From Chloroflexota bacterium (lineage in GTDB: Bacteria; Chloroflexota; Limnocylindria; Limnocylindrales; CSP1-4): 64,000 nt of DNA. Numbering within the stretch: position 1 is the first letter of the stretch; every line of letters starts with the position of its first letter. The translations under genes and the position numbers were made by a program. Under the pieces are notes generated by a model. That model made no database searches and was not told where the DNA came from. It worked only from the letters and a program-made list of their open reading frames with translations. Positions 1 through 64,000 of the stretch are shown here, one piece after another. Where the stretch lies: the NCBI GenBank assembly GCA_046045415.1, contig JBJOLT010000032.1, positions 4,578-68,577 of the forward strand, given 5' to 3'.

Positions 1-1183
1 CGGCCAGCTCGCCCTCCGGTCCGCCCAGGAGGACCTCGCCGCCGTCTCCGCGAGCGGGATCGATCTCGTCCGCGACGACCCGGCCGAGGCGGAGCGCCTC
101 CTCATCGACGCCTACGAGCGGCTCGCCGAGGCGGAGGCGGCCGGGATCCCGGTCGCGACGACGGAGCCGCTCCGGGCGAGCGCGATCGCCTCGCTCGACC
201 GGCTCTACCGGATGATCGACGTCGTCCCCACCGTCGCCTTCTCGTTCGCGAACCTCGAGGGGGTGGACCTCGCCGCGCTCGTCCGCGGCCCGGACGGCGT
301 CCCCTACGTCATCGACGCCGGGACGGAGGCGGTCTACCGGATCGACCTGACGGCCCGCGAGGCGATCCCGGTGATCCGCGCCGGGACGGCGGCGGGCGGG
401 ACGACGGTCGCGTCGCCGCGGCTCCTCGCGGTCGGCGGCCCCGATCTCCTCCTCCTCGACGCGAGGAACGTCCTCTGGCGGTGGCGGCCCGCCGACAAGA
501 AGGGGAAGGGGACGCTGATCCGCGTCCGCGTCACCGGGTCGGCCCAGTGGGGGCCCGACGTCCCGGCGATCGGCACCTTCCTCCGGAATGCGGAGGCCGG
601 CCTCTACAACCTCTACGTCGTCGACCCGTCGGAGCGACAGATCGAGCGCTACTCGCCGGCCGCCGACGGCTCCGGCTACCCGGCGGCGCCGAGCGGGTAC
701 CTCCAGACGCCGCAGGACCTCGGCGGCGTCGTGCAGCTCTTCATCGACGGGGATCTCTTCCTCGTCGACGGGGGACGGATCCTCCGCTTCGTCTCCGGGA
801 CGTCGCGCGACTGGGATCCCGTCGCCCCGCCCGACACCATCCTCCGTCCGGCCCCGTACTACGCGGCGATGGCCGCCTCGCAGGGGGTCCGCTCCGGCAG
901 GCTCTACGCCTGGGACCGGCTGAACGCCCGGATCGTCGCGCTCGAGAAGGGGAGCGCGCGGTACGTCGAGCAGTACCGTCTCGCCGGCGGCTCGCCCGAC
1001 TGGCGCGACGTCCGCGGGATGGTCGTCGACGCCCCGGCCGACGGGCCGGCGAGGCTCTGGTGGATCGACGGGAGCCGGCTCATGTCCGCCCTCCTCGCCC
1101 CTGCCGCCGGGGCCGCGAGCTCGGGCGACGGGACCGGCGGTACGCCGGCGGCGACGGAGGGGACGTCCGCCACGTCGCCCTAG
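1..1183 (+). CDS. hypothetical protein, 5'-truncated by window edge (listed ATG at 212 is internal; frame is open from nt 2)
   Basis: Reading frame 2 is open from the first base to TAG 1181-1183 with strong GC3 bias; recurring strand-like motifs VYRIDL / LYNLYVVD / LYAWD / LWWID suggest a repeat (beta-propeller-like) fold; no family recognised. Confidence 0.5.
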   Translation, partial: GQLALRSAQEDLAAVSASGIDLVRDDPAEAERLLIDAYERLAEAEAAGIPVATTEPLRASAIASLDRLYRMIDVVPTVAFSFANLEGVDLAALVRGPDGVPYVIDAGTEAVYRIDLTAREAIPVIRAGTAAGGTTVASPRLLAVGGPDLLLLDARNVLWRWRPADKKGKGTLIRVRVTGSAQWGPDVPAIGTFLRNAEAGLYNLYVVDPSERQIERYSPAADGSGYPAAPSGYLQTPQDLGGVVQLFIDGDLFLVDGGRILRFVSGTSRDWDPVAPPDTILRPAPYYAAMAASQGVRSGRLYAWDRLNARIVALEKGSARYVEQYRLAGGSPDWRDVRGMVVDAPADGPARLWWIDGSRLMSALLAPAAGAASSGDGTGGTPAATEGTSATSP

Positions 1184-1192
1184 GCGGCAGCG

Positions 1193-1864
1193 GTGGATAA
1201 TCGGGCCGTGGGCGACGAGCGCGAGGTCGGACTGGTCGAGATGGTGGTCGAGAGCGTCCGCGTCCAGACGAGCTCGAGCCAGCACGTCGTGATCCTCAAG
1301 CAGGTGGGCCGGGAGCGCTACCTCCCGATCTGGATCGGGCCGTGGGAGGCGCAGGCGATCGCCATGCGGCTCCAGGGGATGAGCCCGGAGCGGCCGCTCA
1401 CCCACGACACCTTCTCGACGACGCTCGATGCGCTCGGGGTCGAGATCCGCCGGGTCGTCATCGCCGATCTCGCCGACGAGACCTTCCACGCCCGGATCCA
1501 CCTGACGAGCGGCGATCGCGAGATCGAGATCGACTCCCGGCCCTCCGATGCGCTCGCGCTCGCGGTCCGCGGCGGCGTGCGGATCTTCGCCGCACCGAGG
1601 GTCCTCGCGCGCGCCGGGGTCGTCCCCGAGGCCGACGACGACGACGGGTCGCCCGCGCGGGAGCGGGCCGCCGGCCGGGCGAAGGCGACGCTCTCCGGCG
1701 AGGCGCTCGAGCGGACCGGCGAGCGGGTACCCGACGAGGAGCTCGACCTCTTCCGCGACTTCGTGAACTCGCTCGAGGTGGAGGGGGAGCGTCGCGAGGG
1801 GCCCACCGAACCCGGCGGGAAGGACGCCGCCGGCGGCGGCGGGACGGGCCCCGAGCCCGCCTAG
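1193..1864 (+). CDS. bifunctional nuclease (BFN/DUF151-like) family protein
   Basis: N-terminal core 'QHVVILKQVGRERYLPIWIGPWEAQAIAMRL...DTFSTTLDALGVEIRRVVI...FHARIHLTSGDREIEIDSRPSDALALAV' matches the conserved BFN-domain pattern as I remember it; acidic low-complexity tail. Confidence 0.65.
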   Translation: MDNRAVGDEREVGLVEMVVESVRVQTSSSQHVVILKQVGRERYLPIWIGPWEAQAIAMRLQGMSPERPLTHDTFSTTLDALGVEIRRVVIADLADETFHARIHLTSGDREIEIDSRPSDALALAVRGGVRIFAAPRVLARAGVVPEADDDDGSPARERAAGRAKATLSGEALERTGERVPDEELDLFRDFVNSLEVEGERREGPTEPGGKDAAGGGGTGPEPA

Positions 1865-2706
1865 GCCCCCCGCCCGGAGCCGGGCGCCTCGGTCACCATC
1901 GGCCGGCCGCGGCCGAGCGTCGCGGCCCGGTCGCGCCAGAGCCCGATCCGCAGCCGCCAGAAGTCGCGGACGGCGCGGCGGATCACCGACAGCTTCGCGC
2001 CCGTCGGCGAGCCCGCGGTGCGCGGATGGTGCGGGACGCCGACCTCGACGATCCGGCAGCCGCGCGCGCGGAGCTTGATGAGGAGCTCGGCCGAGAAGAA
2101 GGCCCCGTCCGACTCGACCCGGACCCCCGTGAGCGCATCCCGGCGGAAGACCTTGCACGCGCAGTCGACGTCCGTCGTCCGGAGGCCGAACCAGACGCGG
2201 TTCGCGAGCTTGTAGAGCCGCGCGTAGAGGAGCCGGAGCGGCGGGTCCGCCCGACGGATCCGGTACCCGACGACGACATCCGGCGCGTCCCCGGCGGCGA
2301 GCCGCTCGAGGAGGCGACCGAGGTCCGCGACGCGGAACTGGCGGTCCCCGTCCGTGAAGGCGATCAGCTCGTGGCGCGCCGAGAGGAAGCCGGTCCGGAC
2401 GGCGCCGCCGTAGCCGAGGTTCGTCCCCGTATGGATCGCGCGGACCTCGGGATGGGCGGCGGCGAGCCGGTCGGCGATCGCCGGGGTCGCGTCGCGGGAG
2501 CCGTCGTCGACGATGACGATCTCGAACTCGTCCGCGAGCGGCGGGAGCGCGACGAGCGCCTCGGCGACGAGCGCCTCGAGGTTCGCCTCCTCGTCGTGCG
2601 CGGGGAAGAAGTAGCTGAGCCTGGGGACGCGGGCCGCCGGCGCCGGCACGGCCTCGCTCGGTCGGGGAGATGTCACGCGGCGGACCCTAGCACGCGCGAC
2701 GCCCAC
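1861..2706 (-). CDS. GT2 glycosyltransferase, polyprenol-phosphate mannose synthase-like (Ppm1/DPM1 type); start uncertain (M1, or GTG near 2628)
   Basis: Classical GT-A/GT2 motifs 'FEIVIVDDGSRD', 'NLGYGGAVRTG', 'FTDGD' (DxD), 'VGYRIRR'; no membrane domain, i.e. catalytic-only Ppm type. Confidence 0.75.
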   Translation of the reverse strand: MGVARARVRRVTSPRPSEAVPAPAARVPRLSYFFPAHDEEANLEALVAEALVALPPLADEFEIVIVDDGSRDATPAIADRLAAAHPEVRAIHTGTNLGYGGAVRTGFLSARHELIAFTDGDRQFRVADLGRLLERLAAGDAPDVVVGYRIRRADPPLRLLYARLYKLANRVWFGLRTTDVDCACKVFRRDALTGVRVESDGAFFSAELLIKLRARGCRIVEVGVPHHPRTAGSPTGAKLSVIRRAVRDFWRLRIGLWRDRAATLGRGRPMVTEAPGSGRGA

Positions 2707-2727
2707 GGGTGGGCCGCCGGATCCCGG

Positions 2728-4104
2728 TCACCAGCCGAGGACCATCCCCCAGGCCACCCCCCACGCCTGGATCGCGATCGAGAGCCCGACGAGGAGCGCG
2801 GCGACGACGAGGCCGCGGCGACCCCACCTCGTCCGGAGCCGCTCGATCCCGAGCGCGACGAGGACGAGGGCGAACGGCGCGAAGTCGTTGCTGAAGCGGT
2901 ACCCGAACTGGACCCACCCCTGACTGAAGTGCGCGAGGTTGACGATCGCGATCGCGACGACGGCCGCGACGGCGCCGAGGACGAGCCGTGGGCTCCCGCC
3001 GATCCTGATCGCCGGGAGGGCGAGGAGCCACGCCGGGCTCGTGAGGATCAGGCTCATCCCGATCGGGTCCGGGACGATCCACGGGCACTCGGGGGAGAAG
3101 AACGCGCGCTCGAGGCCGGGCGCGCAGTCGGGGAGGATCCGGGGGAGCGAGCCGAACATCACCCCGAGGTTCTGCGGGATGTAGCGGAGGTCCTCGATCG
3201 CCCAGTCGGGCCGGTAGCCGAGCTCCGGGTACCCGAACGCCTCGCGCAGGTACTGGTAGTCGTAGGCCGGGTGGAAGAGCTCGCCGGTCGAGACGAGGTT
3301 GTAGGCGAAGAGCCCGCCGATCGGGATCGCCGCGCCGATCCCCGCCGAGAGCGACCGTCCGATGAACGAGCCGCCCCCGCCGACGAGCGCGAGGAACGGA
3401 GCGCCGAGGATCACCGGGAGACGGGCCGTCGCCGCGATCCCGAGGAGGAGCCCGGCGACGAACTGCCCGCGGTGGAGCGGCCCCCGGCCGGGCGGGCCGG
3501 CCTCCGCTGCGAGCGCCCGTTCGATGGCGAGGAGGACGAGTGCCACGGCGATCGTATGGGCGAGGAACCAGGTCGTCCCGATCGCCGACGTGTACCAGAG
3601 GACGGTCCCGAGGCCGAGGAAGACGGTCGCGAGGAGCCGCGACCGGCGGTCGATCGGCAGCCACCCGAGCATCCGGAGCGCGACGCCGACCGCGAGCGCC
3701 CCGGCGATCGTCGCGGCCCATTGGCCGTTCACCGCCTCGCCGAGGAGCGCGACGAACGGGAGGAGCACGAGCGCCGGGAGCGGCGGGAAGGGGATGAGCG
3801 CCTCGCCGGTGGGCCGGCCCGCCGCGTCGTAGAGCGGCATCGCGTCCTGGTAGTAGCCGTTCCCCGGGGCGTCGGGCGAGGACGGGTCGGGAAGGGTGAT
3901 CGCCGCCTTCCCCTCGAGGAACGCGGCCGCCTGGCGGACGAAGTGGTCGTACGGGCTGATCCGCGCCGGGTTGCTGATCGCGTAGACCGCGAGGATCGCG
4001 AGCACGATCGCGAGCCCGGCGGCGACCGGCAGGCGCCGCTCGAGGGCGCCCGGCCCGGGGTCGCCTGCGTCGTCGGTCGGCTCGGGTCGCGCCGCTATAC
4101 TCAT
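2728..4104 (-). CDS. polytopic membrane protein, GT-C-fold (ArnT/PMT_2-like) glycosyltransferase candidate
   Basis: 458 aa with >10 hydrophobic helices, periplasmic loops rich in aromatic/Pro residues (GNGYYQDAMPLYD..., FHPAYDYQYLREAFGYPELGYRPDW); sits between a PPM-synthase-like GT2 and a GT-C fusion; family assignment is by resemblance only. Confidence 0.5.
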   Translation of the reverse strand: MSIAARPEPTDDAGDPGPGALERRLPVAAGLAIVLAILAVYAISNPARISPYDHFVRQAAAFLEGKAAITLPDPSSPDAPGNGYYQDAMPLYDAAGRPTGEALIPFPPLPALVLLPFVALLGEAVNGQWAATIAGALAVGVALRMLGWLPIDRRSRLLATVFLGLGTVLWYTSAIGTTWFLAHTIAVALVLLAIERALAAEAGPPGRGPLHRGQFVAGLLLGIAATARLPVILGAPFLALVGGGGSFIGRSLSAGIGAAIPIGGLFAYNLVSTGELFHPAYDYQYLREAFGYPELGYRPDWAIEDLRYIPQNLGVMFGSLPRILPDCAPGLERAFFSPECPWIVPDPIGMSLILTSPAWLLALPAIRIGGSPRLVLGAVAAVVAIAIVNLAHFSQGWVQFGYRFSNDFAPFALVLVALGIERLRTRWGRRGLVVAALLVGLSIAIQAWGVAWGMVLGW

Positions 4105-4139
4105 CGTCTCCTCAGCGCTCGTTCAGGAGGCCGGTACGC

Positions 4140-7100
4140 GTGTCAGGCCCGGCTGGGGGTGGCGTCGCACCGGGCGAAGCGGCCCCGGACCGGTCGGCCC
4201 CCCGGGACGATCTCGTCGGGATCCTGCCGCTCCTCGCCCTCGGGCTCGCCCTCCGGCTCATCATCCTAGCGGTCGCGCCCGGCTCGGGCTTCGCCGTCGA
4301 CCTCGACGCGTTCCGCTTCTGGGCGGCCGACCTCGCGCGGAACGGACCGTTCGGCTTCTACGAGCGGGGCTTCTTCGCCGACTACACGCCCGGCTACCTC
4401 TATCTCCTCTGGCTCGTCGGCGTCATCGGCGGCCTCCTCCGCGGGCCGGAGGTCGCGGCGCTCGGCGACCTCATCAAGCTCCCGGCGATCCTCGCCGACG
4501 TCGCCGTCGCGTGGCTGATCCGGTCGCTCGCGATCGAGCTCGGCGCGACGAACCGGCGCGCGCTCGCCGCCGCCGCGCTCTTCCTCCTCTTCCCCGTCTC
4601 GTGGTTCGACAGCGCCCTCTGGGGCCAGGTCGACTCGGTCGGCGTCGTCTTCCTGCTGCTCGGGGTCCGGTCGATCTGGCGCGGGAACGCGCCGGCCGCC
4701 GCCGTCTGGGCGACGCTCGCGGCGGTCGTGAAGCCGCAGCTCGGGATCCTCGTCCCGATCCTTGCCGCGTGGGTGATCGGCCGCCTCCTCGCCGAGCGCC
4801 GGACGGCCGCGCTCGCGGTCGCGACCGCGAGGGACGGCTCCGCCCCGGCGCCCGTCGTCTCGAACCCGATCCGGGCGATCGGCTTCCCGATCCTCGCCGC
4901 CGCCGCGACCGCGACCGCCGCGAGCGCCCCGTTCGGTCTCACGCTCCTCGGGCTCTTCGGCCAGGTCGCATCCGCCGCCGCCGGCTACCCGTATGCATCG
5001 GTGAACGCGTACAACCCGTGGGCGCTCGCGACCGTCGACGGCCGGGGTGTCGTCGCCGACGGCACGTGGGTCCGCGATGCCCCCGGCCTCGCGCTCGAGC
5101 CGTACCTCGCGTTCGGCCCCGTCCCGGCCGTGGTCGTCGGCACGGTCCTCCTCCTCATCGCGATCGTGGCGATCGGCGCCGTCGTCGTCCGCCGACCCAC
5201 CCGCGGCACGGTGATCGCCGCGCTCGCCGTCCTCGCGATCGCCTTCTTCGTCGTCCCGACCCGGGTCCACGAGCGCTATCTCTTCCCGTTCATCCCGCTC
5301 GCCCTCATCCTCGCGGCGCGCTCCGACCGCTGGCGCCTCCCGTGGCTCGCCGGCGCGACGACGACGACCCTCGGGATGTACGTCGTCCTCACGACCCTCT
5401 ACCCGGGGAACCCCGGGATCTCGGACTGGCTCGGGATCGGGCCGGCGATCCGGTCGGCGGCGGGCGTGACGACCCTCGCCCTCATCCACGTCGCGCTGCT
5501 CGCCCGAGGGGTGACGCTCCTCCGCCACCGCGCGATCGACGAGCTGGAGGCCACCCCGCCGGAACCGGCGGCCGCCGCCGCGACCGTGGCCGTGGCGGTG
5601 GCCGCGGCCGACGTGACGCCGGCGCCCGTCCGCGCCGCCCCCGCGCCGCCACCGGCCGTCCCGGAGCCGGTCGGAGCCGCCGCGCCGTCCTGGCTCGAGC
5701 GGCCCGACCCGGCGGATCCCGGCCTCCTCGCCGAGGTCCGCCGCCGCCTCCTCGCGAGGCCGCTCCGCGCCGACCGGAGCGCGGCGCTCGTCGGGGAGCC
5801 GGGCGGGCGACTCGACCGCCTCGACCTGTGGATCGTCGTCGTCCTCGTCGTCCTCCTGCTCGCCGGGCGCGCCCACCGGCTCGAGCAGCCGTACCAGATG
5901 CACTTCGACGAGGTCTACCACGCCCGTACCGCGACCGAGTTCCTCCAGCACTGGCGCTACGGCGAGCCCCACCCCATCTACGAGTTCACGCACCCGCACC
6001 TCGCGAAGTACGCGATGGCCGCCGGGCTCGTCATGTTCGGGGGCGACCGGGTGGTCGCGACGAGCTCGCTCGGGGCGCCGGTGGCCGCGGCCGCGATCGA
6101 GGGCCGCTGGGAGGACCCGCGGCTCCCCGCCGCCCGCGCCGGCGACCGGCTCTACCTCGCGACGGGGAGCGACGTCCGCGTCATCGATCTCGCCCGCCGC
6201 TCGGAGGTCGTCCGGCTCCCGATCCCGGGAGCCCGCTCGCTCGCCGTCTCGTCGCTCCGGCACGAGCTCTACGTCGGGACGGACTCGGGGACGATCCTCG
6301 CGCTCGCGACCGCCGCCCTCGACGACGTCCGCCTCGGGGTCCCGCCGCCGGGGGCCGCGGCGATCCGGACCGTCGCCGAGATCGGCGCCCCGGTCGCGCG
6401 GCTCCATGCCGCCGGCGACGGCGCGACGATCCTCGCGGTCGCCGGCGACGAGGTCGTGGCGCTCGCGAGCGACGGCGGGGCGCCACGCGGGCGGCTCGCC
6501 CTCCCGGGGGCGACCGGGTTCGCCGATGCCGGGACGGCCGAGCTCCTCGTCGCTCGCCCGGCCGAGGTCCCCGACCCGGTCGCCGCCGCCCGGGTCCTCA
6601 CCACGCTCCTCGGCGGCTCGGACGGCAGCTACGTCGACCGTCTCGGCACCGGCGCGGGGAGCGTCACGATCGCCCCCGCCCCTCGCGGCGACCTCCGCGG
6701 CGAGCTCGACGCCGCCCTCGGGGACGGCCGTCTCGCCGGGTTCGAGCTCATCACCGTCGGGCGCGTGGCGGTCGGCGCGACGGACGGGATCGCGCTCGTC
6801 GCGACCGCCGACCCGGTGCTGCTGGAGCGGATCGGGACGACGGAGCCGGTGACGGGCCTCGCCGCGACGACGAACCTCGACGCCACCTACCTCTACGCGG
6901 CGACCGGCGAGTCGCTCACCGTCGCCGTCCTCCCGTCGTCGAGCGACACCGAGGGGCTCGCGCGGGTCTCGACGACGGTGCGGATGCCGGGTGCGGTCCG
7001 GGACGTCGCCTGGAACCCGGCGACGCAGATGATCCACGCCCTCGGCCGCGCCCCCGCCGGGTCCGACGGCGAGACCGTCTACGTCGTGGAACCGCACGGG

Positions 7101-9353
7101 AACGCCGTCTTCGCCGACGCGCGGCTCCCCTTCGCCCCGGCGGCGCTCGTCGTCGACGCCGCTCCCCGCTTCCCGAACGACGACCGCCAGGAGCTCCTCG
7201 CCTTCGCCGCGGACGGGAGCGGCGCGTCGGTCGCGGTCGGCGCCCATGCGTTCGCGTGGCGGCTCCCCGGCGTCCTCGCCGGGCTCCTCGGCTCGCTGGC
7301 CCTCTACCTCCTCGCGAGGATCCTCTTCCGGAGGCGTTCCGTCGCCGTGTTCGCCGCCGTCCTCGCCGGCCTCGACGGGATGCTCTTCGTCCAGTCGCGG
7401 ATCGGGATGAACGACGCGTACGTCGGGGCGCTGATCCTCGCCGCGATCGCGGCGTTCGCCGGTCTCTGGACGGGACGCTGGCGATCGCCCGCCGCGTTCT
7501 GGGTCGTCATGCCGGTCGTCGGGATCCTCCTCGGCCTGGCGCTCGCCGCGAAGTGGGTCGCCCTCTACGCGATCGCGGGGCTCGGCATCCTCGTCCTCGC
7601 CCGGTCGGCGCTCGGACGCGTGATCCTCGTCGGCGGGCTCCTCGCCGCCACCGCGGTCCTCGGCCTCGCGGCGATCTCCGTGCCCGCCGGCGGCACGAGC
7701 GGCGGCAACCTCTCGTTCGTCCTCGCGATGATCGCCGTGTCGCTCGTCGCCGTCGCGATCTCCGTCCTCCGGCCGGTCGCCTGGACCCTCGAGGAGCTCC
7801 GGTTCGCCGTCGCCGCCCCGCTCGCGACCGGTGTCGCGATCCTCCTCATCGGGATCCCGCTCGGGGTCGTCGGGCCCGGGCCCTGCGCCGATCCGGCGGC
7901 ACCGTGTCCCCAGCAACTCCTCCTCGAAGGGGCGTTCGGCCTCGTCGTCCTCTCCGGGCTCGCGCTCGGGGCGGCGCGCCTCGCCGCCGGCGTCGGATGG
8001 GGTCCGCTCGCCGACCCGGGCCGCGCGGCGCTCCGCGCCCTCCCTCCGGCCTCGCCGGCCCCGGAGGGCTGGCTCAGGCTCGGGTCCGGCCGCGGCCTCC
8101 CGGCCGTCTGGCTCGTCGTCTCGCTCCTCGCGATCCCCGTCGCGGTCTACGTCGCCTCGTACCTCCCGTGGGTCGCGCTCGGGAACCGGCTCGTCGAGTC
8201 GTGGCCGCCGGGGAACGCCGGTCAGACGCTCGCCGACCTGACCGCCTCGATGTACCGGTATCACGACGACCTCAGGGCGGCGCACGCCGCCTCGTCCCCC
8301 TGGTGGGCGTGGCCCTTCGACCTGAAGCCGGTCTGGTTCTATCAGGGGGGCTTCGAGAGCGCCACGGCCGGGGCGATCTACGACGCCGGCAACCTCGTCG
8401 TCTGGTGGCTCGCGATCCCCGCCCTCGGGTTCGCCGCCTGGGCCGCCTATCGGCGCCGGAGCCACGCCCTCGCGCTCGTCGTCGTCGCGTTCCTCGCGCT
8501 CTGGCTCCCGTGGGCGCGGATCGACCGGGCGACGTTCCAGTACCACTACTACACGGCGCTCCCCTTCGCGATCCTCGCGCTCGCGTACCTCGCCGCGGAG
8601 CTCTGGCACGGCCCACCCCGCGGCGTCTGGCTCCTCGCGCGGGTCTCGGCGGGGCTCGCGATCGTCGGCCCGCTCCTCCTCTGGCTCCTCCGCCTGCCGC
8701 TCTGCGCGCTCATCCGGGTCGAGGGCGCCAACCCCGGCTCGGAGGCGTGCGCCCTCCTTCCGCCGGGCGAGATCCTCGTCACCGCGCGGACCGCCGGCCT
8801 CCTCCTCGTCGCCCTCGTCGGGGGGCTCATGCTCGTCCGCGGGATCCTCTCCCTCGGGCGGCCCGGCGGACGCAGCACGGCCGTCGTCATCGGCGCGGTC
8901 GTCACGTCCGCGGGTCTCGTCGCCGCCGGCCGGCTCCTCGACGAGACCCCGCTCCTCCGGATCACCGCCTTCCCGCCCGAGGCGATCGCGCTCGTCGCCA
9001 TCGTCCCGGTCGGCTCCCTCGCCTGGCACGTCGCGACGGCGAGCGACCCGCGCCGCTTCGTCGCCGGGATCCTCGTCGCGGCCGCGGGCTGGTTCGTCCT
9101 CTGGTACCCGAACCTCAGCGGCCTCCCCCTCCCGAGCGCGCTCTTCAACGCGTACCAGGGGCTCCTGCCGACGTACCTCTACCCGTTCCAGTTCCCGGTG
9201 AACCTCGACCCCCCGGGCGAGGGGCCGCCGCTCGCGAGTCTCGAGTTCGCGATCCTCGCGCTCGCGATCGCCGGCACGGCGGTCGCCGTCGCGTGGAGCG
9301 CGTCGTCGTGGCGGCTGCCCGGGCGCGGCGGGGAGGCGGGCCCCCCGGCCTAG
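4140..9353 (+). CDS. 1737-aa polytopic fusion: N-terminal GT-C glycosyltransferase module + PMT-type (GT39-like) protein-O-mannosyltransferase module with a large repeat insertion
   Basis: Single open frame with coding GC3 bias throughout. aa 1-470 multi-TM with 'GPFGFYERGFFADYTPGYLYLLW'. An Ala/Pro linker follows, then a TM helix and the PMT loop-1 signature 'HFDEVYHARTATEFLQHWRYGEPHPIYEFTHPHLAKY' (nt ~5899). aa ~640-1050 hold blade-like repeats (LYLATGSDVRVIDL, LYVGTDSGTILAL, ILAVAGDEVVAL, LYAATGESLTVAVL, VYVVEPHGNAVFAD). The PMT TM core follows ('LFVQSRIGMNDAYV', 'YRYHDDLRAAHAASSPWWAWPFDLKPVWFYQ'). Confidence 0.7.
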   Translation: MSGPAGGGVAPGEAAPDRSAPRDDLVGILPLLALGLALRLIILAVAPGSGFAVDLDAFRFWAADLARNGPFGFYERGFFADYTPGYLYLLWLVGVIGGLLRGPEVAALGDLIKLPAILADVAVAWLIRSLAIELGATNRRALAAAALFLLFPVSWFDSALWGQVDSVGVVFLLLGVRSIWRGNAPAAAVWATLAAVVKPQLGILVPILAAWVIGRLLAERRTAALAVATARDGSAPAPVVSNPIRAIGFPILAAAATATAASAPFGLTLLGLFGQVASAAAGYPYASVNAYNPWALATVDGRGVVADGTWVRDAPGLALEPYLAFGPVPAVVVGTVLLLIAIVAIGAVVVRRPTRGTVIAALAVLAIAFFVVPTRVHERYLFPFIPLALILAARSDRWRLPWLAGATTTTLGMYVVLTTLYPGNPGISDWLGIGPAIRSAAGVTTLALIHVALLARGVTLLRHRAIDELEATPPEPAAAAATVAVAVAAADVTPAPVRAAPAPPPAVPEPVGAAAPSWLERPDPADPGLLAEVRRRLLARPLRADRSAALVGEPGGRLDRLDLWIVVVLVVLLLAGRAHRLEQPYQMHFDEVYHARTATEFLQHWRYGEPHPIYEFTHPHLAKYAMAAGLVMFGGDRVVATSSLGAPVAAAAIEGRWEDPRLPAARAGDRLYLATGSDVRVIDLARRSEVVRLPIPGARSLAVSSLRHELYVGTDSGTILALATAALDDVRLGVPPPGAAAIRTVAEIGAPVARLHAAGDGATILAVAGDEVVALASDGGAPRGRLALPGATGFADAGTAELLVARPAEVPDPVAAARVLTTLLGGSDGSYVDRLGTGAGSVTIAPAPRGDLRGELDAALGDGRLAGFELITVGRVAVGATDGIALVATADPVLLERIGTTEPVTGLAATTNLDATYLYAATGESLTVAVLPSSSDTEGLARVSTTVRMPGAVRDVAWNPATQMIHALGRAPAGSDGETVYVVEPHGNAVFADARLPFAPAALVVDAAPRFPNDDRQELLAFAADGSGASVAVGAHAFAWRLPGVLAGLLGSLALYLLARILFRRRSVAVFAAVLAGLDGMLFVQSRIGMNDAYVGALILAAIAAFAGLWTGRWRSPAAFWVVMPVVGILLGLALAAKWVALYAIAGLGILVLARSALGRVILVGGLLAATAVLGLAAISVPAGGTSGGNLSFVLAMIAVSLVAVAISVLRPVAWTLEELRFAVAAPLATGVAILLIGIPLGVVGPGPCADPAAPCPQQLLLEGAFGLVVLSGLALGAARLAAGVGWGPLADPGRAALRALPPASPAPEGWLRLGSGRGLPAVWLVVSLLAIPVAVYVASYLPWVALGNRLVESWPPGNAGQTLADLTASMYRYHDDLRAAHAASSPWWAWPFDLKPVWFYQGGFESATAGAIYDAGNLVVWWLAIPALGFAAWAAYRRRSHALALVVVAFLALWLPWARIDRATFQYHYYTALPFAILALAYLAAELWHGPPRGVWLLARVSAGLAIVGPLLLWLLRLPLCALIRVEGANPGSEACALLPPGEILVTARTAGLLLVALVGGLMLVRGILSLGRPGGRSTAVVIGAVVTSAGLVAAGRLLDETPLLRITAFPPEAIALVAIVPVGSLAWHVATASDPRRFVAGILVAAAGWFVLWYPNLSGLPLPSALFNAYQGLLPTYLYPFQFPVNLDPPGEGPPLASLEFAILALAIAGTAVAVAWSASSWRLPGRGGEAGPPA

Positions 9354-10546
9354 TCGCGGCCCCCCGGCCCCCGGTGCTCGCGGGGCGGCGCGGGCGGGAT
9401 CGGCGCCGTGTGATGCTCGGGCATCGCCCCGCTCGCCGCGAGCCGGCGGATCACGAACCCGTAGTAGGCGTCGACCCGCTCGGTCACCTGCTCCCAGCTG
9501 AACGCCTCGGCACGGGCGAGCCCGCTCGCACCCATCCGCTCCCGGAGCGCTGGGTCGCCGAGGAGGCTCATCGTCGCCGCCGCGATCGCCTTCGCGTCGC
9601 CCGGCGGTACGAGGAGCCCCTGCTCGCCCCGCTTCACGACCCCCTTGTAGCCGTGGATGTCCGACGCGACGATCGGCGTCCCCGCCGCCATCGCCTCGAG
9701 GAGGACGATCCCGAACGACTCGCGTCCCGTGGCGGGCGAGACGTAGACGTCGGCGGTCTTGAAGAGCGCCGCCTTCTCGCGGTCGCTCACCCGGCCGAGG
9801 AACTCGACGCCGCCGAGTCGCCGGGTCGCGACGTAGCGCCGCGCCTCGCGCTCCTGGGGTCCCGAGCCGACGACGAGCAGCCGGCAGTCGCAGTCCGCCT
9901 TCCGCATGATCCGGTAGGCCTTCAGGAGGTGGAGCAGCCCCTTCCGCGGCTCGTGACGCCCGACGAAGAGGACGTTCCGCCGTCCGTCCTGCCAGCGCGC
10001 GACCGGGACCGCGTCCCGATAGCGAGCGACGTCGACCCCGTTCGGGATCACCCGGTAGTCGCCCGGGAAGAAGCGATCGATGAAGTGGCGCGCGGCGGCG
10101 GAGACGGCGATCCGCCCGTGGAGCCGCCGCCCGTAGCCGCCGAGCACGCGGCTCCCGAACTCGTACGACGGCGAGAACCCGGCGTACGCGTGGAAGGTGG
10201 CGACGTTCACGCTCCTCGACTCCCTGAGGAGCACGAGCGAGAGGAAGGGGACGAAGGGCTCGTGGAAGTGAAGGAGGTCGAAGCGCTCTTCGTCGAGCAT
10301 CCGCCGGACCTGTGCGACGTAGCGGGGCGAGAAGGTGATCGTCCCCATCGAGCCGTTCGCCGGGACGCTGAACCCCTTCCCGAGCCGGATGACGTCGCCG
10401 TCCGTCGAGCGCTGGAACCCGTGGCTCGCGGAGATGATCCGGACATCGTGGCCGCGGAGGCGGAGATTCCGGTAGAGGTGCTCGACGTGCTCGTTCACCC
10501 CGCCGGGCGTCGGGTAGATGTACGGCGTGACGAGCCCGATCTTCAT
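9350..10546 (-). CDS. pimA: GT4 glycosyltransferase, PimA-like phosphatidylinositol alpha-mannosyltransferase (start at internal MKIGLV; the 580-aa ORF is over-extended)
   Basis: 'MKIGLVTPYIYPTPGGVNEHVEHL', 'VGRHEPRKG', 'VSPATGRESFGIVLLEAMAAGTPIVASDIHGY' are GT4/PimA-family motifs; PIM-type operon context; ATG overlaps the stop of the upstream PHP gene. Confidence 0.75.
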   Translation of the reverse strand: MKIGLVTPYIYPTPGGVNEHVEHLYRNLRLRGHDVRIISASHGFQRSTDGDVIRLGKGFSVPANGSMGTITFSPRYVAQVRRMLDEERFDLLHFHEPFVPFLSLVLLRESRSVNVATFHAYAGFSPSYEFGSRVLGGYGRRLHGRIAVSAAARHFIDRFFPGDYRVIPNGVDVARYRDAVPVARWQDGRRNVLFVGRHEPRKGLLHLLKAYRIMRKADCDCRLLVVGSGPQEREARRYVATRRLGGVEFLGRVSDREKAALFKTADVYVSPATGRESFGIVLLEAMAAGTPIVASDIHGYKGVVKRGEQGLLVPPGDAKAIAAATMSLLGDPALRERMGASGLARAEAFSWEQVTERVDAYYGFVIRRLAASGAMPEHHTAPIPPAPPREHRGPGGRD

Positions 10547-11376
10547 CGTGCGCCCCCGCCGGCCCCGCCACCGTCGCGGGTGAGGGCCTCGAGGTCGAGG
10601 CGGGCGGGTCGCCGCCGTCCCCCGGGGTAGCCGAGGTCGCGCCCCGTGCCGTCCCGGCGGATCGCGCCGCGGATCCCGTCGCGCGCGTCCCGGCCGTACT
10701 TGCGGAGCTGGCGGCCGAAGGTCCCGATCTGGCCCGCCCCATGGAAGGCGCCGTGCGCGTGGGTACGCCGCTCGAGGATCGCCCGGCGAAGCTCGTCGGC
10801 GCTCCTGCCCGGGAAGGTCGTCCAGCAGCTCCCGATCGCCTCGAGCGTGTGCGCGTCGCTGTTCCCGATCGCCGCGAGCCCGTGCTCCGCGGCGAACCGC
10901 ACGACCCTGCCGTGGAGCGGCCGCCCGAGCGCCGTCGGGTTGAAGGTCTCCAGTCCGTCCGGGTGGACGCGAGGATCCGGATCCCGGAGGAGTCGCTCCA
11001 GCGCCGGGGCCTGAGCGCAGAGCGGGTACGGGACGAGGGGGTGGGCCGGGATCGCGAGGCCACCCTGATCGTGGACCGCGGCGATCGTCCATCGGAGGGA
11101 GCGGAGCGACGGGATCCGCTCCTCGACGAAGAGCGCGAGGAGGTGGCCCCCGAGGGTCGTCACCTCCTCCCCGACGACCACCTCGACCCGGTGGCGCCGC
11201 TCCCTCGCGATCTCGCGCGCGGCGAGCGCCGCATCGATCCGCTCGTGGTCGGTGATCGCGACGACGTCGAGGACCCCCGCCCGCTCGATGTGCTCGAGGA
11301 TCTCGACGACCCCGGCGGTCCCGTCGGAAGCGAGCGTGTGGATGTGGAGGTCGGCGCGGCCGAGCCGGTCGGTCAT
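10543..11376 (-). CDS. PHP-domain metal-dependent phosphoesterase
   Basis: 'ADLHIHTLASDGT...VAITDHE' His-rich PHP signature; start at MTDRLGRADLHIHT overlapping (ATGA) the stop of the acyltransferase gene. Confidence 0.7.
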   Translation of the reverse strand: MTDRLGRADLHIHTLASDGTAGVVEILEHIERAGVLDVVAITDHERIDAALAAREIARERRHRVEVVVGEEVTTLGGHLLALFVEERIPSLRSLRWTIAAVHDQGGLAIPAHPLVPYPLCAQAPALERLLRDPDPRVHPDGLETFNPTALGRPLHGRVVRFAAEHGLAAIGNSDAHTLEAIGSCWTTFPGRSADELRRAILERRTHAHGAFHGAGQIGTFGRQLRKYGRDARDGIRGAIRRDGTGRDLGYPGGRRRPARLDLEALTRDGGGAGGGAR

Positions 11377-12317
11377 CGGTCCGGCACCGCGAGGTCGCGC
11401 CAGATCGGGAAGAAGAGCGACCACCACTGCTCCGGCGCCGTCGCGATCAGCCGCTCGTAGCCGGCCGCCTGGGCGGCAAGGAAGGCGACGACCCGCTCCC
11501 GCAGCTTCCCGGCCGCCGGCGGCTCGACGCGGATCAGCTCGCCCTCGTAGCGGCCGCCCCCGGTCCGGCGGGCGCCCATGACGTACGCGGGCGCCCCGCT
11601 CTCGATCGCGGCGAGCGCCCCGCCGATCGGGAGCGGCGCCGGATGGCCGAAGAACGGGACCTCGACACCGCCGCCGGTCACGTCGCGGTCGGCGACGAGG
11701 CCGGCGATCTCGCCGCGTCCGAGCGCCTCCTCCAGTTCCCGCTTCGCCAGCGCGATCGGGACGATCCGGAGGCCGACGAAGCCGCGCGTCCGCTCGAACC
11801 AGCGCTGGAGGACCGGGTCGGCGAGCGTCTCCATCGGGCAGACGGCCGGACGGCCGAGCCGGCTCGAGAGGTAGATCGCGGGGATCTCGAGCCCGCCGTA
11901 GTGGATCCCCACGAGGATGAGCGCGCCGCCCCGCTCGAACGGCGAGTCACCGGGCTCCGTCGCGAACTCGACGAGCCGCCTCACCCGCTCCGGGGTGAAC
12001 GACGGGGCGCGGAGGACTTCGAGGTAGTAGCGGGCATGGTGCCGGGACGCGGAGCGAAGGAGCGCCTCGAGCGCACGCGGGTCGCTCGCCGCGCGCCGTG
12101 CCGCGTCCGTGCCGCGACCGGTCGCCGCGAGCGACTCGCAGACGCGGCGGAGGTTCCGACGCCCCTGCTCCGCCCGGCGCGGGTCGGCCCGGAGCCAGAG
12201 GTCCCCCGCGAGCTCGGCGAGCGCGACGAGCGGGCGCTCGGGGAGGCGGCAGGCGAGCGCCGACGCCGCGTCGATCGCGAGGCCGCGGAGGCGCTGGCCG
12301 GGTGTGAGGCGGGTCAT
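11373..12317 (-). CDS. lipid acyltransferase of the HtrB/LpxL-LPLAT family (PatA-like PIM acyltransferase), copy 2
   Basis: 314 aa from MTRLTPGQ; conserved 'LILVGIHYGGLEIP', 'PFFGHPAPLPIGGALAAIESGAPAYV', 'EQWWSLFFPIW' blocks typical of lauroyl/myristoyl-type acyltransferases; ATGA overlap with upstream gene. Confidence 0.7.
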   Translation of the reverse strand: MTRLTPGQRLRGLAIDAASALACRLPERPLVALAELAGDLWLRADPRRAEQGRRNLRRVCESLAATGRGTDAARRAASDPRALEALLRSASRHHARYYLEVLRAPSFTPERVRRLVEFATEPGDSPFERGGALILVGIHYGGLEIPAIYLSSRLGRPAVCPMETLADPVLQRWFERTRGFVGLRIVPIALAKRELEEALGRGEIAGLVADRDVTGGGVEVPFFGHPAPLPIGGALAAIESGAPAYVMGARRTGGGRYEGELIRVEPPAAGKLRERVVAFLAAQAAGYERLIATAPEQWWSLFFPIWRDLAVPDR

Positions 12318-13342
12318 CGACCGGGCGCCTGCCCGGCGAGGGTGGCGTCGGCCTCCGGAGCGGCCCGCTCGCCGCTCCCCGGCGGGCGGGCGAGCGCCGC
12401 CTCGAGCCGGTCGCGCTCCGCCGGGTCGCTCGGCCAGATCGGCTTGAAGCTGTACCACTGCTCGGGGGCGGCGGCGATCGTCCGCTCGAGCGCGTCGGCG
12501 ATCCGCTGGGTCGCCGACGCGAGATCGGCCGGGTCGGTCGAGGCGCACTCGATCGGCTCGTCGTGGGTGACGTAGAAGGTGCCGTCCGGGTGCCGGCGCG
12601 AGGTGAACGGCAGGATCGTCGCGCCGGTCTTCGCCGCGAGGTAGGCGGGGCCGGCCGGCAGCATCGTCGGTGCGCCGAAGATCCGGACCGGGATCCCGTC
12701 CGGCTTGTAGCCCCAGTCGACGAGGAGGCCGAGGATCTCGCCGCGCTTCAGGACGGCGAAGACGTCGCGGAGGTTCCGCCACGGGATCAGCTCCACTCCC
12801 CAGGAGCGGCGGACCGCCCGCAGGTGCTCGAACAGCTCGGGGAAGGTCGAGTCGTCGGCGACGACGGAGATCGGCCACCCGTGGCGCGCGATCCCGGCGG
12901 CGATCGCCTCGTTGTTCCCGACGTGCTGGCCGACGAGGACCAGGCCCTTCGAGCGCTTCCGGATCGCCTCGAACGTCTCGAGCCCGGCGAGATCCACCTG
13001 CGCGGCGGCGCGCTCGGGCGGCATGCTCGTCTGGCGGAGGAGCTCGACGATGTAGCGCGCATAGTTCCGGTAGGCCGCGAGCGCGAGCCGCCGGACCCGC
13101 GGGTCGTCCACCGTCGTCCCGAGGACGTGGGCGAAGTTCGCATCGACGAAGCGCCGCTTCTCCGGCCAGAGGAGATAGCCGGCCCTCGTGACGACCCCGC
13201 CGACGGTCCATGCCGGCCGCGGCGGGATCCTCGCGGCGAGCCACTCCGCCGTCCGGTAGAGCCGGAGCGCGGCCCGCTCCACGACCCGCGGTGCGCCGCG
13301 GCGCCGCCGATGCGGCGCCTCGCGCCCGCCGCTCGCCGTCAC
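12314..13342 (-). CDS. lipid acyltransferase of the HtrB/LpxL-LPLAT family (PatA-like), copy 1; deduced GTG start overlapping pgsA-like stop
   Basis: Same family blocks as copy 2 ('LVLVGQHVGNNEAIAAG', 'IFGAPTMLPAGPAYLAAKTGATILPF', 'EQWYSFKPIW'); the upstream part of the 497-aa ORF is Arg-rich shadow sequence. Confidence 0.6.
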   Translation of the reverse strand: MTASGGREAPHRRRRGAPRVVERAALRLYRTAEWLAARIPPRPAWTVGGVVTRAGYLLWPEKRRFVDANFAHVLGTTVDDPRVRRLALAAYRNYARYIVELLRQTSMPPERAAAQVDLAGLETFEAIRKRSKGLVLVGQHVGNNEAIAAGIARHGWPISVVADDSTFPELFEHLRAVRRSWGVELIPWRNLRDVFAVLKRGEILGLLVDWGYKPDGIPVRIFGAPTMLPAGPAYLAAKTGATILPFTSRRHPDGTFYVTHDEPIECASTDPADLASATQRIADALERTIAAAPEQWYSFKPIWPSDPAERDRLEAALARPPGSGERAAPEADATLAGQAPGR

Positions 13343-13971
13343 CGGCCCGGTGCCCCGAGCGAGGCGATCGTCCGCTGCACGGCGGTGATCGTCGCGAGGA
13401 GGGCGATCGCCCCGAGCGAGACCTCGAGCGCCGGGGCCGGATCGTCGGCGAGCCCGGCCGCGACGAGGCCCGCGAAGAGGATCGCGATCCTGATCTCCCG
13501 CGGGGCGAGGCCGACGTTCGCGATGCCGCTCCCGGTGGAGAGGCCGAGCCCCTCGGCCCGGGCGCGCGTGTAGCTGACCATGAAGGCGGCCGCCATCGCC
13601 GCGCCCGCGAGGAGGACGGCACGGTCCTCGCCGGCGGCGAGCGCCCCCGCGAGGATCCCGACGAAGACGAGCGCCTCGCCGGCCCGGTCGCTCACCGAGT
13701 CGAGGAACGCGCCCGCGGGCCCCGCCTTCCCGGTCGCACGGGCGAGCGCACCGTCGAAGAGGTCGAAGACGGCCCCGCCGAGGACGAGGCACCCGGCCGC
13801 GACCCACGCGCCGGATGCGGCGACGACGGCGGCGACGATCGCGATCGCGAGCCCGATGACGGTCAGGGCGTTCGGCGTGAGGCCGAGCCTCCCGAGCGCG
13901 AGCGCCACCGGCGTCCCGAGCTCGCGGACGCGGGCCCGCTGCTCCGGGGTGAGGAGGCTTCCCCGGTTCAT
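13339..13971 (-). CDS. CDP-alcohol phosphatidyltransferase (phosphatidylinositol(-phosphate) synthase PgsA1-like)
   Basis: 210 aa from MNRGSLLTPEQ; hallmark 'GGAVFDLFDGALAR ... GAFLDSVSDR' (D-G-x2-A-R...G-x3-D-x3-D) with 5-6 TM helices; start overlaps (ATGA) the ArsR gene stop. Confidence 0.75.
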   Translation of the reverse strand: MNRGSLLTPEQRARVRELGTPVALALGRLGLTPNALTVIGLAIAIVAAVVAASGAWVAAGCLVLGGAVFDLFDGALARATGKAGPAGAFLDSVSDRAGEALVFVGILAGALAAGEDRAVLLAGAAMAAAFMVSYTRARAEGLGLSTGSGIANVGLAPREIRIAILFAGLVAAGLADDPAPALEVSLGAIALLATITAVQRTIASLGAPGR

Positions 13972-14312
13972 CGCACAGCCCCGTCGGCGAGGCCGAGGAT
14001 CGCCCGTTCGCGATCGGCCATCTCCGCGAAGACCTCCGGCCGGATGCTGCAGACCGTCTCGCGGCCCGTCCGCCGCGTCGCGACGACCCCGGCGATCCGG
14101 AGCCGGCGGACGTGCCAGCTGACGAGCGGCTGCGACCGACCGACGTGGGCGATCAGCTCGGTGACCGTCGCGGGGCCGGCGGCGAGCCGTCGGAGGATCC
14201 GGAGGCGGGTCACGTCGGCGAGGGCGCGATGGAAGCGATGGAGCGTGAGGAGCGGGTCCGCGCCGTCCGTCACCGGCGAGAAGCCGGGGCGGACACCGGC
14301 GGGGGAGGTCAC
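13968..14312 (-). CDS. ArsR/SmtB-family winged-helix transcriptional regulator (no metal-site cysteines in helix alpha3)
   Basis: 'LADVTRLRILRRLAAGPATVTELIAHVGRSQPLVSWHVRRLRIAGVV' HTH pattern of ArsR family; first gene of the PIM-type operon. Confidence 0.75.
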   Translation of the reverse strand: MTSPAGVRPGFSPVTDGADPLLTLHRFHRALADVTRLRILRRLAAGPATVTELIAHVGRSQPLVSWHVRRLRIAGVVATRRTGRETVCSIRPEVFAEMADRERAILGLADGAVR

Positions 14313-14386
14313 GTTCCGTCTCCTCTCCGTGGTCGGCGGCCGGCCGCATCCGGGCCCGACCCGGGTCGCCGCGTCGCCGTCATATA

Positions 14387-14396
14387 AACGCGCGTT
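14387..14396. promoter_or_regulatory. perfect 10-bp palindrome AACGCGCGTT inside an AT-richer patch (catataAACGCGCGTTgattctatc) in the divergent ArsR/MFS intergenic region; candidate operator
   Basis: Read directly; only AT-rich island in this spacer, 20-60 nt upstream of both divergent genes. Confidence 0.4.
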
Positions 14397-14420
14397 GATT
14401 CTATCGGGCCGCCCGCGGGG

Positions 14421-14443
14421 GTGTCGAACCGTACACTCGACAC
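14421..14443. promoter_or_regulatory. inverted repeat GTGTCGA-N9-TCGACAC abutting the MFS start codon; candidate operator
   Basis: Read directly from sequence (gtgtcgaaccgtacactcgacac then gtg start at 14444). Confidence 0.35.
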
Positions 14444-16024
14444 GTGCAGCGCGGCGACCGCCTCGTCCTCCTCGCCGTCGTCGGCGTCTCGGTCCTCCTC
14501 GCGGGGCTCGAGCTGATGATCACCGCCGTCGCCCTGCCGGCGATCCTCGCGGACCTCGCCTCGTGGACCGAGCTCCGGCTCGCCTCGTGGATCGTCAACG
14601 GCTACCTGATCGTCTCGATCGTCGCGATGCCGATCGCGGGCCGGCTCGTCGACCTCCTCGGGGCACGGCCGCTCCTCCTCGGCGCCCTCGCGCTCTTCGT
14701 CGGCGGCTCGCTCCTCTCCGGTGCGGCGCCGTCGCTCGAGCTCCTCATCGCCGGCCGCCTCGTCCAGGGGGCGGGCGGCGGTGCGCTCATCCCCGTCGCG
14801 ACCGCCGCGGCCGCGGAGCTCTTCGACGGCCGGGCCCGGGCCCGGGCGATCGGTCTCGTCGGCGCGCTCACCTTCGTCGGGATGGCGGTGGGGCCGCTCG
14901 CGGGCGCATGGATCCTCGAGCGGGTCGACCCGGCCGGGCTCCTCTCCGCGCTCGGACGCCCCGGGGGTCTCGCGGAGTCGCTCCTCGCCCCGGCCTGGCG
15001 ATGGGTCTTCTACGTGAACGCTCCGATCGGGATCGCGGCGCTCGCCCTCGGCTGGGCGGCGAGCGCCGGCTGGGCGACACCCCGCCGGAGCGGCTCGCTC
15101 GACGCCGTCGGGTCGCTCCTCGTCGCCGGCAGCCTCGCGACACTCCTCGCCGGGGTGACGCTCGCCGACGGGACGGTGGGGAGCCGCCTCCTCGACCCGG
15201 GCCATCCGCCGACGCTCCTCGTCGCGACCGGGCTCGTCCTCGGCCTCGCCGCGGTCCGCCACGCGCTCCGCTCGCCGGATCCGTTCCTCGATCTCCGGAT
15301 CCTCCGCCGGCCGGTCGTCGCCGCGGCGGGGCTCGTCGCCCTCCTCACCGGGTATGCCCTCGCGACCGCGCTCGTCGGGGGCGCGGTCTTCGTCGACCGG
15401 GTCCGCTACGCGGGCCCGGAGACGCAGCAGCTCGTCCTCGGCGCGCTCGGCGGAGCGGCGGCCGTCGCCGCGCTGTCCGCGGGGTTCCTGCTGGACCGGC
15501 TGCCGGCAGGGCCGGTCACGGCGGCGGGCGTCGTCGCGGCCGCGGCCGCCCTCGCGGCGATGGCGGGGTGGGGACCGGCGACCGGGACCGAGACGCTCGC
15601 GGCGGCGATGGCGCTCTTCGGGGCCGGGTTCGGCCTCACGCTCACCTCCCGGTCGGCCGCGGCGATCGAGGCGGCGGGGAGCGGCGCCCGGGGGCTCGCG
15701 AGCGCGACGGTCACCGTCGCTCGGATGGCCGGGATGGCGCTCGGGCTCGCCGTCCTCACCGCGTACGGCTCCACGACGATCGAGCGGCTGAGCGCCGACG
15801 TCTTCGCGACGCCGGAGGCGTACGTGGCCTACCTCCCCGCCGAGCTCCGCGACCGGCCGCTCGAGGACCCGCTCGTGGTGGAGGCGCTCGAGGACTGGGC
15901 CGCCCGCGAGGCCGCCACGGTCCTCGCCGACTGCTTCGCGGTCGGTGCCTTCGTCACGGCGATCGCGATCCTTCCGGCGGTCGCGCTGGGACGACGGCGG
16001 ACTATGCTGGGTGACGATGGCTGA
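14444..16024 (+). CDS. MFS transporter, 14-TMS drug:H+ antiporter (EmrB/QacA-like)
   Basis: 526 aa, repeated TM helices, MFS motif A-like 'GRLVDLLGARPLL', C-terminal extra TM pair. Confidence 0.8.
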   Translation: MQRGDRLVLLAVVGVSVLLAGLELMITAVALPAILADLASWTELRLASWIVNGYLIVSIVAMPIAGRLVDLLGARPLLLGALALFVGGSLLSGAAPSLELLIAGRLVQGAGGGALIPVATAAAAELFDGRARARAIGLVGALTFVGMAVGPLAGAWILERVDPAGLLSALGRPGGLAESLLAPAWRWVFYVNAPIGIAALALGWAASAGWATPRRSGSLDAVGSLLVAGSLATLLAGVTLADGTVGSRLLDPGHPPTLLVATGLVLGLAAVRHALRSPDPFLDLRILRRPVVAAAGLVALLTGYALATALVGGAVFVDRVRYAGPETQQLVLGALGGAAAVAALSAGFLLDRLPAGPVTAAGVVAAAAALAAMAGWGPATGTETLAAAMALFGAGFGLTLTSRSAAAIEAAGSGARGLASATVTVARMAGMALGLAVLTAYGSTTIERLSADVFATPEAYVAYLPAELRDRPLEDPLVVEALEDWAAREAATVLADCFAVGAFVTAIAILPAVALGRRRTMLGDDG

Positions 16025-17021
16025 CGCGGGGGCGGATCCGATCGAGCGCGGCGCCGGGCCGGGGCGCGTCCGGATCGCCTCGATCCGCGCCGGGGTCTAC
16101 GCGGAGCACGAGGGGCTCGACGAGCTCCCGGCCCTTCTCGCCGAACCGGAGCGGGCGCTCTGGATCGACCTCGCCTCCGCCGACCACGACCAGGTGACGG
16201 CGGTCACCGAGGCGCTCCGGCTCCACCCGCTCGTCGCGGAGGACATCCTCGAAGGGAACCAGCGCTCGAAGATCGAGCTGACCGACGAGCACATCCACAT
16301 CGTCCTCTTCATCCTCCACTACGGGGAGTCGATGACGGCCTCCGAGGTCGACATCGTCGTCGGGAAGGGGTTCCTCCTCACCGTCCACGGCTCGACGTGG
16401 GACCCGTGGGGGACGCAGCACCTCCGCGAGGGTGTCGAGCCCGTCCTCCGCCGCGGTCCGGACCACCTCCTCTGGGCGATCGTCGACGCGATCGTCGACG
16501 ACTACTTCCCGTTCATCGACCGGGTCTTCGACGCGATCGACGCGGTGGAGGACGTCGTCGTCACCCGGACGTCGCCCGAGGCGCTCCAGCGGATCTTCTC
16601 GCTGAAGCGCGACCTGATCACCGTTCGGCGGGCGGTCGCGCCGGTGCGCGAGATCTTCAACCAGCTGACGAACCGCGACCTCGCGCTCATCGACGAGGAG
16701 GAGATCGTCTACTTCCGCGACGTCTACGACCACCTCATCCGTCTCTCCGACGAGATCGACAGCCTCCGGGAGCTCGTGAGCGGCACGCTCGAGGTCTACC
16801 TCTCGACCGTGAACAACAACCTCTCGGTCATCATGAAGCGGCTCACCGGGATCACCGTGATCCTCGCCGGGGTCGGCGCGATCGGCGGCCTCTTCGGGAT
16901 GAGCGAGGCGGGGACGGTGCTGAGCGGCGCCGAGGCGGGCGGCTTCTGGGCGATCGTGATCCTCACGATCGTCACCGCGGGCGGCGTCGCGATGTGGCTC
17001 CGCCGGATCGACTGGATCTAG
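16017..17021 (+). CDS. corA: CorA-family divalent cation (Mg2+/Co2+) transporter; signature reads GMS instead of GMN
   Basis: Soluble N-terminal domain plus two C-terminal TM helices 'MKRLTGITVILAGVGAIGGLFGMSEAG...WAIVILTIVTAGGVAMWL'; start MADAG overlaps MFS stop by 8 nt. Confidence 0.8.
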   Translation: MADAGADPIERGAGPGRVRIASIRAGVYAEHEGLDELPALLAEPERALWIDLASADHDQVTAVTEALRLHPLVAEDILEGNQRSKIELTDEHIHIVLFILHYGESMTASEVDIVVGKGFLLTVHGSTWDPWGTQHLREGVEPVLRRGPDHLLWAIVDAIVDDYFPFIDRVFDAIDAVEDVVVTRTSPEALQRIFSLKRDLITVRRAVAPVREIFNQLTNRDLALIDEEEIVYFRDVYDHLIRLSDEIDSLRELVSGTLEVYLSTVNNNLSVIMKRLTGITVILAGVGAIGGLFGMSEAGTVLSGAEAGGFWAIVILTIVTAGGVAMWLRRIDWI

Positions 17022-17040
17022 CCGTCCGGCGGCGGCCCGC

Positions 17041-17724
17041 CTAGTCGCAGGCCCGGGGCCGTGCCGCCGGGTGCGCCGCCTCGTGTGCGGCCGGCCCGCT
17101 GCTGAGGAACGTCGCGAGGACCTGGAGCTTCGGCCGGGTCCCGCGCGGCCCCTCCGACGTCTGCAGCCAGAGCTCCTCGGTCGTCGCCGCGAGCGCGTCG
17201 TCGAGCGTCAGCTGCGACGGCCGGACCTCGGAGATCTCGTACAGGAAGAGCCGGTCGTCGCTCGTGTAGACCTCGACGAGCGCGCCGAGCATCCCGGCGC
17301 CGTCGTCGCGGCGCGACTCCTCGAGCATCGGGAGGAACATCCCCTCGCGGGCGTGGGCGTAGAGGTAGGTCGCCCGTCCCTGGCCGGGCTGGCCGAGCTC
17401 CTGGATGAACATCGCGACGTCGCACGGCGGGTAGGTCGTCTCGTCGCCCGGGGGCGTGATGACGGGGAGGTCGATCCCGAGCGTCGGGACGACGACCCGG
17501 GTCGCGACCCGGTCGCCGCTCGAGCCGACGTACGACCCGTCCGTGTCGGGCGCACCGCTCATCCATGGCGCGTCGCCGTCGGCCGGCGCCGTCGGGGCGG
17601 CCCCGCCCTGCAGCGACGCCTCCGAGCCGAGCGAGACGAGCCCGCCCGCGAGGAGCGTCACCCCTGCGGCCATGAGGAAGGCCGGCGCGAACCGATCCCG
17701 GAGCCAGTCGACGAGCGCACGCAT
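17041..17724 (-). CDS. sortase-fold (sortase-like) membrane-anchored protein with Ser at the catalytic-Cys position; start at internal MRALVDW
   Basis: N-terminal TM anchor. By eye it aligns to sortase: 'RVVVPTLGIDLPV' with the IEIPxxxIxxPV block, 'YLYAHAR' with the AGH block, 'RLFLYEISEVRPSQL' with the RKYKMTSIRDV strand. 'ELWLQTSEGP' sits where sortases carry LTLITC, and 'RPKLQVLATF' carries the conserved Arg. Confidence 0.5.
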   Translation of the reverse strand: MRALVDWLRDRFAPAFLMAAGVTLLAGGLVSLGSEASLQGGAAPTAPADGDAPWMSGAPDTDGSYVGSSGDRVATRVVVPTLGIDLPVITPPGDETTYPPCDVAMFIQELGQPGQGRATYLYAHAREGMFLPMLEESRRDDGAGMLGALVEVYTSDDRLFLYEISEVRPSQLTLDDALAATTEELWLQTSEGPRGTRPKLQVLATFLSSGPAAHEAAHPAARPRACD

Positions 17725-17797
17725 CGCGGCCGCATCGTAGCAGCGCGCCCGATACCGCCCCCGTGGGGCGCCGCCACCCCCTGCTACGCTCCGCCCG

Positions 17798-18457
17798 ATG
17801 CCGTCCCGCCCGCGCCCGCGCGCGCTCCCGCTCGCCTTCGTCGCCGGCGTCTCCGCCGTCGTCGCGGCGTCGATCCTCGCGGTCGTCGCCGGGCCGCCCC
17901 CCGTCCCCGCCGCCCCGGCCGGCTCCCCGAGCCCGATCGGCGCCGCCTCGCCGTCGATCCCCGCGCCGCTCCCGCCGGCCCCGACCCCACCCGCGTCAGA
18001 CCCGGTGCCCGCCGACGCCTTCGGGGTCGGGTCGCGCGCCCCGGCCCTCGAGCTCCGGACCGTCGGCGGCGGCACGATCTCGCTCGCGGCGCTCGCCGGC
18101 CGTCCCGTCTGGATCGTCTTCACCGCGACGTGGTGTCCCTCGTGCCGCGAGGACGCGGCGCTCATGCGCTCGCTCGCCCTCCGGTACCGCTCCACCGGGC
18201 TCGTCGTCGCCGCGGTCCACGTCCGCGAGGACGAGGCGAGCGTCGCCGCGTTCGCCGGGACGCTCGACCCCGCCTACCCGCTCGCGCTCGATCTCGACGG
18301 CGCGGCGGCACGGGACTGGCGGGTCGTCGCACTGCCGTCGCACCGGTTCGTCGACGCGACCGGGACGATCCGGGCCGGCGTCGTCGGGAGCCCGGGACCG
18401 GTGATCCTCGCCGAGGCGCTCGGGGAGATCCTCCCCGGGATCGAGGTGACCCCCTAG
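17798..18457 (+). CDS. TlpA/ResA-like membrane-anchored thiol:disulfide oxidoreductase (thioredoxin fold, WCPSC)
   Basis: Signal/anchor helix, Pro-rich linker, 'IVFTATWCPSCRED' thioredoxin active site. Confidence 0.75.
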   Translation: MPSRPRPRALPLAFVAGVSAVVAASILAVVAGPPPVPAAPAGSPSPIGAASPSIPAPLPPAPTPPASDPVPADAFGVGSRAPALELRTVGGGTISLAALAGRPVWIVFTATWCPSCREDAALMRSLALRYRSTGLVVAAVHVREDEASVAAFAGTLDPAYPLALDLDGAAARDWRVVALPSHRFVDATGTIRAGVVGSPGPVILAEALGEILPGIEVTP

Positions 18458-18463
18458 GCCGGA

Positions 18464-19930
18464 TCAGCCGCCGAAGGCGCGCGCGGCGTCCGCGACGACC
18501 GAGATGAGGAACGACGGGAAGAGCCCGAAGGCGACCGTCCCCACCGTCGTCGCCGCGAGCCCGGCCCAGACGAGGGAGCCGTGGCGGAGCGCGGCGACGT
18601 CGCTCGCCGGCTCGCGCATGTACATGTAGACGACGACGCGGAGGTAGTAGAAGGCGCCCATCGCCGCGTTCAGGACCGCGACGATCGCGAGGAGGCTGAC
18701 CGGCGGTCCGGCCTGGACCGCCGCGAGGATGATGTACGCCTTCCCGAAGAAGCCGGCGGTCGGCGGGATCCCCGTGAGCGAGAGCAGGAAGAGGACCATG
18801 AGGATCCCGAGGAGCGGCTCGCGACGCCCGAGTCCGGCGAAGGTGTCGAGCGAGCTCGTCACCCCCGGGCGCCGCTGGAGCGCGGCGACGACGGCGAACG
18901 CACCGAGGTTCATGAAGGTGTACGCCGCCCCGTAGTAGAGGAGCCCCTCGAGCCCGCCGATCTCCCCGGCCGCGTAGGCGGCGATCCCGACGAGCATGTA
19001 CCCGGTGTGGGCGATCGAGGAGTAGGCGAGCATCCGCTTCACGTTCGTCTGGGCGAGCGCGACGAAGTTGCCGAGCGACATCGTGAGCGCCGCGAGGATC
19101 CAGAAGACCGGGAGCCACTCGGCCTGGAGCGGGCCGAGCGCCTCGACGAAGAGCCGGATGATCAGCGCGAAGGCGCCGACCTTCGGACCGACCGAGAGGT
19201 AGCCGGTCACCGGCGTCGGGGACCCCTGGTAGGCGTCCGGTGTCCAGTAGTGGAACGGGACGGCGGCGATCTTGAAGGCGACGCCCGTCGTCATGAACGC
19301 GAGCCCGATCGCGAGCCCCGCGGAGAGCGGCGCCGTCCCGCCGGCGATCTCGCCGAGCCGGGTGGCCACCCCCTCGATCGAGGTCGTCCCCGCGATCCCC
19401 CAGACGTACGCGAGCCCGAAGAGGAAGATCGCCGAGCTGAACGAGCCGAGGAGGAAGTACTTGATCGCCCCCTCGGTGGAGAGCGCGTCGCGCTTCGCGT
19501 AGCCGGCGAGGAGGTAGCCGGGGAGGACCATGAGCTCGAGGCCGAGGAAGAGGACGAGGAGATCGCCGGAGCCGGCGATCAGCATCGCGCCGCTCAGGGC
19601 GAAGACGAGGACCGCGGCGAACTCGGCGACGGGCAGCTCGCGCGGCTCGAGGTAGTCGGGGGCGAAGAGGAGCGTGAGGGCCCCGATCGTGATGAAGAGG
19701 AGATGGAGGAAGGTCGTCAGGCCGTCGACCCGGTAGCTCCCGCCGAAGGCGCTCCCCGGGGTCGCGCCGACGATGACGGTGAGCGCGGCGACGACCGCGA
19801 GGCCGCCGAACGCCGTGACGAGCGCGGCCGGCCGGTTCCCCGGCACCACCATGTCGACGACGACGATCGCCGCGGCGACGAGGATCGCCGCGACGAGCGG
19901 GGCGATCGTGACGAGGTCGTTCAGGCTCAT
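18464..19930 (-). CDS. nuoN: NADH-quinone oxidoreductase subunit N
   Basis: 488 aa, 14 TM antiporter-like subunit; blocks 'LFLGLELMVLPGYLLAGY', 'KYFLLGSFSSAIFLFGLAYVWG'. Confidence 0.9.
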   Translation of the reverse strand: MSLNDLVTIAPLVAAILVAAAIVVVDMVVPGNRPAALVTAFGGLAVVAALTVIVGATPGSAFGGSYRVDGLTTFLHLLFITIGALTLLFAPDYLEPRELPVAEFAAVLVFALSGAMLIAGSGDLLVLFLGLELMVLPGYLLAGYAKRDALSTEGAIKYFLLGSFSSAIFLFGLAYVWGIAGTTSIEGVATRLGEIAGGTAPLSAGLAIGLAFMTTGVAFKIAAVPFHYWTPDAYQGSPTPVTGYLSVGPKVGAFALIIRLFVEALGPLQAEWLPVFWILAALTMSLGNFVALAQTNVKRMLAYSSIAHTGYMLVGIAAYAAGEIGGLEGLLYYGAAYTFMNLGAFAVVAALQRRPGVTSSLDTFAGLGRREPLLGILMVLFLLSLTGIPPTAGFFGKAYIILAAVQAGPPVSLLAIVAVLNAAMGAFYYLRVVVYMYMREPASDVAALRHGSLVWAGLAATTVGTVAFGLFPSFLISVVADAARAFGG

Positions 19931-19949
19931 CGGCCGCGGGCCTCCGCTG

Positions 19950-21491
19950 CTACCTGGCGATCGTCGCGAGCGCGTCGCCCGCGACCTGCGCGAGGACGCT
20001 CGCGACCGACCCGTCGATCAGGTCGAGGAGGAGGCCCGGGAAGATCCCGAAGACGAGCGTCAGGGCCGCGAGCGGCACGAGCGTCACCACCTCGACCGGC
20101 CGGAGGTCGGTGAGGTGACCGCCGAGGCCGCGGAGGAAGTCGGAGAGCTCCCCGGTGAAGAGCCGCTGGAACATCCAGAGGAGGTACGCGGCGCCGATCA
20201 CCATGACGATCGCCGCGACCGCGGCGGCGAGCGGGTCGTACGCGAAGGTCCCGAGGAGGACGAGGAACTCGCCGACGAAGCCGGAGAGGCCCGGAAGCCC
20301 CGCGGACGCGAAGGCGAAGAAGCCGAACGCCGCGGCGTAGACCGGGGTCGCCCCGGCGAGCCCGCCCATCTTCGCGATCGTCCGGTCGTGCGTCCGCTCG
20401 TAGATGACGCCGACGAGGAGGAAGAGGGCGCCGGTGATCAGCCCGTGGTTCACCATCTGGAGGATCGCCCCCTGGAGCCCCTGCTCCTGGAAGACGAAGA
20501 TCCCGAGGGTGACGAAGCCCATGTGGCTCACCGACGAGTAGGCGACGAGCTTCTTCAGGTCGGGCTGGACGAGCGCGACGATCGCGCCGTAGACGATCGC
20601 GACGAGGCTGAGGACGACGATCGCCGGCCCGAACGCGACGGCCGCCTCCGGGAAGAGCGGGATCGCGAACCGGATCAGGCCGTAGCCGCCGAGCTTCAGG
20701 AGGATCGCCGCGAGGATCACCGAGCCGGCGGTCGGCGCCTCGACGTGCGCGTCGGGGAGCCACGTGTGGAACGGGAACATCGGGACCTTGATGGCGAAGG
20801 CGAGGAAGAAGGCGAGGAAGGCGAGGATGCCGAACGTCCCGTCGAAGCCCCCGGTCGCCGCGAAGGTCGTGAGCTGCTCGACGTCGAACGCGCCGGACCA
20901 GGAGCCGGTCGCGACCTGGTGGGTCCAGGCGCTCGCGATGATCGCGACGAGCATGAGGAGCGACCCGACGAGCGTGTAGAGGACGAACTTGATCGTGGCG
21001 TAGATCCGGTTCGGGCCGCCCCAGATCCCGATGATCAGGTACATCGGGACGAGGACGATCTCCCAGAAGATGTAGAAGAGGAAGAGGTCGAGGGAGACGA
21101 AGACGCCGATCATCCCCGCCTCGAGGACGAGGAAGGAGGCCATGTACTCCTTCACCCGCTCGCCGATCGGCCCGAAGCTCGCGAGGATCGCGATCCAGCT
21201 GATCGTCGTCGAGAGGACGACGAGGACGGCGGCGAGCCCGTCGACCCCCACCTTGTACTGGATCCCGAAGACCGGGATCCACTCGGCGACCTCGACGAAC
21301 TGGTAGCCGGCCGCGTCCGGCCGGAAGCCGGCGAGGAGCGCGAGCGAGACGACCCAGTTCGCGAGCGCCACCACGAGCGCGAGCCGGCGGACCGTCGCGA
21401 CGCTCCCGCGCGGGACGAGCGCGACCGCGACCGCCCCGACGAGCGGGAGGAAGGTGACGATCGAGAGGATCGGGAGGCCGTTCAGCTCCAT
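19950..21491 (-). CDS. nuoM: NADH-quinone oxidoreductase subunit M
   Basis: 513 aa antiporter-like subunit, 'HTWLPDAHVEAPTAGSVILAAILLKLGGYG'. Confidence 0.9.
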   Translation of the reverse strand: MELNGLPILSIVTFLPLVGAVAVALVPRGSVATVRRLALVVALANWVVSLALLAGFRPDAAGYQFVEVAEWIPVFGIQYKVGVDGLAAVLVVLSTTISWIAILASFGPIGERVKEYMASFLVLEAGMIGVFVSLDLFLFYIFWEIVLVPMYLIIGIWGGPNRIYATIKFVLYTLVGSLLMLVAIIASAWTHQVATGSWSGAFDVEQLTTFAATGGFDGTFGILAFLAFFLAFAIKVPMFPFHTWLPDAHVEAPTAGSVILAAILLKLGGYGLIRFAIPLFPEAAVAFGPAIVVLSLVAIVYGAIVALVQPDLKKLVAYSSVSHMGFVTLGIFVFQEQGLQGAILQMVNHGLITGALFLLVGVIYERTHDRTIAKMGGLAGATPVYAAAFGFFAFASAGLPGLSGFVGEFLVLLGTFAYDPLAAAVAAIVMVIGAAYLLWMFQRLFTGELSDFLRGLGGHLTDLRPVEVVTLVPLAALTLVFGIFPGLLLDLIDGSVASVLAQVAGDALATIAR

Positions 21492-21495
21492 CGCG

Positions 21496-23529
21496 TCACC
21501 GCCCCACGATCGCGAGGTACGACGCCGCGACGACGATCAGGCCGACCGCGATCCCGAGCGCGTAGTTCTGGACCCGGCCGGTCTGGATCCGACGGAGCTC
21601 GCGACCGGTCGACGCGGCGAGCGTCCCGATCCCGTTCACCGTGCCGTCGACGATCGCCCGGTCGAACCACCAGAGCGAGGCCGCGACCCGCCCGCCGATC
21701 CGGATGAAGAGGAGGTCGTTCAGCTCGTCGAACCACCACTTGTTCAGCGAGGCCCGGTAGAGGAACGGGGCGCGGGCGCTCAGGGCGGCGACCCGCTCCG
21801 GCCGCGGCTCGGCGCGGATCGGTCCGAGCGAGACGCCGAAGAGCCGCCATGCGACGCCGATCGCGGTGGCCGCGAGGGCGACCGTCAGGAGGATGAGCGC
21901 GCCGTCGACGCCGAAGAGCTCGATCGGCTTCTCCACCGTCCCGAGCATCACCATCGTCTCCTCGAAGATCGGATGGAGCCAGTGGGCGATCGGCGAGTCG
22001 ACCCCGAGCGGGACCCCGAGCGCGACGCCGATCCCGGCCGAGAAGACCGCGAGGACGAGGAGCGGGACCGTCATCGAGCGGGGCGACTCGTGGATCCGCG
22101 GCTCGACCGCCGGGTCGACCCGGCTCGAGCCCCAGAACGTGAGCCCCATGAGGCGGAACATGTAGAAGGCGGTCATCGCCGCGACGACGAGCCCGATCGC
22201 CCAGACGACGTACGCGCCGTTCTTGAAGGCGACGTGGAGGATCTCGTCCTTCGAGAAGAAGCCGGCGAGCGGCGGGATCCCCGCGATCGCGAGCGAGCCG
22301 ATGAGCATCGTCGCGTACGTGATCGGGATCCGCCTCGCGAGCCCGCCCATCCGGCGCATGTCCTGCTCCTCGTGGACCGCGTGGATCACCGAGCCGGAGC
22401 CGAGGAAGAGGAGCCCCTTGAAGAAGCCGTGGGTCATCAGGTGGAAGATCGCCGCGGTCCACGCTCCGACGCCGAGCGCCGCGAACATGTAGCCGAGCTG
22501 GGAGAGAGTGGAGTAGGCGAGGACCCGCTTGATGTCCGTCTGCGTGAAGGCGATCGAGGCGGCGAGGATCGCGGTGAAGATCCCGATCGCCGCGACGATC
22601 GTCATCGCCTCCGGGCTGTGGCCGAAGAGCGGGTTGAGGCGCGCGACGAGATAGACCCCCGCGTTCACCATCGTCGCCGCGTGGATGAGCGCGGAGACCG
22701 GGGTCGGGCCCTCCATCGCGTCGGGGAGCCAGACGTGGAGCGGGAACTGGGCGCTCTTCCCCATCGCCCCCATGAAGATGAGGAGCGCGAGCCCGGTGGC
22801 GACGAGATGATCGAGCTCGTGGACCCGCTCGAGGACCTCGCGGATGTCGAGCGTCCCGAGCGTGACGAAGACCCCCATGATCCCGAGCGCGAAGCCGACG
22901 TCGCCGACCCGGTTCACGAGGAACGCCTTCTTCGCCGCGAGCGCGGCGGAGCGCTTCCGGTACCAGAAGCCGATGAGGAGGTACGAGCTGAGCCCGACGA
23001 GCTCCCAGGCGACGAAGATGACGAGGAGGCTGTCCGCGAGGACGAGGAGGAGCATCGAGAACATGAAGAGGTTCAGGTAGGCGAAGAACCGCCAGTACCC
23101 GGGGTCGTGGCTCATGTAGCCGAGCGAGTAGACGTGGACGAGCATGCCGATCGTCGTCACGACGATGAGGAGGCACGCGGTGAGGTTGTCGACGAAGAAG
23201 CCGGCGCTCACGTCGAAGTCGCCCGCCGGGATCCACTCGAAGAAGGTGATCCCGTAGCCGTGGTGGCCGAACGGGCCCGCACCGGAGATCGAGGCGACGG
23301 CGACCGCCATCGCGGCGAGCCACGAGCCGACGACCACGAGGACGGGGACGAGGCTCGCGGCCCGGATCCCGTAGCTCGCCTGGAGCCGGCGCCCGAAGAG
23401 GGCCGTGAAGGCGAAGCCGGCGATCGGCAGGAGCGCGATCAGCGGGATGAGGAGGTCGTGGATCCCGCCCGAGGCGGCCTCGGCCGTGGCCTCGGCGGCG
23501 GCGAAGAGGGTCGGGAGTCGCTCGGGCAT
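21496..23529 (-). CDS. nuoL: NADH-quinone oxidoreductase subunit L
   Basis: 677 aa, 'HVWLPDAMEGPTPVSALIHAATMVNAGVY', long C-terminal amphipathic helix region. Confidence 0.9.
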   Translation of the reverse strand: MPERLPTLFAAAEATAEAASGGIHDLLIPLIALLPIAGFAFTALFGRRLQASYGIRAASLVPVLVVVGSWLAAMAVAVASISGAGPFGHHGYGITFFEWIPAGDFDVSAGFFVDNLTACLLIVVTTIGMLVHVYSLGYMSHDPGYWRFFAYLNLFMFSMLLLVLADSLLVIFVAWELVGLSSYLLIGFWYRKRSAALAAKKAFLVNRVGDVGFALGIMGVFVTLGTLDIREVLERVHELDHLVATGLALLIFMGAMGKSAQFPLHVWLPDAMEGPTPVSALIHAATMVNAGVYLVARLNPLFGHSPEAMTIVAAIGIFTAILAASIAFTQTDIKRVLAYSTLSQLGYMFAALGVGAWTAAIFHLMTHGFFKGLLFLGSGSVIHAVHEEQDMRRMGGLARRIPITYATMLIGSLAIAGIPPLAGFFSKDEILHVAFKNGAYVVWAIGLVVAAMTAFYMFRLMGLTFWGSSRVDPAVEPRIHESPRSMTVPLLVLAVFSAGIGVALGVPLGVDSPIAHWLHPIFEETMVMLGTVEKPIELFGVDGALILLTVALAATAIGVAWRLFGVSLGPIRAEPRPERVAALSARAPFLYRASLNKWWFDELNDLLFIRIGGRVAASLWWFDRAIVDGTVNGIGTLAASTGRELRRIQTGRVQNYALGIAVGLIVVAASYLAIVGR

Positions 23530-23535
23530 CGGCCG

Positions 23536-23847
23536 CTACTCCCGCATCGAGGCGTACTCGTCGACGAGCGGCGTCCGCCGGTTCCGGTAGATCGCGATGA
23601 CGATCGCGAGCCCGACGGTCGCCTCGGCGGCCGCGACCGCCATGACGATGATCACGATGACCGCGCCCTGGCTCGCGAGCGCCGGGATGAACGCGCCGAA
23701 GGCGAGGATCGCGAGGTTGACGGCGTTCAGCATCAGCTCGATCGACATGAGCATGCTGATCGCGTTCCGGCGGGCGAGGAACCCGAACGTCCCGATCGCG
23801 AAGAGGAGCGACGCGAGGATGAGGTACGCGTCGAGCGAGTCGGTCAC
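23536..23847 (-). CDS. nuoK: NADH-quinone oxidoreductase subunit K
   Basis: 103 aa, three TM helices, 'LMSIELMLNAVNLAILAF...AAAEATVGLAIVIAIYR'. Confidence 0.9.
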   Translation of the reverse strand: MTDSLDAYLILASLLFAIGTFGFLARRNAISMLMSIELMLNAVNLAILAFGAFIPALASQGAVIVIIVMAVAAAEATVGLAIVIAIYRNRRTPLVDEYASMRE

Positions 23848-24380
23848 GCGCTCCCCTCGTCATCGCGGCGCGCGAGGAAGATCCCGCCGATGACCGCGGC
23901 GAGGAGGAGGACGCTGACGATCTCGAACGGAAGGACGAACGACTCGAAGAGCGTCCTCGCGATCTCGTTCGTCGACGCCGGGACCGCCTCGTCGACCTCG
24001 CCCCAGTCGGTCGCGACGGCGGCGAGCGCCATGACGGCGGCGAGGACGACGGCCGCGATCGCGGCCGGGATCGCCTGGGTCTGGAAGACGAGCCGAGCGG
24101 GCGCCGCCTTCGACTGGGTGAGCATGACGGCGAAGAGGATGAGGACGCTGATCGCGCCGATGTAGACGAGGACCTGCGCGGCGCCGACGAGCGGGGCGCC
24201 GAGGAGGATGTAGAGGCCGGCGAGGCCGCCGAAGCAGACGATCATCGCGAGGCCGCAGCGGATGATGTCGCGCATCGTCACGACGAGGAGGCCGGCGACG
24301 AGCATCAGCCCCGCGAACGCGAGGAAGAGGACGTCCTCCCACGGGATCCCGACGATCGGGACCGTTGCCGATAGCGCCAC
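23844..24380 (-). CDS. nuoJ: NADH-quinone oxidoreductase subunit J (deduced GTG start preceded by GAGGGAG)
   Basis: 178 aa C-terminal part of the over-extended 1193-aa ORF; 'VLFLAFAGLMLVAGLLVVTMRDIIRCGLAMIV...VLVYIGAISVLILFAVML' NuoJ-like; ATGA overlap with nuoK. Confidence 0.8.
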   Translation of the reverse strand: MALSATVPIVGIPWEDVLFLAFAGLMLVAGLLVVTMRDIIRCGLAMIVCFGGLAGLYILLGAPLVGAAQVLVYIGAISVLILFAVMLTQSKAAPARLVFQTQAIPAAIAAVVLAAVMALAAVATDWGEVDEAVPASTNEIARTLFESFVLPFEIVSVLLLAAVIGGIFLARRDDEGSA

Positions 24381-24448
24381 CCAGCTCCCTCTCTCGTGCT
24401 CAGCCGGCTCGTGCCGGTCGTCCCATCCCCGACCGGCGCTCCGGGACC

Positions 24449-27079
24449 CTACCCGTGTCCGTGCCCGTCGTGGCCCCCGTGACCGTGGCCGTTGCCGTTC
24501 GCATGGGCGTGGCCGTTGCCGCCGCCGTTCCGGGCGAAGCTCGCCGGGAGGACCGGGAGGTTCGACCCCGCGAGGGCTCGCTGCTCGCCCGACGCCCGGA
24601 GCGCCCACTGGCGCTCCCGCCGGACGTACGTCATCTCCGTCTCCTGGTCGATCCGCGCGAGGGCGAGGAGGTCGATCATCGGGTTCTCGCGGCTCTCGTG
24701 GGCGAGCTCGAAGTCGGCGCCGTCGCGGAGCGCGTCGTACGGGCAGGCGTCGACGCAGATCCCGCAGAGGATGCAGCGGCTCTCGTCGACCTCGTACTTC
24801 TGGAGGACCCGCGGCTTCGGCATGAGCGCGCCGGTCGGGCACGTCTCCGCGCACCTGCCGCACGAGACGCACGGCGTCTCGTTCAGGCTCATGTCGAGCG
24901 GCGTCGTCACGAGCGTGTCGAAGCCGATCCGCATGAAGTCGTAGCACGCGGCGCCCACCACCTCGGCGCAGACGTTCGCGCAGCGACCGCAGTCGATGCA
25001 GCGGGACGGCTCGCGGAGGATGAACGCGTGGCTGTCGTCGCGGATGTAGTCGTGGTTCTTCCCGGTGAAGCGGTTCTCCGTGACGCTCCGGTAGCCCGCC
25101 CCCTGATGGTGGCCCTTCTCGAGGGTCCGGAGCGTGGTCCCGTACTCGATGCCGAGCCGGCGGAGGTCGCAGAAGCCGATCGCCTCGCAGGTGCACTGGA
25201 GGCAGCGGGTCGACTCGGCGACCGCCTCGGCCGGGGTGTACGGCAGCTCGTACTCGACGTAGCTCCGGTTCCGGTCGTGCGCCTCCATCGCCGTCATCCG
25301 GTAGCGCGGCTCCTTCGCCTCGCTCGTGAACGGGACGATCGAGAGGAACTCCGGCTGCGGCTCGGCGAGCGTCTGGCGCGTCCGGATCGAGGCGAGGTCC
25401 GCGCCGCGGAGGTATGCGTCGACCGCGTACGCGGCGCGGCGCCCCTCGGCGATCGAGGCGACGACCGTCTGGGCGCCGGTCCGGACGTCGCCCGTCCCGA
25501 AGACGCCGGGGCGGTCGGTCGCGAACGTGACGGCGTCGGCCTTCAGCCGGCGGTTCTTCGTCGCCGTGACACCGACGCTCCCCGGGTGCTCGGCCCAGTC
25601 GAGCTCCGGCCCCTGGCCGATCGCGAGGAGGACGCGATCGCACGGGATCGTGAACTCCGTCCCCGGCGCCGGCTCCGGGCGGCGCCGGCCGGACGCGTCG
25701 GGCTCGCCGAGCTTCATCCGGATGAACTCGATCCCGGTTACCTTCCCGGACTTCTCGTCGACGATCACCCGGGTGGGGCCGGCCTGGAAGATCGCCGTCA
25801 CCCCCTCCTCGATCGCCTCGTGGACCTCGCCGGCGGCAGGCATGTCCTTCATGTCGCGCCGGTAGACGAGCGTCACCTCCTTCGCCCCCTGGCGGACGGA
25901 GGTGCGGACGCAGTCCATCGAGGTGAAGCCGCCGCCGACGACGACGACGCGGCTCCCCTTGTGGCCGGGGTACTCGAGGCCGAGCGTCGCGGTCCGGAGG
26001 TACTCGAGGCCGTCGATGACGCCGTCGGCCTCCTCGTTCGGGACGCCGAGCTTGTTCGTGTCGTAGCAGCCGATCGCGACGACGACCGCGTCGTAGCCCT
26101 GGTTCTGCAGGTCGTCGAGCGTGAAGTCGCGCCCCAGCCCCTGGTCGCAGACGATCCGGCCGCCGAGCCGGACGACGCTCTCGTACTCCGCCTCGAGGAC
26201 CTCCACCTTCGGGAGCCGGTACTGCGGGATCCCGTAGCGGAGCATCCCGCCCGGGGCGGGGTCGCGCTCGAAGACGGTGACCTCGTGCCCGCTGAGGAGC
26301 AGGTAGTAGGCGGACGACATCCCGGCCGGGCCGGAGCCGATCACCGCGACGCGGCGGCCCGTCGGCGCCTGGCGCTCGAACGGGACCGGCGGGTCGATCC
26401 CGTCGTTCAGCTGCGCCTTGAGGACCTGGTCCCCCGCGTACCGGTGGCTGTCGCGGATCGCGATCGCCTCGTCGACCTCGTCGCGCCGGCAGTGCTCCTC
26501 GCACGGGGCGGGGCAGACGCGGCCGAGCACCGACGGGAACGGGATCGTCCGCTTGAAGACCCGGGCCGACTCCCGCCAGTTCCCCTCGGCGTTCTGCTTG
26601 AGGAACCCGGGGATGTCGATGTGGCTCGGGCACTTGTTCTGGCAGGGCGGGAGGCAGTACGCGTTGTGGTCGCTGAAGATCAGCTCGAGGTTCGTCCGCC
26701 GGAGTCGGCGGACCTCCTCGGTCTGCGTGCTGACGACCATCCCCTCGGCCGCGGCGAGGGAGCAGCTGATCGGCGGGTTCTCGATCCCCTCGACCTCGAC
26801 GACGCACATCCGGCAGGCCCCGAAGCCGGGGAGCTTCGGCTCGTAGCAGAGGGTCGGGATCTCGATCCCGTTGTCGCGGCAGACCTCGAGGATCGTCTGG
26901 CCCTCGTGGCCCTCCACGACCCGGCCGTCCACCTCGATCCGGATCCGCGGCGTCGACTGCGGCCGCTGGGGCGAGACGGTGGTGAGGAGCCGCTCCGCGC
27001 GGGGGTCGGCGGCGGTCGCGGGCGCGCCGTCGCCGGTCGCCGGGGGCTGCGCGCCTGGTCGGATCAGCAGGTCGGTCAT
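24449..27079 (-). CDS. NuoG-like Fe-S subunit chimera: NuoG/HydA-type N-terminal 2Fe-2S + His/Cys cluster, complete GltD-like (glutamate-synthase small-subunit-type) FAD/NAD(P)H oxidoreductase module, three CxxCxxCxxxC(P) 4Fe-4S motifs, His/Gly/Asn-rich C-terminal tail; no molybdopterin-like domain
   Basis: 'TLCYEPKLPGFGACRMCVVEV...ISCS' (2Fe-2S); 'SDHNAYCLPPCQNKCP'; 'VCPAPCEEHC' + 'VAVIGSGPAGMSSAYYLLLSGHEVTVFERDPAPGGMLRYGIP' + 'VVVVGGGFTSMDCVRTS' (GltD Fer4_20 + two Rossmann sites); 'CIDCGRCANVCAEV', 'CVSCGRCAETCPTGAL', 'CILCGICVDACPYDAL'; tail 'NGGGNGHAHANGNGHGHGGHDGHGHG'. Confidence 0.8.
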   Translation of the reverse strand: MTDLLIRPGAQPPATGDGAPATAADPRAERLLTTVSPQRPQSTPRIRIEVDGRVVEGHEGQTILEVCRDNGIEIPTLCYEPKLPGFGACRMCVVEVEGIENPPISCSLAAAEGMVVSTQTEEVRRLRRTNLELIFSDHNAYCLPPCQNKCPSHIDIPGFLKQNAEGNWRESARVFKRTIPFPSVLGRVCPAPCEEHCRRDEVDEAIAIRDSHRYAGDQVLKAQLNDGIDPPVPFERQAPTGRRVAVIGSGPAGMSSAYYLLLSGHEVTVFERDPAPGGMLRYGIPQYRLPKVEVLEAEYESVVRLGGRIVCDQGLGRDFTLDDLQNQGYDAVVVAIGCYDTNKLGVPNEEADGVIDGLEYLRTATLGLEYPGHKGSRVVVVGGGFTSMDCVRTSVRQGAKEVTLVYRRDMKDMPAAGEVHEAIEEGVTAIFQAGPTRVIVDEKSGKVTGIEFIRMKLGEPDASGRRRPEPAPGTEFTIPCDRVLLAIGQGPELDWAEHPGSVGVTATKNRRLKADAVTFATDRPGVFGTGDVRTGAQTVVASIAEGRRAAYAVDAYLRGADLASIRTRQTLAEPQPEFLSIVPFTSEAKEPRYRMTAMEAHDRNRSYVEYELPYTPAEAVAESTRCLQCTCEAIGFCDLRRLGIEYGTTLRTLEKGHHQGAGYRSVTENRFTGKNHDYIRDDSHAFILREPSRCIDCGRCANVCAEVVGAACYDFMRIGFDTLVTTPLDMSLNETPCVSCGRCAETCPTGALMPKPRVLQKYEVDESRCILCGICVDACPYDALRDGADFELAHESRENPMIDLLALARIDQETEMTYVRRERQWALRASGEQRALAGSNLPVLPASFARNGGGNGHAHANGNGHGHGGHDGHGHG

Positions 27080-27091
27080 CGTCGGGGTCTT

Positions 27092-28414
27092 CTAGCTGCG
27101 GCCGCCCACCGGGACGGCGATCGGGCGGCAGACGCCGGCGGGGCAGGCGCTCCGCACGAGATGGTCGTCGAGCTCCGAGCGGAAGTATCGCATCCCACTC
27201 GTGAACGGGAGCGTCGCGAGCCGCTCGTGGTCGCAGAGGCCGCTCGCGCTCACGTCGTGCGCGAGGTCCTCGATGAGCGCGGGGTCGGTGGGCTTCGGCA
27301 CGCCGGTGACGATCCGCTCGCCGATCTCGTAGAGGCGGCGGAGCCCGATCCGGCAGGGGATCGTCTTCCCGCAGGCCTCGTCGGCGCAGAAGCGGGTGAG
27401 GAGCCGGGCGAGGTCGACGACGCATGCCCGCTCGTCGACCGCGACGAGCGAGCCGGAGCCGACGTGCGCACCCGCCTCCCGGAGCGGCTCGAAGTCGTAC
27501 GGCGTCGCGGCGAGCGTCGCCGGGAGGAGGCCGCCCGACGGGCCGCCGACGAGGAACGCCTTGAGGGCGTGTCCCTTCCCGGTCGCCCCGGCGAGGGCGG
27601 CGATCTCGCCGAGCGGCGTCCCGAGCGGCACCTCAGCGACCCCGGCGCCCGCCGGCGTCCGGAGCGCGACGAGCGCCGTCCCGGGGCTTGCGGACGAGCC
27701 CGTCTTCGCGAACGCGGCGGCCCCGTGGGCGAGGATCCACGAGGCGGCGGCGAGCGTCTGGACGTTCGCGACGACCGTCGGCTTCCCGAAGAGCCCGCGG
27801 ATCGCCGGGTGCGGCGGCCGCTGCTCCGGCTGGCCGCGCTTCCCCTCGAGCGCCTTCAGGAGGACGGTCTCCTCGCCGAGCATGTACGCGCCGGCGACCG
27901 GCGTGACGTGGACCGTCAGCTCGCGGCCGCTCGCGGCGTAGTCGCTCCCGAGGAGGCCCGCGTCGGTCGCGTGCCCCACCGCCGCCGTGAGCCGGCGGAC
28001 GACCTCCGTCTCCTCGGCGCGGACGGCGATCCACGCCTCGGCCGCACCGACGGCGTACGCGGCGATCGCGACGCCCTCGATGACCGCGTACGGGTTCGTC
28101 TCGAGGAGCGCACGGTCGGTCCCGGCCGCCGGGTCCGCCCCGTACCCGTTCGCGACGACGTAGCGGGTCGCGACGGGCTGGGTGGCGCAGACGCGCCACT
28201 TCTCCGCGGCGGGGAAGCCGGCGCCGCCGCGACCGCGGAGCCGCGCCTCGGCGACGACGGCGATCGTCCCCTCCGGCCCGAGCCCCACCGCCGCACGGAG
28301 GCCGGCGAACGCGCCGGCTGCGACGGCGGCGTCGAGGTCGGTGGGGTCGGCGGGCGTGGCGGCCGGGAGGAGGATCCGCGGCCACGCGGCGGGGGTCGGG
28401 AGGATCGTCGTCAC
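27092..28414 (-). CDS. nuoF: NADH-quinone oxidoreductase subunit F-like (51-kDa flavoprotein), divergent (GTG start)
   Basis: 'LRGRGGAGFPAAEKW', 'AGAYMLGEETVLLKALEGKRGQP', 'ACGKTIPCRIG' and 'SGLCDHE' align to the NuoF FMN/NADH and N3 regions. Confidence 0.8.
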   Translation of the reverse strand: MTTILPTPAAWPRILLPAATPADPTDLDAAVAAGAFAGLRAAVGLGPEGTIAVVAEARLRGRGGAGFPAAEKWRVCATQPVATRYVVANGYGADPAAGTDRALLETNPYAVIEGVAIAAYAVGAAEAWIAVRAEETEVVRRLTAAVGHATDAGLLGSDYAASGRELTVHVTPVAGAYMLGEETVLLKALEGKRGQPEQRPPHPAIRGLFGKPTVVANVQTLAAASWILAHGAAAFAKTGSSASPGTALVALRTPAGAGVAEVPLGTPLGEIAALAGATGKGHALKAFLVGGPSGGLLPATLAATPYDFEPLREAGAHVGSGSLVAVDERACVVDLARLLTRFCADEACGKTIPCRIGLRRLYEIGERIVTGVPKPTDPALIEDLAHDVSASGLCDHERLATLPFTSGMRYFRSELDDHLVRSACPAGVCRPIAVPVGGRS

Positions 28415-29071
28415 TCAGCGGCCCCCGAGCGCGGCGTCGAGGGCGCCGACGTAGGCGGCCTCGGTCGGGCGGAGCGCGGCCGCCGCCGGCGCCGCACCGC
28501 TCGCGGCCGTCGGCGGCTCGAGGCGGAGGTGCCGGTAGTAGGTGGCGGTGCCGTAGATCATCGCGTACCAGGCGCCGGTCCGGTGGCTGATCCGCTTGAG
28601 CGCGGCGACCGGGAGGTAGCCGTACGCCGCCTGGACCCCCTCGAGGATCGGGAGGAGCGCCTTCGGGTCCTCGCCGTGCTCCTCGAGGACGCGGTCGACG
28701 TCGGCGAGGTCGATCGGCTCGAAGCGGACGTACGCCGGGTCGGGGACCGGGCGGCCGGAGCGGCGGAGCGCCGATTCCTCTCGCCGCTCGGCGTACGTCT
28801 CGGTCGCGCCCCAGTGGACGTGGTAGCGGCCCTTCGTGTCGACGCCGCCCATGTCGATGCACTCGATCGGGCAGGCCTGCGCGCACTGGAAGCAGGTCTC
28901 GCACTTCAGCGTCCCGAACTCGTCGTAGAGGAGCTGGAGCCGCCCGCGGAAGCGGACCGCCTCGTCGGGCGCCACCTCCGGGTAGCGGACGGTGATCTTC
29001 GGCGCGAAGAAGCGCCGGAGGGTGAGCGCCATCCCCCTGACGATCCCGAGGCCGGGCACGAGGCTCATCAT
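28415..29071 (-). CDS. 218-aa chimera: NuoI-like N-terminal half (one CxxCxxCxxxCP motif only) fused to a NuoE-like N-terminal helical region lacking the 2Fe-2S thioredoxin-like domain
   Basis: 'MALTLRRFFAPKITVRYPEV...VRFRGRLQL...KCETCFQCAQACPIECI' is NuoI-like; no second Cys motif; 'ALLPILEGVQAAYGYLPVAALKRISHRTGAWYAMIYGTATYY' matches the NuoE helical region (LLPILHxxQExxGYLP...VYGVATFY) but no Cys follows; ATGA/adjacent coupling to nuoH and nuoF. Confidence 0.7.
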   Translation of the reverse strand: MMSLVPGLGIVRGMALTLRRFFAPKITVRYPEVAPDEAVRFRGRLQLLYDEFGTLKCETCFQCAQACPIECIDMGGVDTKGRYHVHWGATETYAERREESALRRSGRPVPDPAYVRFEPIDLADVDRVLEEHGEDPKALLPILEGVQAAYGYLPVAALKRISHRTGAWYAMIYGTATYYRHLRLEPPTAASGAAPAAAALRPTEAAYVGALDAALGGR

Positions 29072-30414
29072 CCCCTCCCGTTCACGACGACGATCGCGGC
29101 GGCGGTCACGAAGAGGTTGAGGAGCGCCGCGGGGGTGAGCCACTTCCAGGCGAACCCCATGAGCTGGTCGATCCGGACCCGCGGGAGCGTCCCGCGCATC
29201 CAGACGAAGATGAACACGAAGACGTACGACTTGACGAAGAACCAGAGGAGGCCGATCACCCAGTCGAGGCTCACGACCGCGAGGCCGAGGACGCCGGCGA
29301 CGGCGACGAGGTTGAAGAGGACGAAGCCGATGACGAGCGCCCGGACGAGCGAGACGCGGCTGTCGAGCATCCAGAACGGGAGCGCGAGCCCGACGATCGC
29401 GAGCGGCGGGACGACGAGGAGGAGCGCGAGGAGGCCGATCCCGAGCGAGCCCGGGTCGAGCGCCACAGAGACCGGGAAGGGCCAGTCGAACGGGGCCGTC
29501 CAGCCGCCGAAGAAGAGCGTCACGGCGAGCGCCGAGACGATGAAGACGTTCACGTACTCGGCGAAGAAGAAGAAGCCGAAGCGCATCCCGGAGTACTCGG
29601 TCGCGAAGCCGGCGACGATCTCCGAGTCCGCCTCGGTCAGGTCGAACGGGGTCCGGTTCGCCTCCGCCGTCGCGGCGATGAAGAAGATGAGGAAGCCGAG
29701 CGGCTGGCGCCAGACGTTCCAGTCGAGGATCGAGCCGGACTGCATCTCGACGATCGCGTTCAGGCTCATCGTCCCCGCGAGGAGGATGAGGCCGACGACC
29801 GAGAGCGTGAGCGGGATCTCGTAGCTGACGACCTGGGCGGCCGCCCGGAGCCCGCCGATGAGCGAGTACTTGTTGTAGCTCGCCCAGCCGGCCATGAGGA
29901 GGCCGACGACGCTCAGCCCCCCGATCGCGAAGAAGTAGAGGAGCCCGATGTTGAAGTCCTGGCCGAAGAGGCCGGGCGCGAACGGGATGACCATCATCGT
30001 CATCACGCACGAGAGGAACGTGACGACCGGCGCCCACGTGAAGACGAGGCCGTCGGCGCCCGTCGGGGTGAAGTCCTCCTTCACGAGCACCTTCAGCCCG
30101 TGGTTCACCGACATGAGCGACCCGAACGGCCCGACCCGGTCCGGCCCGATCCGAAGGTTGATCAGCGCGATCACCTTCATCTCCATGTAGATGATGAGGA
30201 AGGCGGTCGGGACGCTCAGGAGGAGGACGGCGGTCGCCGCGACGACGAAGCGGATGATCGGGAGGTTCGCGAGGAGCGCCTCGAGGATCGTCCCGCCGAG
30301 GAGCGCGATCACCGCGACGAGCGAGGCGGTCACCGCGAGCAGGACGGGGACCGCGACGAAGACGACCTTCCCCGGGAGCGTGAGGCGGCTCCAGGCGCGG
30401 GAGGCGACCGTCAC
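29068..30414 (-). CDS. nuoH: NADH-quinone oxidoreductase subunit H (deduced GTG start overlapping nuoD stop)
   Basis: 448 aa, 'GLLYFFAIGGLSVVGLLMAGWASYNKYSLIGGLRAAAQVVSYEIPL', 'EADSEIVAGFATEYSGMRFGFFFFAEY' NuoH hallmarks. Confidence 0.85.
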   Translation of the reverse strand: MTVASRAWSRLTLPGKVVFVAVPVLLAVTASLVAVIALLGGTILEALLANLPIIRFVVAATAVLLLSVPTAFLIIYMEMKVIALINLRIGPDRVGPFGSLMSVNHGLKVLVKEDFTPTGADGLVFTWAPVVTFLSCVMTMMVIPFAPGLFGQDFNIGLLYFFAIGGLSVVGLLMAGWASYNKYSLIGGLRAAAQVVSYEIPLTLSVVGLILLAGTMSLNAIVEMQSGSILDWNVWRQPLGFLIFFIAATAEANRTPFDLTEADSEIVAGFATEYSGMRFGFFFFAEYVNVFIVSALAVTLFFGGWTAPFDWPFPVSVALDPGSLGIGLLALLLVVPPLAIVGLALPFWMLDSRVSLVRALVIGFVLFNLVAVAGVLGLAVVSLDWVIGLLWFFVKSYVFVFIFVWMRGTLPRVRIDQLMGFAWKWLTPAALLNLFVTAAAIVVVNGRG

Positions 30415-31652
30415 TTGTCGATCCCTCCCATGATCGGGTCGAGCGACGCCATCACCGCCATCGTGTCGGCGACGAGGTTCCCCGGCATGAGGAGCGGGAC
30501 GAGCTGGAGGTGGACGAACGACGGGTCGTGGATCTTCAGCCGGAACGGCTGGTCGGTCCCGTCGCTGATCGCGTGCATCCCGTAGACGCCGCGCGGCCCC
30601 TCGACCGCCCCCCACGCGCGACCGGGCCGCGGCCGGAGGAGGCGGGGGAGCTTCGCCATGACCGGCCCGTCCGGCATCTCGTGGAGGCACTGGTCGATGA
30701 TCCGGAGGCTCTGGCGGACCTCGTCCATCCGGAGGAGGTAGCGCGCGAGGCAGTCCCCCTCGCTCCGGGTGGGGATGTCGAACTCGAGCTCCGGGTAGAC
30801 CGAGTACGGGTGCGCGCGCCGGAGGTCGAACGGGACGCCGGTGGAGCGGAGGTTCGGCCCGGTGACGCACATCCGGATCGCCGTCTCGCGGTCGATCGTC
30901 CCGAGGCCGCGCATCCGGCGGACGAAGATCTCGTTCTCGTTCAGGAGCCCGAGGTTCGCCTCGATCTGGCTGCCGGCCCGCGTCATCCACTCGCCGAGGC
31001 GGCTCATGAACTCGTGGTTCAGGTCGCCGTTGACGCCGCCGATCCGGAAGTAGTTGAAGAGCATCCGCTGGCCCGTGAGGGCCGCGAGCATCTCCACGAT
31101 CTCGTCGCGCTCGATGAAGCTGTAGAGGATCGGGGTGAGGCCGCCGAGATCGAGCGCCATCCAGCCCATGAAGAGCGCGTGACTCTGGATCCGGAGGAGC
31201 TCGGTCGAGAGGACCCGGATGTACTCGGCGCGGCGCGGCACCTCGACGTCGAGGAGCTTCTCGAAGGCTATCACCGCCGCCCACTCGCTGAAGAGCGAGC
31301 TGACGTACTCGAGCGGGTCGACCTGGCTGATGCACTGGTGGTAGTCGGCGTTCTCGCAGAGCTTCTCCACCCCGCGGTGGAGGTAGCCGAGGACCGGGTC
31401 GATGTCGATGACCTGCTCGCCGTTCAGCTTGAGGACGACCCTGAGGACGCCGTGCGTCGAGGGGTGCTGCGGCCCCATGTTGATGAACATCTCGCCGTCG
31501 CCGAGCGTGTAGAACTCGGCTTCCCGCTCGGTCCGCGGCGGGTACGGCGGGACCGGCTCGAAGACGCCGATCTCGGCGTCGAGCGTCACGCGCGGGTCGT
31601 CGGCCGACTGGTGCGCCGGCATCTCGTACGGGGTGTGCGGCCCGGCCGTCAT
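30411..31652 (-). CDS. nuoD: NADH-quinone oxidoreductase subunit D (49-kDa)
   Basis: 'FINMGPQHPSTHGVLRVVLKLNGEQV', 'DPVLGYLHRGVEKLCE', C-terminal 'RLKIHDPSFVHLQ' blocks; starts at MTAGPHT (ATGA overlap with nuoC). Confidence 0.9.
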   Translation of the reverse strand: MTAGPHTPYEMPAHQSADDPRVTLDAEIGVFEPVPPYPPRTEREAEFYTLGDGEMFINMGPQHPSTHGVLRVVLKLNGEQVIDIDPVLGYLHRGVEKLCENADYHQCISQVDPLEYVSSLFSEWAAVIAFEKLLDVEVPRRAEYIRVLSTELLRIQSHALFMGWMALDLGGLTPILYSFIERDEIVEMLAALTGQRMLFNYFRIGGVNGDLNHEFMSRLGEWMTRAGSQIEANLGLLNENEIFVRRMRGLGTIDRETAIRMCVTGPNLRSTGVPFDLRRAHPYSVYPELEFDIPTRSEGDCLARYLLRMDEVRQSLRIIDQCLHEMPDGPVMAKLPRLLRPRPGRAWGAVEGPRGVYGMHAISDGTDQPFRLKIHDPSFVHLQLVPLLMPGNLVADTMAVMASLDPIMGGIDK

Positions 31653-32197
31653 GCGCCGATCCTTCGGACGACCGCGTCCGCCGCCGTGTTCGTCGGCACC
31701 TGCGGCTGCTCGATGTGGCGGACCCCGCCGCCGGGCGAGCGCGCCGCGTCGTCCGGGAGGTGGAAGTCCTTCCGGAGCGGGAAGCTCCGGTACTCGGGCG
31801 GCATGTAGATCCGGCGGAGGTCGCGGTTCCCCTCGAACACGATGCCGAACATGTCGTACGTCTCGCGCTCCATCCACTCGGCGCCCTTCCAGAGGAACGT
31901 CACCGAGGGGATGCGGGGCTCGTCGCGGGGGAGCTCCACCGCGATCACCCGGAGCCAGTCCGGCGAGGCGGGGCTCCAGAGGTGGTACGTGACCTGGAGC
32001 GTCGTCCCGGTGTCGACGCCGCAGAGGTCGGCGAGCATCTGGAAGCGGAGCTCGGGATCCTCGGCGAGGATCCGCATCACGTCCGGGACGTCCGCCGGCC
32101 GGACCCTGATCTCCGTCTCGTCATGGCGCTGGCGGACGGGGCCGACGAGCCGGTCGCCGAGGCTCGCCCCGAGTCGGCGCCGCAGGGCGCGGTCCAT
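31649..32197 (-). CDS. nuoC: NADH-quinone oxidoreductase subunit C (30-kDa)
   Basis: 182 aa, 'LADLCGVDTG...VTYHLWS', 'WKGAEWMERETYDMFGIVFEGNRDLRRI'. Confidence 0.85.
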   Translation of the reverse strand: MDRALRRRLGASLGDRLVGPVRQRHDETEIRVRPADVPDVMRILAEDPELRFQMLADLCGVDTGTTLQVTYHLWSPASPDWLRVIAVELPRDEPRIPSVTFLWKGAEWMERETYDMFGIVFEGNRDLRRIYMPPEYRSFPLRKDFHLPDDAARSPGGGVRHIEQPQVPTNTAADAVVRRIGA

Positions 32198-32200
32198 CGG

Positions 32201-32905
32201 TCAGACGCCCTCCGGGACGGTCGGGCCGACGGGCTTCTCCGCCCACTGGCCGCGGCGGTCCTTGACGATCTGCTGGAGCTTCATCATCCCGTAGATCAGC
32301 CCCTCGGGACGCGGCGGGCAGCCGGGGATGTAGACGTCGACCGGCATCACCCGGTCGATCCCCTCGATCGTCGAGTAGCTCCGCTTGTAGCGGCCGCCGG
32401 AGCACGTGCAGTCGCCCATCGCGACGCACCACTTGGGCTCCGGCATCTGCTCCCAGAGGCGGACGAGCGGCCCGGCCATCTTCGTCGTCAGCGTCCCCGC
32501 CACGATGAGGACGTCGGCCTGTCGCGGGCTCGCGCGGAAGGGGAACATCCCCCAGCGGTCCATGTCGTTCTTCGAGGTCGCCGCCGACATCATCTCGATC
32601 GCGCAGCACGCGAGGCCCGAGAGGAGCGGCCAGAGGCTGTTCATCCGGATGAGGTCGAGGACGTAGTCCGCCTTCGTCGGGATCACCTCGAGCGCGCCGC
32701 CCCAGCGGGCGTCGTCCTTCCGCTCGAGACCGGCGAGCTCCACCTGGCGGAGGTGGGTGACGTCCGATCCCGCCCCGCCCTGGTAGGCGAGCGGGTCGGT
32801 CGACGCCCAGAGGGTGTTCGGGACGACGATCGGCTCGACGAGCGCGTCCGACTCGCGGACGACGAGCGCCCCCGGGATCTCGCCGCCCCCGTCGCCCGGC
32901 CTCAC
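32201..32905 (-). CDS. nuoB: NADH-quinone oxidoreductase subunit B (deduced GTG start overlapping nuoA stop)
   Basis: 'SLWPLLSGLACCAIEMM', 'KWCVAMGDCTCSGGRY', 'VDVYIPGCPPRPE' (N2 cluster Cys set). Confidence 0.85.
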   Translation of the reverse strand: MRPGDGGGEIPGALVVRESDALVEPIVVPNTLWASTDPLAYQGGAGSDVTHLRQVELAGLERKDDARWGGALEVIPTKADYVLDLIRMNSLWPLLSGLACCAIEMMSAATSKNDMDRWGMFPFRASPRQADVLIVAGTLTTKMAGPLVRLWEQMPEPKWCVAMGDCTCSGGRYKRSYSTIEGIDRVMPVDVYIPGCPPRPEGLIYGMMKLQQIVKDRRGQWAEKPVGPTVPEGV

Positions 32906-33345
32906 CGCCACGACAGGACCCCCTTCCGCCACGCGTACGCCAGCCCGAGGAGGAGGATCGCGACGAAGACGAGCATCGTCACGAAGCCCGCGAGGAGGAG
33001 CTCCGGGAAGACCGTCGCCCAGAGGTAGATGAAGATCACCTCGATGTCGAAGGCGACGAAGAGCAGGGCGTAGATGTAGAACGAGACGCCGTACCTGCCG
33101 TGGGTGTCGCCGAACGTGTCGATCCCCGACTCGTACGGGAGCCCCTTGTGCGGGTCGCCCTTCACGCGGTGCGAGAGCAGCCACGCGGCGGCGATCGTGA
33201 GGAAGACGAACGAGACGCCGGCGAAGGCGAACCCGACGACGTACCAGATGCCGGTCAAGCGTTCCTCGCTCTCGAAGGGGCGGGGGCGATGGCGGGCGCG
33301 ACGGGCGGCCGGGACGAGCGCGGTCGGCGTCGCACGCTCGCGCAT
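32902..33345 (-). CDS. nuoA: NADH-quinone oxidoreductase subunit A (start uncertain: ATG at 33345 or later)
   Basis: Three-helix membrane protein 'GIWYVVGFAFAGVSFVFLTIAAAWLLS...DTFGDTHGRYGVSFYIYALLFVAFDIEVIFIYLWA'. Confidence 0.75.
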   Translation of the reverse strand: MRERATPTALVPAARRARHRPRPFESEERLTGIWYVVGFAFAGVSFVFLTIAAAWLLSHRVKGDPHKGLPYESGIDTFGDTHGRYGVSFYIYALLFVAFDIEVIFIYLWATVFPELLLAGFVTMLVFVAILLLGLAYAWRKGVLSWR

Positions 33346-33406
33346 TCTAGCAAGGGGCGGGGGGCCGGGCGCCGCCGGACCCGGCCCGGGATCCGCGCCG
33401 GGCCGA

Positions 33407-34678
33407 TCAGGGCGCCGTGGCGAGGTCGGGCCGCGTCCGGCCGAGGCCCGCGAGCGTCGCGTCGCCGGGGAGCGCACGGCCGAACGCGACGACCCGGAAG
33501 CCGCCCGTCGCGCCGGGGTCCAGGAGCCGCGCGACCGCGGCCCGCAGCTCGATCCACGAGGGGAGGGTCGTCGCCGGATCCTCACGGATCGCCGCGAGCA
33601 GCTCCCCGAGCCCCGAGCCGACGAGGAAGGCCGCCTGGGTCGTCGTCCCGAGGTGGCGGAGCCCGGCCGCCTCGCCCGCCCGGACGACGGCCGTCAGGTC
33701 GACGTGGGCGGTGACATCCTGGCGGCCGACATGGGCGTACGGGTCGCGCCCGACCATCTGGCGGAGGTACGTCCGGAGCGTCCCCTCGCGGCGCGCCGGG
33801 CCGTAGAGCTCGGCCGCGTCATGGCCGTAGTCGACGAGGAGGACGACCCCGCGTTCGAGGCGGCCGGCGACCGACGCGAGCCACGGGTCCAGCTCGAGGC
33901 AGATCTCGGCCCGCTGCCCGTCGGCGAGCTCGATCCCCTCGGCCTCGAGCCGGGCGGCGAGCGCCGGGGTCGTGGGGTCCGCGACGGCGTCGACGAAGCG
34001 GCCCGCCGCCCCGTCCCAGTCGACGAGGAGCTCCCTGAGCCGGCCCGCCGCCGACGTCACCCGATGGAACGGGAGGGCGTCGAGGAGCTCGTTCGCGAGG
34101 ACGACGCCGGCGACCGGGGCCGCATCCGGGGCGGCGAGCGACCCCGCGAACCCGGCGGCGGCGATCGCCCCCTCCAGCTCTGCCCGGCGCGGCGGGGCGG
34201 TCTCGACCGGCTCGTAGCGGAGTGCCGCGAGCAACGGCGAGCCCGAGCGTCGGAGTCCGTCGAGGATCGCGACGCCGAGCGTCCCCGACCCCGCTCCGTG
34301 CTCGACGAGCGTGAAGGGAGCGGGGCGACCGGCGAGCCCCCACGCCTCCTCGACGGTGCGCGCGATCGTCCAGCCGAAGATCGGGTGGAGCTCCGGCGCC
34401 GTGACGAAGTCCCCGGCGCGGCCCGGCCGCGGGCCCGGGGCGGCGTAGTAGCCGAGCTCGGGATCGTGGAGCGCGACCGCCATGAAGCGGGCGAAGGTGA
34501 TCGGGCCGCTCGCGGCGATCTCCGCCTGGAGCCGCTCGACCAGCCGCGGCTCGCTCGCGGGGAGCGGGCCGGGCGGCGGGACCCGGCGGATCCCCGGGAC
34601 GATCGAGGTCGTCCCCGCCGGCCCGTCGTCCGGCTCGCCGCCCCGTCCACGGCCCCGACCGTCGGCCGGGTCGCTCAC
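33407..34678 (-). CDS. MidA/NDUFAF7-family (DUF185) class I SAM-dependent methyltransferase (deduced GTG start)
   Basis: 'GPITFARFMAVALHDPELGYYA', 'GDFVTAPELHPIFGW', 'LVEHGAGSGTLGVAIL' are the MidA/NDUFAF7 signature blocks; immediately upstream of nuoA. Confidence 0.7.
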   Translation of the reverse strand: MSDPADGRGRGRGGEPDDGPAGTTSIVPGIRRVPPPGPLPASEPRLVERLQAEIAASGPITFARFMAVALHDPELGYYAAPGPRPGRAGDFVTAPELHPIFGWTIARTVEEAWGLAGRPAPFTLVEHGAGSGTLGVAILDGLRRSGSPLLAALRYEPVETAPPRRAELEGAIAAAGFAGSLAAPDAAPVAGVVLANELLDALPFHRVTSAAGRLRELLVDWDGAAGRFVDAVADPTTPALAARLEAEGIELADGQRAEICLELDPWLASVAGRLERGVVLLVDYGHDAAELYGPARREGTLRTYLRQMVGRDPYAHVGRQDVTAHVDLTAVVRAGEAAGLRHLGTTTQAAFLVGSGLGELLAAIREDPATTLPSWIELRAAVARLLDPGATGGFRVVAFGRALPGDATLAGLGRTRPDLATAP

Positions 34679-35856
34679 GCGTCGGTGCCTCCGGCCGCAT
34701 CGGCCCGGTCGGGACCGCGCTCCCGGAGCCCCCAGCCGGCGACGAGCCGCACCCCGGGCCCGACGAGGGTGTGGCCGCCGAGGACGATCGGGATCGGCGC
34801 CTCCCGCGCGGCCGCCGTCAGCTCCCGGAGCCACGGATCGCCGATCGACCGCTCGTCGAGGAGGTCGGACGCGTAGCGATCCTCGGCGGCCGGCCAGCCG
34901 GCCTCGTCGGGCCCGAGCCGGTGGGCGAGGAGGACCCTCGTGTCGACGAGGGCGGCGTCGCCGAGCTCCGCGAGGAGCCGTCCGATCGCACCCGGCCCAT
35001 CGCGGTCGAGGAGGAGCCCGAGCGTCGACCGGGGCGGGCGGATGCGGGTGCCCTCGGCTCCCCCGGCCGCCGGGCCGAGGGCGAGCGGGCTGCTCGCCCG
35101 GAGGCCCCGCTCCTCGACGAGCGCCCGGATCCGGGCCGCCGAGCGGCGCTCGAGCCACCGGACGGCCCTCCCGTTCGTCCGCCCGGCGAGGACCACCTCG
35201 GCCCGCCGATCGGCGAGCCGTGCCGCGACCGCGGCGAGCCGCCCCGTCACCGTCGCCGCCCGCCCGGCGAAGGCGGTCGTCGCCGCGGTGAGGACGACGT
35301 CGAGCGGGCTGTCGAGGTCGACCTGGAGCCGCCAGCGGTCGCGGAGGTCCCGGACGCGCCGGCCGGCGACCTCGGCGAGCCAGCGCGGGAGGGCGTTGTC
35401 GGCGGGGAGCGGCGGGATCGGCGGGAGCCGGTCGGCGCGCGCGATCGCGACGATGTCCGCGGAGTACGCGTTGTTCGCGAGCACCCGGGGCTCGGCGGCA
35501 CCGGCCGCCGCGACGAAGCGGCGGAGGTCGGCCGTCCGCGCGAGCGGGATGGATCCGGCGCCGAGGACGACCACCCCGAACGGATCGCGGTCGCCGGGCG
35601 GACCGCCCGCGAGCCGGTCCTCGCCACCGCCCGCGCCCCCCGCCCGGTCCCGGCCCACCAGCGCCGCGAGCCGCTCACCGAAGGACAGCTCGTCGGGCGG
35701 TCCCGCGACGAGGCGGACGTCCGCCGCCCCGGCCGCGACGAACCCGCGGACGTGGCGGTCCCCGGTGACGAGCCGGGAGGTCGCGAGGAGCCATTCGAGC
35801 GGCGGCGCCTCGGGCGCCGGCTCTCGGTGGAGGATGATGACGCGGACGGGCGGCAC
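34675..35856 (-). CDS. hypothetical protein (possible nucleotidyltransferase-fold N-terminal half; family not recognised)
   Basis: 393-aa ORF with coding GC3 bias, 'VVVLGAGSIPLARTADL ... VLANNAYSADIVAIARADRLP'; GTGA-coupled to the MidA-like gene. Confidence 0.45.
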   Translation of the reverse strand: MPPVRVIILHREPAPEAPPLEWLLATSRLVTGDRHVRGFVAAGAADVRLVAGPPDELSFGERLAALVGRDRAGGAGGGEDRLAGGPPGDRDPFGVVVLGAGSIPLARTADLRRFVAAAGAAEPRVLANNAYSADIVAIARADRLPPIPPLPADNALPRWLAEVAGRRVRDLRDRWRLQVDLDSPLDVVLTAATTAFAGRAATVTGRLAAVAARLADRRAEVVLAGRTNGRAVRWLERRSAARIRALVEERGLRASSPLALGPAAGGAEGTRIRPPRSTLGLLLDRDGPGAIGRLLAELGDAALVDTRVLLAHRLGPDEAGWPAAEDRYASDLLDERSIGDPWLRELTAAAREAPIPIVLGGHTLVGPGVRLVAGWGLRERGPDRADAAGGTDA

Positions 35857-35883
35857 CGCCCGAGTCTACCGAGCGGAGGTGGC

Positions 35884-36582
35884 GTGGTCCCCCGTCGGGT
35901 GCGCGCGTACATCGGCCTCGGGGCGAACGTCGGCGACGCCCGCTCGACGCTCCGGGATGCGGTCGCCGCGCTCCGTGCCCTCCCGGGCGTCCGGCTCGCC
36001 GGCGTCTCCGCGCTCTACGCCACGGCGCCGGTCGGGGTCGTCGATCAGCCGGACTTCGCGAACGCGGTCGTCGCGCTCGACGTCCCCGCCGGGCCGGATG
36101 CGCCCGCCGGCGCGACCGCCCTCCTCGTCGGCCTCAAGCGGCTCGAGCGTGCGTTCGGGCGGCAGCCGCGCGAGCGGTGGGGTCCCCGCGAGCTCGACCT
36201 CGACCTCCTCGTCTTCGGCCGCGCGCGCCTCTCGATCGAGCGGCCCCCGGCCGGCGCATCGCTCGACGCGGAGGTCGACCCCGGGAAGGCGACCCGGCTC
36301 CTCGAGGTCCCGCATCCCGAGGCGGCGAACCGCCTCTTCGTCCTCGCACCGCTCGCCGATCTCGCGCCGGCGCTCGTCCCGCCCGGCTGGCGGGTCCCGG
36401 TCGCAGCCGCACGCGACCGGGCCGTCGCGACCGAGGGCCCCGACGCGGTCCGCCGCGTGGGCCGCTGGGACCGGCGCAGGGGCGACTGGGTGGCGGAGGG
36501 GGCGGACCGTCAGCCGGCCGCGAGGTCCCGGACGGCGAGCCGCGTCTCGACGACCCGCCCGTCGACCCGCTCCACGCGGTAG
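35884..36582 (+). CDS. folK: 2-amino-4-hydroxy-6-hydroxymethyldihydropteridine pyrophosphokinase (HPPK); GTG start; C-terminal Arg/Ser/Thr-rich tail may be read-through
   Basis: 'RAYIGLGANVGDARSTL', 'YATAPVGVVDQPDFANAVVAL', 'GRQPRERWGPRELDLDLL', 'NRLFVLAPLADLAP' HPPK blocks. Confidence 0.7.
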   Translation: MVPRRVRAYIGLGANVGDARSTLRDAVAALRALPGVRLAGVSALYATAPVGVVDQPDFANAVVALDVPAGPDAPAGATALLVGLKRLERAFGRQPRERWGPRELDLDLLVFGRARLSIERPPAGASLDAEVDPGKATRLLEVPHPEAANRLFVLAPLADLAPALVPPGWRVPVAAARDRAVATEGPDAVRRVGRWDRRRGDWVAEGADRQPAARSRTASRVSTTRPSTRSTR

Positions 36583-37235
36583 GCCCCCGCGCCCGGCCGG
36601 GCGCTCACCACCTCGCGGAGCTCACGGCCGGCGAACCGGAGCCCGACGTGGTCGTCGGCCGCGTAGCCGGCCTGGAGGCCGTCGGGAGGTCCGAGCTCGA
36701 CGAGCCGCTGGTAGAGCGGCCGACGGCCCGGCTCCGAGTCGTAGTGCGGACAGTTGCTCCCGGGGAGGAAGCCGAGGCCGCCGTGGAGCGCGCGGAGCTC
36801 CGGCCCGAACGAATCGGTCGTCCCCGCCTCGAACCAGCAGATCGATCCGGCGCTCATCCCGGCGAGGACGATCCCCCGCTCCCACGCGGTCCGGAGGATC
36901 GCGTCGAGGCCGTGGACCCGCCAGATCGCGAGCATGTTCGCCGTGTTCCCCCCGCCGACGTAGATGACGTCCTGCGCGAGGAGCCGCTTCGCCAGCTCCT
37001 CCTCGTCGCGCCGGAAGAGCGAGACGTGCGATGCGACGACCGGGCGGCCCGCGAAGGTCGCGTGGAAGTCGACGATCGAGGCGTCCCGGTCCCCGCCCGC
37101 GGTCGGGAGGTAGCAGACGCGCGGCGTCGGGACGCCGGCGAGCGAGAGGACGTAGTCGTCGATCAGCCGGTCCGGGCCGCTCGACCGGAGACCCCCGCCG
37201 CCGAGGGCGACGATCGTCGGCTCGGGCGCCCCCAC
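36510..37235 (-). CDS. peptidase S51 family (dipeptidase E / cyanophycinase-like)
   Basis: 'IVALGGGG', 'VIYVGGGNTANMLAIWRVHGLDAIL', 'VLAGMSAGSICWFEAG', 'NCPHYDSE' S51 signatures. Confidence 0.75.
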   Translation of the reverse strand: MGAPEPTIVALGGGGLRSSGPDRLIDDYVLSLAGVPTPRVCYLPTAGGDRDASIVDFHATFAGRPVVASHVSLFRRDEEELAKRLLAQDVIYVGGGNTANMLAIWRVHGLDAILRTAWERGIVLAGMSAGSICWFEAGTTDSFGPELRALHGGLGFLPGSNCPHYDSEPGRRPLYQRLVELGPPDGLQAGYAADDHVGLRFAGRELREVVSARPGAGAYRVERVDGRVVETRLAVRDLAAG

Positions 37236-37236
37236 C

Positions 37237-38226
37237 TCAGAGCCTCACCGACGGCGGGCGCGACCGGTCGAACATGTGGACCGTGTCGATGAACCGGACC
37301 TGCTGCGTCCGGTACGCCATGACGAGCGAGTGGGTCCGGGCGCCGCCGCCGAAGAAGCGGACCGCCTGGAGGAGGTCGCCGCTCGTGACGCCGGTCGCCG
37401 CGAAGACGAGGCTCTCGCCGGAGGCGAGCTCGCTCGTCGTGTAGACGCGGTCCTCGTCCTCGATCCCCATCCGCCGGGCCCGCTCCCGCTCGTCGTCGTT
37501 CCGGAAGCGGAAGCGCGCCTGGATCTCGCCGCCGAGGCACCGGAGCGCGGCGGCGGTGAGGACCCCCTCCGGCGCGCCGCCGATCCCCATGACCGCGTGG
37601 ATGCCGGTCCCCGAGACGGCGCAGCTGATCGCCGCCGAAAGGTCCCCGTCGCCGATCAGCTTGATCCGGGCGCCGGCCTCCCGCACCTCGGCGATGAGCG
37701 CATCGTGACGGGGCCGCTCGAGGATGACGATCGTGATGTCGTTCACGTTCCGGCCGAGCGCGTGGGCGATCCGGCGGACGTTCTCGCTCGCCGACTCGCG
37801 GATGTCGACCTTGCCCGCGACGACCGGGCCGACGCAGAGCTTCTCCATGTACGTGTCGGGGGCGTTCAGGAGGCCGCCCCGCTCGGAGGCGGCGAGGACG
37901 GTGATCGAGTTCGACTGGCCGTGGGCGACGAGGTTCGTCCCCTCGAGCGGATCGACCGCGATGTCGATCTCGGGGAGCGCCCGCGGCCCGCGGCCGCCGG
38001 CCGGCCGCCCCACCTGCTCGCCGATGTAGAGCATCGGCGCCTCGTCACGCTCCCCCTCGCCGATGACGATCGTCCCGGCCATCTCCATCTCGTCCATCGT
38101 CGCCCGCATCGCTTCGGTCGCGGCGCGGTCCGCCCCGTGCCGGTCGCCGCGGCCCATGAGGCGGGCGGCGGCGATCGCCGCCGCCTCCGTGACGCGGACC
38201 ATCTCGAGGGCGAGGAGCTGCTCCAT
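37237..38226 (-). CDS. glpX: fructose-1,6-bisphosphatase class II
   Basis: 329 aa from [25 protein letters not shown]; '[25 protein letters not shown]', '[14 protein letters not shown]' GlpX blocks. Confidence 0.85.
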
Positions 38227-38234
38227 CGATCCCC

Positions 38235-39782
38235 CTAGTGCCGGAAGTGGCGGCGCCCGGTGAAGACCATCGCGAGGTGGTGGCGGTCCGCCGCCTCGAT
38301 CGCCATCTCGTCCCGGGTCGAGCCGCCCGGCTGGATGATCGCCGTGACGCCGGCCTGGGCGGCGAGCTGGATCCCGTCGGGGAACGGGAAGTAGGCGTCG
38401 CTCGCCATCACGGACATCCGCGCCCGGTCGCCGGCCCGCCGGAGCGCGATCTCCACCGAGACGTTCCGGCTCGCCTGGGCCGCGCCGATCCCGATCGTCG
38501 CCGCGTTCTTCGCGAGGACGATCGCGTTCGAGCGGACGTGGCGGACGGTCCGCCAGGCGAAGAGGAGGTCGGTCAGCTCCTCGAGCGTCGGCCGGCGCCG
38601 GGTGACGACCTGGAGCTGGCCCTTGTCGAGACCCAGCTCGTCGTGCGTCTCGACGAGGAGGCCGCCGGCGACCCGCTTGAAGTCGAGCGAGGCGATCCCG
38701 TAGTCGCGCGGCCCCTCCGCGGGGCTCGGCGGGACGGAGAGGAGCTCGAGGCCGGGCTTGCCGCGAAGGATCCCGAGCGCCGCCTGGCTGAACCCGGGGG
38801 CGACGACCGCCTCGTACGAGTTCGCGGCGATCTCCCGGGCCGTCGCGCCGTCGAGCTCGCGGTTCACGCCGACGATCCCGCCGAACGACGCGACCGGGTC
38901 GGTCTCGAGCGCCTTCCGGTACGCCTCGACGAGCTCGTCGTTCGAGGCGAGCCCCACCGGGTCGGTGTGCTTGACGATCGCGACGGTCGGGGCGGTGAAG
39001 TCGTTCGCGACCCGGTACGCCGTGTCGAGGTCGAGGATGTCGTTGAAGCTCGGCCGGCTCCCGGCGAGCTGGGTCGCGTCGGTGAGCGATCCCGAGACGT
39101 GCGTCGTCTCGCGGTAGAGCGCGCCGCGCTGATGCGGGTTCTCGCCGTAGCGGAGGTCCTCCACCTTCTCGAGGACGAGCGCGAGACGCGGCGGGAAGAG
39201 CCGGCCGGAGACCTGGTTCAGGTAGGCGGCGATCTCCGCGTGGTAGGCGGCGACCGTCCCGAACGCCTCGGCGGCGAGCTGCTGGCGGAGCTCCGCCGAG
39301 ACGAGCCCGCGCTCGCGGATCTCGCGGATCACCTGCGGGTAGTGGCGCGGATCGGCGATCGGCGCGACCCCGGCGTAGTTCCGGGCGGCCGCCCCGAGGA
39401 GCGCCGCCCCGGCGACGTCGATCATCTCGAGCGCCTCGTGGAGGGGGACGACCCGCGCCCCCACCTGCGGCGCGAACGGCCGGACGTTCACCGCCACGAC
39501 GTCGATCGCGCCGATCCCCGCCGCGGCGAGCTCGGCGAGCTGGTCGGGGAGGTCGCGACGGGCGAGGATCCCGGCGTAGATCGCCGGATGGAACGTCTTG
39601 ACGAGGCCGCCGAGGAGCGGGGTGCTGCTCGTCAGGTCGGCGACCGACCCGACGGCGATCCCGTCGGCGGCGAGGTGCTCCCTCGTCCCGTCGGTCGCGA
39701 CCACCTCGACGCCGAGCTCGAGCAGATCGCGGGCGAAGGCGGAGATCCCGTCGCGGTTGGCGACCGAGAGGAGCGCACGCAC
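38235..39782 (-). CDS. purH: bifunctional AICAR formyltransferase / IMP cyclohydrolase (deduced GTG start after GGAGG)
   Basis: '[19 protein letters not shown]', '[17 protein letters not shown]', '[14 protein letters not shown]', '[40 protein letters not shown]' PurH blocks. Confidence 0.85.
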
Positions 39783-39997
39783 CCTGGCCACCCTCCATCG
39801 GCCGGCGTGACGCCGGCGCTCCACGTCCCGTCCCTCGCACCGAGTATAGCGCCGGACCCGACCCGTCCCGACCGGACCGACCGGGTGCCGCGACGCCGGC
39901 GACCGGGCCGCGGCCGCGTGGCATACTCGGCCCCGCACGCCGCCCGCCCGGATGCGGGCCCGCGACGCCGCCGGGACGCGGCGCCTGGAGAGAGATC

Positions 39998-40426
39998 GTG
40001 ACGCTGCTGCCCTGGGAGTACTTCTTCGAGGCGTTCAGCCGAAGGAACTTCCACGACCTCTACACGCCGACGTGGGTCGCGTCGCTCGTCCTGATGATCG
40101 CGCTCATCGTCCTCTACAACGTCCGGACGAGGCAGCTCCACCGCCACCCGCCGTACCTCGACCTCTACGAGTGGCTCCTCTGGACCGGGGTGATCACGCT
40201 CGGGCTCCTCCTCGTCTACGCCCTCTTCGTCTTCGACTTCATCTTCGTCCTCGTCACCCTCGTCGGCGGGCTCGCGCTCCTCGTCTGGATCCGGTTCGTC
40301 CGCTTCCCGCCGATCCTCGCCGCGTACGAGACGAAGCTCGCGAAGGCGCGGTACCTCAGCCGGCTCCGCTACGCGAAGCCCGAGGCCACGATCCGCCCGA
40401 AGTCGAAGCGGCGCCGGAAGCGCTGA
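39998..40426 (+). CDS. small membrane protein (3 predicted TM helices, basic C-terminus), GTG start
   Basis: Open frame with GC3 bias, hydrophobic helices '[15 protein letters not shown]', '[20 protein letters not shown]', '[15 protein letters not shown]'. Confidence 0.5.
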
Positions 40427-40484
40427 GACGCCCCCGGAGCGCGACGTCCCCGCCGAGCGCTCCGACGCGACAGGGGAGCCGCCG

Positions 40485-40952
40485 ATGGAGATCCGCCGGT
40501 TCGGGGTCGGACATCGCCGGACGCGCGGCCCGGCCGGGACCCGCGGCGTCACCGGTCAGGTGATCCACGCCGACGCCCGGGGGAGCATCACCGAGCTCGC
40601 CTTCGCCCGTCGCGCCCGGATGGAGCCGCACCTCAGCCCGAACTCCGCGTGGCTCGTCGTCATCGAGGGGGGCGGGTTCGTCCAGGTCGGCGACGAGCGG
40701 GCGCTCGTCGCGGCGGGCGAGGCGGTCCACCTGCCCGCCGGCATCCCCCACGCCGCCTGGACCGAGCACTCCGAGCTCCGGGCGCTCGTCGTCGAGCTCG
40801 GCGGGGCCGACGACGCGCTCCTCCGCGGGATCCTCGACGCGGACCGCGTCCGCCGACCGATCGGGTCCGGACCGGTCTCGAAGGGGGAGGGACGGCTCGC
40901 GTCGACGCCCGGCCGGCCGCCGCGGGACCCCGAGGCGCACGAGCCGGACTGA
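40485..40952 (+). CDS. cupin-domain protein
   Basis: 'HLSPNSAWLVVIEGGGFVQVGDERALVAAGEAVHLPAGIPHAAW' two-His cupin motif pattern. Confidence 0.6.
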   Translation: MEIRRFGVGHRRTRGPAGTRGVTGQVIHADARGSITELAFARRARMEPHLSPNSAWLVVIEGGGFVQVGDERALVAAGEAVHLPAGIPHAAWTEHSELRALVVELGGADDALLRGILDADRVRRPIGSGPVSKGEGRLASTPGRPPRDPEAHEPD

Positions 40953-41008
40953 CGCGGCGCGGCGCCCGGCCGGCGCCCCGCCGGCGCGCTGCCGGGTCGG
41001 CGCGCGGA

Positions 41009-41653
41009 TCAGCGTCCGAGGAGCGCCCCGAGCTGACCGAGGATCCGCGCCGTCGCCCCCCAGATCTCGAGCCCGTCGACGGGGTAGGTCGCGTAGCGGA
41101 GCGCGAGCCCGCGGACCTCGCGCTCGACGACGGGGCGCGGCGCGCCGGGGAGGAAGGCGGCGACGGGCGGCGCGACGATCCGCGCGACCTCCGCGGGGTC
41201 GGGGGCGAGCGTCGGTGCGGCCGCCGCGAGCGCGAGGACCGGGGTGACGGCGTGGCCGCTCACGACGACGGCGACCCGGTCGAGCCGCCCGGCGATCGAG
41301 ACGCTCCCCGGGCGGAGCCCGATCTCCTCGCCGGCCTCGCGGAGCGCCGTCGTCTCCGGGTCCGGATCGCCGGGCTCGCACTTGCCGCCGGGGAAGCTCA
41401 CCTCGGCCGAGTGGTGGCCGTCGTACGCGACCCGCTCGGTGAGGACGACCCGCGCCTCCCCCGACGCGTCGGGGTGGAGGAGCACGAGGACGGCCGCCTC
41501 GCGGAGCGGCGCGCCGCCCGGGCCGCGGAGCTCCGCCTCGTCGAGGAGGCGGGGCGACCCCCCTGCCGCGAGGACGGGCATCAGGTCGGCGGGCGAGGGC
41601 GGAAGGGGTGCCGGCAGGTCGGCGAGCCGCCGGGCGACCTCCTCGAAGCGCAC
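41009..41653 (-). CDS. Nudix hydrolase (CoA pyrophosphatase-like); start GTG 41653 or ATG 41581
   Basis: Nudix box 'FPGGKCEPGDPDPETTALREAGEEIGL'; 'AAVLVLL' upstream strand. Confidence 0.7.
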   Translation of the reverse strand: MRFEEVARRLADLPAPLPPSPADLMPVLAAGGSPRLLDEAELRGPGGAPLREAAVLVLLHPDASGEARVVLTERVAYDGHHSAEVSFPGGKCEPGDPDPETTALREAGEEIGLRPGSVSIAGRLDRVAVVVSGHAVTPVLALAAAAPTLAPDPAEVARIVAPPVAAFLPGAPRPVVEREVRGLALRYATYPVDGLEIWGATARILGQLGALLGR

Positions 41654-41661
41654 CGGTCGGA

Positions 41662-44444
<2,783 letters not shown>

Positions 44445-44448
<4 letters not shown>

Positions 44449-45452
44449 CGGGTCGCTCCTGCGCCGCCGACCGCGGCGAGGAACGCCTCGGCCGCGCGCC
44501 GCTCGGCATCGTCGTGGAGGGTGGGGATCCGGACCCCGATCCGGACGAGGAGGTCGCCGCGGCCGCTGCCGGTGAGCCGTGGCATCCCCTGGCCGGCGAG
44601 GCGGAACGTGCGGCCCGGCTGGGTCCCCGGCGGGATCCGGAGGAGGACGGCGCCGCCGATCGTCGGGACGCGGACCTCGCCGCCGAGCATCGCCTCGCCG
44701 AGCTCGATCGTCAGGTCGCGGGACAGGTCGGCCCCCTTCCGCGTGAAGACGGCATTCGGGAGGAGCCGGGTCACGAGATCGAGGTCGCGGGCCGCCGCGC
44801 CGTCGCCGCCGCCCTGGCCGCGGAGCCGGACCCGGCTTCCGTCGTCGACCCCGGGCGGGACGCGGACCTCGAGCCGCTTCCCGTCGAGCTCGACGATCCT
44901 GCTCGTCCCGTGGAACGCCTCCTCGAGCGTCACGTCGACCGACGCCTCGACCGGGGCGCGCCGTCCTCCGCCGCGCCGGCCCCCCGCCTCGCCACGGCCG
45001 CCGGCACCGCCGCCCCGTCCGCCGAGGCCCGCGAGGAGCTCGTCGATCGACGCGCCGCCGGACCCCGCCGCCTCGCCCCCGAAGAACGCCCGGAAGAAGT
45101 CGGAGAAGCCCGATGCGTCGCCGCCGGTCCGGAACTCGAAGCGGACCCCGCCCGGCCCCGTCCCGCCGGCGGCCCCCGGGAACCCGCCGAAGCCGGCGAA
45201 CGGCCCGCCGCCGCGGCTCCGGGAGAGCTCCTCCCAGTTCGCTCCGAGGGTGTCGTACCGGCGGCGCTTCTCCGGGTCGGAGAGGACCTCGTGCGCCTCG
45301 TTCACGTCCTTGAAGCGGGCTTCGGCCGCCGGATCGCCGGGCCGGAGGTCCGGGTGATGCTCGCGGGCGAGCGCCCGGTACGCGCGCTTGATCTCGGCCG
45401 CCGTCGCGGTCTTCGGGACACCGAGCGTCCGGTAGTAGTCCTTGTACTCCAT
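44445..45452 (-). CDS. DnaJ-domain co-chaperone without zinc-finger repeats (CbpA/DnaJ2-like)
   Basis: J-domain '[36 protein letters not shown]...[20 protein letters not shown]'; Gly-rich linker; C-terminal substrate-binding domains; no CxxCxGxG. Confidence 0.8.
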
Positions 45453-45513
45453 CGGGGTCGCTCGGGGGCGCCCCGCCGGCCGGAGCCGGTGCCGCGCCCC
45501 CTCGCCCTCCTCG

Positions 45514-48102
45514 TCAGCCGCCCTGGACGACGACCGGCGGCTGGTCCGTCGAGGGGAACGGTCGCTGCGGGACCCGGGGTTCCGACTCCCGACCCGACCC
45601 GCCGCCGTCGCGCGGTGCCGTCGGCGGCGCAGGCGGGAGCGGCTCCGGACGCCGCCGGAGCGCGGCGCCGAGCACCTGGTCCATCGACTCGACGAGCGTC
45701 AGCTCGATCTGGCTCCGGATCTCCTGCGGGATGTCGCGGAGGTCCTTCTCGTTCCGCTTCGGCAGGATCACCCGCTTCGCCCCGGAGAGGTGCGCCGCGA
45801 GGATCTTGCTCTTCAGCCCGCCGATCGGGAGGACCCGCCCGCGGAGCGTGATCTCGCCGGTCATCGCGACGTCCTTGTTCACCGGGATCCCGGTGAACGC
45901 GCTCACCATCGCGGTCGCCATCGTGATCCCCGCGGACGGACCGTCCTTCGGGATCGCGCCGGCCGGGACGTGGATGTGGAGCGTGTTCTTCTCGAACGTC
46001 TCCCGGGGGATCCCGAGCTCGTTCGCGTGGGCCCGGATCCAGGAGAGGGCGGCCCGTGCCGACTCGCGCATCACGTCGCCGAGCTGGCCGGTGAGGATGA
46101 AGTCCTCCTTCCCCTCCATCTTCGTCACCTCGACGGCGATCACGTCGCCGCCCACCTCGGTCACGACGAGCCCGGTCGCGGCGCCGATCTGGTCCTCCGG
46201 CTCCAGCTCCCCGTACTCGAAGCGCGGCGGTCCGAGGTACTCCTCGACGCGCTTCGTGTCGACGACGGTCTTCCGCTTCCTGCCCTCGGCGACCGTCCGC
46301 GCGACCTTCCGCATGATGTTCGCGAGCTCGCGCTCGAGGTTCCTGACGCCCGCCTCGTGCGTGTACGCCTGGACGAGCGTCGTCATCGCGTCGTCGGCGA
46401 TCCCCACGAGCTTCTCGGAGAGCCCGTGGTTCTCCATCTGCTTCGGGATGAGGTAGCGCCGCCCGATCTCGATCTTCTCCTGCTGGGTGTAGCCGGGGAG
46501 CTGGATCACCTCCATCCGGTCGCGGAGCGGCGCCGGGATCGGGTCGAGGAGGTTCGCGGTCGCGATGAAGAGCACCTTCGAGAGGTCGAAGGGCACCTCG
46601 AGGTAGTTGTCCTGGAACGAGTTGTTCTGCTCCGGGTCGAGGACCTCCAGGAGGGCGGACGACGGGTCGCCCCGGAAGTCCATCCCGATCTTGTCCACCT
46701 CGTCGAGCATGAAGACGGGGTTGTTCGTCCCGGCGGACTTCACGTTCTGGATCACCCGGCCCGGGAGCGCACCGATGTACGTCCGGCGGTGGCCGCGGAT
46801 CTCCGCCTCGTCGTGGATCCCGCCGAGGCTCATCCGGACGAACTTCCGCCCCATCGCCCGCGCGATCGACTTGCCGAGCGACGTCTTGCCGACGCCCGGA
46901 GGTCCGACGAAGCAGAGGATGGGCGAGCGGACCTCCGGCGCGAGGCTCCGGACCGCGAGGTACTCGACGATCCGCTCCTTGATCTTCTCGAGGCCGTAGT
47001 GGTCCTCGTCGAGGATCTGGGCCGCCTCCTTGATGTCGAGCCGGTCGTCGGTCGAGACGTTCCACGGGAGGCCGACGAGCCAGTCGACGTAGGTCCGGAT
47101 GACCCCGACCTCCGGCGACGCCGACGGGATCCGGCTCATCCGGTCGATCTCCTTGACCGCCCGGGCCTTGATCTCGTCCGGCATCCCGGCGGTCTCGACC
47201 TTGTCGCGGAGCTCGTTCACCTCCGCCTGCTGCGGGTCGTCCTCGCCGAGCTCGCGCTGGATCGCCTTGAGCTGCTCGCGGAGGATGTACTCCCGCTGGG
47301 TCTTGTCCATCTCGGACTTGACCTCGCTCTGGATCTTCCCCTTGAGCTCGAGGATCTCGACCTGGCGGGCAAGGAAGGCGCTGACGAGCTTCAGCCGCTC
47401 GACGACGTCGACCGTCTCGAGGAGCTCCTGGCGCTGCTCGGTCGTCATGTCCGGGCTGTACGCGACCATGTCCGCGAGGAGGCCCGGCTCGTTGATGTTC
47501 CGCGCCGCGACGGCCGCCTCCGGCGGGACCGGGGCCCCGTTCGCGACGTACTGCTCCATCTGGCCCTGGACCGTCCGCATCAGCGCCTGGATCTCGACGC
47601 CGCTCGGGCTCTCGTCCTCGATCTCCTCGATCCGGGCGATCAGGTACGGGGTCGTCGAGGTGAAGCCGAGGACCCGCAGCCGGCCCTGACCCTGGACGAT
47701 CGCGCGGACCGTCCCGTCCTGGAGCGCGACGACCTGGGCGATCTTGCCGAGCGTCCCGACCTCGTAGAGCTCCTTCGGGTCGGCGATCTCCTCGCGGTCG
47801 GCCTGGCGCTGGGTCACGAGCGCGATCGGGCCGCCCTCGGCGACGGCGGCGTTCAGCGCCTTCACGCTCTTCTCCCGGCCCACCTGGAGCGGGACGATCA
47901 TCTCCGGGAAGATCACCGTCTCGCGGAGCGCGACGAGCGGCAGCTCGCGGATGCGCGAGGCGCCGGCCCCCTCCTCATCGGGAGTGGCGGCGGGCGGCGT
48001 CGGGAGGTCGGATGACGACTCGGCGCCGGGCGTGGCGTCGCCCGGCTCGTCGCCTGCGGCGGCGCGGAACGGCTCGCCGGGATCGGTGGGTCGTGTGGTC
48101 AT
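45514..48102 (-). CDS. lon: ATP-dependent Lon protease (La)
   Basis: Lon N-domain, AAA+ 'GPPGVGKTSLGKSIA', protease 'PKDGPSAGITMATAMVSAFT' Ser-Lys dyad region. Confidence 0.95.
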   Translation of the reverse strand: MTTRPTDPGEPFRAAAGDEPGDATPGAESSSDLPTPPAATPDEEGAGASRIRELPLVALRETVIFPEMIVPLQVGREKSVKALNAAVAEGGPIALVTQRQADREEIADPKELYEVGTLGKIAQVVALQDGTVRAIVQGQGRLRVLGFTSTTPYLIARIEEIEDESPSGVEIQALMRTVQGQMEQYVANGAPVPPEAAVAARNINEPGLLADMVAYSPDMTTEQRQELLETVDVVERLKLVSAFLARQVEILELKGKIQSEVKSEMDKTQREYILREQLKAIQRELGEDDPQQAEVNELRDKVETAGMPDEIKARAVKEIDRMSRIPSASPEVGVIRTYVDWLVGLPWNVSTDDRLDIKEAAQILDEDHYGLEKIKERIVEYLAVRSLAPEVRSPILCFVGPPGVGKTSLGKSIARAMGRKFVRMSLGGIHDEAEIRGHRRTYIGALPGRVIQNVKSAGTNNPVFMLDEVDKIGMDFRGDPSSALLEVLDPEQNNSFQDNYLEVPFDLSKVLFIATANLLDPIPAPLRDRMEVIQLPGYTQQEKIEIGRRYLIPKQMENHGLSEKLVGIADDAMTTLVQAYTHEAGVRNLERELANIMRKVARTVAEGRKRKTVVDTKRVEEYLGPPRFEYGELEPEDQIGAATGLVVTEVGGDVIAVEVTKMEGKEDFILTGQLGDVMRESARAALSWIRAHANELGIPRETFEKNTLHIHVPAGAIPKDGPSAGITMATAMVSAFTGIPVNKDVAMTGEITLRGRVLPIGGLKSKILAAHLSGAKRVILPKRNEKDLRDIPQEIRSQIELTLVESMDQVLGAALRRRPEPLPPAPPTAPRDGGGSGRESEPRVPQRPFPSTDQPPVVVQGG

Positions 48103-48139
48103 GCGCGGCTCCCCTCGGTTCGTCCTGATCTCACTTCGT

Positions 48140-48487
48140 TCAGCGCCGCCCGCCGGACGGGTTCCCCGCTCGTCCGGCGGCGGAGCGCGACCCCTCGTCG
48201 AAGAGCCGCTCGAGGATCCTCGTCCCGAGGCGTTCCTCGAGCTCGAAGAGGATCCGGACGCCCGCGAGGTTCACCCCGCGGTCCTGGGTCAGGTGGCGGA
48301 TCCAGAGGATCCGCCGGATGTCGTTGTCGCTGTAGAGGCGGATGTTCGTCGGCGTCCGCGCCGGCGAGACCAGGCCCTCGTCCTCGTAGATCCGGAGCGT
48401 CCGTGGGTGGACGCTCAGGATGCTCGCCGCCACGCTGATCACGTAGACGGGTCGGGCGGGGTCCTGGTCCGGCCGGCGGAACGTCAT
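48140..48487 (-). CDS. hspR: MerR-family heat-shock repressor HspR (start at internal MTFRRPD)
   Basis: 'VYVISVAASILSVHPRTLRIYEDEGLVSPART...RLYSDNDIRRILWIRHL...NLAGVRIL' HspR/MerR HTH pattern; hsp20-hspR-lon-dnaJ-clpB context. Confidence 0.8.
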   Translation of the reverse strand: MTFRRPDQDPARPVYVISVAASILSVHPRTLRIYEDEGLVSPARTPTNIRLYSDNDIRRILWIRHLTQDRGVNLAGVRILFELEERLGTRILERLFDEGSRSAAGRAGNPSGGRR

Positions 48488-48518
48488 CGACTCGTCGTCC
48501 GGCGCCGCGGTCCGGCCG

Positions 48519-49049
48519 TCACCGGTCCGATCCGGAGGCGCCGGCGGCCTTCGTGCCATCGGTCTCGCTCCCGGTCGCGCCCGTCGGGCCGGTGGCCACA
48601 CGCGGCGAGATCGTGATCCGCCGCGGCTTCACCGCCTCGGCGCGCGGGATCCTGATCCGGAGGAGCCCGTCCTCGAAGGTCGCCTCGGCCTTCTCGGCCT
48701 CGAGGCCCTCGGGGAGCGTCACCGTCCGCGACATCTCGCCGCGGCGGATCTCCTGGACGAGGTACTCGCCCTCCTCCCCGGCCTCGCGCCGCTCCTCGGC
48801 GGTCCGGGCGCGGATCGTCAGCGTCCCCTGCTCGATCGTCAGCTCGACGTCGTCCGGCTTCACGCCCGGGAGCGCGGCCTCGACGAGGACCGAGTCGCGG
48901 TCGTGCCGGATGTCGAGCGGGAGGACCCCGCCGAGCCCCGCGAGGATGGAGCGGGTGGGTCGGACGTAGCTGTCCTCGAAGAGTCGGTCCATCGCCTGCC
49001 GAAGGGACATCAGCTCCCCGAACGGCGACGGACGGCGGATGAGCGTCAT
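48519..49049 (-). CDS. Hsp20/alpha-crystallin family small heat-shock protein
   Basis: 'PLDIRHDRDSVLVEAALPGVKPDDVELTIEQGTLTIRAR...YLVQEIRRGEMSRTVTLPEGLEAEKAEATFEDGLLRIRIP' alpha-crystallin domain. Confidence 0.85.
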   Translation of the reverse strand: MTLIRRPSPFGELMSLRQAMDRLFEDSYVRPTRSILAGLGGVLPLDIRHDRDSVLVEAALPGVKPDDVELTIEQGTLTIRARTAEERREAGEEGEYLVQEIRRGEMSRTVTLPEGLEAEKAEATFEDGLLRIRIPRAEAVKPRRITISPRVATGPTGATGSETDGTKAAGASGSDR

Positions 49050-49112
49050 CGCGCAACACCTCCGTGTCGTCTCGCCCGCGCCGGACCCCCGTGGCCGACG
49101 CTGACATGGGAG

Positions 49113-49143
49113 AGGATAGAACCCTTACAACGATGTTGTCAAG
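49113..49143 (-). promoter_or_regulatory. candidate sigma70-type promoter (-35 TTGACA, 18-nt spacer, -10 TATCCT) for hsp20 operon, overlapped by imperfect inverted repeat CTTACAAC-N4-GTTGTCAAG (possible HspR operator)
   Basis: Read on minus strand in the only low-GC island of the 300-nt spacer upstream of hsp20; GGAGG 7 nt before the hsp20 ATG; coordinates +/-2. Confidence 0.35.
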
Positions 49144-49349
49144 TCAGTTATCCACATCGATGCTCTCAGATGTGTGCGTCTTGCTGTGCCGAAAGTCGGG
49201 CCCGGATCGGATGGCCGGGCGCGCCGGCCGACCGCACCGGCGGACGGTGCCGGGAGACGGGCACGGCGATGACGCCCGCGGGGGCGGGGAGGGCGTCGGG
49301 GGCCGGGGGAGTCCGTCCGGGGGACGCGCCCCCCGGGGGGGCGCGACCG

Positions 49350-50045
49350 CTAGGCGAGGTCGCCGGTCGAGAGCGTGTCGGCCGGGACCCCGCCGAGGAG
49401 CGCGCCGTGGAGCCCGACGGAGCAGTCGGGCCGGCCGATCGCGATCACCTTGTCTCCCGGCGCGAGGATCGTGTCGGGTCGCCCGACGAGCGCCGACCCG
49501 CCCCGGACGACGGCGAGGATCGTGCACCCCTCCGGCAGCGAGATCTCGCGGAGCGGCCGGCCGATCGCCGGCGACGCCTCGTCGAGGAGCGCCTCGATCA
49601 GCTCGAGCTCACCCTGGCCGAGCGCGGCGAGGTGGAGGAGCTCGTGGACCGGGATGTCCTGCTCCATCGCGCCGAGGATCATCCGGGTCGGCGAGATGAT
49701 CTCGTCGACGCCGAGGTGCTTGAAGAGCCGCTCGTTCTTCGGGTTGTTCACCCGGGCGATCGTCCGCGGGACGTCGAAGTGGTGCTTCGCCATCTGGCAG
49801 ATCACGAGGTTGTCCTCGTCGTCCCCGGTCACCGCCGCGACGATGTCCGCCCGCTCCGCCCCGGCCTCCTCGAGATGCTTCCCTTCGCAGCCGTCCTGCG
49901 CGAGGACGATCGAGCCGATCTCGTCGGCGATCTGGTCCGCCCGCCCGCGCTCCTTCTCGAGGAGGACGACCTCGTGGCTCGCCTCGAGGAGCTCCTTCGT
50001 CAGGTAGTAGCCCACCTTCCCGCCGCCGACGACGATCACGAACAT
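49350..50045 (-). CDS. trkA: TrkA/RCK-family K+ transport regulatory protein (TrkA-N Rossmann + TrkA-C)
   Basis: 'MFVIVVGGGKVGYYLTKELLEASHEVVLLEKE' NAD-binding fold, C-terminal 'GRPLREISLPEGCTILAVVRGG' RCK-C. Confidence 0.85.
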   Translation of the reverse strand: MFVIVVGGGKVGYYLTKELLEASHEVVLLEKERGRADQIADEIGSIVLAQDGCEGKHLEEAGAERADIVAAVTGDDEDNLVICQMAKHHFDVPRTIARVNNPKNERLFKHLGVDEIISPTRMILGAMEQDIPVHELLHLAALGQGELELIEALLDEASPAIGRPLREISLPEGCTILAVVRGGSALVGRPDTILAPGDKVIAIGRPDCSVGLHGALLGGVPADTLSTGDLA

Positions 50046-50050
50046 CGCGC

Positions 50051-50587
50051 TCAGCCCTCCCGTCCGACGGCCGGGGCCGTCCCGTCGCCGGACGCAGTAC
50101 CGCTTCCCGGGGCCGAGGCCGGCGCGTGCTGCCCGTCCGGGTCCGGGTGGCCGCCGGTCGGCGCGATGACCCCGGGCCGCGGCTCCACCCGCTCGCCGAG
50201 GAAGCCGAGGAGCGAGTCGACGAGGATGCTCGTCCGGCAGAGGACCGGGAGGCCGAGCGCGGCGTACGCCTCCGCCCGGACCGGATCGTTCACCTTCGCC
50301 ACGACCCTCGTCGCGCCGAGGTGCTCGAGCGCGATCTGCGCCGCCATCACGTTCCGGTTGTCGCCCTCGGTCAGCGCGAGGAAGATGTCCGCGCCCTCGG
50401 CGCCCGCCCGCCGCAGGACGTCCTCGTCGGTCCCGTTCCCGCGGACCGCATTGCCGCCGAAGCCGTCCGGGAGCCGGTCGAACGAGCGGGTCGAGATGTC
50501 GACGACGACGACCCGATGGCCGGCGCGGTCGTAGTGCTCGGCGACGAGCGACCCGACGCGGCCGCAGCCGACGATGACCACCTTCAT
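50051..50587 (-). CDS. TrkA-N (RCK N-terminal, NAD-binding) domain protein; start at internal MKVVIVG (ATGA overlap with usp)
   Basis: 'MKVVIVGCGRVGSLVAEHYDRAGHRVVVVDIS' Rossmann motif. Confidence 0.75.
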   Translation of the reverse strand: MKVVIVGCGRVGSLVAEHYDRAGHRVVVVDISTRSFDRLPDGFGGNAVRGNGTDEDVLRRAGAEGADIFLALTEGDNRNVMAAQIALEHLGATRVVAKVNDPVRAEAYAALGLPVLCRTSILVDSLLGFLGERVEPRPGVIAPTGGHPDPDGQHAPASAPGSGTASGDGTAPAVGREG

Positions 50588-51075
50588 CCGACGACCTCCG
50601 GCGCCTCGCGGATCACCCAGACCCGGCATGACGCGTTCTTGAAGCAGTAGGGGACGGTGCGCCCGATGGCGAAGTCGCCGCCGAAGCGCGTCCGGTAGGG
50701 GAGGGAGAGGACGAGGAGGTCCGCCCCCCGTTCGCTCGCCTCGTCCACGAGCGCCGCCCCGACGTCGCGCGCCTGGAGCAGGACCGTCTCGATCGGGTGG
50801 TGCACCGCCTCGGCGACCCCCTCGGCGAGATCGAGGATCTGCTGCGCCTCGCTCGAGGTGGACGCGATCGGCGCGTCGATCGGGTGGGTCCAGTCGATCT
50901 CGACGATGTGGACGACGACGACCTCCGCCTTCGACTGACGGGCCATCTCGCAGGTGAGGCGGACGAGGGCGGCGTCGCCGGGGCCGCCGTTCACCCCCAC
51001 GACGGCGCGGCGGAACGCTCCCGGGTTCGGATCCGACACGCGTGCTGGCTCCCTTCTCCGGCGCGACGATACCAC
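50584..51075 (-). CDS. universal stress protein (UspA family)
   Basis: 'RAVVGVNGGPGDAALVRLTCEMARQSKAEVVVVHIVE ... LLVLSLPYRTRFGGDFAIGRTVPYCFKNASCRVWVI' USP fold pattern. Confidence 0.8.
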   Translation of the reverse strand: MVSSRRRREPARVSDPNPGAFRRAVVGVNGGPGDAALVRLTCEMARQSKAEVVVVHIVEIDWTHPIDAPIASTSSEAQQILDLAEGVAEAVHHPIETVLLQARDVGAALVDEASERGADLLVLSLPYRTRFGGDFAIGRTVPYCFKNASCRVWVIREAPEVVG

Positions 51076-51106
51076 CGGGGGCGCGCGGCCACCGGCGCGT
51101 CGGCCG

Positions 51107-53107
51107 TCAGTGCGTCCTGCGGTACGGGACGTCCGCGATGACGGTGTGCTCCCGTCCGACGAGGGCGGCCTTCAGGCGCCGCGCGGTCTGGTTGTAGAGG
51201 ACGCGGTCCCACCAGCGTCGGGCGACGTACTCGGGGAGGACGACGATCGTCGTCGGCGCCTCCTTGTCCGGCGGCCACGCCTGGTCGAGGACGTCGAGGT
51301 AGGCGACGAACGGACCGACGAGCGCGCGGTACGGGCTCTCGACGACGACGAACGTCACATCCGGGAACTGGCGCTCCCAGCGGGTCCGGAGCTCGTCGGC
51401 CGTCTCCGCCTCGTCGGTCACGTAGACCGCGCGGACGTCGTCCCCGAGCGCCCGGCCGAAGTTCACCGCCTGGACCACCGCCCGGTTGATCCCCGCGACC
51501 GGGATGACGACCCGCTGCTCGCGGTGCGGCGGCGCGAACTCCACGTCGTCGGGGACCGCGAGCTCGGCGCCCTGCTGGCCGTACTGGCGGTGGATGAAGA
51601 GCATGACCGCCGTGATGATCGGGACGATGACGAGGACGATCCAGGCGCCCCGCTCGAACTTCGCCGCCGTGATGATCACCGACACCACCCCGGTGATCGC
51701 CGCGCCGACGAGGTTGACCCCGAGCTTCCATCGCCAGCCGCCGACCCGGTCGCCCGCCCAGTGGCGGACCATCCCCGCCTGCGAGAGCGTGAACGAGGCG
51801 AAGATCCCGACCGAGTAGAGCGGGATGAGGCCGGTGACCGAGCCGCCGAACAGGACGATGAAGATCGCCGCGACGACCGAGAGGATGACGATCCCCCAGC
51901 TGTACGCGAGCCGGTCGCCCCGGAAGCTGAACTGCCGCGGGAGGTAGCCGTCGATCGCGAGGATCTGCGCGAGTCGGGGAGCGCCGTTGAAGCCGGTGTT
52001 CGCCGCGAGGAGGAGGATGAGGGCGGTCGCCGCCTGGAAGACGAAGTACGGGCCCGACTCCCCGAAGGCGGCCCGCGCCACCTGGCTGATCACCGTCTCC
52101 GTCTCGCTCGGCACCACCCCGAACGCGGCGGCGAGGAGGCTGATCCCGACGAAGATCACCCCGAGGAGGACCGCCATGATCGTCAGCGTCGTCGCGGCGT
52201 TCCTCGACTCCGGCGGCTTGAAGGCAGGGACGCCGTTGCTGATCGCCTCGGTCCCGGTGAGGGCCACCGAGCCGAACGCGAACGCGCGGACGATGAGGAT
52301 CGCGCCGATCGCCTCGAACCCGCCCGGGGGCGGCTCGAGCACGGGCGTCGGGAAGCTCGCCCGCGGGTCGCCGGTGAGGATCATCCCGACACCGACGGCG
52401 ATGAGCGCGAGCGCGCCGCCGACGAAGAGGTAGGTGGGGAGCGCGAAGATGTTCCCCGACTCCCGGAGGCCGCGGAGGTTCGCGACGGTGAGGATCGCGA
52501 GGGCGGCGAGGCAGAGCTCGATCCGGAGCGGGATCAGCTCGGGGAAGACCGACGTCACCGCCGCGACGCCGGCGGCGGTCGAGACGGCGACGGTCATCAT
52601 GTAGTCGAAGAGGAGCGCCGCGGCCGCGACGAGCGCCGCGGTCCGGCTCACGTTCGCCTTCGCGACCGCGTACGCCCCGCCGCCCGACGGATACGCGTAG
52701 CAGATCTGCCGGTACGAGGTCGAGACGATGAGGAGGAGGACGGCGATCGCCATCGCGATCGGGACCGAGAAGACGAGCGCGGCCGTCCCGGCCGCGACGA
52801 GGATGTAGAGGATCTCCTCGGACGCGTACGTCGACGAGCTGATCGCATCCGAGCTGAAGATCGCGAGCGCCTTCGTCTTCGGGACGCGTTCGCCGATCTC
52901 CTCCTCGCTCGCGAGCGGCCGGCCGATGAGGACGCGCTTCACCGCCGCGACGAAGCGGCCACCGCTCGTCTGCGGCGCGCTCGCCGCCTCCTTCGCGACG
53001 AACTGGTCCCGTCCGGTGAAGCGGAAGTAGGGGGCGTGCGGGCGCTCGACCCGGACGCGCTTGTCCGCGATCTTCCGGCCCGGGAGGGGGCGTCGGCCGC
53101 CGATCAC
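51107..53107 (-). CDS. kimA: KimA-type (APC-superfamily) K+/H+ symporter with C-terminal cytoplasmic regulatory domain (GTG start; N-terminal ~50 aa may be extension)
   Basis: Blocks 'KRVLIGRPLASEE', 'KTKALAIFSSDAISSSTYASEEIL', 'SYRQICYAYPSGGGAYAVAKANV', 'ANLRGLRESGNIFALPTYLFV', C-terminal 'VVIPVAGINRAVVQAVNFG...VRAVYVT' match KimA (YdaO) as I remember it. Confidence 0.75.
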   Translation of the reverse strand: MIGGRRPLPGRKIADKRVRVERPHAPYFRFTGRDQFVAKEAASAPQTSGGRFVAAVKRVLIGRPLASEEEIGERVPKTKALAIFSSDAISSSTYASEEILYILVAAGTAALVFSVPIAMAIAVLLLIVSTSYRQICYAYPSGGGAYAVAKANVSRTAALVAAAALLFDYMMTVAVSTAAGVAAVTSVFPELIPLRIELCLAALAILTVANLRGLRESGNIFALPTYLFVGGALALIAVGVGMILTGDPRASFPTPVLEPPPGGFEAIGAILIVRAFAFGSVALTGTEAISNGVPAFKPPESRNAATTLTIMAVLLGVIFVGISLLAAAFGVVPSETETVISQVARAAFGESGPYFVFQAATALILLLAANTGFNGAPRLAQILAIDGYLPRQFSFRGDRLAYSWGIVILSVVAAIFIVLFGGSVTGLIPLYSVGIFASFTLSQAGMVRHWAGDRVGGWRWKLGVNLVGAAITGVVSVIITAAKFERGAWIVLVIVPIITAVMLFIHRQYGQQGAELAVPDDVEFAPPHREQRVVIPVAGINRAVVQAVNFGRALGDDVRAVYVTDEAETADELRTRWERQFPDVTFVVVESPYRALVGPFVAYLDVLDQAWPPDKEAPTTIVVLPEYVARRWWDRVLYNQTARRLKAALVGREHTVIADVPYRRTH

Positions 53108-53111
53108 CGGA

Positions 53112-53831
53112 TCAGTGCCCGTGCTCGAGGCGAGCGGCCAGCCGCTCGGGAAGGCCGCGCGCCCGGATCGCCGCCTGGGTCGCCCGGATGTCGTACGCGA
53201 CGCGTCGCCACTCGACGGTCGCGGCGACCGGGTCGAGGATCGCGTAGCTCGCCCGCGGGTCGCCGTCGCGCGGCTGCCCGACGCTCCCCGGGTTGACGAG
53301 GGAACGGGTCCCCTCGAGCGAGAGCGGGACCGGGCCCGGGCCGGCCGAGCCGACCGTCCCGCCGGACGCCCGGAAGGCGACCGGGACGTGGGTGTGGCCG
53401 TTCAGGCAGTGGGGGGTCCCGAACGCCTCGAGGTTCTCCTTCGCGATCCCGGCCGAGACGACGTACTCCCACATCGGGTCCCGCGGGCTCCCGTGGACGA
53501 GCGTGAATGCGCCCTCGACGCTCCGCTCCGGGAGTGCCGCGAGCCACGCGCGCGTCCCGTCGGCGATCGCGTCGCGGGTCCAGAGCGCGGCGGTCCGCGC
53601 CTCGGGGTTGAAGAAGGAGGCGTCGTCATCGCCGGTCGCGACCGCGTCGTGGTTCCCCCGGACGCCCGTCGCCCCCCGTGCCGCGAGCCGGGCGACGACC
53701 CCGTCGGGATCCGGACCGTAGCCGACGACGTCCCCGAGGACCCAGATCCCGTCGACCTCGCCGGCATCGGCGAGGACGGCGTCGAGGGCGACGAGGTTCG
53801 AGTGGATGTCCGAGAGGACCGCGATCCGCAT
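53112..53831 (-). CDS. metallophosphoesterase (YfcE-like phosphodiesterase)
   Basis: 'MRIAVLSDIHSN', 'VLGDVVGYG', 'GNHD', 'GHTHVP' calcineurin-like motif set. Confidence 0.8.
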   Translation of the reverse strand: MRIAVLSDIHSNLVALDAVLADAGEVDGIWVLGDVVGYGPDPDGVVARLAARGATGVRGNHDAVATGDDDASFFNPEARTAALWTRDAIADGTRAWLAALPERSVEGAFTLVHGSPRDPMWEYVVSAGIAKENLEAFGTPHCLNGHTHVPVAFRASGGTVGSAGPGPVPLSLEGTRSLVNPGSVGQPRDGDPRASYAILDPVAATVEWRRVAYDIRATQAAIRARGLPERLAARLEHGH

Positions 53832-53882
53832 CGCGGATGAGCGTAGCAGGGGCGGCCCCGCCCGGCGGACGCCGCGAGGCGG

Positions 53883-54614
53883 TCAGCGGGTCGTGACGAC
53901 GACGAGCCGGTGGCCGGGGATCCCGGCGGCCGCGGCGCCCGGTGGATCGACGAGGCGGATCCTCCCGCCGTCGAGCGACCGGAGGCGGCGCTCCGCGGCC
54001 GCGATCTCGTCGCCGAGGTCGCCGCGCTTCCAGGCGACGAGCCGCCCGCCGGGGGCGAGGAGCGGCGCCGCCAGCCCGACGAGCTCCTCGAGCGAGGCGA
54101 CCGCGCGGGCGACGACGATCGGCCACCGGCCGCGGTGGGCCGGATCCCCGCCGAGCGCCTCGGCCCGCGCCGTGGCGACCGAGACGGCCCCGCCACGGAG
54201 CGACCCGAGCGCGACGAGGTCCGCCACCGCCGTCTCGAGGAAGCGCGCCTTCTTCCCGATCGACTCGACGAGGAGCGCCCGCCTCGCCGGCAGCGCGAGG
54301 GCGAGCGGGAGGCCCGGGAAGCCCCCGCCGCTCCCGATGTCGAGGAGGTCGGCCGCGCCGAGCTCGCGGAGGAGCGGGAGTGCCGCGAGGCTGTCGATCA
54401 CGTGGGCCGTCGCGACCCGCTCGGGGTCCCGGACCGCCGTCAGATTGATCGCCGCGGTCCAGGCGAGCAGGAGCCGGACGTGCGCCTCGATCCCCGTCCG
54501 CGAAGCCGGCGAGAGCTCGATCCCGAGCGCCTCGAGGCCGGCGTCGAGCGCCGTGCCGAAGCCGTCGGGGAGGGGAGGAAGGTCCGAGGAGCGCGACGGG
54601 AGCGGCACGCGCAT
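53883..54614 (-). CDS. rsmG: 16S rRNA (guanine527-N7)-methyltransferase RsmG/GidB (start at internal MRVPLP)
   Basis: 'LLDIGSGGGFPGLPLALAL', 'LLVESIGKKARFL', 'ARAVASLEELV' GidB blocks. Confidence 0.8.
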   Translation of the reverse strand: MRVPLPSRSSDLPPLPDGFGTALDAGLEALGIELSPASRTGIEAHVRLLLAWTAAINLTAVRDPERVATAHVIDSLAALPLLRELGAADLLDIGSGGGFPGLPLALALPARRALLVESIGKKARFLETAVADLVALGSLRGGAVSVATARAEALGGDPAHRGRWPIVVARAVASLEELVGLAAPLLAPGGRLVAWKRGDLGDEIAAAERRLRSLDGGRIRLVDPPGAAAAGIPGHRLVVVTTR

Positions 54615-54886
54615 CGGCGCGCCGCCCCCGGCGTCATCGCGATCGCGTCCGCCGACCGTTCGCGGTCTCACGCGGCCCACCCGGTTCTCGGCCGGGTCTC
54701 CCCGGGCCCCTCGTGGTGCGCGCTCCCCTGCCTCTCGGTCCGCTTCCGCGGACGACGGACGCTACGGCCCGCCGAGCGCGGGGTCAACGGGGTTATCCAC
54801 GGATCGACCGACCGCCGGCGAGGTCGTGGACAAACGATGGGCGCGGTCCCCGATCCGTCCACCGTCCCGCGCCCGGGTCGCGAGTC

Positions 54887-55282
54887 TCAGCCCGGCCGGG
54901 CGGTGCCGCGGACCGGCCGTCCGAGCGTCCGCCTGACGACGTCGAGGATCTCGTCCACGTACTCGTCCGCCTCGCCGCGCTCCGCCGCGGTCTTGACGCA
55001 TCCCTGGACGTGGTCTTCCAGGACGAGGAGGGCGACCGAGTCGACCGCCGCCCGGAGCGCGGCCGTCTGCTGGAGGATGTCGACGCAGTACTCGTCCCGC
55101 TCGATCATCCGCGCGATCCCCCGGACCTGCCCCTCGATCCGGCTGAGGCGCCGGACCAGCTGGGCCCGGTCTTTCGTGTAGGAGTGCCGGAAGTCGTCCG
55201 CCCCGGTCCTCGCCGCCCCGTCCGTCATCGCGCCTCCGTCCGCCATGGCGCCCATCGGGGCCGCCGCCGCTCGGGACATCAT
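54887..55282 (-). CDS. csoR: CsoR/RcnR-family (DUF156) metal-sensing transcriptional repressor; start ambiguous (ATGATG at 55282 or internal M)
   Basis: 'LVRRLSRIEGQVRGIARMIERDEYCVDILQQTAALRAAVDSVALLVLEDHVQGC' with the C-H-C metal-site pattern of CsoR. Confidence 0.75.
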   Translation of the reverse strand: MMSRAAAAPMGAMADGGAMTDGAARTGADDFRHSYTKDRAQLVRRLSRIEGQVRGIARMIERDEYCVDILQQTAALRAAVDSVALLVLEDHVQGCVKTAAERGEADEYVDEILDVVRRTLGRPVRGTARPG

Positions 55283-55298
55283 ACCCCCGGGGGGTATG
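55280..55298. promoter_or_regulatory. perfect palindrome CATACCCCC-G-GGGGGTATG spanning both divergent start codons; CsoR-type operator candidate
   Basis: Read directly: minus-strand ATGATG (csoR) and plus-strand ATG (MSEDPAG) are the two arms; C5/G6 tracts resemble known CsoR operators (established knowledge, from memory). Confidence 0.45.
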
Positions 55299-55865
55299 AG
55301 CGAGGACCCTGCCGGACCCGGCGGCGACGGGGTATCCTTCTGGCCGATGGAGCAGGCCGCGCGCCCCCCGTTCGCCCACGAGAGCGAAGCCGAGCTGGCG
55401 CGGATCCTCGACTTCTACGGCGTCCGCTACGAGTACGAGCCGGACACCTTCCCGATCCTCTGGAACCTCGACGGCAAGGTCGTCGAGTCGTTCACCCCGG
55501 ACTTCTACCTCCCGGACCTCGACCTCTACCTCGAGCTGACGACGCTGAAGCAGCGGCTCGTCCGGAAGAAGAACCGGAAGCTCCGGCGACTGCGCGAGCT
55601 CTACCCGGCGGTGAGGGTGAAGCTCTTCTACGCGCGCGACTTCCGCCAGCTCATGCTCAAGTACGGGAAGCTCGCGCTCGTCGACGAGCTGAGCGGGACG
55701 ATCGGTCAGGTCGCCCTCCCGTACGCGACGACGGCCGCCGCCACGGACGGGCGCGCGGTCGCCGCGGTCGCGGACGGCGCGGTCGCCGCGGTCCCGGCGG
55801 CGCCGGCGTCACGGCGCGCGCGGGCCGCCCGCCGCGCGGTCGAGCCGCTCGAGGCGGTCGGGTGA
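55296..55865 (+). CDS. hypothetical protein with PD-(D/E)xK nuclease-like core (Vsr/DUF559-like); start uncertain (ORF opens at 55245)
   Basis: 'FTPDFYLPDLDLYLELTTLKQ' gives D...ELxK spacing typical of restriction-endonuclease-like fold; GC3 coding bias. Confidence 0.45.
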   Translation: MSEDPAGPGGDGVSFWPMEQAARPPFAHESEAELARILDFYGVRYEYEPDTFPILWNLDGKVVESFTPDFYLPDLDLYLELTTLKQRLVRKKNRKLRRLRELYPAVRVKLFYARDFRQLMLKYGKLALVDELSGTIGQVALPYATTAAATDGRAVAAVADGAVAAVPAAPASRRARAARRAVEPLEAVG

Positions 55866-55890
55866 CCCCGGTCGCCGGTCGGGTGGCTCC

Positions 55891-56451
55891 GTGACGCGCC
55901 CGGTCGACCTCGTCGCGGACGTCGCCGAGGTCCTCCTCACCGAGGAGCAGATCCAGGAGCGCGTCGCCGAGCTCGGCCGGAGGATCGGCGAGGACTACGC
56001 CGGGAAGGAGCTGACGCTCGTCAGCGTCCTCAAGGGCTCGCTCCCGTTCATGGCGGACCTGATGCGGCGGATCGAGATCCCGCTCGCGATCGACCTGATG
56101 GAGGTCTCCTCGTACGGGGGGACCTCGACGGAGAGCTCCGGCCTCGTCCGGATCCTCAAGGACCTCAGCTCGAGCATCGACGGCCGCCACCTCCTCATCG
56201 TCGAGGACATCATCGACACGGGCCTGACGCTCAACTACCTCGTCCGCTACCTCCGCGGGAAGAACCCCGCCTCGCTCCGGATCTGCACGCTGCTCGACAA
56301 GCCGGCCCGCCGGCTCGTCGAGATCCCCGTCGACTACGTCGGCTTCACGATCCCGGACCAGTTCGTCGTCGGCTACGGGCTGGACTACGGCGAGCACTAC
56401 CGGAACCTCCGGTTCGTCGGCGTCCTCCGGCCCGAGGTCTACTCGAGCTAG
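55891..56451 (+). CDS. hpt: hypoxanthine-guanine phosphoribosyltransferase (GTG start)
   Basis: 'LTLVSVLKGSLPFMADLMRRI', PRPP motif 'LLIVEDIIDTGLTL', 'VGYGLDYGEHYRNL'. Confidence 0.9.
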   Translation: MTRPVDLVADVAEVLLTEEQIQERVAELGRRIGEDYAGKELTLVSVLKGSLPFMADLMRRIEIPLAIDLMEVSSYGGTSTESSGLVRILKDLSSSIDGRHLLIVEDIIDTGLTLNYLVRYLRGKNPASLRICTLLDKPARRLVEIPVDYVGFTIPDQFVVGYGLDYGEHYRNLRFVGVLRPEVYSS

Positions 56452-56453
56452 CG

Positions 56454-56888
56454 ATGCACCGTCGAACGCTCGGCCGCGGGAGGCTCGTCGCGATCGTCGG
56501 GGCGCTCGTCGTCGCGGCGGGCTGCCTCCTCCCCTGGTACTCGATCGGCGGCGACGCGAGCGGGATCCCCGCCAGGCACGTCACCGCGCTCGGCGGCCTC
56601 GGCGGGCTCCTCGTCTTCCTCGCCGCGGTCGCGGTCCCGGCGCTCGTCGCCCTCCCGTACGCCGCCGGCGACCGGCCGGTCTCCATCGACCGATGGCCGG
56701 CCTACGGCCTCCTCCTCCTCGTCGCGGGCGGGGGGATCGTCGCGACCGCGCTCTCGATCATCGCCGGCGACCTGCTCATCGAGGGGTTCCGGCCCGAGCG
56801 GGCGCCGGGGATCTGGATCGCCTCGGTCGGCGTCCTCGTCCTCGCGCGCGGCGTCTACGAGATCTGGGAGGAGCCCTCCCGGAGCTGA
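56454..56888 (+). CDS. small integral membrane protein (4 TM helices), unknown function
   Basis: 144 aa, hydrophobic helices, start 3 nt after hpt stop. Confidence 0.5.
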   Translation: MHRRTLGRGRLVAIVGALVVAAGCLLPWYSIGGDASGIPARHVTALGGLGGLLVFLAAVAVPALVALPYAAGDRPVSIDRWPAYGLLLLVAGGGIVATALSIIAGDLLIEGFRPERAPGIWIASVGVLVLARGVYEIWEEPSRS

Positions 56889-56910
56889 GGCGGCCCGCTG
56901 GGGGGCCGCC
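56889..56910. terminator. GC hairpin (GGCGGCCC-gctggg-GGGCCGCC) filling the 24-nt gap between convergent genes; possible bidirectional terminator (no U-tract)
   Basis: Read directly; 8-bp perfect stem, 6-nt loop. Confidence 0.35.
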
Positions 56911-56912
56911 GG

Positions 56913-57670
<758 letters not shown>

Positions 57671-57674
<4 letters not shown>

Positions 57675-58684
57675 GCCGCAGGTGCTCCCAGGTACGCCTC
57701 GATCACCTTCGGGTCCTTCCGGACCTCGTCGGGCGTCCCCTCGGCGATCTTCTCGCCGTGGTCGAGGACGGTGACGCGGTCGCTGATCCCCATGACGACC
57801 TTCATGTCGTGCTCGATCAGGAGGATCGTCAGCCCGAGCTCCGAGCGGAGCCTGCCGATCAGCTGGGTCAGCTCGAGCGTCTCGCGCGGGTTCATCCCGG
57901 CGGTGGGCTCGTCGAGGAGGAGGAGCGTCGGCTCGCTCGCGAGCGCGCGCGCCACCTCGAGCCGGCGCTGGTCGCCGTACGGGAGGTTCTTCGCGAACTC
58001 GTTCTCACGACCCTTCAGCCCCACGAGCGCCATCAGCTGCGAGGCGCGGATCTGCGACTCGCGCTCCTCGCGCCGGTCGAGCGGCGTGCTGAAGAGCGCG
58101 TCGATCGGTCCTGCCCGGAGCCGCGTGTGCATCCCGACGAGGACGTTCTCGAGCGCCGTCATGTTCTGGAAGAGCCGGATGTTCTGGAAGGTCCGGCCGA
58201 GGCCGGCGGCGACCATGTCGTTCGGCCGGCTGCTCCGGAAGACCCCGAGCCGGGCGAGAAGGTCGAGGTAGCGCCGCGGCCGGATGATCGCCGCGAGCAT
58301 CATCCCCATGAGGACGACGCCGCCGGTGAGGCCGGCCGCGACGTACGGCAGCTCGCCCGCCGTCGCGCCCTCGATCGTCCCCTCGACCGCGTAGCCGACG
58401 ATGGCGGCGATCACCGACGGGATCAGCCAGACGATCGGCTCGATCGCCGTCCGCCGCGACCGGGCGATCATCGGCCGGCCGCGGAAGTCGATGACGCCGC
58501 CGCTCGGGTCGTAGATCCCGGCGATGATGTTGAAGAAGGTCGTCTTACCCGCGCCGTTCGGCCCGATGAGGCTGACGATCGAGCGCTCGGGGATCGTGAA
58601 GTCGACGCCGTTGACGGCGACGAGGCCGCCGAAGCGCTTCGTCACCCCCTTCGCCTCGAGGATGAGACCGCCGTCGCCGCTCAT
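57671..58684 (-). CDS. livG: branched-chain amino acid ABC transporter ATP-binding protein LivG-type with ~70-aa hydrophobic insertion after Walker A
   Basis: 'GPNGAGKTTFFNIIAG', 'GLGRTFQNIRLF', 'LPYGDQRRLEVARAL', 'LLLDEPTAGMNP'; inserted 'IEPIVWLIPSVIAAIVGYAVEG...GGVVLMGMMLAAII'. Confidence 0.85.
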
Positions 58685-59865
58685 CGCGCCTCCCCGACCA
58701 TCTCGTCGCTCCCGGGCGCAGCGCCCATCCCGCCGTCGATCTCGCCGGCTGCGTCGTCCTCGCCGATCTCCTCGGCGGCGTGGAGCTCACGGCGGCGCTT
58801 CCCGCTCGGGAAGAGCCCCTCCGGTCGGAAGAGCATCATCACGACGAGCGCGACGCCGTAGAGCAGGAACTGGTACTGGACGAAGTTCAGGTCCGAGATG
58901 ATCGGGATCTGGAACGGGAGGTTCTCGAAGAAGGCGTTCAGCTGCTTCAGCATCACCGCCTGGATGTTGTAGATGACGAACGCTCCGACCGCGACGCCCC
59001 AGATGTTCCCCATCCCGCCGAGGACGACCATCGCGAGGACCGTGAACGAGACGGTGAAGAGGAACTGGTCGGGGCTGACGAGCGTGAGCTTCGAGGCGTT
59101 GAAGACGCCGGCGAGCCCGGCGGTGGACGCCCCGAGCGCGAAGGCGAGGAGCTTCGTCGTGACGGTGTTGATCCCGTTCGCCGCCGCGGCGAGCTCGTCC
59201 TCGCGGATCGCCATCCACGCCCGCCCGATCCGGGAATCCTCGAGCCGGTAGATGAGGACCATCGCGAGCGTGACGAGGATCGCCATGATGAAGAAGTACG
59301 GATACGGGTCGGTCCCCTTGAAGTCGATGCCGAGGAGATCCGGGCGGTAGATGCCGCCGATCCCGTTCGTCCCCTCGGTGTAGCGGTCCGCGTTGAGGAA
59401 GACGATCGGGACGATCTCGCCGAAGCCGAGGGTCATGATCGCGAGGTAGTCGCCGCGGAGCCGGAGCGTCGGCGCGCCGAGGAGCACGCCGAAGAGCATC
59501 GCGAAGAGCGCCCCGATGAAGAGCATCGGGAGGAACGGGAACTCGTTGCCGCTGAACGGCGAGGCGCCGAACGCGTAGACGTAGGCGCCGATCGCGAAGA
59601 AGGCGGCGTAGCCGAGGTCGAGCAGGCCGGCGAGCCCGACGACGATGTTGAGACCGAGCGCGAGGAGCACGTAGACGCCCGCGTTCGCGAAGCCGTCCAC
59701 CCAGACCTGCGTCGGCTGGAAGAGGCTGAAGGGCGGGAGGCCCGGGAGGACGAGGCAGAGCGCCGTGAAGATCGTCATCCCGACGATCACGGTGATCGAC
59801 CGGTGGTTCGAGCTGAAGCGAGAGATCCGGGCCCGCATCCCGAGGGCCGCCGTCGCGCCGCTCAT
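58681..59865 (-). CDS. livM: branched-chain amino acid ABC transporter permease LivM-type
   Basis: 394 aa polytopic permease, ATGA-coupled to livG and livH. Confidence 0.8.
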   Translation of the reverse strand: MSGATAALGMRARISRFSSNHRSITVIVGMTIFTALCLVLPGLPPFSLFQPTQVWVDGFANAGVYVLLALGLNIVVGLAGLLDLGYAAFFAIGAYVYAFGASPFSGNEFPFLPMLFIGALFAMLFGVLLGAPTLRLRGDYLAIMTLGFGEIVPIVFLNADRYTEGTNGIGGIYRPDLLGIDFKGTDPYPYFFIMAILVTLAMVLIYRLEDSRIGRAWMAIREDELAAAANGINTVTTKLLAFALGASTAGLAGVFNASKLTLVSPDQFLFTVSFTVLAMVVLGGMGNIWGVAVGAFVIYNIQAVMLKQLNAFFENLPFQIPIISDLNFVQYQFLLYGVALVVMMLFRPEGLFPSGKRRRELHAAEEIGEDDAAGEIDGGMGAAPGSDEMVGEAR

Positions 59866-60935
59866 GCCCGCTCTCCGAGCTGCTGGCCGAGGATCCCGGC
59901 CGGGCGGAAGACGAGGATGAACGTCAGGACGAGGAAGACGACGAACTCGGCCCAGCGGAGGAACCCGAGCGTCGCGGCGAAGACCTCGATGAACCCGATG
60001 AGGAAGCCGCCGAGCGCGGCACCGGTGATGTTGCCGATCCCGCCGAGGACCGCCGAGGTGAACGCCTTCAGGCCGGCGACGAAGCCGAGGTCCTGGCGGA
60101 CGAAGCCGAAGTTCAGGCCCCAGACGACGCCGGCCGCGGCGGCGAGCGAGCCGCCGAGGAGGAACGTCATCGCGATCGTCTGGTTCAGGTCGACGCCCAT
60201 CAGCTGCGCCGCCTCGCGGTCCTGCGCGGTCGAGCGCATCGCGCGCCCGAGCCGGGTCCGGCGGACGAAGAGCTGGAGGGCGAACATCAGGCCGATCGCG
60301 ACCGCGACGATCAGGACGTTCAGCAGCGGGACCGAGGCCTCACCGATCGAGACGCGCCAGTCGAACGGGAAGATCTGCGGCGACTTCCGGTCGCCGGAGC
60401 CCGCGATGACGAGGGCGGCGTTCTGGAGGATGAACGAGACGCCGATCGCCGTGATGAGCGGCGCGAGGCGGGGCGCGTTCCGGAGCGGCCGGTAGAAGAA
60501 CCGCTCGATCGCGACGTTCAGGAGGCCGATCAGCGGCATCGAGACCGCGAAGGCGATCAGCAGGTAGAAGACGAGTTGGAGCGGGTCGCTCACCGGACCG
60601 GCGCCGAGCCCGAGCCCGATCTTGTCGAACGGCTCCGGGAACGGCCAGTAGCTCAGGGTCCAGAGCGAGACGAAGGCGCCCATCATGAAGACGTCGCCGT
60701 GGGCGAAGTTGATGAGCTCGATGATCCCGTAGACCATCGTGTACCCGAGGGCGATGAGCGCGTAGATCGCGCCGATCGTCAGGGCGTTGAAGACCTGGAC
60801 GGTCGCCGTCGTCGGATCGGTCGCGGCGCTCAGGATGAGGTAGTAGAGGACGAGCCCGACGCCCACGAACGCCACCGCCGTCAGGAGGCGGCTCCAGTTC
60901 CGTGTCGTCGGCACCGGGGTGGCGATCGCAGTCAC
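59862..60935 (-). CDS. livH: branched-chain amino acid ABC transporter permease LivH-type
   Basis: 357 aa polytopic permease. Confidence 0.8.
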   Translation of the reverse strand: MTAIATPVPTTRNWSRLLTAVAFVGVGLVLYYLILSAATDPTTATVQVFNALTIGAIYALIALGYTMVYGIIELINFAHGDVFMMGAFVSLWTLSYWPFPEPFDKIGLGLGAGPVSDPLQLVFYLLIAFAVSMPLIGLLNVAIERFFYRPLRNAPRLAPLITAIGVSFILQNAALVIAGSGDRKSPQIFPFDWRVSIGEASVPLLNVLIVAVAIGLMFALQLFVRRTRLGRAMRSTAQDREAAQLMGVDLNQTIAMTFLLGGSLAAAAGVVWGLNFGFVRQDLGFVAGLKAFTSAVLGGIGNITGAALGGFLIGFIEVFAATLGFLRWAEFVVFLVLTFILVFRPAGILGQQLGERA

Positions 60936-61018
60936 GGGTGTCCCCTTGCTCGCGGGAGAGAGACAGGGCCGGGGATCCGGTCGGATCCCCGGCCCTGCTG
61001 TTTCGCTAGCCGGATCGA

Positions 61019-62332
61019 CTACTTCGCGTAGTCGAGCTGCTCCTTGAACGCCCAGTCGACCTTGCCGCCGGCGTCCGTGTACGCGTAGATCGAGATGATC
61101 TTCTGGGTGGTGTCGCCGTTCGCGTCGAACGAGACGTCCCCGAGGATCGTCTTGTAGACGACCGACGTGTCGACGGCCGCCTTGCGGACCGCCTCGCGGA
61201 AGGCCGCCTTGTCGGCGACGTCCGCACCGCTCGCGGCGGCACGGGCGATCGCGTCGAGGACGACCTGGGCGCAGCCGAAGCCGATCGCCGCGTAGCCGGT
61301 CGCATCCTCACCGAACTCGGCGAGGTAGTCCGCGTTGAACTGCGCCTTCGCCGGGAAGTCGCCGATCCCCGCGAGGGTGGAGTAGCTGTTCTTCGCGTTC
61401 GCGCCGGCGAGGTTGAGGAACGAGTCCTGCGTCTCACCGGAGCCGTCGTTGATGCCGTCGGGGCCGACGTACGGGATGTCCCCGAGCCCGGCCTGGACGG
61501 CCGCGTTCAGGATCCGCGCGCCGCCGGTCGCGGTGACGCCACCGAAGTAGATCGCCTCGGGGCCGAGCGACGCGGCCTTCGTGAGGATCGAGCTGTAGTC
61601 GGTCGTCGTCTTCGGCACGCCGTCGCGGCCGACGACGGTCCCGCCGTTCGCCTCGAGGTACTTGATGAACTCGTCCGCGATCCCCTTGCCGAACGTCTCG
61701 GTGTCGTCGATCACGTAGACCTTCGTCTTGCCGAGGTTCTCGAGGATGTACTTCGCCGCGGCCGGACCCTGGTAGTCGTCCGTCGTGACGAGGCGGGTGT
61801 AGTTGATGTCGTTCGGGCGGGCCTTCCGGACGTCGAGCGCGCCGAACTCGGGCTTCGTGAGACCCGGGTTCGTGTTCGCCGGGCTGCACTGGAAGATGCC
61901 GGCCTCGTTCGTGATCGGGATCTGGACCTTCGCGACCGACGAGTTGACCGGGCCGATGATCGCCATGAAATCGGGATCGGCCGCGATCGCCGCGACGTTC
62001 TTCGCGCCGGTCTGCGGGTCGTGGACGCCGTTGAGCGCGTCGTCGTAGATCGCCGAATCGGGGAACTCGACCGTGCAGTCACCGGCCTTGTTGCCGGCCT
62101 GCTTGAGGGCGAGCTTCACGCCGTTGACGATCGGCTGGGACGCCGCGAGCTCCGAGCCCTGCATCGGGAGCTCGGTCGCGATCTTCACCGTGCACTCGGC
62201 CGCCGGGGCCGGGGTGGCCTCGCCGCCGGAGGCGGTCTCCTCGGGAGCCGTGGTCGCCTCACCGCCGCCGGTGCAGGCCGTGAAGGCCAGCGCCGCGGTG
62301 GCCGCGAGGACTCCGAGCCTCGTGTACTTCAT
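61019..62332 (-). CDS. Leu/Ile/Val-binding-type ABC substrate-binding lipoprotein (LivK/LivJ-like); start at MKYTRLG after GAGGAGG
   Basis: Signal peptide + lipobox 'LAFTAC', periplasmic-binding-protein type I fold blocks 'KVYVIDDTETFGKGIADEF', 'AIYFGGVTATGGARI'. Confidence 0.8.
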   Translation of the reverse strand: MKYTRLGVLAATAALAFTACTGGGEATTAPEETASGGEATPAPAAECTVKIATELPMQGSELAASQPIVNGVKLALKQAGNKAGDCTVEFPDSAIYDDALNGVHDPQTGAKNVAAIAADPDFMAIIGPVNSSVAKVQIPITNEAGIFQCSPANTNPGLTKPEFGALDVRKARPNDINYTRLVTTDDYQGPAAAKYILENLGKTKVYVIDDTETFGKGIADEFIKYLEANGGTVVGRDGVPKTTTDYSSILTKAASLGPEAIYFGGVTATGGARILNAAVQAGLGDIPYVGPDGINDGSGETQDSFLNLAGANAKNSYSTLAGIGDFPAKAQFNADYLAEFGEDATGYAAIGFGCAQVVLDAIARAAASGADVADKAAFREAVRKAAVDTSVVYKTILGDVSFDANGDTTQKIISIYAYTDAGGKVDWAFKEQLDYAK

Positions 62333-62541
62333 CCGTTCCATCCTCCTCGTGTCACAACCGGTGACCCGGACCTCCGATCGCGCTCCCTGCCGCTCGGCCG
62401 GGCGGTGACCGCCCCTCGGTCCGCCGGACCCCTCGGCCCCACCGACGCGAGCGTCGAGACGCGGGGACGGCGATGCCCGATCGGATCGGGAGAGAGCGAC
62501 CGCACCCGGCGACGCGCAGGTTGCCGCCGAAGCGATGCCGT

Positions 62542-62568
62542 ATGATAGCGAGCGGCGAGACGAATGCA
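62542..62568 (-). promoter_or_regulatory. candidate promoter for liv operon: -35 TTGCAT, 16-nt spacer, -10 TATCAT, giving a ~200-nt GC-rich 5' leader
   Basis: Read on minus strand in the only lower-GC patch of the 390-nt spacer. Confidence 0.3.
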
Positions 62569-62724
62569 ATACGTCCGCGCCCTCCGCCGCAGGCTCGGGG
62601 AACGGCTCCCGGAGCGGGTTCGCCCGCTCGCCGCCCCGGCGCCGCCGGACCGCTGACGGCCGATCGTCGTCGACCGGTGCCCGAACGCACGCGTCCCGCC
62701 CCGCACGAGGAACGACCCGCAGCG

Positions 62725-63198
62725 GTGGACTACCTGGTCCGAACGGCGCGCATCACGGATATCGACCGTGTCGTCGCGCTCTGCGCCGACATCCTCCGCA
62801 TCGCGCGGACCGGATCCGGGGCGCGGCAGCTCGATGCCGGGGACCTCCTCCGTCAGCTCGTCTTCCTCCCGCAGGCCACGGTCCTCGTCGCGGAGACGCG
62901 GCGCGAGATCGTCGGCGCTGCGGTACTCGCGCTCCGGCCCTCGGTCCGGGCGGGCGGGTACGTGGGGACGATCGACCTGCTCACCGTCGATCCCCGCCAT
63001 CGGGTGGAGGAGATCGCCGATGCGCTCGTCGAGGAGGCGCTCCGCTCGGCGGCGAACAAGGCCTGCGTCCGCGTCGAGACGACGCGGCCGGCCGACGCCG
63101 GCGAGCACGACCGGTGGGTACGCCACGGCTTCGCGACGGACGGGGAGCTCCTCGTCCGGCCCGTGGAGCGGGCACGGATCGGCCGACAGGAGGCCTGA
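62725..63198 (+). CDS. GNAT-family N-acetyltransferase (deduced GTG start; upstream part of ORF is low-complexity)
   Basis: 'ATVLVAETRREIVGAAVLAL...GYVGTIDLLTVDPRHRVEEIADALVEEALRSAANKACVRVE' acetyl-CoA-binding motif A region. Confidence 0.6.
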   Translation: MDYLVRTARITDIDRVVALCADILRIARTGSGARQLDAGDLLRQLVFLPQATVLVAETRREIVGAAVLALRPSVRAGGYVGTIDLLTVDPRHRVEEIADALVEEALRSAANKACVRVETTRPADAGEHDRWVRHGFATDGELLVRPVERARIGRQEA

Positions 63199-63329
63199 GA
63201 CCCGGCACGCGCGGACGGGCCGGACAGCAGAAGGATCGACAGGGATTCGAACGAGGCCGGCGAGCGGCCGGGCCGCGACCGACGCGGCCGCCGGGCGTCG
63301 CGCCTCACCAGCGGATAGGAGTCAGGGGT

Positions 63330-64000
63330 TTGGGTAAGAACGTCGCCGTCTTCGTCGATGTGGCGAACATCTTCTACGCGGCGAAGGCGGCCGGGGTGGA
63401 CATCGACTACGTCACCCTCCTTCGCTCGGCGACCGCCGGGCGGGACCTCGTGCGCGCGTACGCCTACACGGGTCTCGACCCGGAGAACGAGAACCAGCGG
63501 AACTTCCATTCCTTCCTCGCGCGGAACGGCTTCCGCGTCGTCAGCAAGGACATCCGGAAGTACGGCGACGGGAAGGTGAAGGCGAACCTCGACATCGAGC
63601 TCGTCGTCGACATGATGAAGACGGCGCGGAACCTCGACGTCGCGATCGTCGTCTCCGGCGACGGCGACTTCGCCCCCGCGATCCGTGCCGTCCAGGAGAT
63701 GGGCGTCCGGGTCGAGGTGATCAGCTTCAAGGGGAACACCAGCTCCGACCTGATCGACGTCGCCGATCTCTTCAGCGACATCACGCAGCTCGCGAAGGTC
63801 GAGAAGGGGACACGGTCCGGTCGGCGCGTCGCCGAGAGCGACGACGACCTCTCGATGACCGAGGTCCCGGACAAGCAGAGCGAGGGCGCGGCGCGCGGCC
63901 GCGGCCGCGGTCGCGGCCGCACGAAGGTCACCGAGGCCGAGGCCGCTCCGGCGGCGCGCGGCCGTCGCGTGACGAGGACGGCCGTCGCAGCGGCCGAGCC
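63330..64000 (+). CDS. NYN/LabA-like domain protein, 3'-truncated by window edge; TTG start 9 nt after AGGAG (not in ORF track because no stop in window)
   Basis: My translation 'LGKNVAVFVDVANIFYAAKAAGVDIDYVTLL...VVSKDIRKYGDGKVKANLDIELVVDMM...VAIVVSGDGDFAPAIRAVQEMGVRVEVISF' shows the NYN D...D...DGDF acidic motif set; Arg/Gly-rich tail. Confidence 0.6.
   Translation, partial: MGKNVAVFVDVANIFYAAKAAGVDIDYVTLLRSATAGRDLVRAYAYTGLDPENENQRNFHSFLARNGFRVVSKDIRKYGDGKVKANLDIELVVDMMKTARNLDVAIVVSGDGDFAPAIRAVQEMGVRVEVISFKGNTSSDLIDVADLFSDITQLAKVEKGTRSGRRVAESDDDLSMTEVPDKQSEGAARGRGRGRGRTKVTEAEAAPAARGRRVTRTAVAAAE

Follow-up and report, generated by a model that had tools for sequence, protein, structure and literature searches.

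As read from its sequence, the nuoI gene of this complex I operon is split by the insertion of a gene cassette, and its two halves delimit the cassette, one at the N-terminus of the first product (P1) and the other at the C-terminus of the third (P3). We consider it probable that this cassette is of the Nfn/Stn type, that it was inserted within nuoI of an 11-subunit-type complex I, and that the resulting enzyme is a non-bifurcating NAD(P)H:quinone oxidoreductase. An operon of the NfnABC/StnABC type (Bfu family) with the order C-like, B-like, A-like would have entered nuoI in frame, giving rise to P1 (the NuoI N-half joined to the N-terminal domain of NfnC), P2 (a trimmed NfnB/NuoF) and P3 (NfnA/StnC fused to the C-terminal half of NuoI).

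The operon is found on the minus strand of the window, i.e. the whole analysed stretch of 64,000 nucleotides, and runs from 33345 to 18464 in the order nuoA-B-C-D-H, P1, P2, P3, nuoJ-K-L-M-N (Table 1). The coordinates of these 13 densely packed genes agree with an earlier sequence-only reading, which had counted eleven core genes; NuoA, B, C, D, H, J, K, L, M and N are all recognised as Nuo subunits by NCBIfam models, but these are ten, and the eleventh, NuoI, is the split one. Translational coupling, also proposed there, is plausible because neighbouring genes overlap by 4 nt or lie 0-19 nt apart, with the 68 nt between P3 and nuoJ as the exception. The Q-module is intact, with the ligands of cluster N2 in NuoB (CC..., GDCTCSGG and GCPP, found by sequence reading) and the quinone-site motifs in NuoD. 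NuoB carries a lineage-specific N-terminal extension of approximately 60-70 aa, which is conserved in orthologs and missing from distant relatives, and the same comparison revealed an N-terminal extension of approximately 50 aa in NuoD. NuoH is, with 448 aa, about 100 aa longer than its relatives. The flanks of the operon in the window are housekeeping genes.

Table 1. Genes of the operon and segments of P1 and P3, with positions in the window
Feature	Position	Strand	Evidence or description
nuoA	32902..33345	-	NCBIfam NuoA models, E = 7e-26; start codon uncertain
nuoB	32201..32905	-	TIGR01957, 217 bits, above cut-off
nuoC	31649..32197	-	TIGR01961, 116.6 bits
nuoD	30411..31652	-	NF008974, 440 bits; TIGR01962, 422 bits
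nuoH	29068..30414	-	NF004741, 320 bits, above cut-off
P1 (218 aa)	28415..29071	-	NuoI N-half and NuoE/NfnC-type N-terminal helical domain
P1 residues 1-88, NuoI N-terminal half	28808..29071	-	TIGR01971 positions 1-66 of 121
P1 residues 89-117, linker	28721..28807	-	alignment
P1 residues 118-190, NuoE/NfnC/StnA-type N-terminal helical domain	28502..28720	-	PF01257 (2Fe-2S_thioredx) positions 2-63 of 145
P2 (440 aa)	27092..28414	-	trimmed BfuB/NfnB-type NuoF
P3 (876 aa)	24449..27079	-	NfnA/StnC-like, with NuoI C-half
P3 residues 45-120, [2Fe-2S] domain, A1/N1b equivalent	26720..26947	-	PF13510 (Fer2_4), E = 3e-21
P3 residues 138-560, GltD/NfnL-type domain	25400..26668	-	PF14691 (Fer4_20) and PF07992 (Pyr_redox_2); PRK12814, 556 bits
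P3 residues 620-757, CxxCxCx5C motif and HydA/NuoG-type 2x[4Fe-4S] domain	24809..25222	-	PF22117
P3 residues 758-830, NuoI C-terminal half	24590..24808	-	TIGR01971 positions 71-116 of 121
P3 residues 848-876, His/Gly-rich tail	24452..24538	-	sequence
nuoJ	23844..24380	-	NF005168, 125 bits
nuoK	23536..23847	-	NF004320, above cut-off
nuoL	21496..23529	-	NF005141, 728 bits, above cut-off
nuoM	19950..21491	-	TIGR01972, 588 bits
nuoN	18464..19930	-	TIGR01770, 418 bits

The absence of nuoI, as claimed in the earlier reading, is not borne out, because the matches of P1 and P3 to the NuoI model are complementary (positions 1-66 and 71-116), and when the halves are rejoined in silico they give one end-to-end match to TIGR01971 (positions 1-116 of 121, 97.5 bits). 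For the corresponding pairs of two distant loci, the scores were 111.9 and 100.9 bits against the TIGR01971 cut-off of 113. The N-terminal half also matches the TYKY chain of plant complex I (7ar7_I, residues 23-87) and contains the amphipathic helix, the one that sits on NuoH, and the RFRG motif, and the C-terminus of P3 matches residues 99-148 of the same chain (E = 3e-13). P1 holds a single CxxCxxCxxxCP motif (C57, C60, C63, C67), invariant even in relatives at 30% identity, and an additional C71. Motifs A (C694-C704) and B (C737-C747) of P3 were assigned by residue-level alignment to NfnA (9bov_A) and StnC (8oh5_C). Because they pair together in the NfnA/StnC fold, motif C of P3 is left without a partner in cis, and P1 likewise bears just one orphan motif. 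As a counterpoint, motifs B and C are spaced as in an ordinary dicluster ferredoxin, and Pfam Fer4_7 spans both as one unit. The AF2 prediction for the NuoI part of P1 has low confidence, which is consistent with a half-domain but no proof of it. Both halves may reassemble as one 2x[4Fe-4S] ferredoxin fold, in which N6a and N6b would each be ligated by three cysteines of one chain and a fourth of the other. Such a heterodimeric NuoI would restore the electron route to cluster N2 of NuoB and could also anchor the new input module on the Q-module, thereby taking over the docking otherwise provided by the C-terminal domain of NuoG.

Full-length relatives of P1 with approximately 75% identity number in the thousands, and a pattern scan of a one-genome-per-species collection returned 572 matching stretches. 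Gene order was compared in 80 loci fetched from these, nearly all labelled Limnocylindria or Chloroflexota, and within contig reach it was the same in every one of the 80. The P1 linker ERREESALRRSGRPVPD is almost invariant across the Limnocylindria in the alignment. Deeper relatives (P1 identity 28-34%, GC 49-68%) have the same two fusions, a NuoI N-half with NuoE and another protein with the NuoI C-half, and in some of them the 2Fe-2S NuoE domain is still complete and NuoF is canonical; a point against the proposal is that nuoJKLMN is not downstream of the cassette in two distant lineages. These data also bear on the idea that P1-P3 form an independent soluble oxidoreductase within the operon with generic ferredoxin-motif ends, or that the arrangement is an assembly or frameshift artefact. 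It is true that 4Fe-4S motifs occur widely and hit many families, but the ends are specific for NuoI, down to its N-terminal helix, RFRG motif and DFE segment past motif 2, no other, separate NuoI gene exists within the operon, the same arrangement recurs in the 80 loci and in the deep relatives, and the explanation requires no alternative-frame remnant. Hence, this reading is largely refuted and we give it hardly any chance.

Domain annotation of the three atypical reading frames agrees with the descriptions in the sequence-only reading: P1 as a 218-aa NuoI/NuoE chimera with one Fe-S motif, P2 as a divergent NuoF (324 bits, below the family cut-off of 559) and P3 as an 876-aa chimera with a GltD module and, in the domain scan, no molybdopterin domain. 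The P3 architecture, which that reading took for a NuoG/GltD invention of this locus, is nevertheless the known one of NfnA/StnC. Solved structures of NfnABC/StnABC come from Caldicellulosiruptor saccharolyticus (9bov/9bp5), Thermococcus sibiricus (9n5u) and Sporomusa ovata (8oh5), and the cassette resembles them in its three genes in the order C-like, B-like, A-like. P3 residues 46-757, or approximately 710 residues with the 2Fe-2S, the inserted GltD FAD/NADPH and the 4Fe-4S parts, align collinearly with NfnA of Caldicellulosiruptor (9bov_A, E = 3e-161) and StnC of Sporomusa (8oh5_C), and the cysteines of its likewise collinear [2Fe-2S] domain are invariant. The GltD/NfnL-type domain combines two [4Fe-4S] motifs with motifs for FAD (GSGPAG) and NADPH (GGGFTSMD...VYRR), and its structure matches are 4ylf_B, 5jca_L, 9bov_A and 8oh5_C; the structure model of P3 as a whole reached a mean pLDDT of 41. 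Collinearity ends past the CPTGA of motif B, which is common to all three proteins: NfnA and StnC continue into a formate-dehydrogenase-like (Fdh-like) domain with CxxCxxxC, P3 into NuoI sequence with DFE and a tail that is His/Gly-rich in orthologs as well. P1 residues 118-190 match 9bov_C (residues 19-87), and their AF2 model (pLDDT 84-97) superposes with approximately 1 Å rmsd on the N-terminal domains of NfnC/StnA. We count this domain, which adjoins the spot where the NuoI half replaces the Fdh-like domain, as support. The best PDB matches of P2, which comprises the FMN/NAD(H) core and the B1/N3 cluster region, are NfnB 9n5u_B (residues 117-538), 9bov_B, HydB and StnB.

In contrast to NfnABC/StnABC, the cassette lacks the C1 2Fe-2S domain, its A subunit lacks the Fdh-like (tetramerisation) domain, its ends are fused to NuoI halves within a nuo operon, and for its enzyme we predict membrane attachment and quinone reduction, but no bifurcation. 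The NuoE-type part of P1 has lost its thioredoxin-like 2Fe-2S domain, and in it neither sequence nor domain scan revealed a cysteine after residue 71 and thus no 2Fe-2S ligands; in P2, domain scan and PDB comparison detected neither the BfuB N-terminal domain nor the B3/B4 ferredoxin C-terminal domain. All that bifurcation requires, C1 and B3/B4, is therefore missing. Of the term bifurcating-like, used in the earlier reading, only the ancestry remains. A bifurcating or confurcating enzyme, in which NAD(P)H and reduced ferredoxin are oxidised together, could be expected from this Bfu ancestry; membrane-bound Nuo-Bfu enzymes have been predicted (Schut et al. 2022, PMC9304861), and the distant relatives L081 and L082 retain C1 and a B5-type domain. 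Yet [B1-FMN-C1] is the minimal bifurcation site and ferredoxin is served via C1 to B3/B4 (PMC11829005), so that with the deletions described we regard such an activity as highly improbable here.

The most likely function suggested by the sequence is hence a proton-pumping, non-bifurcating NAD(P)H:quinone oxidoreductase. NADPH would deliver electrons to the FAD of the P3 GltD domain and NADH probably to the flavin of P2, and both flavins would supply one common Fe-S wire. Whereas the A4 branch of Nfn runs to the inert Fdh-like domain, here it would lead to N6a/N6b, N2 and quinone, and quinone reduction would drive proton pumping via NuoH/J/K/A/L/M/N. NADH oxidation by P2 is uncertain, because its flavin/NADH loop has diverged strongly (NADEGDPG to NGYGADP) and one canonical N3 cysteine is absent, for which Cys343 perhaps substitutes. 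It is conceivable, if unlikely, that NADPH is the sole physiological donor of a dedicated proton-pumping NADPH:quinone oxidoreductase of the same architecture, P2 being a silent structural remnant that holds P1 and P3. The changed loop and N3 motif of P2, the least conserved subunit of the cassette (66% identity across loci), would fit this, as would P3, the best-conserved part of the cassette, whose canonical FAD and NADPH motifs are, like all its Fe-S cysteines, invariant across loci. But the derived P2 motifs NGYGADP, FCxxEACGK[TS]IPCRI and LCDHERL are themselves invariant in the family profile of 71 orthologs, conservation extends to the glycine-rich GRGGAG loop, K72/W73 and GAYMLGEETVLLKALEGKRGQP, and Cys343, as a compensating residue, points to retention of the 4Fe-4S cluster, features a mere scaffold is not expected to keep. 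Moreover, these invariant motifs and the identity of P3 across loci (approximately 82%, against 83% for NuoB/NuoD) contradict the label degenerate given to the module in the earlier reading. Finally, the same architecture could run mainly in reverse, using proton-motive force for quinol oxidation and reduction of NADP+ (or NAD+), or serve chiefly as a built-in NADH/NADPH transhydrogenase, since transhydrogenation by the ancestral Nfn/Stn enzymes is reversible (PMC10482914) and the homologs have both flavins on a single wire (PMC11829005). The sequence gives no direction of operation, but the window, with its housekeeping flanks, shows neither lithotrophy genes nor anything else that would call for reverse electron flow, and we think this quite improbable.

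Among known systems, canonical 14-subunit complex I (NuoA-N / Nqo1-14) shares the full Q-module (NuoB, C, D and NuoI sequence), the membrane arm A, H, J, K, L, M, N and a chain fed by a NuoF-fold flavoprotein and an N-terminal NuoG-like Fe-S domain. It differs in that its input module lies between nuoD and nuoH instead of nuoH and nuoJ, NuoI is one polypeptide, N1a and the NuoG molybdopterin-like domain are present, the GltD FAD/NADPH site is missing, and the module belongs to a different branch of the NuoEFG superfamily. With the cassette taken out and the halves rejoined, the order A-B-C-D-H-I-J-K-L-M-N of the 11-subunit NUO11 / NDH-1 is obtained (Moparthi & Hagerhall 2011, PMC3144371), where NuoI is intact and the operon has no dedicated NAD(P)H module. 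Nuo-Bfu, predicted in Geobacter, Deferribacteres, Planctomycetes and Nitrospirae, also has a Bfu-type instead of a classical NuoEFG input module, but it is described as a 14-subunit A-N operon in which BfuABC with a conserved bifurcating BfuBC core replaces NuoEFG, and neither a GltD domain nor a split NuoI is mentioned (PMC9304861). In Mbx-like operons a GltD-related flavoprotein stands in place of the NuoI homolog (Degli Esposti 2015, PMC4758237), so that there, too, a GltD-type NAD(P)-binding flavoprotein is attached close to the NuoI position of a complex-I-like membrane enzyme; these belong to the Mbx/Mrp-type family, lack NuoF/NuoE/NuoG-like parts, and a split NuoI is not described there.

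Altogether, the observation made in the sequence-only reading is confirmed and its interpretation partly supported, including that an 11-subunit-type operon took up a foreign module for NAD(P)H input, flavin-based and at a non-canonical position. Its view that the architecture was undescribed also holds, as no published account of a split-NuoI/Nfn-type complex I turned up in the literature searched. Since the input module belongs to the Bfu branch of the NuoEFG superfamily, complex I seems to have acquired it independently, as a second kind, and the split-NuoI arrangement represents, judged by the literature searched, a previously undescribed form of complex I.

The nuo locus of this Chloroflexota bacterium comprises 13 genes on the minus strand, running from 33345 to 18464 in the window, with three unusual genes between nuoH and nuoJ, here called P1, P2 and P3 and together the cassette. 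The sequence-only reading had described a 13-gene nuo locus with three atypical genes, which was confirmed: the coordinates were found again, and NuoA, B, C, D, H, J, K, L, M and N were all ten identified as Nuo proteins by NCBIfam. The genes are mostly joined by overlaps of 4 nt or gaps of a few bases, the widest gap being 68 nt upstream of nuoJ, and their order D-H-P1-P2-P3-J is not the canonical nuoD-E-F-G-H.

Features of the nuo operon and of other regions mentioned in the text (window coordinates)
Feature	Position	Strand
nuoA	32902-33345	-
nuoB	32201-32905	-
NuoB N-terminal extension	32700-32905	-
nuoC	31649-32197	-
nuoD	30411-31652	-
NuoD N-terminal extension	31500-31652	-
nuoH	29068-30414	-
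NuoH C-terminal region	about 29150-29500	-
P1, 218 aa	28415-29071	-
P1 linker, residues 89-117	28721-28807	-
P2, 440 aa	27092-28414	-
P2 N3/B1 motif region, residues 343-354	27353-27388	-
P3, 876 aa	24449-27079	-
P3 His/Gly-rich tail, residues 848-876	24452-24538	-
nuoJ	23844-24380	-
nuoK	23536-23847	-
nuoL	21496-23529	-
nuoM	19950-21491	-
nuoN	18464-19930	-
Stop-to-stop frame with PMT domains, 1791 aa	3978-9353	+

The complex I core is present, with the N2 ligands (CC, C and C) in the NuoB sequence and, as read from the sequence, conserved quinone-site motifs in NuoD. The check for a second canonical nuo operon, which had been proposed earlier, was run within the 64-kb window and revealed neither such an operon nor any other nuo gene; the flanks contain unrelated housekeeping genes. 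The G+C content of the window is approximately 73%, and a scan of the operon for promoters and terminators gave no signal above chance. Apart from the nuo locus, a long stop-to-stop frame matches protein O-mannosyltransferase (PMT) domains at residues about 1088-1543 only, and since the remainder found no Pfam match, the true gene may be shorter than the frame; a family-2 glycosyltransferase gene adjoins it.

The largest cassette product, P3, aligns in one piece with subunits of the Bfu-family transhydrogenases NfnABC and StnABC, i.e. with residues 46-779 to Caldicellulosiruptor NfnA (9bov_A, E = 3e-161) and with residues 45-781 to Sporomusa ovata StnC (8oh5_C, E = 2e-144). Shared with these proteins, in the same domain order and within P3 residues 46-757, are the N-terminal 2Fe-2S domain, an inserted GltD/NfnL-type domain with two 4Fe-4S motifs, an FAD motif and the NADPH motif GGGFTSMD...VYRR, then the CxxCxCx5C motif, as well as a HydA/NuoG-type 2x[4Fe-4S] domain with motif A (C694-C704) and motif B (C737-C747). 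The sequences diverge after the shared CPTGA of motif B, where P3 enters NuoI sequence and ends about 120 residues later, in a NuoI-like stretch at the place of the C-terminal formate dehydrogenase-like (Fdh-like) domain. In the solved proteins this domain is inactive, contains clusters C1/C2 or A5 and mediates tetramerisation. The NuoG profile TIGR01973 covers just the N-terminal 100 residues of P3, and no Pfam or NCBIfam match to the molybdopterin-oxidoreductase-like C-terminal domain of NuoG was obtained. The earlier description of P3 as a NuoG/GltD chimera was hence correct regarding the GltD domain and the lack of a molybdopterin domain; its novelty did not hold, because P3 is collinear with the solved NfnA/StnC structures and the architecture with inserted GltD is already known from these proteins (Kumar et al. 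2023, PMC10482914; Li et al. 2025, PMC11829005). All Fe-S cysteines and nucleotide motifs of P3 are invariant among 32 sequences. An AF2 prediction of P3 from 32 homologs of 80-87% identity reached a mean pLDDT of 41 and gave no usable model. P3 finishes with a His/Gly-rich tail (NGHAHANGNGHGHGGHDGHGHG), as do its orthologs with variable length, which may bind metal.

P1 combines parts of two different subunits. Its residues 10-79 correspond to the first half of NuoI (TYKY), matching positions 1-66 of 121 in the NuoI profile TIGR01971 and residues 23-87 of the plant complex I TYKY chain 7ar7_I, and this part holds the N-terminal amphipathic helix, the RFRG motif and one CxxCxxCxxxCP motif. Residues 118-188 match the N-terminal helical domain of NuoE-like proteins and nothing beyond it, with the NfnC subunits of Caldicellulosiruptor (9bov_C) and Thermococcus (9n5u_C) and Sporomusa StnA (8oh5_A) as best matches. 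Only positions 2-63 of 145 in PF01257 are covered, and this part is free of cysteines. The C-terminal domain of the BfuC-like part, which would carry the C1 [2Fe-2S] cluster, is deleted, and likewise the N1a-type thioredoxin-like domain of NuoE was not found in P1; since the last cysteine of P1 is residue 71, the 2Fe-2S cluster is gone. In the AF2 model of P1, high confidence is limited to the N-terminal helix and the NuoE-like bundle, and the bundle superposes on the N-terminal domains of NfnC/StnA at approximately 1 Å. The half-ferredoxin stretch has pLDDT values below 50, which fits a half-domain and is no evidence for one. The linker between the two parts is near-invariant in Limnocylindria (HVHWG..ERREESALRRSGRPVPD), a conservation that exceeds the expectation for a passive tether.

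The sequence-only reading had stated that no canonical nuoI exists at this locus, which was not borne out. As far as can be judged from the sequences, NuoI is not missing; it is split over P1 and P3. The C-terminus of P3 corresponds to the second NuoI half (TIGR01971 positions 71-116; 7ar7_I residues 99-148, E = 3e-13), and the matches of the two proteins are complementary on the same profile as well as on the same chain. When P1(1-88) and P3(757-830) were joined in silico, a single end-to-end match to TIGR01971 resulted (positions 1-116 of 121) with 97.5 bits, and equivalent pairs from two distant loci gave 111.9 and 100.9 bits, the profile cut-off being 113 bits. A single polypeptide with both CxxCxxCxxxCP motifs, which ligate N6a and N6b in NuoI, was not found in the operon, P1 holding motif 1 and P3 motif 2. 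In the HydA/NuoG-type fold, motifs A and B together ligate two clusters, a pairing supported for P3 by its collinearity with the solved NfnA/StnC. Therefore, the NuoI-type motif in the C-terminus of P3, motif C, is left without a partner in cis, and P1 carries exactly one orphan motif. Furthermore, the operon without the cassette reads A-B-C-D-H-I-J-K-L-M-N, which is the order of the 11-subunit complex I-like enzymes (PMC3144371). The simplest history would be that a Bfu-type C-B-A operon was inserted in frame into nuoI and that dispensable domains were then lost, with NfnABC/StnABC transhydrogenases as source and an 11-subunit enzyme as recipient of the cassette.

P2 has a NuoF fold, and its score is below the NuoF threshold (TIGR01959, 324 bits vs a cut-off of 559). 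Its closest solved relatives are the BfuB-type proteins NfnB, HydB and StnB (their residues about 117-538) and not respiratory NuoF. The alignment stops at the borders of this section (NfnB residues 117-538), and the domain scan matched neither a Fer4 nor a 2Fe-2S_thioredx domain; both the C-terminal 2x[4Fe-4S] domain with clusters B3/B4 and the thioredoxin-like N-terminal domain of BfuB were thus not found in P2. Neither the canonical FMN/NADH loop nor the complete CxxCxxC...C set of N3 ligands is present. The flavin loop is partly derived, with NGYGADP standing where the canonical form is NADEGDPG, and the glycine-rich loop and GAYMLGEETVLLKALEGKRGQP are retained. Three of the four canonical N3/B1 cysteines are kept, the second being replaced by Thr or Ser, and a new Cys343 appears five residues upstream of the lost one in 67 of 71 orthologs (FCxxEACGK[TS]IPC), which looks like a ligand swap that would retain the cluster. 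The derived motifs NGYGADP, ACGK[TS]IPCRI and LCDHERL are invariant over the 71 orthologs. P2 is a remodelled protein under selection and not a decaying one; the predicted binding of the B1 [4Fe-4S] cluster and FMN is uncertain.

The cassette is widely conserved. Thousands of full-length relatives of P1 exist with approximately 75% identity, and a pattern scan of a one-genome-per-species collection resulted in 572 confirmed stretches. In 80 of them, which were fetched and nearly all labelled as Limnocylindria, Limnocylindrales or Chloroflexota MAGs, the gene order was the same in every case as far as the contigs extend. This conservation rejects a frameshift or assembly artefact. Mean identity to the window is approximately 82% for P3 and approximately 83% for NuoB and NuoD; P1 (74%) and P2 (66%) are similar to NuoC and NuoJ. 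The reading of a degenerate, decaying N-module was rejected, given the invariance of the derived motifs and a conservation of P3 like that of NuoB and NuoD. Public annotations of the cassette genes read 'ferredoxin', 'NAD(P)H-dependent oxidoreductase subunit E', 'FAD-dependent oxidoreductase' and 'formate dehydrogenase major subunit'. Two loci (L034, L066) and one protein record (P0216), about 75-83% identical to Limnocylindria genes, carry the labels Polarisedimenticolia, Patescibacteria group or Vitreimonas, which probably reflect mistakes in the binning or naming of the source records.

An exhaustive search among 50%-identity cluster representatives also found a few far more distant fusions of the NuoI N-half with NuoE (28-34% identity). 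Locus L082 has a variant cassette (2076-6023). After nuoH come such a fusion with a complete 2Fe-2S NuoE, a 1048-aa BfuB, a HoxU-like protein of 265 aa whose C-terminus is the NuoI C-half, and nuoJKLMN. In this BfuB, NuoF is joined to a thioredoxin-like domain and, at the C-terminus, to GltD; the window thus has its GltD domain on another subunit. In locus L081, the NuoE domain is complete and BfuB is canonical, its N-terminal domain included. In the Chloroflexi MAG locus L085 and in L087 and L088, A-B-C-D-H is followed by the NuoI/NuoE fusion, F and an NfnA-like protein fused to the NuoI C-half. In these three, nuoJKLMN do not follow; L085 (GCA_016190715.1, 6481-14281) continues with genes for a flavin reductase, a GYD protein and pyruvate:ferredoxin oxidoreductase. 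Such a complex is either smaller or has its membrane-arm genes elsewhere. The distant loci have G+C contents of 49-68%, and every subunit is 29-57% identical to its window counterpart. As the same fusions occur at such low identity, the split is old and the Limnocylindria form is the most reduced. Limnocylindria proteins also show an N-terminal extension of NuoB (approximately 60-70 aa) and of NuoD (approximately 50 aa) and a NuoH approximately 100 aa longer than usual. These extensions are conserved among the 80 loci and missing from the distant split-NuoI relatives, and may represent extra docking surfaces for the new module.

How electrons might pass through such a complex can be predicted from homology. 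In NfnABC the path runs FAD-A7-A6-A3-A2-A1-B1-FMN, with a side branch A4-A5 into the Fdh-like domain, and the N-terminal domain of NfnC sits in a cleft between the Fdh-like domain and the Rossmann fold of NfnB (PMC11829005). In the window, the NuoI C-half takes the Fdh-like position and a tether links the N-half to the NfnC N-terminal domain, so that both tethers would meet. The halves from P1 and P3 would then form one NuoI fold, in which N6a and N6b would each have three of their cysteines on one chain and the fourth on the other, and the reassembled NuoI would fix the module to NuoH, NuoB and NuoD. Electrons would leave for N2 and quinone by way of the former A4 side branch; NADPH would enter at the GltD-type FAD and NADH probably at the P2 flavin. 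With both flavins on one wire, the complex may also equilibrate NADH and NADPH. Alternatively, NADPH could be the sole input and P2 a scaffold. The minimal bifurcation site consists of [B1-FMN-C1], and the ferredoxin route leads from C1 to B3/B4 (PMC11829005). C1 and B3/B4 are deleted here, which makes both impossible, and bifurcation was rejected. Judged from these deletions, the enzyme should be a non-bifurcating, proton-pumping NAD(P)H:quinone oxidoreductase. A residual ferredoxin-linked role and an operation mainly in reverse are the other alternatives to this predicted NAD(P)H oxidation.

Compared with known systems, the locus combines the complex I core with the NfnA/StnC domain architecture up to motif B, and it misses the canonical N-module, the Bfu bifurcating core and a one-polypeptide NuoI. 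The canonical 14-subunit complex I has the same core, whereas module, position and docking differ. The predicted Nuo-Bfu of Geobacter and others, compared by description, has a 14-subunit A-N operon and an intact bifurcating BfuBC core, and neither a GltD domain nor a split NuoI is mentioned for it (PMC9304861). Mbx-like operons have a GltD-type subunit at the NuoI position (PMC4758237). In line with the earlier remark that no description of this architecture had been seen, the open-access literature searched describes neither a split NuoI nor a nuo operon with an Nfn/Stn cassette inside. Taken together, we tentatively propose, at a little below an even chance, that complex I gained a nucleotide-oxidising module a second time and independently of NuoEFG, by insertion of a whole Nfn/Stn-type operon into nuoI, that the two-chain TYKY/NuoI serves as wire and anchor, that NADPH is respired via the GltD-type FAD with or instead of NADH in a proton-pumping manner, and that this is the standard complex I of Limnocylindria, an abundant class in soil and freshwater.

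The origin of the complex I NADH module is a classic question of bioenergetic evolution. If our proposal is true, the locus represents a second, independent solution, in which the donor lineage (Bfu/Nfn), the insertion point and the docking principle all differ from the classical case, covalent tethering via split NuoI replacing the C-terminal domain of NuoG. The less reduced relatives, which kept the full NuoE, make an evolutionary series open to study. Moreover, a natural 2x[4Fe-4S] ferredoxin fold built from two polypeptides would bear on ferredoxin origins and protein engineering. The prediction for the organism is a respiratory enzyme that passes NADPH straight into a proton-pumping chain. 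Judged from sample labels, many metagenomes from soil and freshwater contain Limnocylindria, and pipelines that use generic gene names such as 'ferredoxin', 'FAD-dependent oxidoreductase' and 'formate dehydrogenase major subunit' may therefore mis-model the redox balance of this class.

What the first reader, a model, noticed from the sequence alone, without database searches (positions are those of the whole stretch)
27092..28414. NuoF-like subunit with altered N3 cysteine set and non-canonical NADH-site residues
By manual alignment the N3 motif reads CGKTIPC, where canonical NuoF has CGKCTPC. The middle Cys is replaced by Thr. The fourth Cys (SGLCDHE) is present. The NAD(H)-contact segment that is normally CNADESEPGTFKDR reads ANGYGADPAAGTDR. 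The FMN-site Gly-rich loop GRGGAGFP and the EETxLLxxLEGKRG block are conserved. Taken with the neighbouring chimeras, the whole N-module looks remodelled.
Basis: partly seen in the sequence, partly recalled or inferred. Interest (0 to 1): 0.55.

Follow-up and report, generated by a model that had tools for sequence, protein, structure and literature searches.

The report
Remodelled complex I flavoprotein subunit
This gene encodes the flavoprotein subunit of an unusual respiratory complex I, shared by a whole class of soil and freshwater Chloroflexota, whose electron-input module descends from an NADPH-linked transhydrogenase and in which one of the four cysteines that normally hold a conserved iron-sulfur cluster has been replaced.

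Summary
ORF 27092-28414 (-) is a 440-aa NuoF-type protein. Every alignment, including an HMM built from 90 canonical relatives, puts Thr351 on the second N3 cysteine (CGKTIPC). The NADE(G/S)(D/E)PG loop reads NGYGADP.

Both features are invariant or nearly so in more than 120 protein clusters and in about 500 matches in species-representative genomes, almost all Ca. Limnocylindria. This is a selected state, not decay or sequencing error.

The protein is closest in sequence and predicted fold to the B subunit of Nfn/Stn-type Bfu transhydrogenases, not to complex I NuoF. It keeps their Cys3His zinc site and GGPSG motif.

It sits in a fully syntenic nuo operon:
- NuoI is split.
- NuoE is cut down to a cysteine-free N-domain.
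- The NuoG-like subunit carries an inserted GltD FAD/NADPH module.

Sister clades have the same operon but four N3 cysteines, so the loss is derived. It coincides with the change C-G-L-G to C-D-H-E after the fourth cysteine.

My best reading is a retained but re-ligated N3, either [3Fe-4S] or 3Cys+His/Asp [4Fe-4S]. It would lie on a side branch of a complex I fed mainly through GltD. Cluster type and substrate are untested.

The parts
27092..28414 (-). NuoF-like / Bfu-B-like flavoprotein subunit, 440 aa, GTG start
   Evidence: Pfam Complex1_51K plus NADH_4Fe-4S. TIGR01959 scores 323.8 bits, below its 558.65 cutoff. Best solved relatives are NfnB 9n5u_B, 9bov_B, HydB and StnB. The AF2 model has pLDDT 89, and Foldseek ranks NfnB first at TM 0.92.
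27353..27373 (-). N3/B1 cluster motif C348-G-K-T351-I-P-C354, with the second ligand Cys replaced by Thr
   Evidence: Alignments. T in 116 and S in 3 of 120 relatives. Coordinates checked.
27224..27235 (-). Fourth N3 ligand C394 followed by family-fixed D395-H396-E397, where canonical sequences have G-L-G
   Evidence: Family-fixed versus canonical-conserved comparison. H396 is shared with the nearest 4-Cys sister P0121. D395 and E397 are unique to the Thr351 family.
27386..27388 (-). Cys343, five residues before the first N3 Cys; 99% conserved in the family and a candidate substitute ligand
   Evidence: Cys also occurs at this position in 12 of 130 canonical 4-Cys relatives, so it is not specific to the loss.
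28112..28150 (-). Nicotinamide-side loop NGYGADPAAGTDR. Relative to NfnB: Asp195 to Tyr91, Glu196 to Gly92, and the AFM motif reads A-G-T
   Evidence: N89, Y91, A93 and D94 are invariant across the family and the Ktedonobacteraceae-containing sister clade.
28214..28234 (-). Gly-rich FMN loop GRGGAGF
   Evidence: Invariant.
27806..27877 (-). GEETVLLKALEGKRGQPEQRPPHP loop. E182 matches NfnB E286, R199 matches R303, and H202 stands where Nqo1 has Phe205
   Evidence: Most conserved stretch of the protein. Residue roles are from PMC12018979 and PMC11677225.
27128..27424 (-). Span holding the four ligands of the Bfu-type Cys3His metal (Zn) site: C331 (27422-27424), H418 (27161-27163), C424 and C429 (27128-27145). 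This span also contains the N3 motifs listed separately.
   Evidence: They align with T. sibiricus NfnB C437, H524, C529 and C534 (PMC12018979). All four are invariant.
28415..29071 (-). Chimera: NuoI N-terminal half (first CxxCxxCxxxCP at 28868-28903) fused to a cysteine-free NuoE N-terminal helical domain (28475-28669). No N1a site.
   Evidence: NCBIfam NuoI positions 1-66 of 121, and Pfam 2Fe-2S_thioredx positions 2-63 of 145 only. Sequence. Syntenic in the related loci.
24449..27079 (-). NuoG-N [2Fe-2S] + GltD (2x[4Fe-4S], FAD, NAD(P)H site) + CxxCxCx5C + 2x[4Fe-4S] + NuoI C-terminal half (second CxxCxxCxxxCP at 24740-24775) + His/Gly-rich tail
   Evidence: Pfam and NCBIfam. Best solved relatives are Nfn-ABC A subunit 9bov_A, StnC 8oh5_C and NfnA 9n5u_A. 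All Cys motifs and the GGGxxxxD...YRR nucleotide motif are conserved in 63 orthologues.
29068..33260 (-). Upstream nuo genes: nuoH (29068 to about 30330), nuoD (30411 to about 31650), nuoC (31649-32200), nuoB (32201 to about 32770), nuoA (about 32900-33260)
   Evidence: Translations, GC3 frame analysis, synteny. Starts are approximate.
18464..24380 (-). Downstream nuo genes: nuoJ (23844 to about 24380), nuoK (23536-23859), nuoL (21496-23535), nuoM (19950-21536), nuoN (18464-20017)

Best explanation
The ORF encodes the flavoprotein (B/NuoF-type) subunit of a remodelled complex I input module. That module descends from the Nfn/Stn branch of the Bfu transhydrogenase family, not from canonical NuoEFG. 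It is fixed across Ca. Limnocylindria.

Main electron path (inferred). The principal NAD(P)H entry point is probably the FAD/GltD domain inserted into the NuoG-like subunit. Its Fe-S chain is physically stapled to the Q-module through a NuoI that is split between two fusion proteins.

Position of the F-like subunit (inferred). By homology with solved Stn and Nfn structures, it sits at the end of a side branch: FMN, then N3/B1, then the N-terminal NuoG-type clusters. The bifurcation apparatus is gone: the C1, B3, B4 and B5 sites are absent and the AFM/Phe signature is lost.

N3 site. The cluster has been re-ligated rather than lost. Cys348, Cys354 and Cys394 are invariant. The second ligand is Thr or Ser. 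The turn after the fourth Cys changed from G-L-G to D-H-E. The site most likely holds a [3Fe-4S] cluster, which is the classic outcome of removing the middle Cys of CxxCxxC. The alternative is a [4Fe-4S] cluster with His396, Asp395 or, less likely, Cys343 as the fourth ligand.

Flavin pocket. It keeps the phosphate, ribityl and adenosine contacts but has Tyr and Gly in place of the acidic Asp-Glu pair beside the isoalloxazine. I infer that it still binds FMN and a dinucleotide, with altered redox and kinetic behaviour, as an accessory input and not the main one.

Shown versus inferred. Shown: the sequence states, their conservation, the synteny, the homology and the order of events. Inferred: cofactor occupancy, cluster nuclearity, electron routing and substrate preference.
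For: Three-Cys site:
- Confirmed by pairwise, MSA and profile alignments.

Purifying selection:
- C348, C354 and C394 are 100% conserved, T351 is T in 116 and S in 3 of 120, and NGYGADP is invariant.
- The C-terminal cluster domain and the GEET...RPP.P loop are the best-conserved parts of the protein.
- N89, Y91, A93, D94, E181-E182, R199, the two Gly pairs of GGPSGG (G290-G291, G294-G295) and the Gly loop stay invariant across two clades that are only about 37% identical.

Bfu ancestry:
- Best sequence hits are NfnB, Nfn-ABC B, HydB and StnB.
- Best fold hits are the same proteins, at TM 0.92 and rmsd 1.5 A.
- The Zn-site ligands map exactly onto NfnB C437, H524, C529 and C534.
- The partner subunit matches Nfn-ABC A, StnC and NfnA through the GltD insertion.

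Operon:
- The nuo order with split NuoI is conserved in 52 of 52 full loci and in sister clades.

Derived state:
- Sisters P0121, P0129, P0132 and the P0168 clade (119 of 119) keep CGKC.
- G395D and G397E arise together with C351T.

Accessory role:
- The F-like protein is the least conserved in the operon: 67.6% mean identity, against 82% for the GltD fusion and 83-87% for NuoD and NuoB.
- N1a is absent.
- In Stn and Nfn, B1 and FMN lie at the end of the chain that starts at FAD (PMC10482914; PMC12018979).

Precedent:
- Non-Cys ligands occur in this enzyme family: Lys or Glu on the FAD-proximal cluster.

Fold:
- AF2 with 72 sequences predicts an intact four-helix-bundle cluster domain (pLDDT 80-90).
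Against: No cofactor was observed.

The F-like subunit evolves fastest in the operon. NuoE lost its cluster, and a second lineage (P0126) independently replaced the same Cys with Ala while keeping C-G-L. That pattern also fits gradual loss of redox function on a dispensable branch.

Several adenine- and nicotinamide-side residues are changed: Nqo1 F78, F205, E95 and D94. NADH binding could therefore be lost.

The routing of electrons from GltD to NuoI without passing N3 is inferred from homologous structures that lack a NuoI partner.

The tree that orders the events is a simple NJ tree without support values.
Confidence: 0.55

Rival explanations
1. Structural relic. The F-like subunit no longer carries a functional N3 cluster, and perhaps no FMN. 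It is kept only as a scaffold that holds the NuoE-N/NuoI-N chimera and the GltD fusion together. All electrons enter through GltD.
For: - Lowest conservation in the operon.
- N1a lost.
- N3 ligand lost twice independently in this operon type.
- Acidic flavin-side residues and two adenine-stacking aromatics replaced.
- In Stn, a whole branch of clusters is kept only for stability.
Against: - The three remaining N3 Cys, the Gly-rich loop, GEET...RPP.P, E182, R199 and GGPSG are invariant across hundreds of genomes and across clades about 37% identical.
- The replacement residues themselves (Y91, T/S351, D395, H396, E397) are fixed, not drifting.
- A pure scaffold would not need these surface-pocket residues.
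Confidence: 0.2
2. Ligand swap to an ordinary all-cysteine [4Fe-4S]. Cys343, five residues upstream of the first ligand, has taken over from the lost second Cys. N3 would then be chemically normal.
For: Cys343 is 99% conserved in the family. Within the remodelled clade it occurs only where C351 is lost; the sisters have M, L or S there.
Against: - Cys at this position also occurs in 12 of 130 canonical relatives that already have four ligands. It is therefore tolerated there without being a ligand.
- Fragments with T351 but L or S at 343 exist (P0186, P0188).
- The concerted G-L-G to D-H-E change is not explained.
Confidence: 0.15
3. Ordinary complex I NuoF with neutral sequence variation: a standard NADH:quinone oxidoreductase.
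For: The protein lies in a 14-function nuo operon, is annotated as NuoF by JGI and NCBI, and has the NuoF Pfam domains.
Against: - It scores far below the NuoF equivalog cutoffs.
- It is closer to Bfu B subunits.
- A defining ligand and the NADE loop are missing.
- NuoE, NuoG and NuoI are all rearranged.
Confidence: 0.03
4. Electron-bifurcating or confurcating Nuo-Bfu complex that oxidises NADH and ferredoxin together, as proposed for Geobacter, Planctomycetes and Nitrospirae.
For: Bfu ancestry of the module. Nuo-Bfu has been proposed in the literature (PMC9304861).
Against: - No N-terminal [2Fe-2S] domain and no C-terminal 2x[4Fe-4S] ferredoxin domain in the B subunit (440 aa).
- No C1 cluster in the C-type subunit.
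- The AFM and Phe281 signature of bifurcating members is lost.
Confidence: 0.03
5. Artefact: a sequencing or assembly error, a pseudogene or a misalignment creates an apparent Cys-to-Thr change.
For: None found.
Against: The ORF is intact with strong coding GC3. The same state is seen in 119 of 120 independent clusters and in about 500 genome matches. Three alignment methods agree.
Confidence: 0.01

Closest known systems
B subunit of Nfn/Stn-type Bfu transhydrogenases (T. sibiricus NfnB 9n5u_B, C. saccharolyticus Nfn-ABC 9bov_B, S. ovata StnB 8oh5_B)
   Same: - Best sequence match (E about 1e-96) and best fold match (TM 0.92, rmsd 1.5 A).
- Rossmann-like FMN domain, ubiquitin-like domain and four-helix bundle.
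- Cys3His Zn site, GGPSG loop, and Glu/Arg contacts for adenosine and phosphate.
- Partner A subunit with a GltD insertion.
   Different: [quoted passage not shown]
- B1/N3 has three Cys.
- Asp195 is Tyr, Glu196 is Gly, and AFM and Phe281 are lost.
- The partner C subunit has no [2Fe-2S].
- Encoded inside a nuo operon and tethered to NuoI halves, not a soluble enzyme.
Canonical complex I NuoF / Nqo1 / NDUFV1 (TIGR01959)
   Same: Same two Pfam domains. Same position in a nuo operon next to E- and G-type genes. Tyr at the Nqo1 Tyr180 position. Similar length and no extra domains.
   Different: - Scores 324 bits against a 559-bit cutoff.
- Three instead of four N3 Cys.
- NGYGADP instead of NADESEPG.
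- Carries a Bfu Zn site that complex I NuoF lacks.
Nuo-Bfu complexes predicted by Schut et al. 2022 (PMC9304861)
   Same: A Bfu-derived module replaces NuoEFG in the middle of a nuo gene cluster.
   Different: Those keep the full bifurcating BfuBC core, with B2-B5 and C1, and have no GltD domain. The survey selected BfuB proteins by a ferredoxin domain that this protein lacks. No split NuoI was described there.
[3Fe-4S] sites created by loss of the middle Cys of CxxCxxC (FrdB/SdhB, NarH FS4, medial cluster of [NiFe] hydrogenases, 7Fe ferredoxins, DmsB C102 variants)
   Same: Same sequence signature: C-x-x-X-x-x-C plus one remote Cys. The site sits as a relay in an Fe-S chain. This comparison rests on my own knowledge of those families.
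   Different: Never reported for N3/B1 as far as I could find. Here there is an extra Asp-His-Glu next to the remote Cys. Nuclearity is untested.
Non-Cys ligated [4Fe-4S] next to FAD in StnC/NfnA (Lys) and NfnL (Glu)
   Same: Precedent within the same enzyme lineage for 3Cys+X clusters that tune potential.
   Different: A different cluster and subunit. In this window that Lys position is itself His212 in the GltD fusion.

Membership tests
NuoF / Nqo1 (complex I 51-kDa subunit, TIGR01959 equivalog) | Complex1_51K FMN domain plus NADH_4Fe-4S domain | tested here: met
   Pfam E 7.7e-37 and 1.1e-18, both above gathering scores.
NuoF / Nqo1 (complex I 51-kDa subunit, TIGR01959 equivalog) | Score at or above the curated equivalog cutoff | tested here: not met
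   TIGR01959 323.8 against 558.65. NF010120 247 against 389. NF008436 226 against 749.
NuoF / Nqo1 (complex I 51-kDa subunit, TIGR01959 equivalog) | Four Cys ligands of cluster N3 (CxxCxxC ... C) | tested here: not met
   Thr351 sits on the second Cys state in pairwise, MSA and profile alignments.
NuoF / Nqo1 (complex I 51-kDa subunit, TIGR01959 equivalog) | NADE(S/G)(E/D)PG(T/A)F(K/M)DR loop at the nicotinamide/flavin face | tested here: not met
   Reads NGYGADPAAGTDR. Only N, the second acidic residue (D94), P and the final DR are kept.
NuoF / Nqo1 (complex I 51-kDa subunit, TIGR01959 equivalog) | Encoded in a nuo operon beside E- and G-type subunits | tested here: met
   nuoA-B-C-D-H-[I'/E']-F'-[G'/GltD/'I]-J-K-L-M-N, with the E, G and I genes rearranged.
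NuoF / Nqo1 (complex I 51-kDa subunit, TIGR01959 equivalog) | Binds FMN and oxidises NADH | not testable with these tools
   Only conservation of the Gly loop, K72, E181/E182, R199 and Y177 can be shown.
Bfu family B subunit (HydB/NfnB/StnB) | Closest in sequence and fold to solved BfuB cores | tested here: met
   Top 9 PDB sequence hits and top 14 Foldseek hits are BfuB chains.
Bfu family B subunit (HydB/NfnB/StnB) | Cys3His site at the B2 position (Zn or [2Fe-2S]) | tested here: met
   C331, H418, C424 and C429 align with NfnB C437, H524, C529 and C534 and are invariant. The fifth Cys of the NiFe enzyme (C476) aligns with V369, so the site is Zn-type.
Bfu family B subunit (HydB/NfnB/StnB) | GGPSG loop | tested here: met
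   G290-G-P-S-G294; the Gly positions are invariant and P292 and S293 at least 90% conserved.
Bfu family B subunit (HydB/NfnB/StnB) | AFM motif and Phe281, the signature of bifurcating members | tested here: not met
   The motif reads A97-G98-T99 (the middle position varies across the family) and Tyr177 stands at the Phe281 position.
Bfu family B subunit (HydB/NfnB/StnB) | N-terminal thioredoxin-like domain (B5) and C-terminal 2x[4Fe-4S] ferredoxin domain (B3, B4) | tested here: not met
   The 440-aa protein aligns only to NfnB residues 117-538. There are no Fer4 or thioredoxin-like Pfam hits.
Bfu family B subunit (HydB/NfnB/StnB) | Partner C subunit with the C1 [2Fe-2S] cluster | tested here: not met
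   The NuoE-like part covers only Pfam positions 2-63 of 145 and contains no Cys.
Nfn/Stn subtype of Bfu | A subunit with a GltD (FAD/NADPH) domain inserted after the N-terminal [2Fe-2S] domain | tested here: met
   The downstream gene matches 9bov_A (E 3e-161), StnC (2e-144) and NfnA (8e-140) through that architecture. FAD and NAD(P)H motifs are conserved.
[3Fe-4S]-type binding site | CxxXxxC plus one remote Cys, with a non-ligand at the middle position | tested here: met
   C348-x2-T351-x2-C354 ... C394.
[3Fe-4S]-type binding site | Cluster is actually trinuclear | not testable with these tools
   Needs EPR, Mossbauer or a structure. D395, H396, E397 or C343 could supply a fourth ligand.
Nuo-Bfu (Schut et al. 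2022) | Complete bifurcating BfuBC core within a nuo cluster | tested here: not met
   The core is truncated. Definition from PMC9304861.

The most novel reading that the evidence does not exclude
An entire class of abundant aerobic Chloroflexota (Ca. Limnocylindria), and in 4-Cys form other Chloroflexota including Ktedonobacteraceae, respire with a previously undescribed type of complex I. Its features would be:
- an N-module that is a domesticated, non-bifurcating Nfn/Stn transhydrogenase;
- NADPH, with or without NADH, entering through a GltD FAD site;
- a NuoI that is split and used as a tether;
- no N1a;
- in Limnocylindria, an N3 converted to a [3Fe-4S] or His/Asp-ligated cluster next to a Tyr-capped flavin.

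This would be the first natural complex I with a non-all-Cys N3, and the first whose primary donor is NADPH.
Probability: 0.35. Interest if true: 0.85.

Novelty: new variant of a known kind. Interest (0 to 1): 0.62.

Why it matters
Cluster N3 and the NuoF flavin site are among the most invariant features of complex I. They are central to how the enzyme takes electrons from NADH and how it makes reactive oxygen species. A natural, class-wide variant with three N3 cysteines and a Tyr/Gly flavin face has three uses:
- It is a ready-made experiment on what those residues do.
- It shows that the N-module can be replaced wholesale by a transhydrogenase-derived NADPH module.
- It would change how respiratory capacity is inferred for Limnocylindria and other Chloroflexota from metagenomes. 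Earlier surveys scored many Chloroflexi as lacking NuoG.

The same enzyme also offers a route to test whether complex I can be driven by NADPH.

Tried and rejected
1. Cys343 as the fifth ligand of the B2 cluster. I first thought Cys343 might be the 'semi-conserved' fifth ligand of the B2 [2Fe-2S] cluster of NiFe-HydB (Cys476). Residue offsets place Cys476 opposite Val369 instead, so I dropped the idea.

2. First AF2 run (22 sequences). It gave pLDDT below 50 for the whole cluster domain and for the 92-96 loop. This looked like disorder but was an artefact of MSA depth. With 72 sequences the domain is confident. Neither run gives coordinates or metals, so ligand geometry could not be measured.

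3. tblastn against PLSDB plasmids, looking for a cultured carrier such as a Thermomicrobia megaplasmid. Only canonical NuoF or Bfu relatives at 42% identity or less turned up.

4. Literature searches. I searched for Limnocylindria with complex I, GltD with Nuo, and N3 with 3Fe-4S. None described this architecture. The nearest items were:
- Nuo-Bfu;
- mbx-like operons with a GltD-type subunit;
- Nitrospina NUO-2;
- a remark that Chloroflexi often 'lack only NuoG'.

5. Long + strand ORFs over the locus, such as 24365-29824, are high-GC artefacts.

6. I could not check whether the same genomes also carry a canonical nuoEFG set.
Full report
**What is at the coordinates.** The window is about 73% G+C, so all six frames carry long spurious ORFs. 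Codon-position GC singles out the minus-strand ORF 27092-28414 (GC3 0.97) as one of a run of minus-strand genes. Its 440-aa product has the two NuoF Pfam domains (Complex1_51K, NADH_4Fe-4S). It reaches only 323.8 bits on the NuoF equivalog TIGR01959, whose cutoff is 558.65.

**The observation.**
- phmmer against all PDB chains aligns CADEACGKTIPCRIG with ..ESCGKC(T/P)xCR.G of three Bfu B subunits, and SGLCDHE with S.LCGLG.
- A MAFFT alignment with 150 representatives from a 1.8-billion-protein library gives the same register.
- So does an HMM built only from 90 relatives with a canonical N3 and a canonical NADE loop.
- Three of the four N3 positions are therefore Cys (C348, C354, C394) and the second is Thr351.
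- The loop that is NADE(G/S)(D/E)PGxF(K/M)DR in relatives reads NGYGADPAAGTDR.
- GRGGAGF and GEETVLLKALEGKRG are intact.
- Coordinates of all motifs were checked by translation.

**Not noise.** A search of 5.8 billion proteins returned at least 120 clusters at 67-96% identity.
- 116 have EACGKTIPC and 3 have EACGKSIPC.
- All have C394 followed by D-H.
- NGYGADP is invariant.
- Seven of the eight Cys in the protein are at least 99% conserved.
- A pattern scan of one genome per GTDB species found 508 matching stretches. The best 80 are nearly all labelled Ca. Limnocylindrales/Limnocylindria or generic Chloroflexota MAGs. A few carry other labels (Methylomirabilota, Verrucomicrobiia), which I take to be binning noise.

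**Context.** The gene lies in a nuo operon on the minus strand, in this order:
1. nuoA, nuoB, nuoC, nuoD and nuoH.
2. A 218-aa chimera: the NuoI N-half with the first CxxCxxCxxxCP, fused to a Cys-free NuoE N-domain.
3. The F-like gene.
4. An 876-aa fusion: [2Fe-2S] NuoG N-domain, GltD with two [4Fe-4S] and the FAD and NAD(P)H motifs, three further [4Fe-4S] motifs, the NuoI C-half with the second CxxCxxCxxxCP, and a His/Gly-rich tail.
5. nuoJ, nuoK, nuoL, nuoM and nuoN.

The two NuoI pieces match positions 1-66 and 71-116 of the 121-position NuoI model. The order is identical in 52 of 52 related loci long enough to show it. All Cys motifs and the nucleotide motifs of the GltD fusion are conserved in 63 orthologues.

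**Ancestry.**
- The best solved relatives of the F-like protein are T. sibiricus NfnB, C. saccharolyticus Nfn-ABC B, HydB and S. ovata StnB, at 313-327 bits. Mycobacterial NuoF scores 266 and E. coli or Thermus NuoF 218-226.
- An AF2 model built on 72 sequences has pLDDT 89. It superposes best on the same Nfn B subunits (TM 0.92, rmsd 1.5 A) and less well on complex I NuoF (TM 0.82-0.88).
- C331, H418, C424 and C429 align residue for residue with the Cys3His zinc site of NfnB (C437, H524, C529, C534; PMC12018979). They are invariant. Among the 130 relatives with a canonical N3, 87 show the same pattern.
- The GGPSG loop and the residues equivalent to NfnB Glu286 (adenosine ribose) and Arg303 (beta-phosphate) are kept.
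- The downstream fusion matches Nfn-ABC A, StnC and NfnA through the GltD insertion.

The module is therefore a cut-down Nfn/Stn-type Bfu module. It has lost everything that defines bifurcating members:
- the N- and C-terminal cluster domains of B;
- the [2Fe-2S] of C;
- the AFM/Phe281 signature.

**Order of events.** Representatives at 43-54% identity sit in the same operon type, with a split NuoI and a GltD fusion (L081, L084, L085, L087).
- P0121 is the nearest sister. It keeps CGKCIPC and has C-G-H after the fourth Cys.
- P0129, P0132 and the large P0168 clade keep CGKCVPC in 119 of 119 sequences. The P0168 clade includes a Ktedonobacteraceae MAG. These groups already read NAY(D/G)A(D) in the loop.
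- Tyr-for-Asp beside the flavin is therefore an old, shared character of the remodelled clade. It is invariant across clades only about 37% identical.
- The Cys-to-Thr change is a later, Limnocylindria-specific step.
- P0126 has CGKAVPC with C-G-L. On a simple NJ tree this looks like a second, independent loss (no support values).
- A comparison of family-fixed against canonical-conserved positions shows that C351T comes with G395D and G397E, next to a pre-existing L396H, plus S347A and P401T. The turn after the fourth ligand went from C-G-L-G to C-D-H-E.

**Interpretation of N3.** Three observations argue against an empty site:
- the three remaining Cys are invariant;
- a hydroxyl residue is fixed at the lost position;
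- the cluster domain is highly conserved and confidently predicted.

Loss of the middle Cys of CxxCxxC is the textbook signature of [3Fe-4S] sites (FrdB/SdhB, NarH, [NiFe]-hydrogenase medial cluster; from my own knowledge). Alternatively, the new Asp-His-Glu next to C394 could supply a fourth ligand. Precedents are:
- 3Cys+Lys or Glu clusters in this same enzyme lineage;
- tandem ligands, which occur in cluster N2 (from my own knowledge).

Cys343 is another candidate. However, Cys occurs at that position in 12 of 130 relatives that already have four ligands. I cannot discriminate between these without a structure or spectroscopy.

**Interpretation of the flavin site.**
- The kept residues are the ones that hold FMN and the ADP part of NAD(H).
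- The changed ones face the isoalloxazine and nicotinamide: NfnB Asp195, said to stabilise the semiquinone, is Tyr; Glu196 is Gly; Nqo1 Phe205 is His.
- Both the kept and the changed residues are invariant. I therefore infer a working but retuned flavin site, not a dead one.

**Role in the complex.** In Stn and Nfn, electrons run from FAD through the GltD clusters and the NuoG-type clusters to B1 and then FMN. B1 and FMN are the far end of that chain, and a second, vestigial branch leaves the NuoG-type junction. In this operon the NuoG-type domain is covalently continued by the NuoI C-half. The simplest wiring is therefore FAD, then the GltD clusters, then the junction, then NuoI, N2 and quinone. 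The F-like subunit would sit on a side branch. Two observations fit an accessory role:
- the F-like protein is the least conserved in the operon (67.6% mean identity, against 82% for the GltD fusion and 83-87% for NuoD and NuoB);
- N1a has been lost.

This routing is inference from homologous structures.

**Literature.** I found no description of this architecture or of a three-Cys N3.
- Schut et al. proposed Nuo-Bfu complexes with a full bifurcating core in other phyla.
- Degli Esposti noted GltD-type subunits in mbx-like operons.
- Spero et al. noted many Chloroflexi genomes with 13 of 14 nuo genes, 'missing only NuoG'. This fusion probably explains that.

**Verdict.** It is a new variant of known kinds (complex I and Bfu/Nfn), fixed in a large uncultured lineage. 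Mechanism is assigned at moderate confidence.

Noticed in passing
28415-29071 (-) and 24449-24800 (-): NuoI is split between two genes. Its N-half is fused to a Cys-free NuoE N-domain. Its C-half forms the C-terminus of the GltD fusion. The two halves match NuoI model positions 1-66 and 71-116. N6a and N6b would have to assemble in trans.
   Followed up: partly
24449-24529 (-): A His/Gly-rich C-terminal tail (NGGGNGHAHANGNGHGHGGHDGHGHG) ends the GltD/NuoI fusion. It is poorly conserved in orthologues. It may bind metal or may be low-complexity drift.
   Followed up: no
about 26444-26446 (-), His212 of the GltD fusion: StnC Lys170 ligates the FAD-proximal [4Fe-4S] and is said to be strictly conserved in StnC. 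The equivalent position here is an invariant His. The StnC Cys114 position is Ile156. The neighbouring subunit therefore also has a non-canonical cluster ligand.
   Followed up: partly
L085:8793-10166 (protein P0126): A second lineage with the same operon type has Ala at the lost N3 Cys position (CGKAVPC) but keeps C-G-L after the fourth Cys. This looks like an independent loss.
   Followed up: partly
L081:9156-10001: In the nearest 4-Cys sister the NuoI/NuoE chimera is longer (281 aa) and keeps a Cys-bearing NuoE C-domain (CRCPAC ... C). The N1a-type site therefore seems to have been lost stepwise. L084 has already lost it while keeping four N3 Cys.
   Followed up: partly
L087:8746-13774: In the P0168 clade, nuoB, the I/E chimera, the F-like gene and the GltD fusion form a four-gene cluster away from the other nuo genes.
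   Followed up: no
18464-33260 (-): Conservation across the operon is uneven. NuoB averages 87%, NuoD 83% and the GltD fusion 82%, while the F-like protein averages 67.6% and is the lowest. In canonical complex I, NuoF is among the best conserved subunits.
   Followed up: yes
24365-29824 (+): An 1819-aa open frame lies antisense to four nuo genes. It is an artefact of 73% G+C, because its GC3 pattern is not that of a coding frame.
   Followed up: yes
3978-9353 (+): A 1791-aa ORF has protein-O-mannosyltransferase (PMT) domains only in its last third. The first 1000 or so residues have no Pfam match.
   Followed up: no
38235-39938 (-): purH (AICARFT/IMPCHase) lies upstream of the nuo operon, both here and in the sister locus L081. 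This indicates a conserved chromosomal neighbourhood.
   Followed up: no

What the first reader, a model, noticed from the sequence alone, without database searches (positions are those of the whole stretch)
28415..29071. 218-aa NuoI(N-half)-NuoE(N-half) chimera lacking the second NuoI cluster motif and the NuoE 2Fe-2S domain
The first ~75 aa are unmistakably NuoI-like (TLRRFF..ITVRYPE, RFRGRL, CETCFQCAQACP). The second CxxCxxCxxxCP motif that NuoI needs to hold clusters N6a and N6b is absent. Instead the C-terminal half matches the helical N-terminal region of NuoE (LLPILEGVQAAYGYLP...IYGTATYY). It stops before the Cys-containing thioredoxin-like domain. The gene is ATGA-coupled to nuoH and abuts nuoF, so it is unlikely to be a random remnant. 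With one Cys motif it cannot ligate the usual two tetranuclear clusters. Electron transfer from N-module to Q-module must therefore differ from canonical complex I, or this is a non-respiratory NDH-like complex.
Basis: seen in the sequence. Interest (0 to 1): 0.8.

Follow-up and report, generated by a model that had tools for sequence, protein, structure and literature searches.

The report
Split NuoI in NADPH-type complex I
The odd 218-residue protein is a real, conserved subunit of an unusual respiratory complex I in Chloroflexota, in which the iron-sulfur subunit NuoI is cut in two and each half is fused to a protein of an NADPH/NADH-oxidising module borrowed from Nfn/Stn-type transhydrogenases.

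Summary
The ORF at 28415-29071 (- strand) joins the N-terminal half of NuoI, with one CxxCxxCxxxCP motif, to the helical N-domain of a NuoE/NfnC-like protein. It has no thioredoxin-like 2Fe-2S domain. It is not a remnant: over 550 species-level genomes (the 80 listed are nearly all Chloroflexota, mostly Ca. Limnocylindria) encode it, all 80 inspected loci share the gene order, every Cys is invariant and dN/dS is below 1.

It forms the C-terminus (aa 757-848) of the 876-aa protein two genes downstream. Joined in silico, the halves match the NuoI model collinearly (positions 1-116 of 121) with all eight Cys.

The three genes between nuoH and nuoJ resemble NfnABC/StnABC (Bfu-type) enzymes more than canonical NuoEFG. 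The module is trimmed. It lacks the C1 cluster, the extra B-subunit cluster domains and the FdhF-like domain, and it has one fewer N3/B1 Cys.

Best reading: NuoI re-forms from two chains, tethering a non-bifurcating NADPH (and possibly NADH) dehydrogenase module to an otherwise complete complex I. Distant Chloroflexota relatives keep the 2Fe-2S domain, so there is a graded series. I found no description in the searchable literature. I class it as a new variant of a known kind.

The parts
28814..29071 (-). IE protein aa 1-86: N-terminal half of NuoI. It has the N-terminal helix, the TLRRFF..ITVRYPE segment, RFRGR, and the first CxxCxxCxxxCP motif at 28871-28903.
   Evidence: NCBIfam NF004536 positions 12-90 of 180, E 6e-14, and TIGR01971 positions 1-66 of 121. 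The Cys motif was located. C57, C60, C63, C67 and P68 are invariant in 80 loci and in distant relatives.
28712..28813 (-). IE aa 87-120: conserved linker (GATETYAERREESALRRSGRPVPD...) with no family match. It is the most constrained segment of the protein.
   Evidence: Conservation line. Median dN/dS 0.15 against 80 loci. No Pfam or NCBIfam hit covers it.
28502..28711 (-). IE aa 121-190: helical N-terminal domain of a NuoE/HydC/NfnC/StnA-type subunit.
   Evidence: PF01257 positions 2-63 of 145, E 1e-9. Best PDB sequence hits are NfnC 9bov_C and StnA 8oh5_A. The AF2 model has pLDDT 88-96 and superposes on NfnC 9bp5_C at rmsd 1.0 A over 66 columns.
28415..28501 (-). IE aa 191-218 plus stop: Ala/Pro-rich tail. 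It aligns with the first strand and helix of the thioredoxin-like domain in relatives that still have that domain. All cluster Cys are lost.
   Evidence: Alignments: window ...AAPAAAALRPTEAAYVGALDAALGG against P0229 ...VCHGTACHVAGAQQITEALEEELG. Full-length relatives are shown.
27092..28414 (-). NuoF/NfnB-like flavoprotein core (440 aa). It lacks the N- and C-terminal cluster domains of Bfu B subunits. The N3/B1 motif is CGKTIPC (second Cys lost) and the FMN-pocket motif is NGYGADPA.
   Evidence: Pfam PF01512 and PF10589. PDB best hits are NfnB 9n5u_B (327 bits), 9bov_B and HydB, above complex I NuoF (266 bits). Residue-level alignment. Family conservation.
24449..27079 (-). 876-aa NfnA/StnC-like protein. 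It carries a NuoG/HoxU-type 2Fe-2S domain (26720-26947), an inserted GltD-type FAD/NADPH domain (25400-26656) and a HydA-type two-cluster ferredoxin domain (24812-25021). These are followed by the NuoI C-half and a His/Gly-rich tail.
   Evidence: Pfam and NCBIfam. PDB: 9bov_A NfnA E 3e-161 over query 46-779, 8oh5_C StnC, 9n5u_A. About 82% identical across 55 loci.
24536..24811 (-). aa 757-848 of the 876-aa protein: C-terminal half of NuoI. It has the second CxxCxxCxxxCP motif at 24743-24775, then YDALRDGADFELAHESRE... It occupies the place where the FdhF-like domain of NfnA/StnC begins.
   Evidence: TIGR01971 positions 71-116 of 121. The best-scoring NCBIfam families for this fragment alone are NuoI models. 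PDB best hits for this stretch are TYKY/NuoI, about 54 bits. The junction with NfnA/StnC is shown. The same C-terminal fusion occurs in L082, L083 and L084.
29068..33306 (-). Upstream operon genes. Approximate coordinates, starts not determined: nuoH 29068-30330, nuoD 30411-31640, nuoC 31649-32197, nuoB 32201-32800, nuoA 32902-33306.
   Evidence: Pfam PF00146, PF00346, PF00329, PF01058 and PF00507. The NuoD alignment to complex I 49-kDa subunits keeps GPQHPSTHGVLR and the Tyr of D(P/R)L(E/D)Y.
18464..24440 (-). Downstream operon genes. Approximate coordinates: nuoJ 23844-24440, nuoK 23536-23850, nuoL 21496-23535, nuoM 19950-21536, nuoN 18464-20017.
   Evidence: Pfam PF00499, PF00420, PF00361 and PF00662.

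Best explanation
The 218-aa protein is one of two polypeptides that together replace NuoI in a variant complex I.

Proposed origin (inferred): an stnABC/nfnCBA-like three-gene unit (NuoE-like, NuoF-like, NuoG+GltD-like) sits inside what would otherwise be nuoI. The 5' half of nuoI is fused to the helical N-domain of the E-like subunit; this is the protein in question. The 3' half of nuoI is fused to the C-terminus of the G/GltD-like 876-aa protein, where NfnA/StnC carry their FdhF-like domain.

Proposed assembly (inferred from ferredoxin chemistry): in a 2x[4Fe-4S] ferredoxin fold each cluster takes three Cys from one motif and the fourth from the other. The two halves must therefore pair, and clusters N6a and N6b would be ligated jointly by both chains. 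This both rebuilds the electron wire to N2 in NuoB and staples the input module to the Q-module. It would substitute for the large NuoG C-terminal domain, which is absent here.

Proposed electron path (inferred): electrons enter at the well-conserved GltD-type FAD/NADPH site, and possibly at the altered NuoF-like FMN site. They pass through the NuoG/HydA-type clusters into N6a/N6b, then N2, then quinone, driving the NuoL/M/N pumps.

The module is unlikely to bifurcate. It lacks the C1 2Fe-2S cluster and the extra B-subunit cluster domains, and it has lost one B1 ligand.

Shown: the domain homologies, the complementarity of the halves, conservation, gene order and the graded series in relatives. 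Inferred: physical pairing of the halves, cluster content, NADPH as donor and the insertion history.
For: 1. The halves are complementary. IE aa 13-79 matches TIGR01971 positions 1-66, and the 876-aa protein aa 757-802 matches positions 71-116. Joined, they give one collinear match over positions 1-116 of 121 at 99.2 bits, against 47.9 and 46.6 bits alone. Aligned with five canonical NuoI sequences, all 8 Cys and 2 Pro are invariant at 31-40% identity.

2. Motif parity. The window has exactly four CxxCxxCxxxC motifs. Two of them align with the HydA-type pair of NfnA/StnC. That leaves one orphan motif on each protein, and each orphan best matches NuoI.

3. No other nuoI, nuoE or nuoG was found among the confident ORFs of the 64-kb window.

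4. Conservation. More than 2900 homologues were found, and the best 120 listed are 217-241 aa. At least 553 genome matches were found. The order D-H-IE-F-G876-K is seen wherever the contig extends far enough, in all 80 loci. Cys ligands are invariant. dN/dS is 0.15-0.47 per segment.

5. The same split occurs in distant relatives at 25-35% identity. L082, L083 and L084 all have NuoI-N::NuoE plus a NuoG/HoxU-like protein ending in CI(F/Y)C..C.E.CP...(F/Y)EL. In L083 the GltD domain is fused to NuoF instead.

6. Module origin. The best solved relatives of all three proteins are C. saccharolyticus NfnABC (9bov/9bp5), S. ovata StnABC (8oh5) and T. sibiricus NfnABC (9n5u).

7. The FAD and NADPH motifs, including GGGFTSMD...YRR, align with NfnA and are invariant in the family.

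8. The complex is otherwise complete and NuoD keeps the quinone-site residues.
Against: No direct evidence shows that the two halves bind each other or hold clusters. The AF2 model of the joined halves was low-confidence in the NuoI-like core (pLDDT about 48-66; about 40 without an alignment).

The joined sequence still scores below the curated NuoI cutoff (99.2 against 113.05).

NfnA and StnC have an FdhF-type CxxCxxxC cluster motif at the same position. The third motif of the 876-aa protein could therefore be a remodelled resident cluster rather than an imported NuoI half.

The F-like subunit has a changed flavin pocket and only three canonical N3/B1 Cys, so its cofactor content and NADH use are uncertain.

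I could not check whether these genomes carry a second, canonical complex I or a stand-alone nuoI elsewhere.
Confidence: 0.7

Rival explanations
1. This complex has a one-motif NuoI that cannot hold both N6a and N6b, so electron transfer from the N-module to the Q-module bypasses or lacks one cluster, or the complex is a non-respiratory NDH-like enzyme.
For: The ORF itself has a single CxxCxxCxxxCP motif and no further Cys. AF2 does not confidently fold the joined halves.
Against: A single motif supplies only three ligands to one cluster and one to another, so it cannot form a stable site alone. A complementary NuoI-specific half sits two genes downstream and is conserved with it in every relative examined. 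All membrane and Q-module subunits are present, and the quinone-site residues are kept.
Confidence: 0.1
2. The ORF is a pseudogene, a frameshifted nuoI, or an assembly chimera.
For: Some database homologues are visibly frameshifted translations, for example P0140, P0165 and P0220.
Against: No alternative frame carries a second motif. The identical architecture at 70-80% identity occurs in 80 of 80 independent genome loci and in thousands of metagenome proteins. The gene is under purifying selection. The frameshifted entries come from other, error-prone assemblies, not from this window.
Confidence: 0.01
3. The module is a true bifurcating/confurcating Bfu unit, like the predicted Nuo-Bfu. It would oxidise NADH (or NADPH) together with reduced ferredoxin to drive quinone reduction. 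Alternatively it works mainly as a membrane-coupled NADH/NADPH transhydrogenase rather than as a respiratory NADPH dehydrogenase.
For: All three proteins are closest to Bfu-type Nfn/Stn subunits. Nuo-Bfu complexes with BfuABC genes inside nuo clusters have been proposed (PMC9304861). The distant relative L081 keeps a BfuB-type N-terminal 2Fe-2S domain and a full NuoE.
Against: The minimal bifurcation site is B1-FMN-C1 (PMC11829005). Here C1 is absent and B1 lacks a Cys. The ferredoxin-side domains of the B subunit are also missing: F aligns only to residues 117-538 of NfnB.
Confidence: 0.1
4. The NuoI N-half on the 218-aa protein is only a membrane/NuoH-docking anchor with no cluster. The third motif of the 876-aa protein is a remodelled FdhF-type cluster that passes electrons directly to N2.
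For: NfnA and StnC carry a Cys motif at the equivalent junction. The N-terminal helix of IE is the best-predicted part of the NuoI-like region.
Against: The four Cys and the Pro of the IE motif are invariant from Limnocylindria to relatives at about 30% identity. That is hard to explain without metal binding. The C-terminal fragment matches NuoI models through the post-motif FELA segment, not FdhF.
Confidence: 0.1

Closest known systems
NuoI / Nqo9 / TYKY (NDUFS8), the 2x[4Fe-4S] subunit of complex I
   Same: The N-terminal helix, the ...T..YPE and RFRG segments, and two CxxCxxCxxxCP motifs followed by a FEL-type C-terminal segment. Position in the operon directly after nuoH and before nuoJ.
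   Different: Here the fold is encoded on two polypeptides separated by a nuoF-like gene. Each half is fused to an input-module protein. Neither half, nor their in-silico sum, reaches the curated NuoI score.
NuoE / Nqo2 / 24-kDa and its Bfu counterparts HydC, NfnC and StnA
   Same: The helical N-terminal domain: PF01257 positions 2-63, and rmsd 1.0 A to NfnC 9bp5_C. The gene lies directly before the NuoF-like gene.
   Different: There is no thioredoxin-like domain and no 2Fe-2S cluster (N1a/C1). It is fused behind half of NuoI. Relatives show the intermediate steps: a full domain in L081, L083 and L084, and a domain with a degenerate Cys set in P0150.
NfnABC (Nfn-Bfu) of Caldicellulosiruptor saccharolyticus and Thermococcus sibiricus, and StnABC of Sporomusa ovata (PDB 9bov/9bp5, 9n5u, 8oh5)
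   Same: A three-gene unit of E-like, F-like and NuoG-N-terminus+GltD(FAD/NADPH)+HydA-type clusters. These are the best sequence matches for all three window proteins.
   Different: Those enzymes are soluble, tetrameric and electron-bifurcating, and they reduce ferredoxin and NAD+. The window module lacks C1, the extra B-subunit cluster domains, one B1 Cys and the FdhF-like domain that mediates Stn tetramerisation (PMC10482914). It is encoded inside a nuo operon.
Predicted Nuo-Bfu complexes (Schut et al. 2022, PMC9304861) of Geobacter, Deferribacteres, Planctomycetes and Nitrospirae
   Same: A complex I gene cluster whose NADH module is Bfu-type and sits in the middle of the cluster.
   Different: Nuo-Bfu is defined by an intact bifurcating BfuBC core. 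That paper makes no mention of NuoI (the term does not occur in its text), and a GltD insertion in a nuo-linked module is not described in the passages read. The window's B subunit lacks the ferredoxin-type domain used to define BfuB in that survey.
Mbx-like clusters in which a GltD-related flavoprotein takes the place of NuoI (Degli Esposti 2015, PMC4758237)
   Same: A GltD-type NAD(P)H flavoprotein associated with complex I-related modules at the NuoI position.
   Different: There the flavoprotein is said to substitute for NuoI in a sulfur/NADP-linked Mbx-type complex. Here NuoI is retained but split, in a quinone-reducing complex with 13 protein-coding genes.
Known complex I gene fusions (NuoCD, NuoBCD)
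   Same: Rearrangement of core subunit boundaries without loss of the core fold.
   Different: Those are fusions of whole subunits. This is a fission of one subunit with fusion of its halves to non-neighbouring partners.

Membership tests
NuoI (NCBIfam TIGR01971 / NF004536) | N-terminal segment plus the first CxxCxxCxxxCP motif | tested here: met
   aa 9-86 matches NF004536 positions 12-90 of 180, E 6e-14. The motif lies at 28871-28903.
NuoI (NCBIfam TIGR01971 / NF004536) | Second CxxCxxCxxxCP motif in the same polypeptide | tested here: not met
   The ORF has only one motif, and no other frame carries one. The second motif lies on the 876-aa protein.
NuoI (NCBIfam TIGR01971 / NF004536) | Whole-protein score at or above the curated cutoff (113.05 bits for TIGR01971) | tested here: not met
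   45.2 bits for the ORF. 99.2 bits for the two halves joined in silico.
NuoI (NCBIfam TIGR01971 / NF004536) | Binds clusters N6a and N6b between NuoG and NuoB | not testable with these tools
   This needs a structure or spectroscopy. The AF2 model of the core was low-confidence.
NuoE / 2Fe-2S_thioredx (PF01257, TIGR01958) | Helical N-terminal domain | tested here: met
   PF01257 positions 2-63 of 145, 38.8 bits against a gathering score of 24.8. Fold match to NfnC, HydC, FdsG and NuoE N-domains.
NuoE / 2Fe-2S_thioredx (PF01257, TIGR01958) | Thioredoxin-like domain with four Cys ligating a 2Fe-2S cluster | tested here: not met
   The protein ends 30 residues after the helical domain and has no Cys after residue 67. 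TIGR01958 scores 21 bits against a cutoff of 142.4.
Bfu family (bifurcating BfuBC core; Schut 2022, Li 2025) | BfuC with the C1 2Fe-2S cluster, and BfuB with B1 plus extra N- and C-terminal cluster domains | tested here: not met
   C1 is absent. F (440 aa) aligns only to residues 117-538 of NfnB. B1 reads CGKTIPC where NfnB has CGKCTFC.
Nfn-Bfu / Stn A-type subunit (NfnA / StnC) | NuoG-type 2Fe-2S domain with an inserted GltD FAD/NADPH domain and HydA-type clusters | tested here: met
   9bov_A E 3e-161 over query 46-779, and 8oh5_C E 2e-144. Residue-level alignment.
Nfn-Bfu / Stn A-type subunit (NfnA / StnC) | C-terminal FdhF-like (molybdopterin-fold) domain | tested here: not met
   The alignment to NfnA and StnC stops at about residue 700 of about 1175. 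The FdhF-like domain of StnC starts at aa 683. The remaining residues match NuoI.
Respiratory complex I (NDH-1) | Membrane subunits NuoA, H, J, K, L, M and N, and Q-module subunits NuoB, C and D, in one cluster | tested here: met
   Pfam hits for all ten. NuoD aligns with 49-kDa subunits and keeps the His of GPQHPSTHG and the Tyr of the D.L.Y segment.
Respiratory complex I (NDH-1) | Canonical N-module: NuoE with N1a, NuoF with four-Cys N3, NuoG with its large C-terminal domain, encoded between nuoD and nuoH | tested here: not met
   The gene order is A-B-C-D-H-[I'E']-F'-[G'I'']-J-K-L-M-N. N1a is absent. N3 has three canonical Cys. The NuoG C-terminal domain is absent.
Respiratory complex I (NDH-1) | NAD(P)H:quinone oxidoreductase activity coupled to proton pumping | not testable with these tools
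   This needs biochemistry.

The most novel reading that the evidence does not exclude
This is a second, independent invention of a pyridine-nucleotide-driven complex I. An 11-subunit (NuoABCDHIJKLMN) ancestor captured an stn/nfn-type three-gene operon by insertion into nuoI. The insertion split the NuoI ferredoxin fold across two chains that re-assemble around clusters N6a and N6b. The result is a proton-pumping NADPH:quinone oxidoreductase that serves as the main respiratory entry point in Ca. Limnocylindria, a class known here only from metagenome-assembled genomes. Relatives would preserve the stepwise decay of the former bifurcating machinery.
Probability: 0.35. Interest if true: 0.8.

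Novelty: new variant of a known kind. Interest (0 to 1): 0.65.

Why it matters
Complex I is usually described as fixed modules with a single origin for the NADH-oxidising N-module. If this reading holds, it matters in four ways.

1. The input module would attach by a different solution: covalent tethering through a split NuoI instead of the NuoG C-terminal scaffold.
2. The module would be drawn from a different source, Nfn/Stn-type transhydrogenases.
3. It would give a natural example of a 2x[4Fe-4S] ferredoxin fold divided between two polypeptides.
4. It points to a candidate NADPH-oxidising, proton-pumping complex I. No complex I in the literature I retrieved is shown to use NADPH. That would change how redox balance and energy yield are modelled for Limnocylindria.

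The graded series in relatives runs from a full NuoE with a BfuB-like F, through a degenerate thioredoxin domain, to no domain. It offers a testable path from a bifurcating enzyme to a respiratory input module.

There is also a practical consequence. Annotation pipelines call this protein 'ferredoxin' or 'NAD(P)H-dependent oxidoreductase subunit E'. Genomes of this kind may therefore be scored as lacking NuoI, NuoG or a complete complex I.

Tried and rejected
- **AF2, single sequence.** The joined NuoI halves gave pLDDT 40, which is uninformative.
- **AF2 with an accepted alignment (A4).** The NuoE-like domain was confident, but the NuoI-like core was only pLDDT 48-66. Its Foldseek hits to NuoI have rmsd above 13 A. 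Structure prediction therefore neither supports nor refutes pairing of the halves.
- **MAFFT alignment of IE plus an appended C-half (A2).** It misaligned canonical NuoI C-halves onto the linker and was discarded.
- **Protein search with the 876-aa C-terminal region.** The 120 listed hits were short (136-262 aa) and probably gene fragments, some on long contigs where frameshifts would be the cause. This gave no architecture census.
- **Literature searches.** Searches on Limnocylindria/Ellin6529 complex I, NuoI-NuoE fusion, Nuo-Bfu and GltD plus complex I found background papers but no description of this arrangement. One search was mis-specified and useless.
- **Read-through fusion of IE and F.** IE's TGA is directly followed in frame by F's GTG. 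I rejected this because the genes are not in frame in L001 (coordinates).
- **Pseudogene or frameshift.** Rejected.
Full report
**1. The observation**

The window has 73% G+C. On the minus strand, an ORF at 28415-29071 encodes 218 aa. Its ATG overlaps the nuoH stop as ATGA (29068-29071). Its TGA is followed directly by the GTG of a nuoF-like ORF at 27092-28414.

- Residues 9-86 match NuoI models: NF004536 positions 12-90 of 180, E 6e-14, and TIGR01971 positions 1-66 of 121.
- Residues 121-188 match the N-terminal part of NuoE-type models: PF01257 positions 2-63 of 145, E 1e-9, above Pfam's gathering score. The formate dehydrogenase gamma, HoxE and NuoE models of NCBIfam also match.

A six-frame regular-expression scan of all 64 kb finds only four CxxCxxCxxxC motifs. 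One is in this ORF (28871-28903) and three are in the 876-aa ORF at 24449-27079. No frameshift can therefore restore a two-motif NuoI here. Pfam scans of the other confident ORFs show no further nuoI, nuoE or nuoG in the window.

**2. It is a conserved gene, not a remnant**

A protein search returned more than 2900 significant hits. The best 120 are all 217-241 aa, 73-100% identical and nearly all cover more than 90% of the query.

A scan of one genome per species found at least 553 genomes encoding a relative. The 80 best are MAGs labelled Ca. Limnocylindrales/Limnocylindria, Chloroflexota or Chloroflexia, plus a few labels that are probably mis-binned.

In all 80 loci the order nuoD-nuoH-[this gene]-nuoF-like-876-aa gene-nuoK is kept wherever the contig extends far enough. 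The Cys motif CETCFQCAQACP is invariant, as are the three motifs of the 876-aa protein.

Median dN/dS against the 80 loci, by segment:

| Segment | dN/dS |
|---|---|
| NuoI-like half | 0.25 |
| Linker | 0.15 |
| NuoE-like half | 0.47 |
| Tail | 0.46 |

With GC3 near 97%, dS is compressed, so these values are if anything overestimates.

**3. The missing NuoI half**

The NCBIfam scan of the 876-aa protein gave an unexpected match. Residues 757-802 match TIGR01971 (NuoI) positions 71-116 of 121. That is exactly the part missing from the 218-aa protein.

Scanned alone, the C-terminal 97 residues hit NuoI models first (best E 2e-12). Generic ferredoxin and hydrogenase models score clearly lower.

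Against solved structures, the stretch from the third motif through '...YDALRDGADFELAHESRE' best matches TYKY/NuoI chains at about 54 bits.

Joining IE aa 1-80 to aa 757-850 of the 876-aa protein gives one uninterrupted alignment to TIGR01971 positions 1-116 at 99.2 bits. This is roughly the sum of the halves (47.9 and 46.6 bits), though still below the curated 113.05.

In a MAFFT alignment with five canonical NuoI sequences, the joined halves are 31-40% identical to them. All eight Cys and both Pro are invariant.

The other two motifs of the 876-aa protein align with the HydA/NuoG-type cluster pair of NfnA and StnC. So each of the two proteins carries exactly one 'orphan' motif.

In this fold each cluster takes three Cys from one motif and the fourth from the other (established ferredoxin chemistry). 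The orphans can therefore only form clusters together.

**4. What the genes between the halves are**

All three proteins have their best solved relatives in Bfu-type transhydrogenases.

- The 876-aa protein matches C. saccharolyticus NfnA (9bov_A, E 3e-161, query 46-779 to chain 4-699), S. ovata StnC (8oh5_C) and T. sibiricus NfnA (9n5u_A).
- The F-like protein matches NfnB, HydB and StnB at 313-327 bits, above the best complex I NuoF at 266 bits.
- The E-like half matches NfnC and StnA.

The 876-aa protein has three parts:
- a NuoG/HoxU-type 2Fe-2S domain;
- a GltD-type domain inserted after the start of the His-cluster motif, with FAD and NADPH signatures aligned to NfnA (VAVIGSGPAG...; GGGFTSMD...VYRR);
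- the HydA-type two-cluster domain.

Its similarity to NfnA and StnC stops at about residue 700 of those proteins. The FdhF-like domain of StnC begins at aa 683 (PMC10482914). The NuoI half takes that domain's place.

In Stn, the clusters of the FdhF-like C-terminal domain (C1 and C2) form a dead-end 'evolutionary remnant' branch. I infer that here the corresponding exit is used to feed NuoI and N2.

**5. The module is trimmed**

According to Li et al. 2025, the minimal bifurcation site of Nfn-Bfu is B1-FMN-C1. Here several elements are missing or altered.
- C1 is absent, because the thioredoxin-like domain is gone.
- The F-like protein aligns only to the core (residues 117-538) of NfnB. It lacks the N-terminal and C-terminal cluster and Zn domains.
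- The B1/N3 motif reads CGKTIPC where NfnB has CGKCTFC. The Thr position varies in the family, and an upstream Cys is at least 80% conserved.
- The flavin-pocket motifs NADEGDPG and NNVET read NGYGADPA and ANVQT. They are conserved as such within the family.

I therefore regard bifurcation as unlikely and the cofactor status of the F-like subunit as open. The GltD part is the most conserved protein of the region, at about 82% identity. This points to NADPH as a real substrate. That is an inference.

**6. The rest of the complex is ordinary**

Pfam confirms NuoA, B, C, D and H upstream, and NuoJ, K, L, M and N downstream. NuoD aligns with 49-kDa subunits of complex I and NDH-1. It keeps GPQHPSTHGVLR and the Tyr of the D-x-L-x-Y segment, which form the quinone site in known structures (plus my own knowledge of T. 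thermophilus H38 and Y87).

The gene order is A-B-C-D-H-[I'E']-F'-[G'I'']-J-K-L-M-N. This is the order of an 11-subunit complex with three genes set inside nuoI. The inserted order E-F-G equals stnA-B-C.

**7. Relatives outside Limnocylindria**

An exhaustive profile-free search of 1.8 billion cluster representatives found 52 clusters at E below 1e-30, plus more distant full-length fusions. Several 'homologues' are frameshifted translations and were ignored. The informative ones are these.

| Relative | IE-type protein | Other features |
|---|---|---|
| P0229 / L081 | NuoI-N fused to a complete NuoE with all four Cys | F-like protein carries a BfuB-type N-terminal 2Fe-2S domain and an intact CxxCxxC |
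| P0248 / L083 | Full NuoE part | 1048-aa Trx-2Fe2S + NuoF + GltD fusion; 265-aa HoxU-like protein ending in CIYCGLCVESCPHDALETGSDYELA; then nuoJKLMN |
| P0283 / L084 | Full NuoE part | 799-aa G/GltD protein ending in a NuoI C-half; F-like motif ACGRCIPGR, a different Cys lost |
| P0223 / L082 (Chloroflexi MAG) | No thioredoxin domain | Intact N3 motif; 793-aa protein ending CIFCGDCVEVCP...FEL; no nuoJ-N directly downstream |
| P0150 (Limnocylindria) | Thioredoxin-like domain present, second Cys pair lost | - |

The split of NuoI is thus the constant feature. Loss of the 2Fe-2S domain and of other Bfu parts is graded.

**8. Structure prediction**

Without an alignment, the joined halves gave pLDDT 40.

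I then used an accepted alignment (A4) of an artificial chain made of NuoI-N, NuoI-C and the rest of IE. In that model:
- the NuoE-like domain and tail were confident (pLDDT 72-96);
- the N-terminal helix was fair (83);
- the ferredoxin-like core was poor (48-66).

Foldseek placed the confident domain on the N-domain of NfnC (9bp5_C) at rmsd 1.0 A over 66 columns and 42% identity. Hits followed to HydC, FdsG, StnA and NuoE. In the NAD-bound entries 9bov_C and 9n5v_C the deposited chain is only 64-67 residues, so little more than this helical domain is modelled. [quoted passage not shown] This fits the idea that the retained helical domain is the static anchor on the F-like subunit and that the lost domain was the mobile one.

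The NuoI core result is inconclusive.

**9. Literature**

- Schut et al. 2022 predict membrane-bound Nuo-Bfu complexes in Geobacter and others, but with an intact bifurcating core. The term NuoI does not occur in that paper.
- Degli Esposti 2015 notes Mbx-like clusters in which a GltD-related flavoprotein replaces NuoI.
- Spero 2015 remarks that many Chloroflexi seem to lack only NuoG.
- Moparthi and Hagerhall 2011 argue for an 11-subunit ancestor that is also present in Chloroflexi.

None of my searches found a description of a split NuoI or of the Limnocylindria arrangement. The library is incomplete, so prior description elsewhere cannot be excluded.

**10. Verdict**

- Confidence that NuoI is split and re-formed from two fusion proteins is 0.7.
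- Confidence that the complex oxidises NADPH is about 0.5.
- Confidence that it arose by independent capture of an stn/nfn-type operon by an 11-subunit complex is about 0.35.
- Novelty: a new variant of a known kind.
- Interest: 0.65.

Noticed in passing
window 24452-24529 (- strand): The 876-aa protein ends in a His/Gly-rich tail, NGGGNGHAHANGNGHGHGGHDGHGHG. Homologous fragments from other genomes (P0287, P0288, P0293) carry similar His/Gly-rich tails. It may be a metal-binding tail. Its function is unknown.
   Followed up: partly
window 27092-28414 (- strand): The NuoF-like protein has family-conserved changes at positions that are canonical in NuoF and NfnB. NADEGDPG reads NGYGADPA, NNVET reads ANVQT, and the N3/B1 motif CGKCTFC reads CGKTIPC. 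Relative L084 has lost a different Cys (ACGRCIPGR), while L082 and L081 are intact. Flavin and cluster content are uncertain.
   Followed up: partly
window 28712-28813 (- strand): The linker between the NuoI-like and NuoE-like parts (GATETYAERREESALRRSGRPVPD) is the most strongly constrained segment of the protein (dN/dS 0.15). It matches no family and its role is unexplained. The preceding KGRYHVHW resembles the strand that precedes the second motif in NuoI, and that strand is also present (QKYEVDESRC) on the 876-aa protein.
   Followed up: partly
window 28412-28417: The TGA stop of the 218-aa gene is followed immediately, and in the same frame, by the GTG start of the nuoF-like gene. Stop-codon read-through would give a fusion. 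The in-frame relation is not kept in locus L001, so it is probably coincidence.
   Followed up: partly
L083:2076-6023: A distant relative has a different arrangement of the same parts. A 1048-aa protein combines a thioredoxin-like 2Fe-2S domain, NuoF and GltD. A 265-aa HoxU-like protein ends in the NuoI C-half. nuoJKLMN follow.
   Followed up: partly
L082:6481-17865: In this Chloroflexi MAG the cluster nuoA-B-C-D-H-IE-F-G is not followed by nuoJ-N. A flavin reductase, a GYD-domain protein, a small ferredoxin and pyruvate:ferredoxin oxidoreductase genes come next. Whether the membrane arm is encoded elsewhere is unknown.
   Followed up: no
database proteins P0140, P0165, P0166, P0220, P0233 and P0287-P0406: Many apparent homologues are frameshifted translations, or short pieces that look like fragments of the 218-aa and 876-aa genes, some on long contigs. 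They inflate cluster counts and could mislead architecture surveys.
   Followed up: partly
window 29068-30330 (- strand): The NuoH region translated here (420 aa; the true start was not determined) is spread over more residues than the 298-position Pfam model: residues 34-410 match positions 5-298. It therefore carries insertions relative to typical NuoH.
   Followed up: no
window 41662-51171 (- strand): A run of stress and proteostasis genes: ClpB-type AAA+ chaperone, Lon protease, Hsp20 and a universal stress protein. It is unrelated to the finding.
   Followed up: no
window 3978-9353 (+ strand): A very long stop-to-stop frame of about 1790 codons has coding-like composition. Its only hits are protein-O-mannosyltransferase (PMT, PMT_4TMC) domains in the C-terminal third. 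It may be several genes or one large glycosyltransferase.
   Followed up: no
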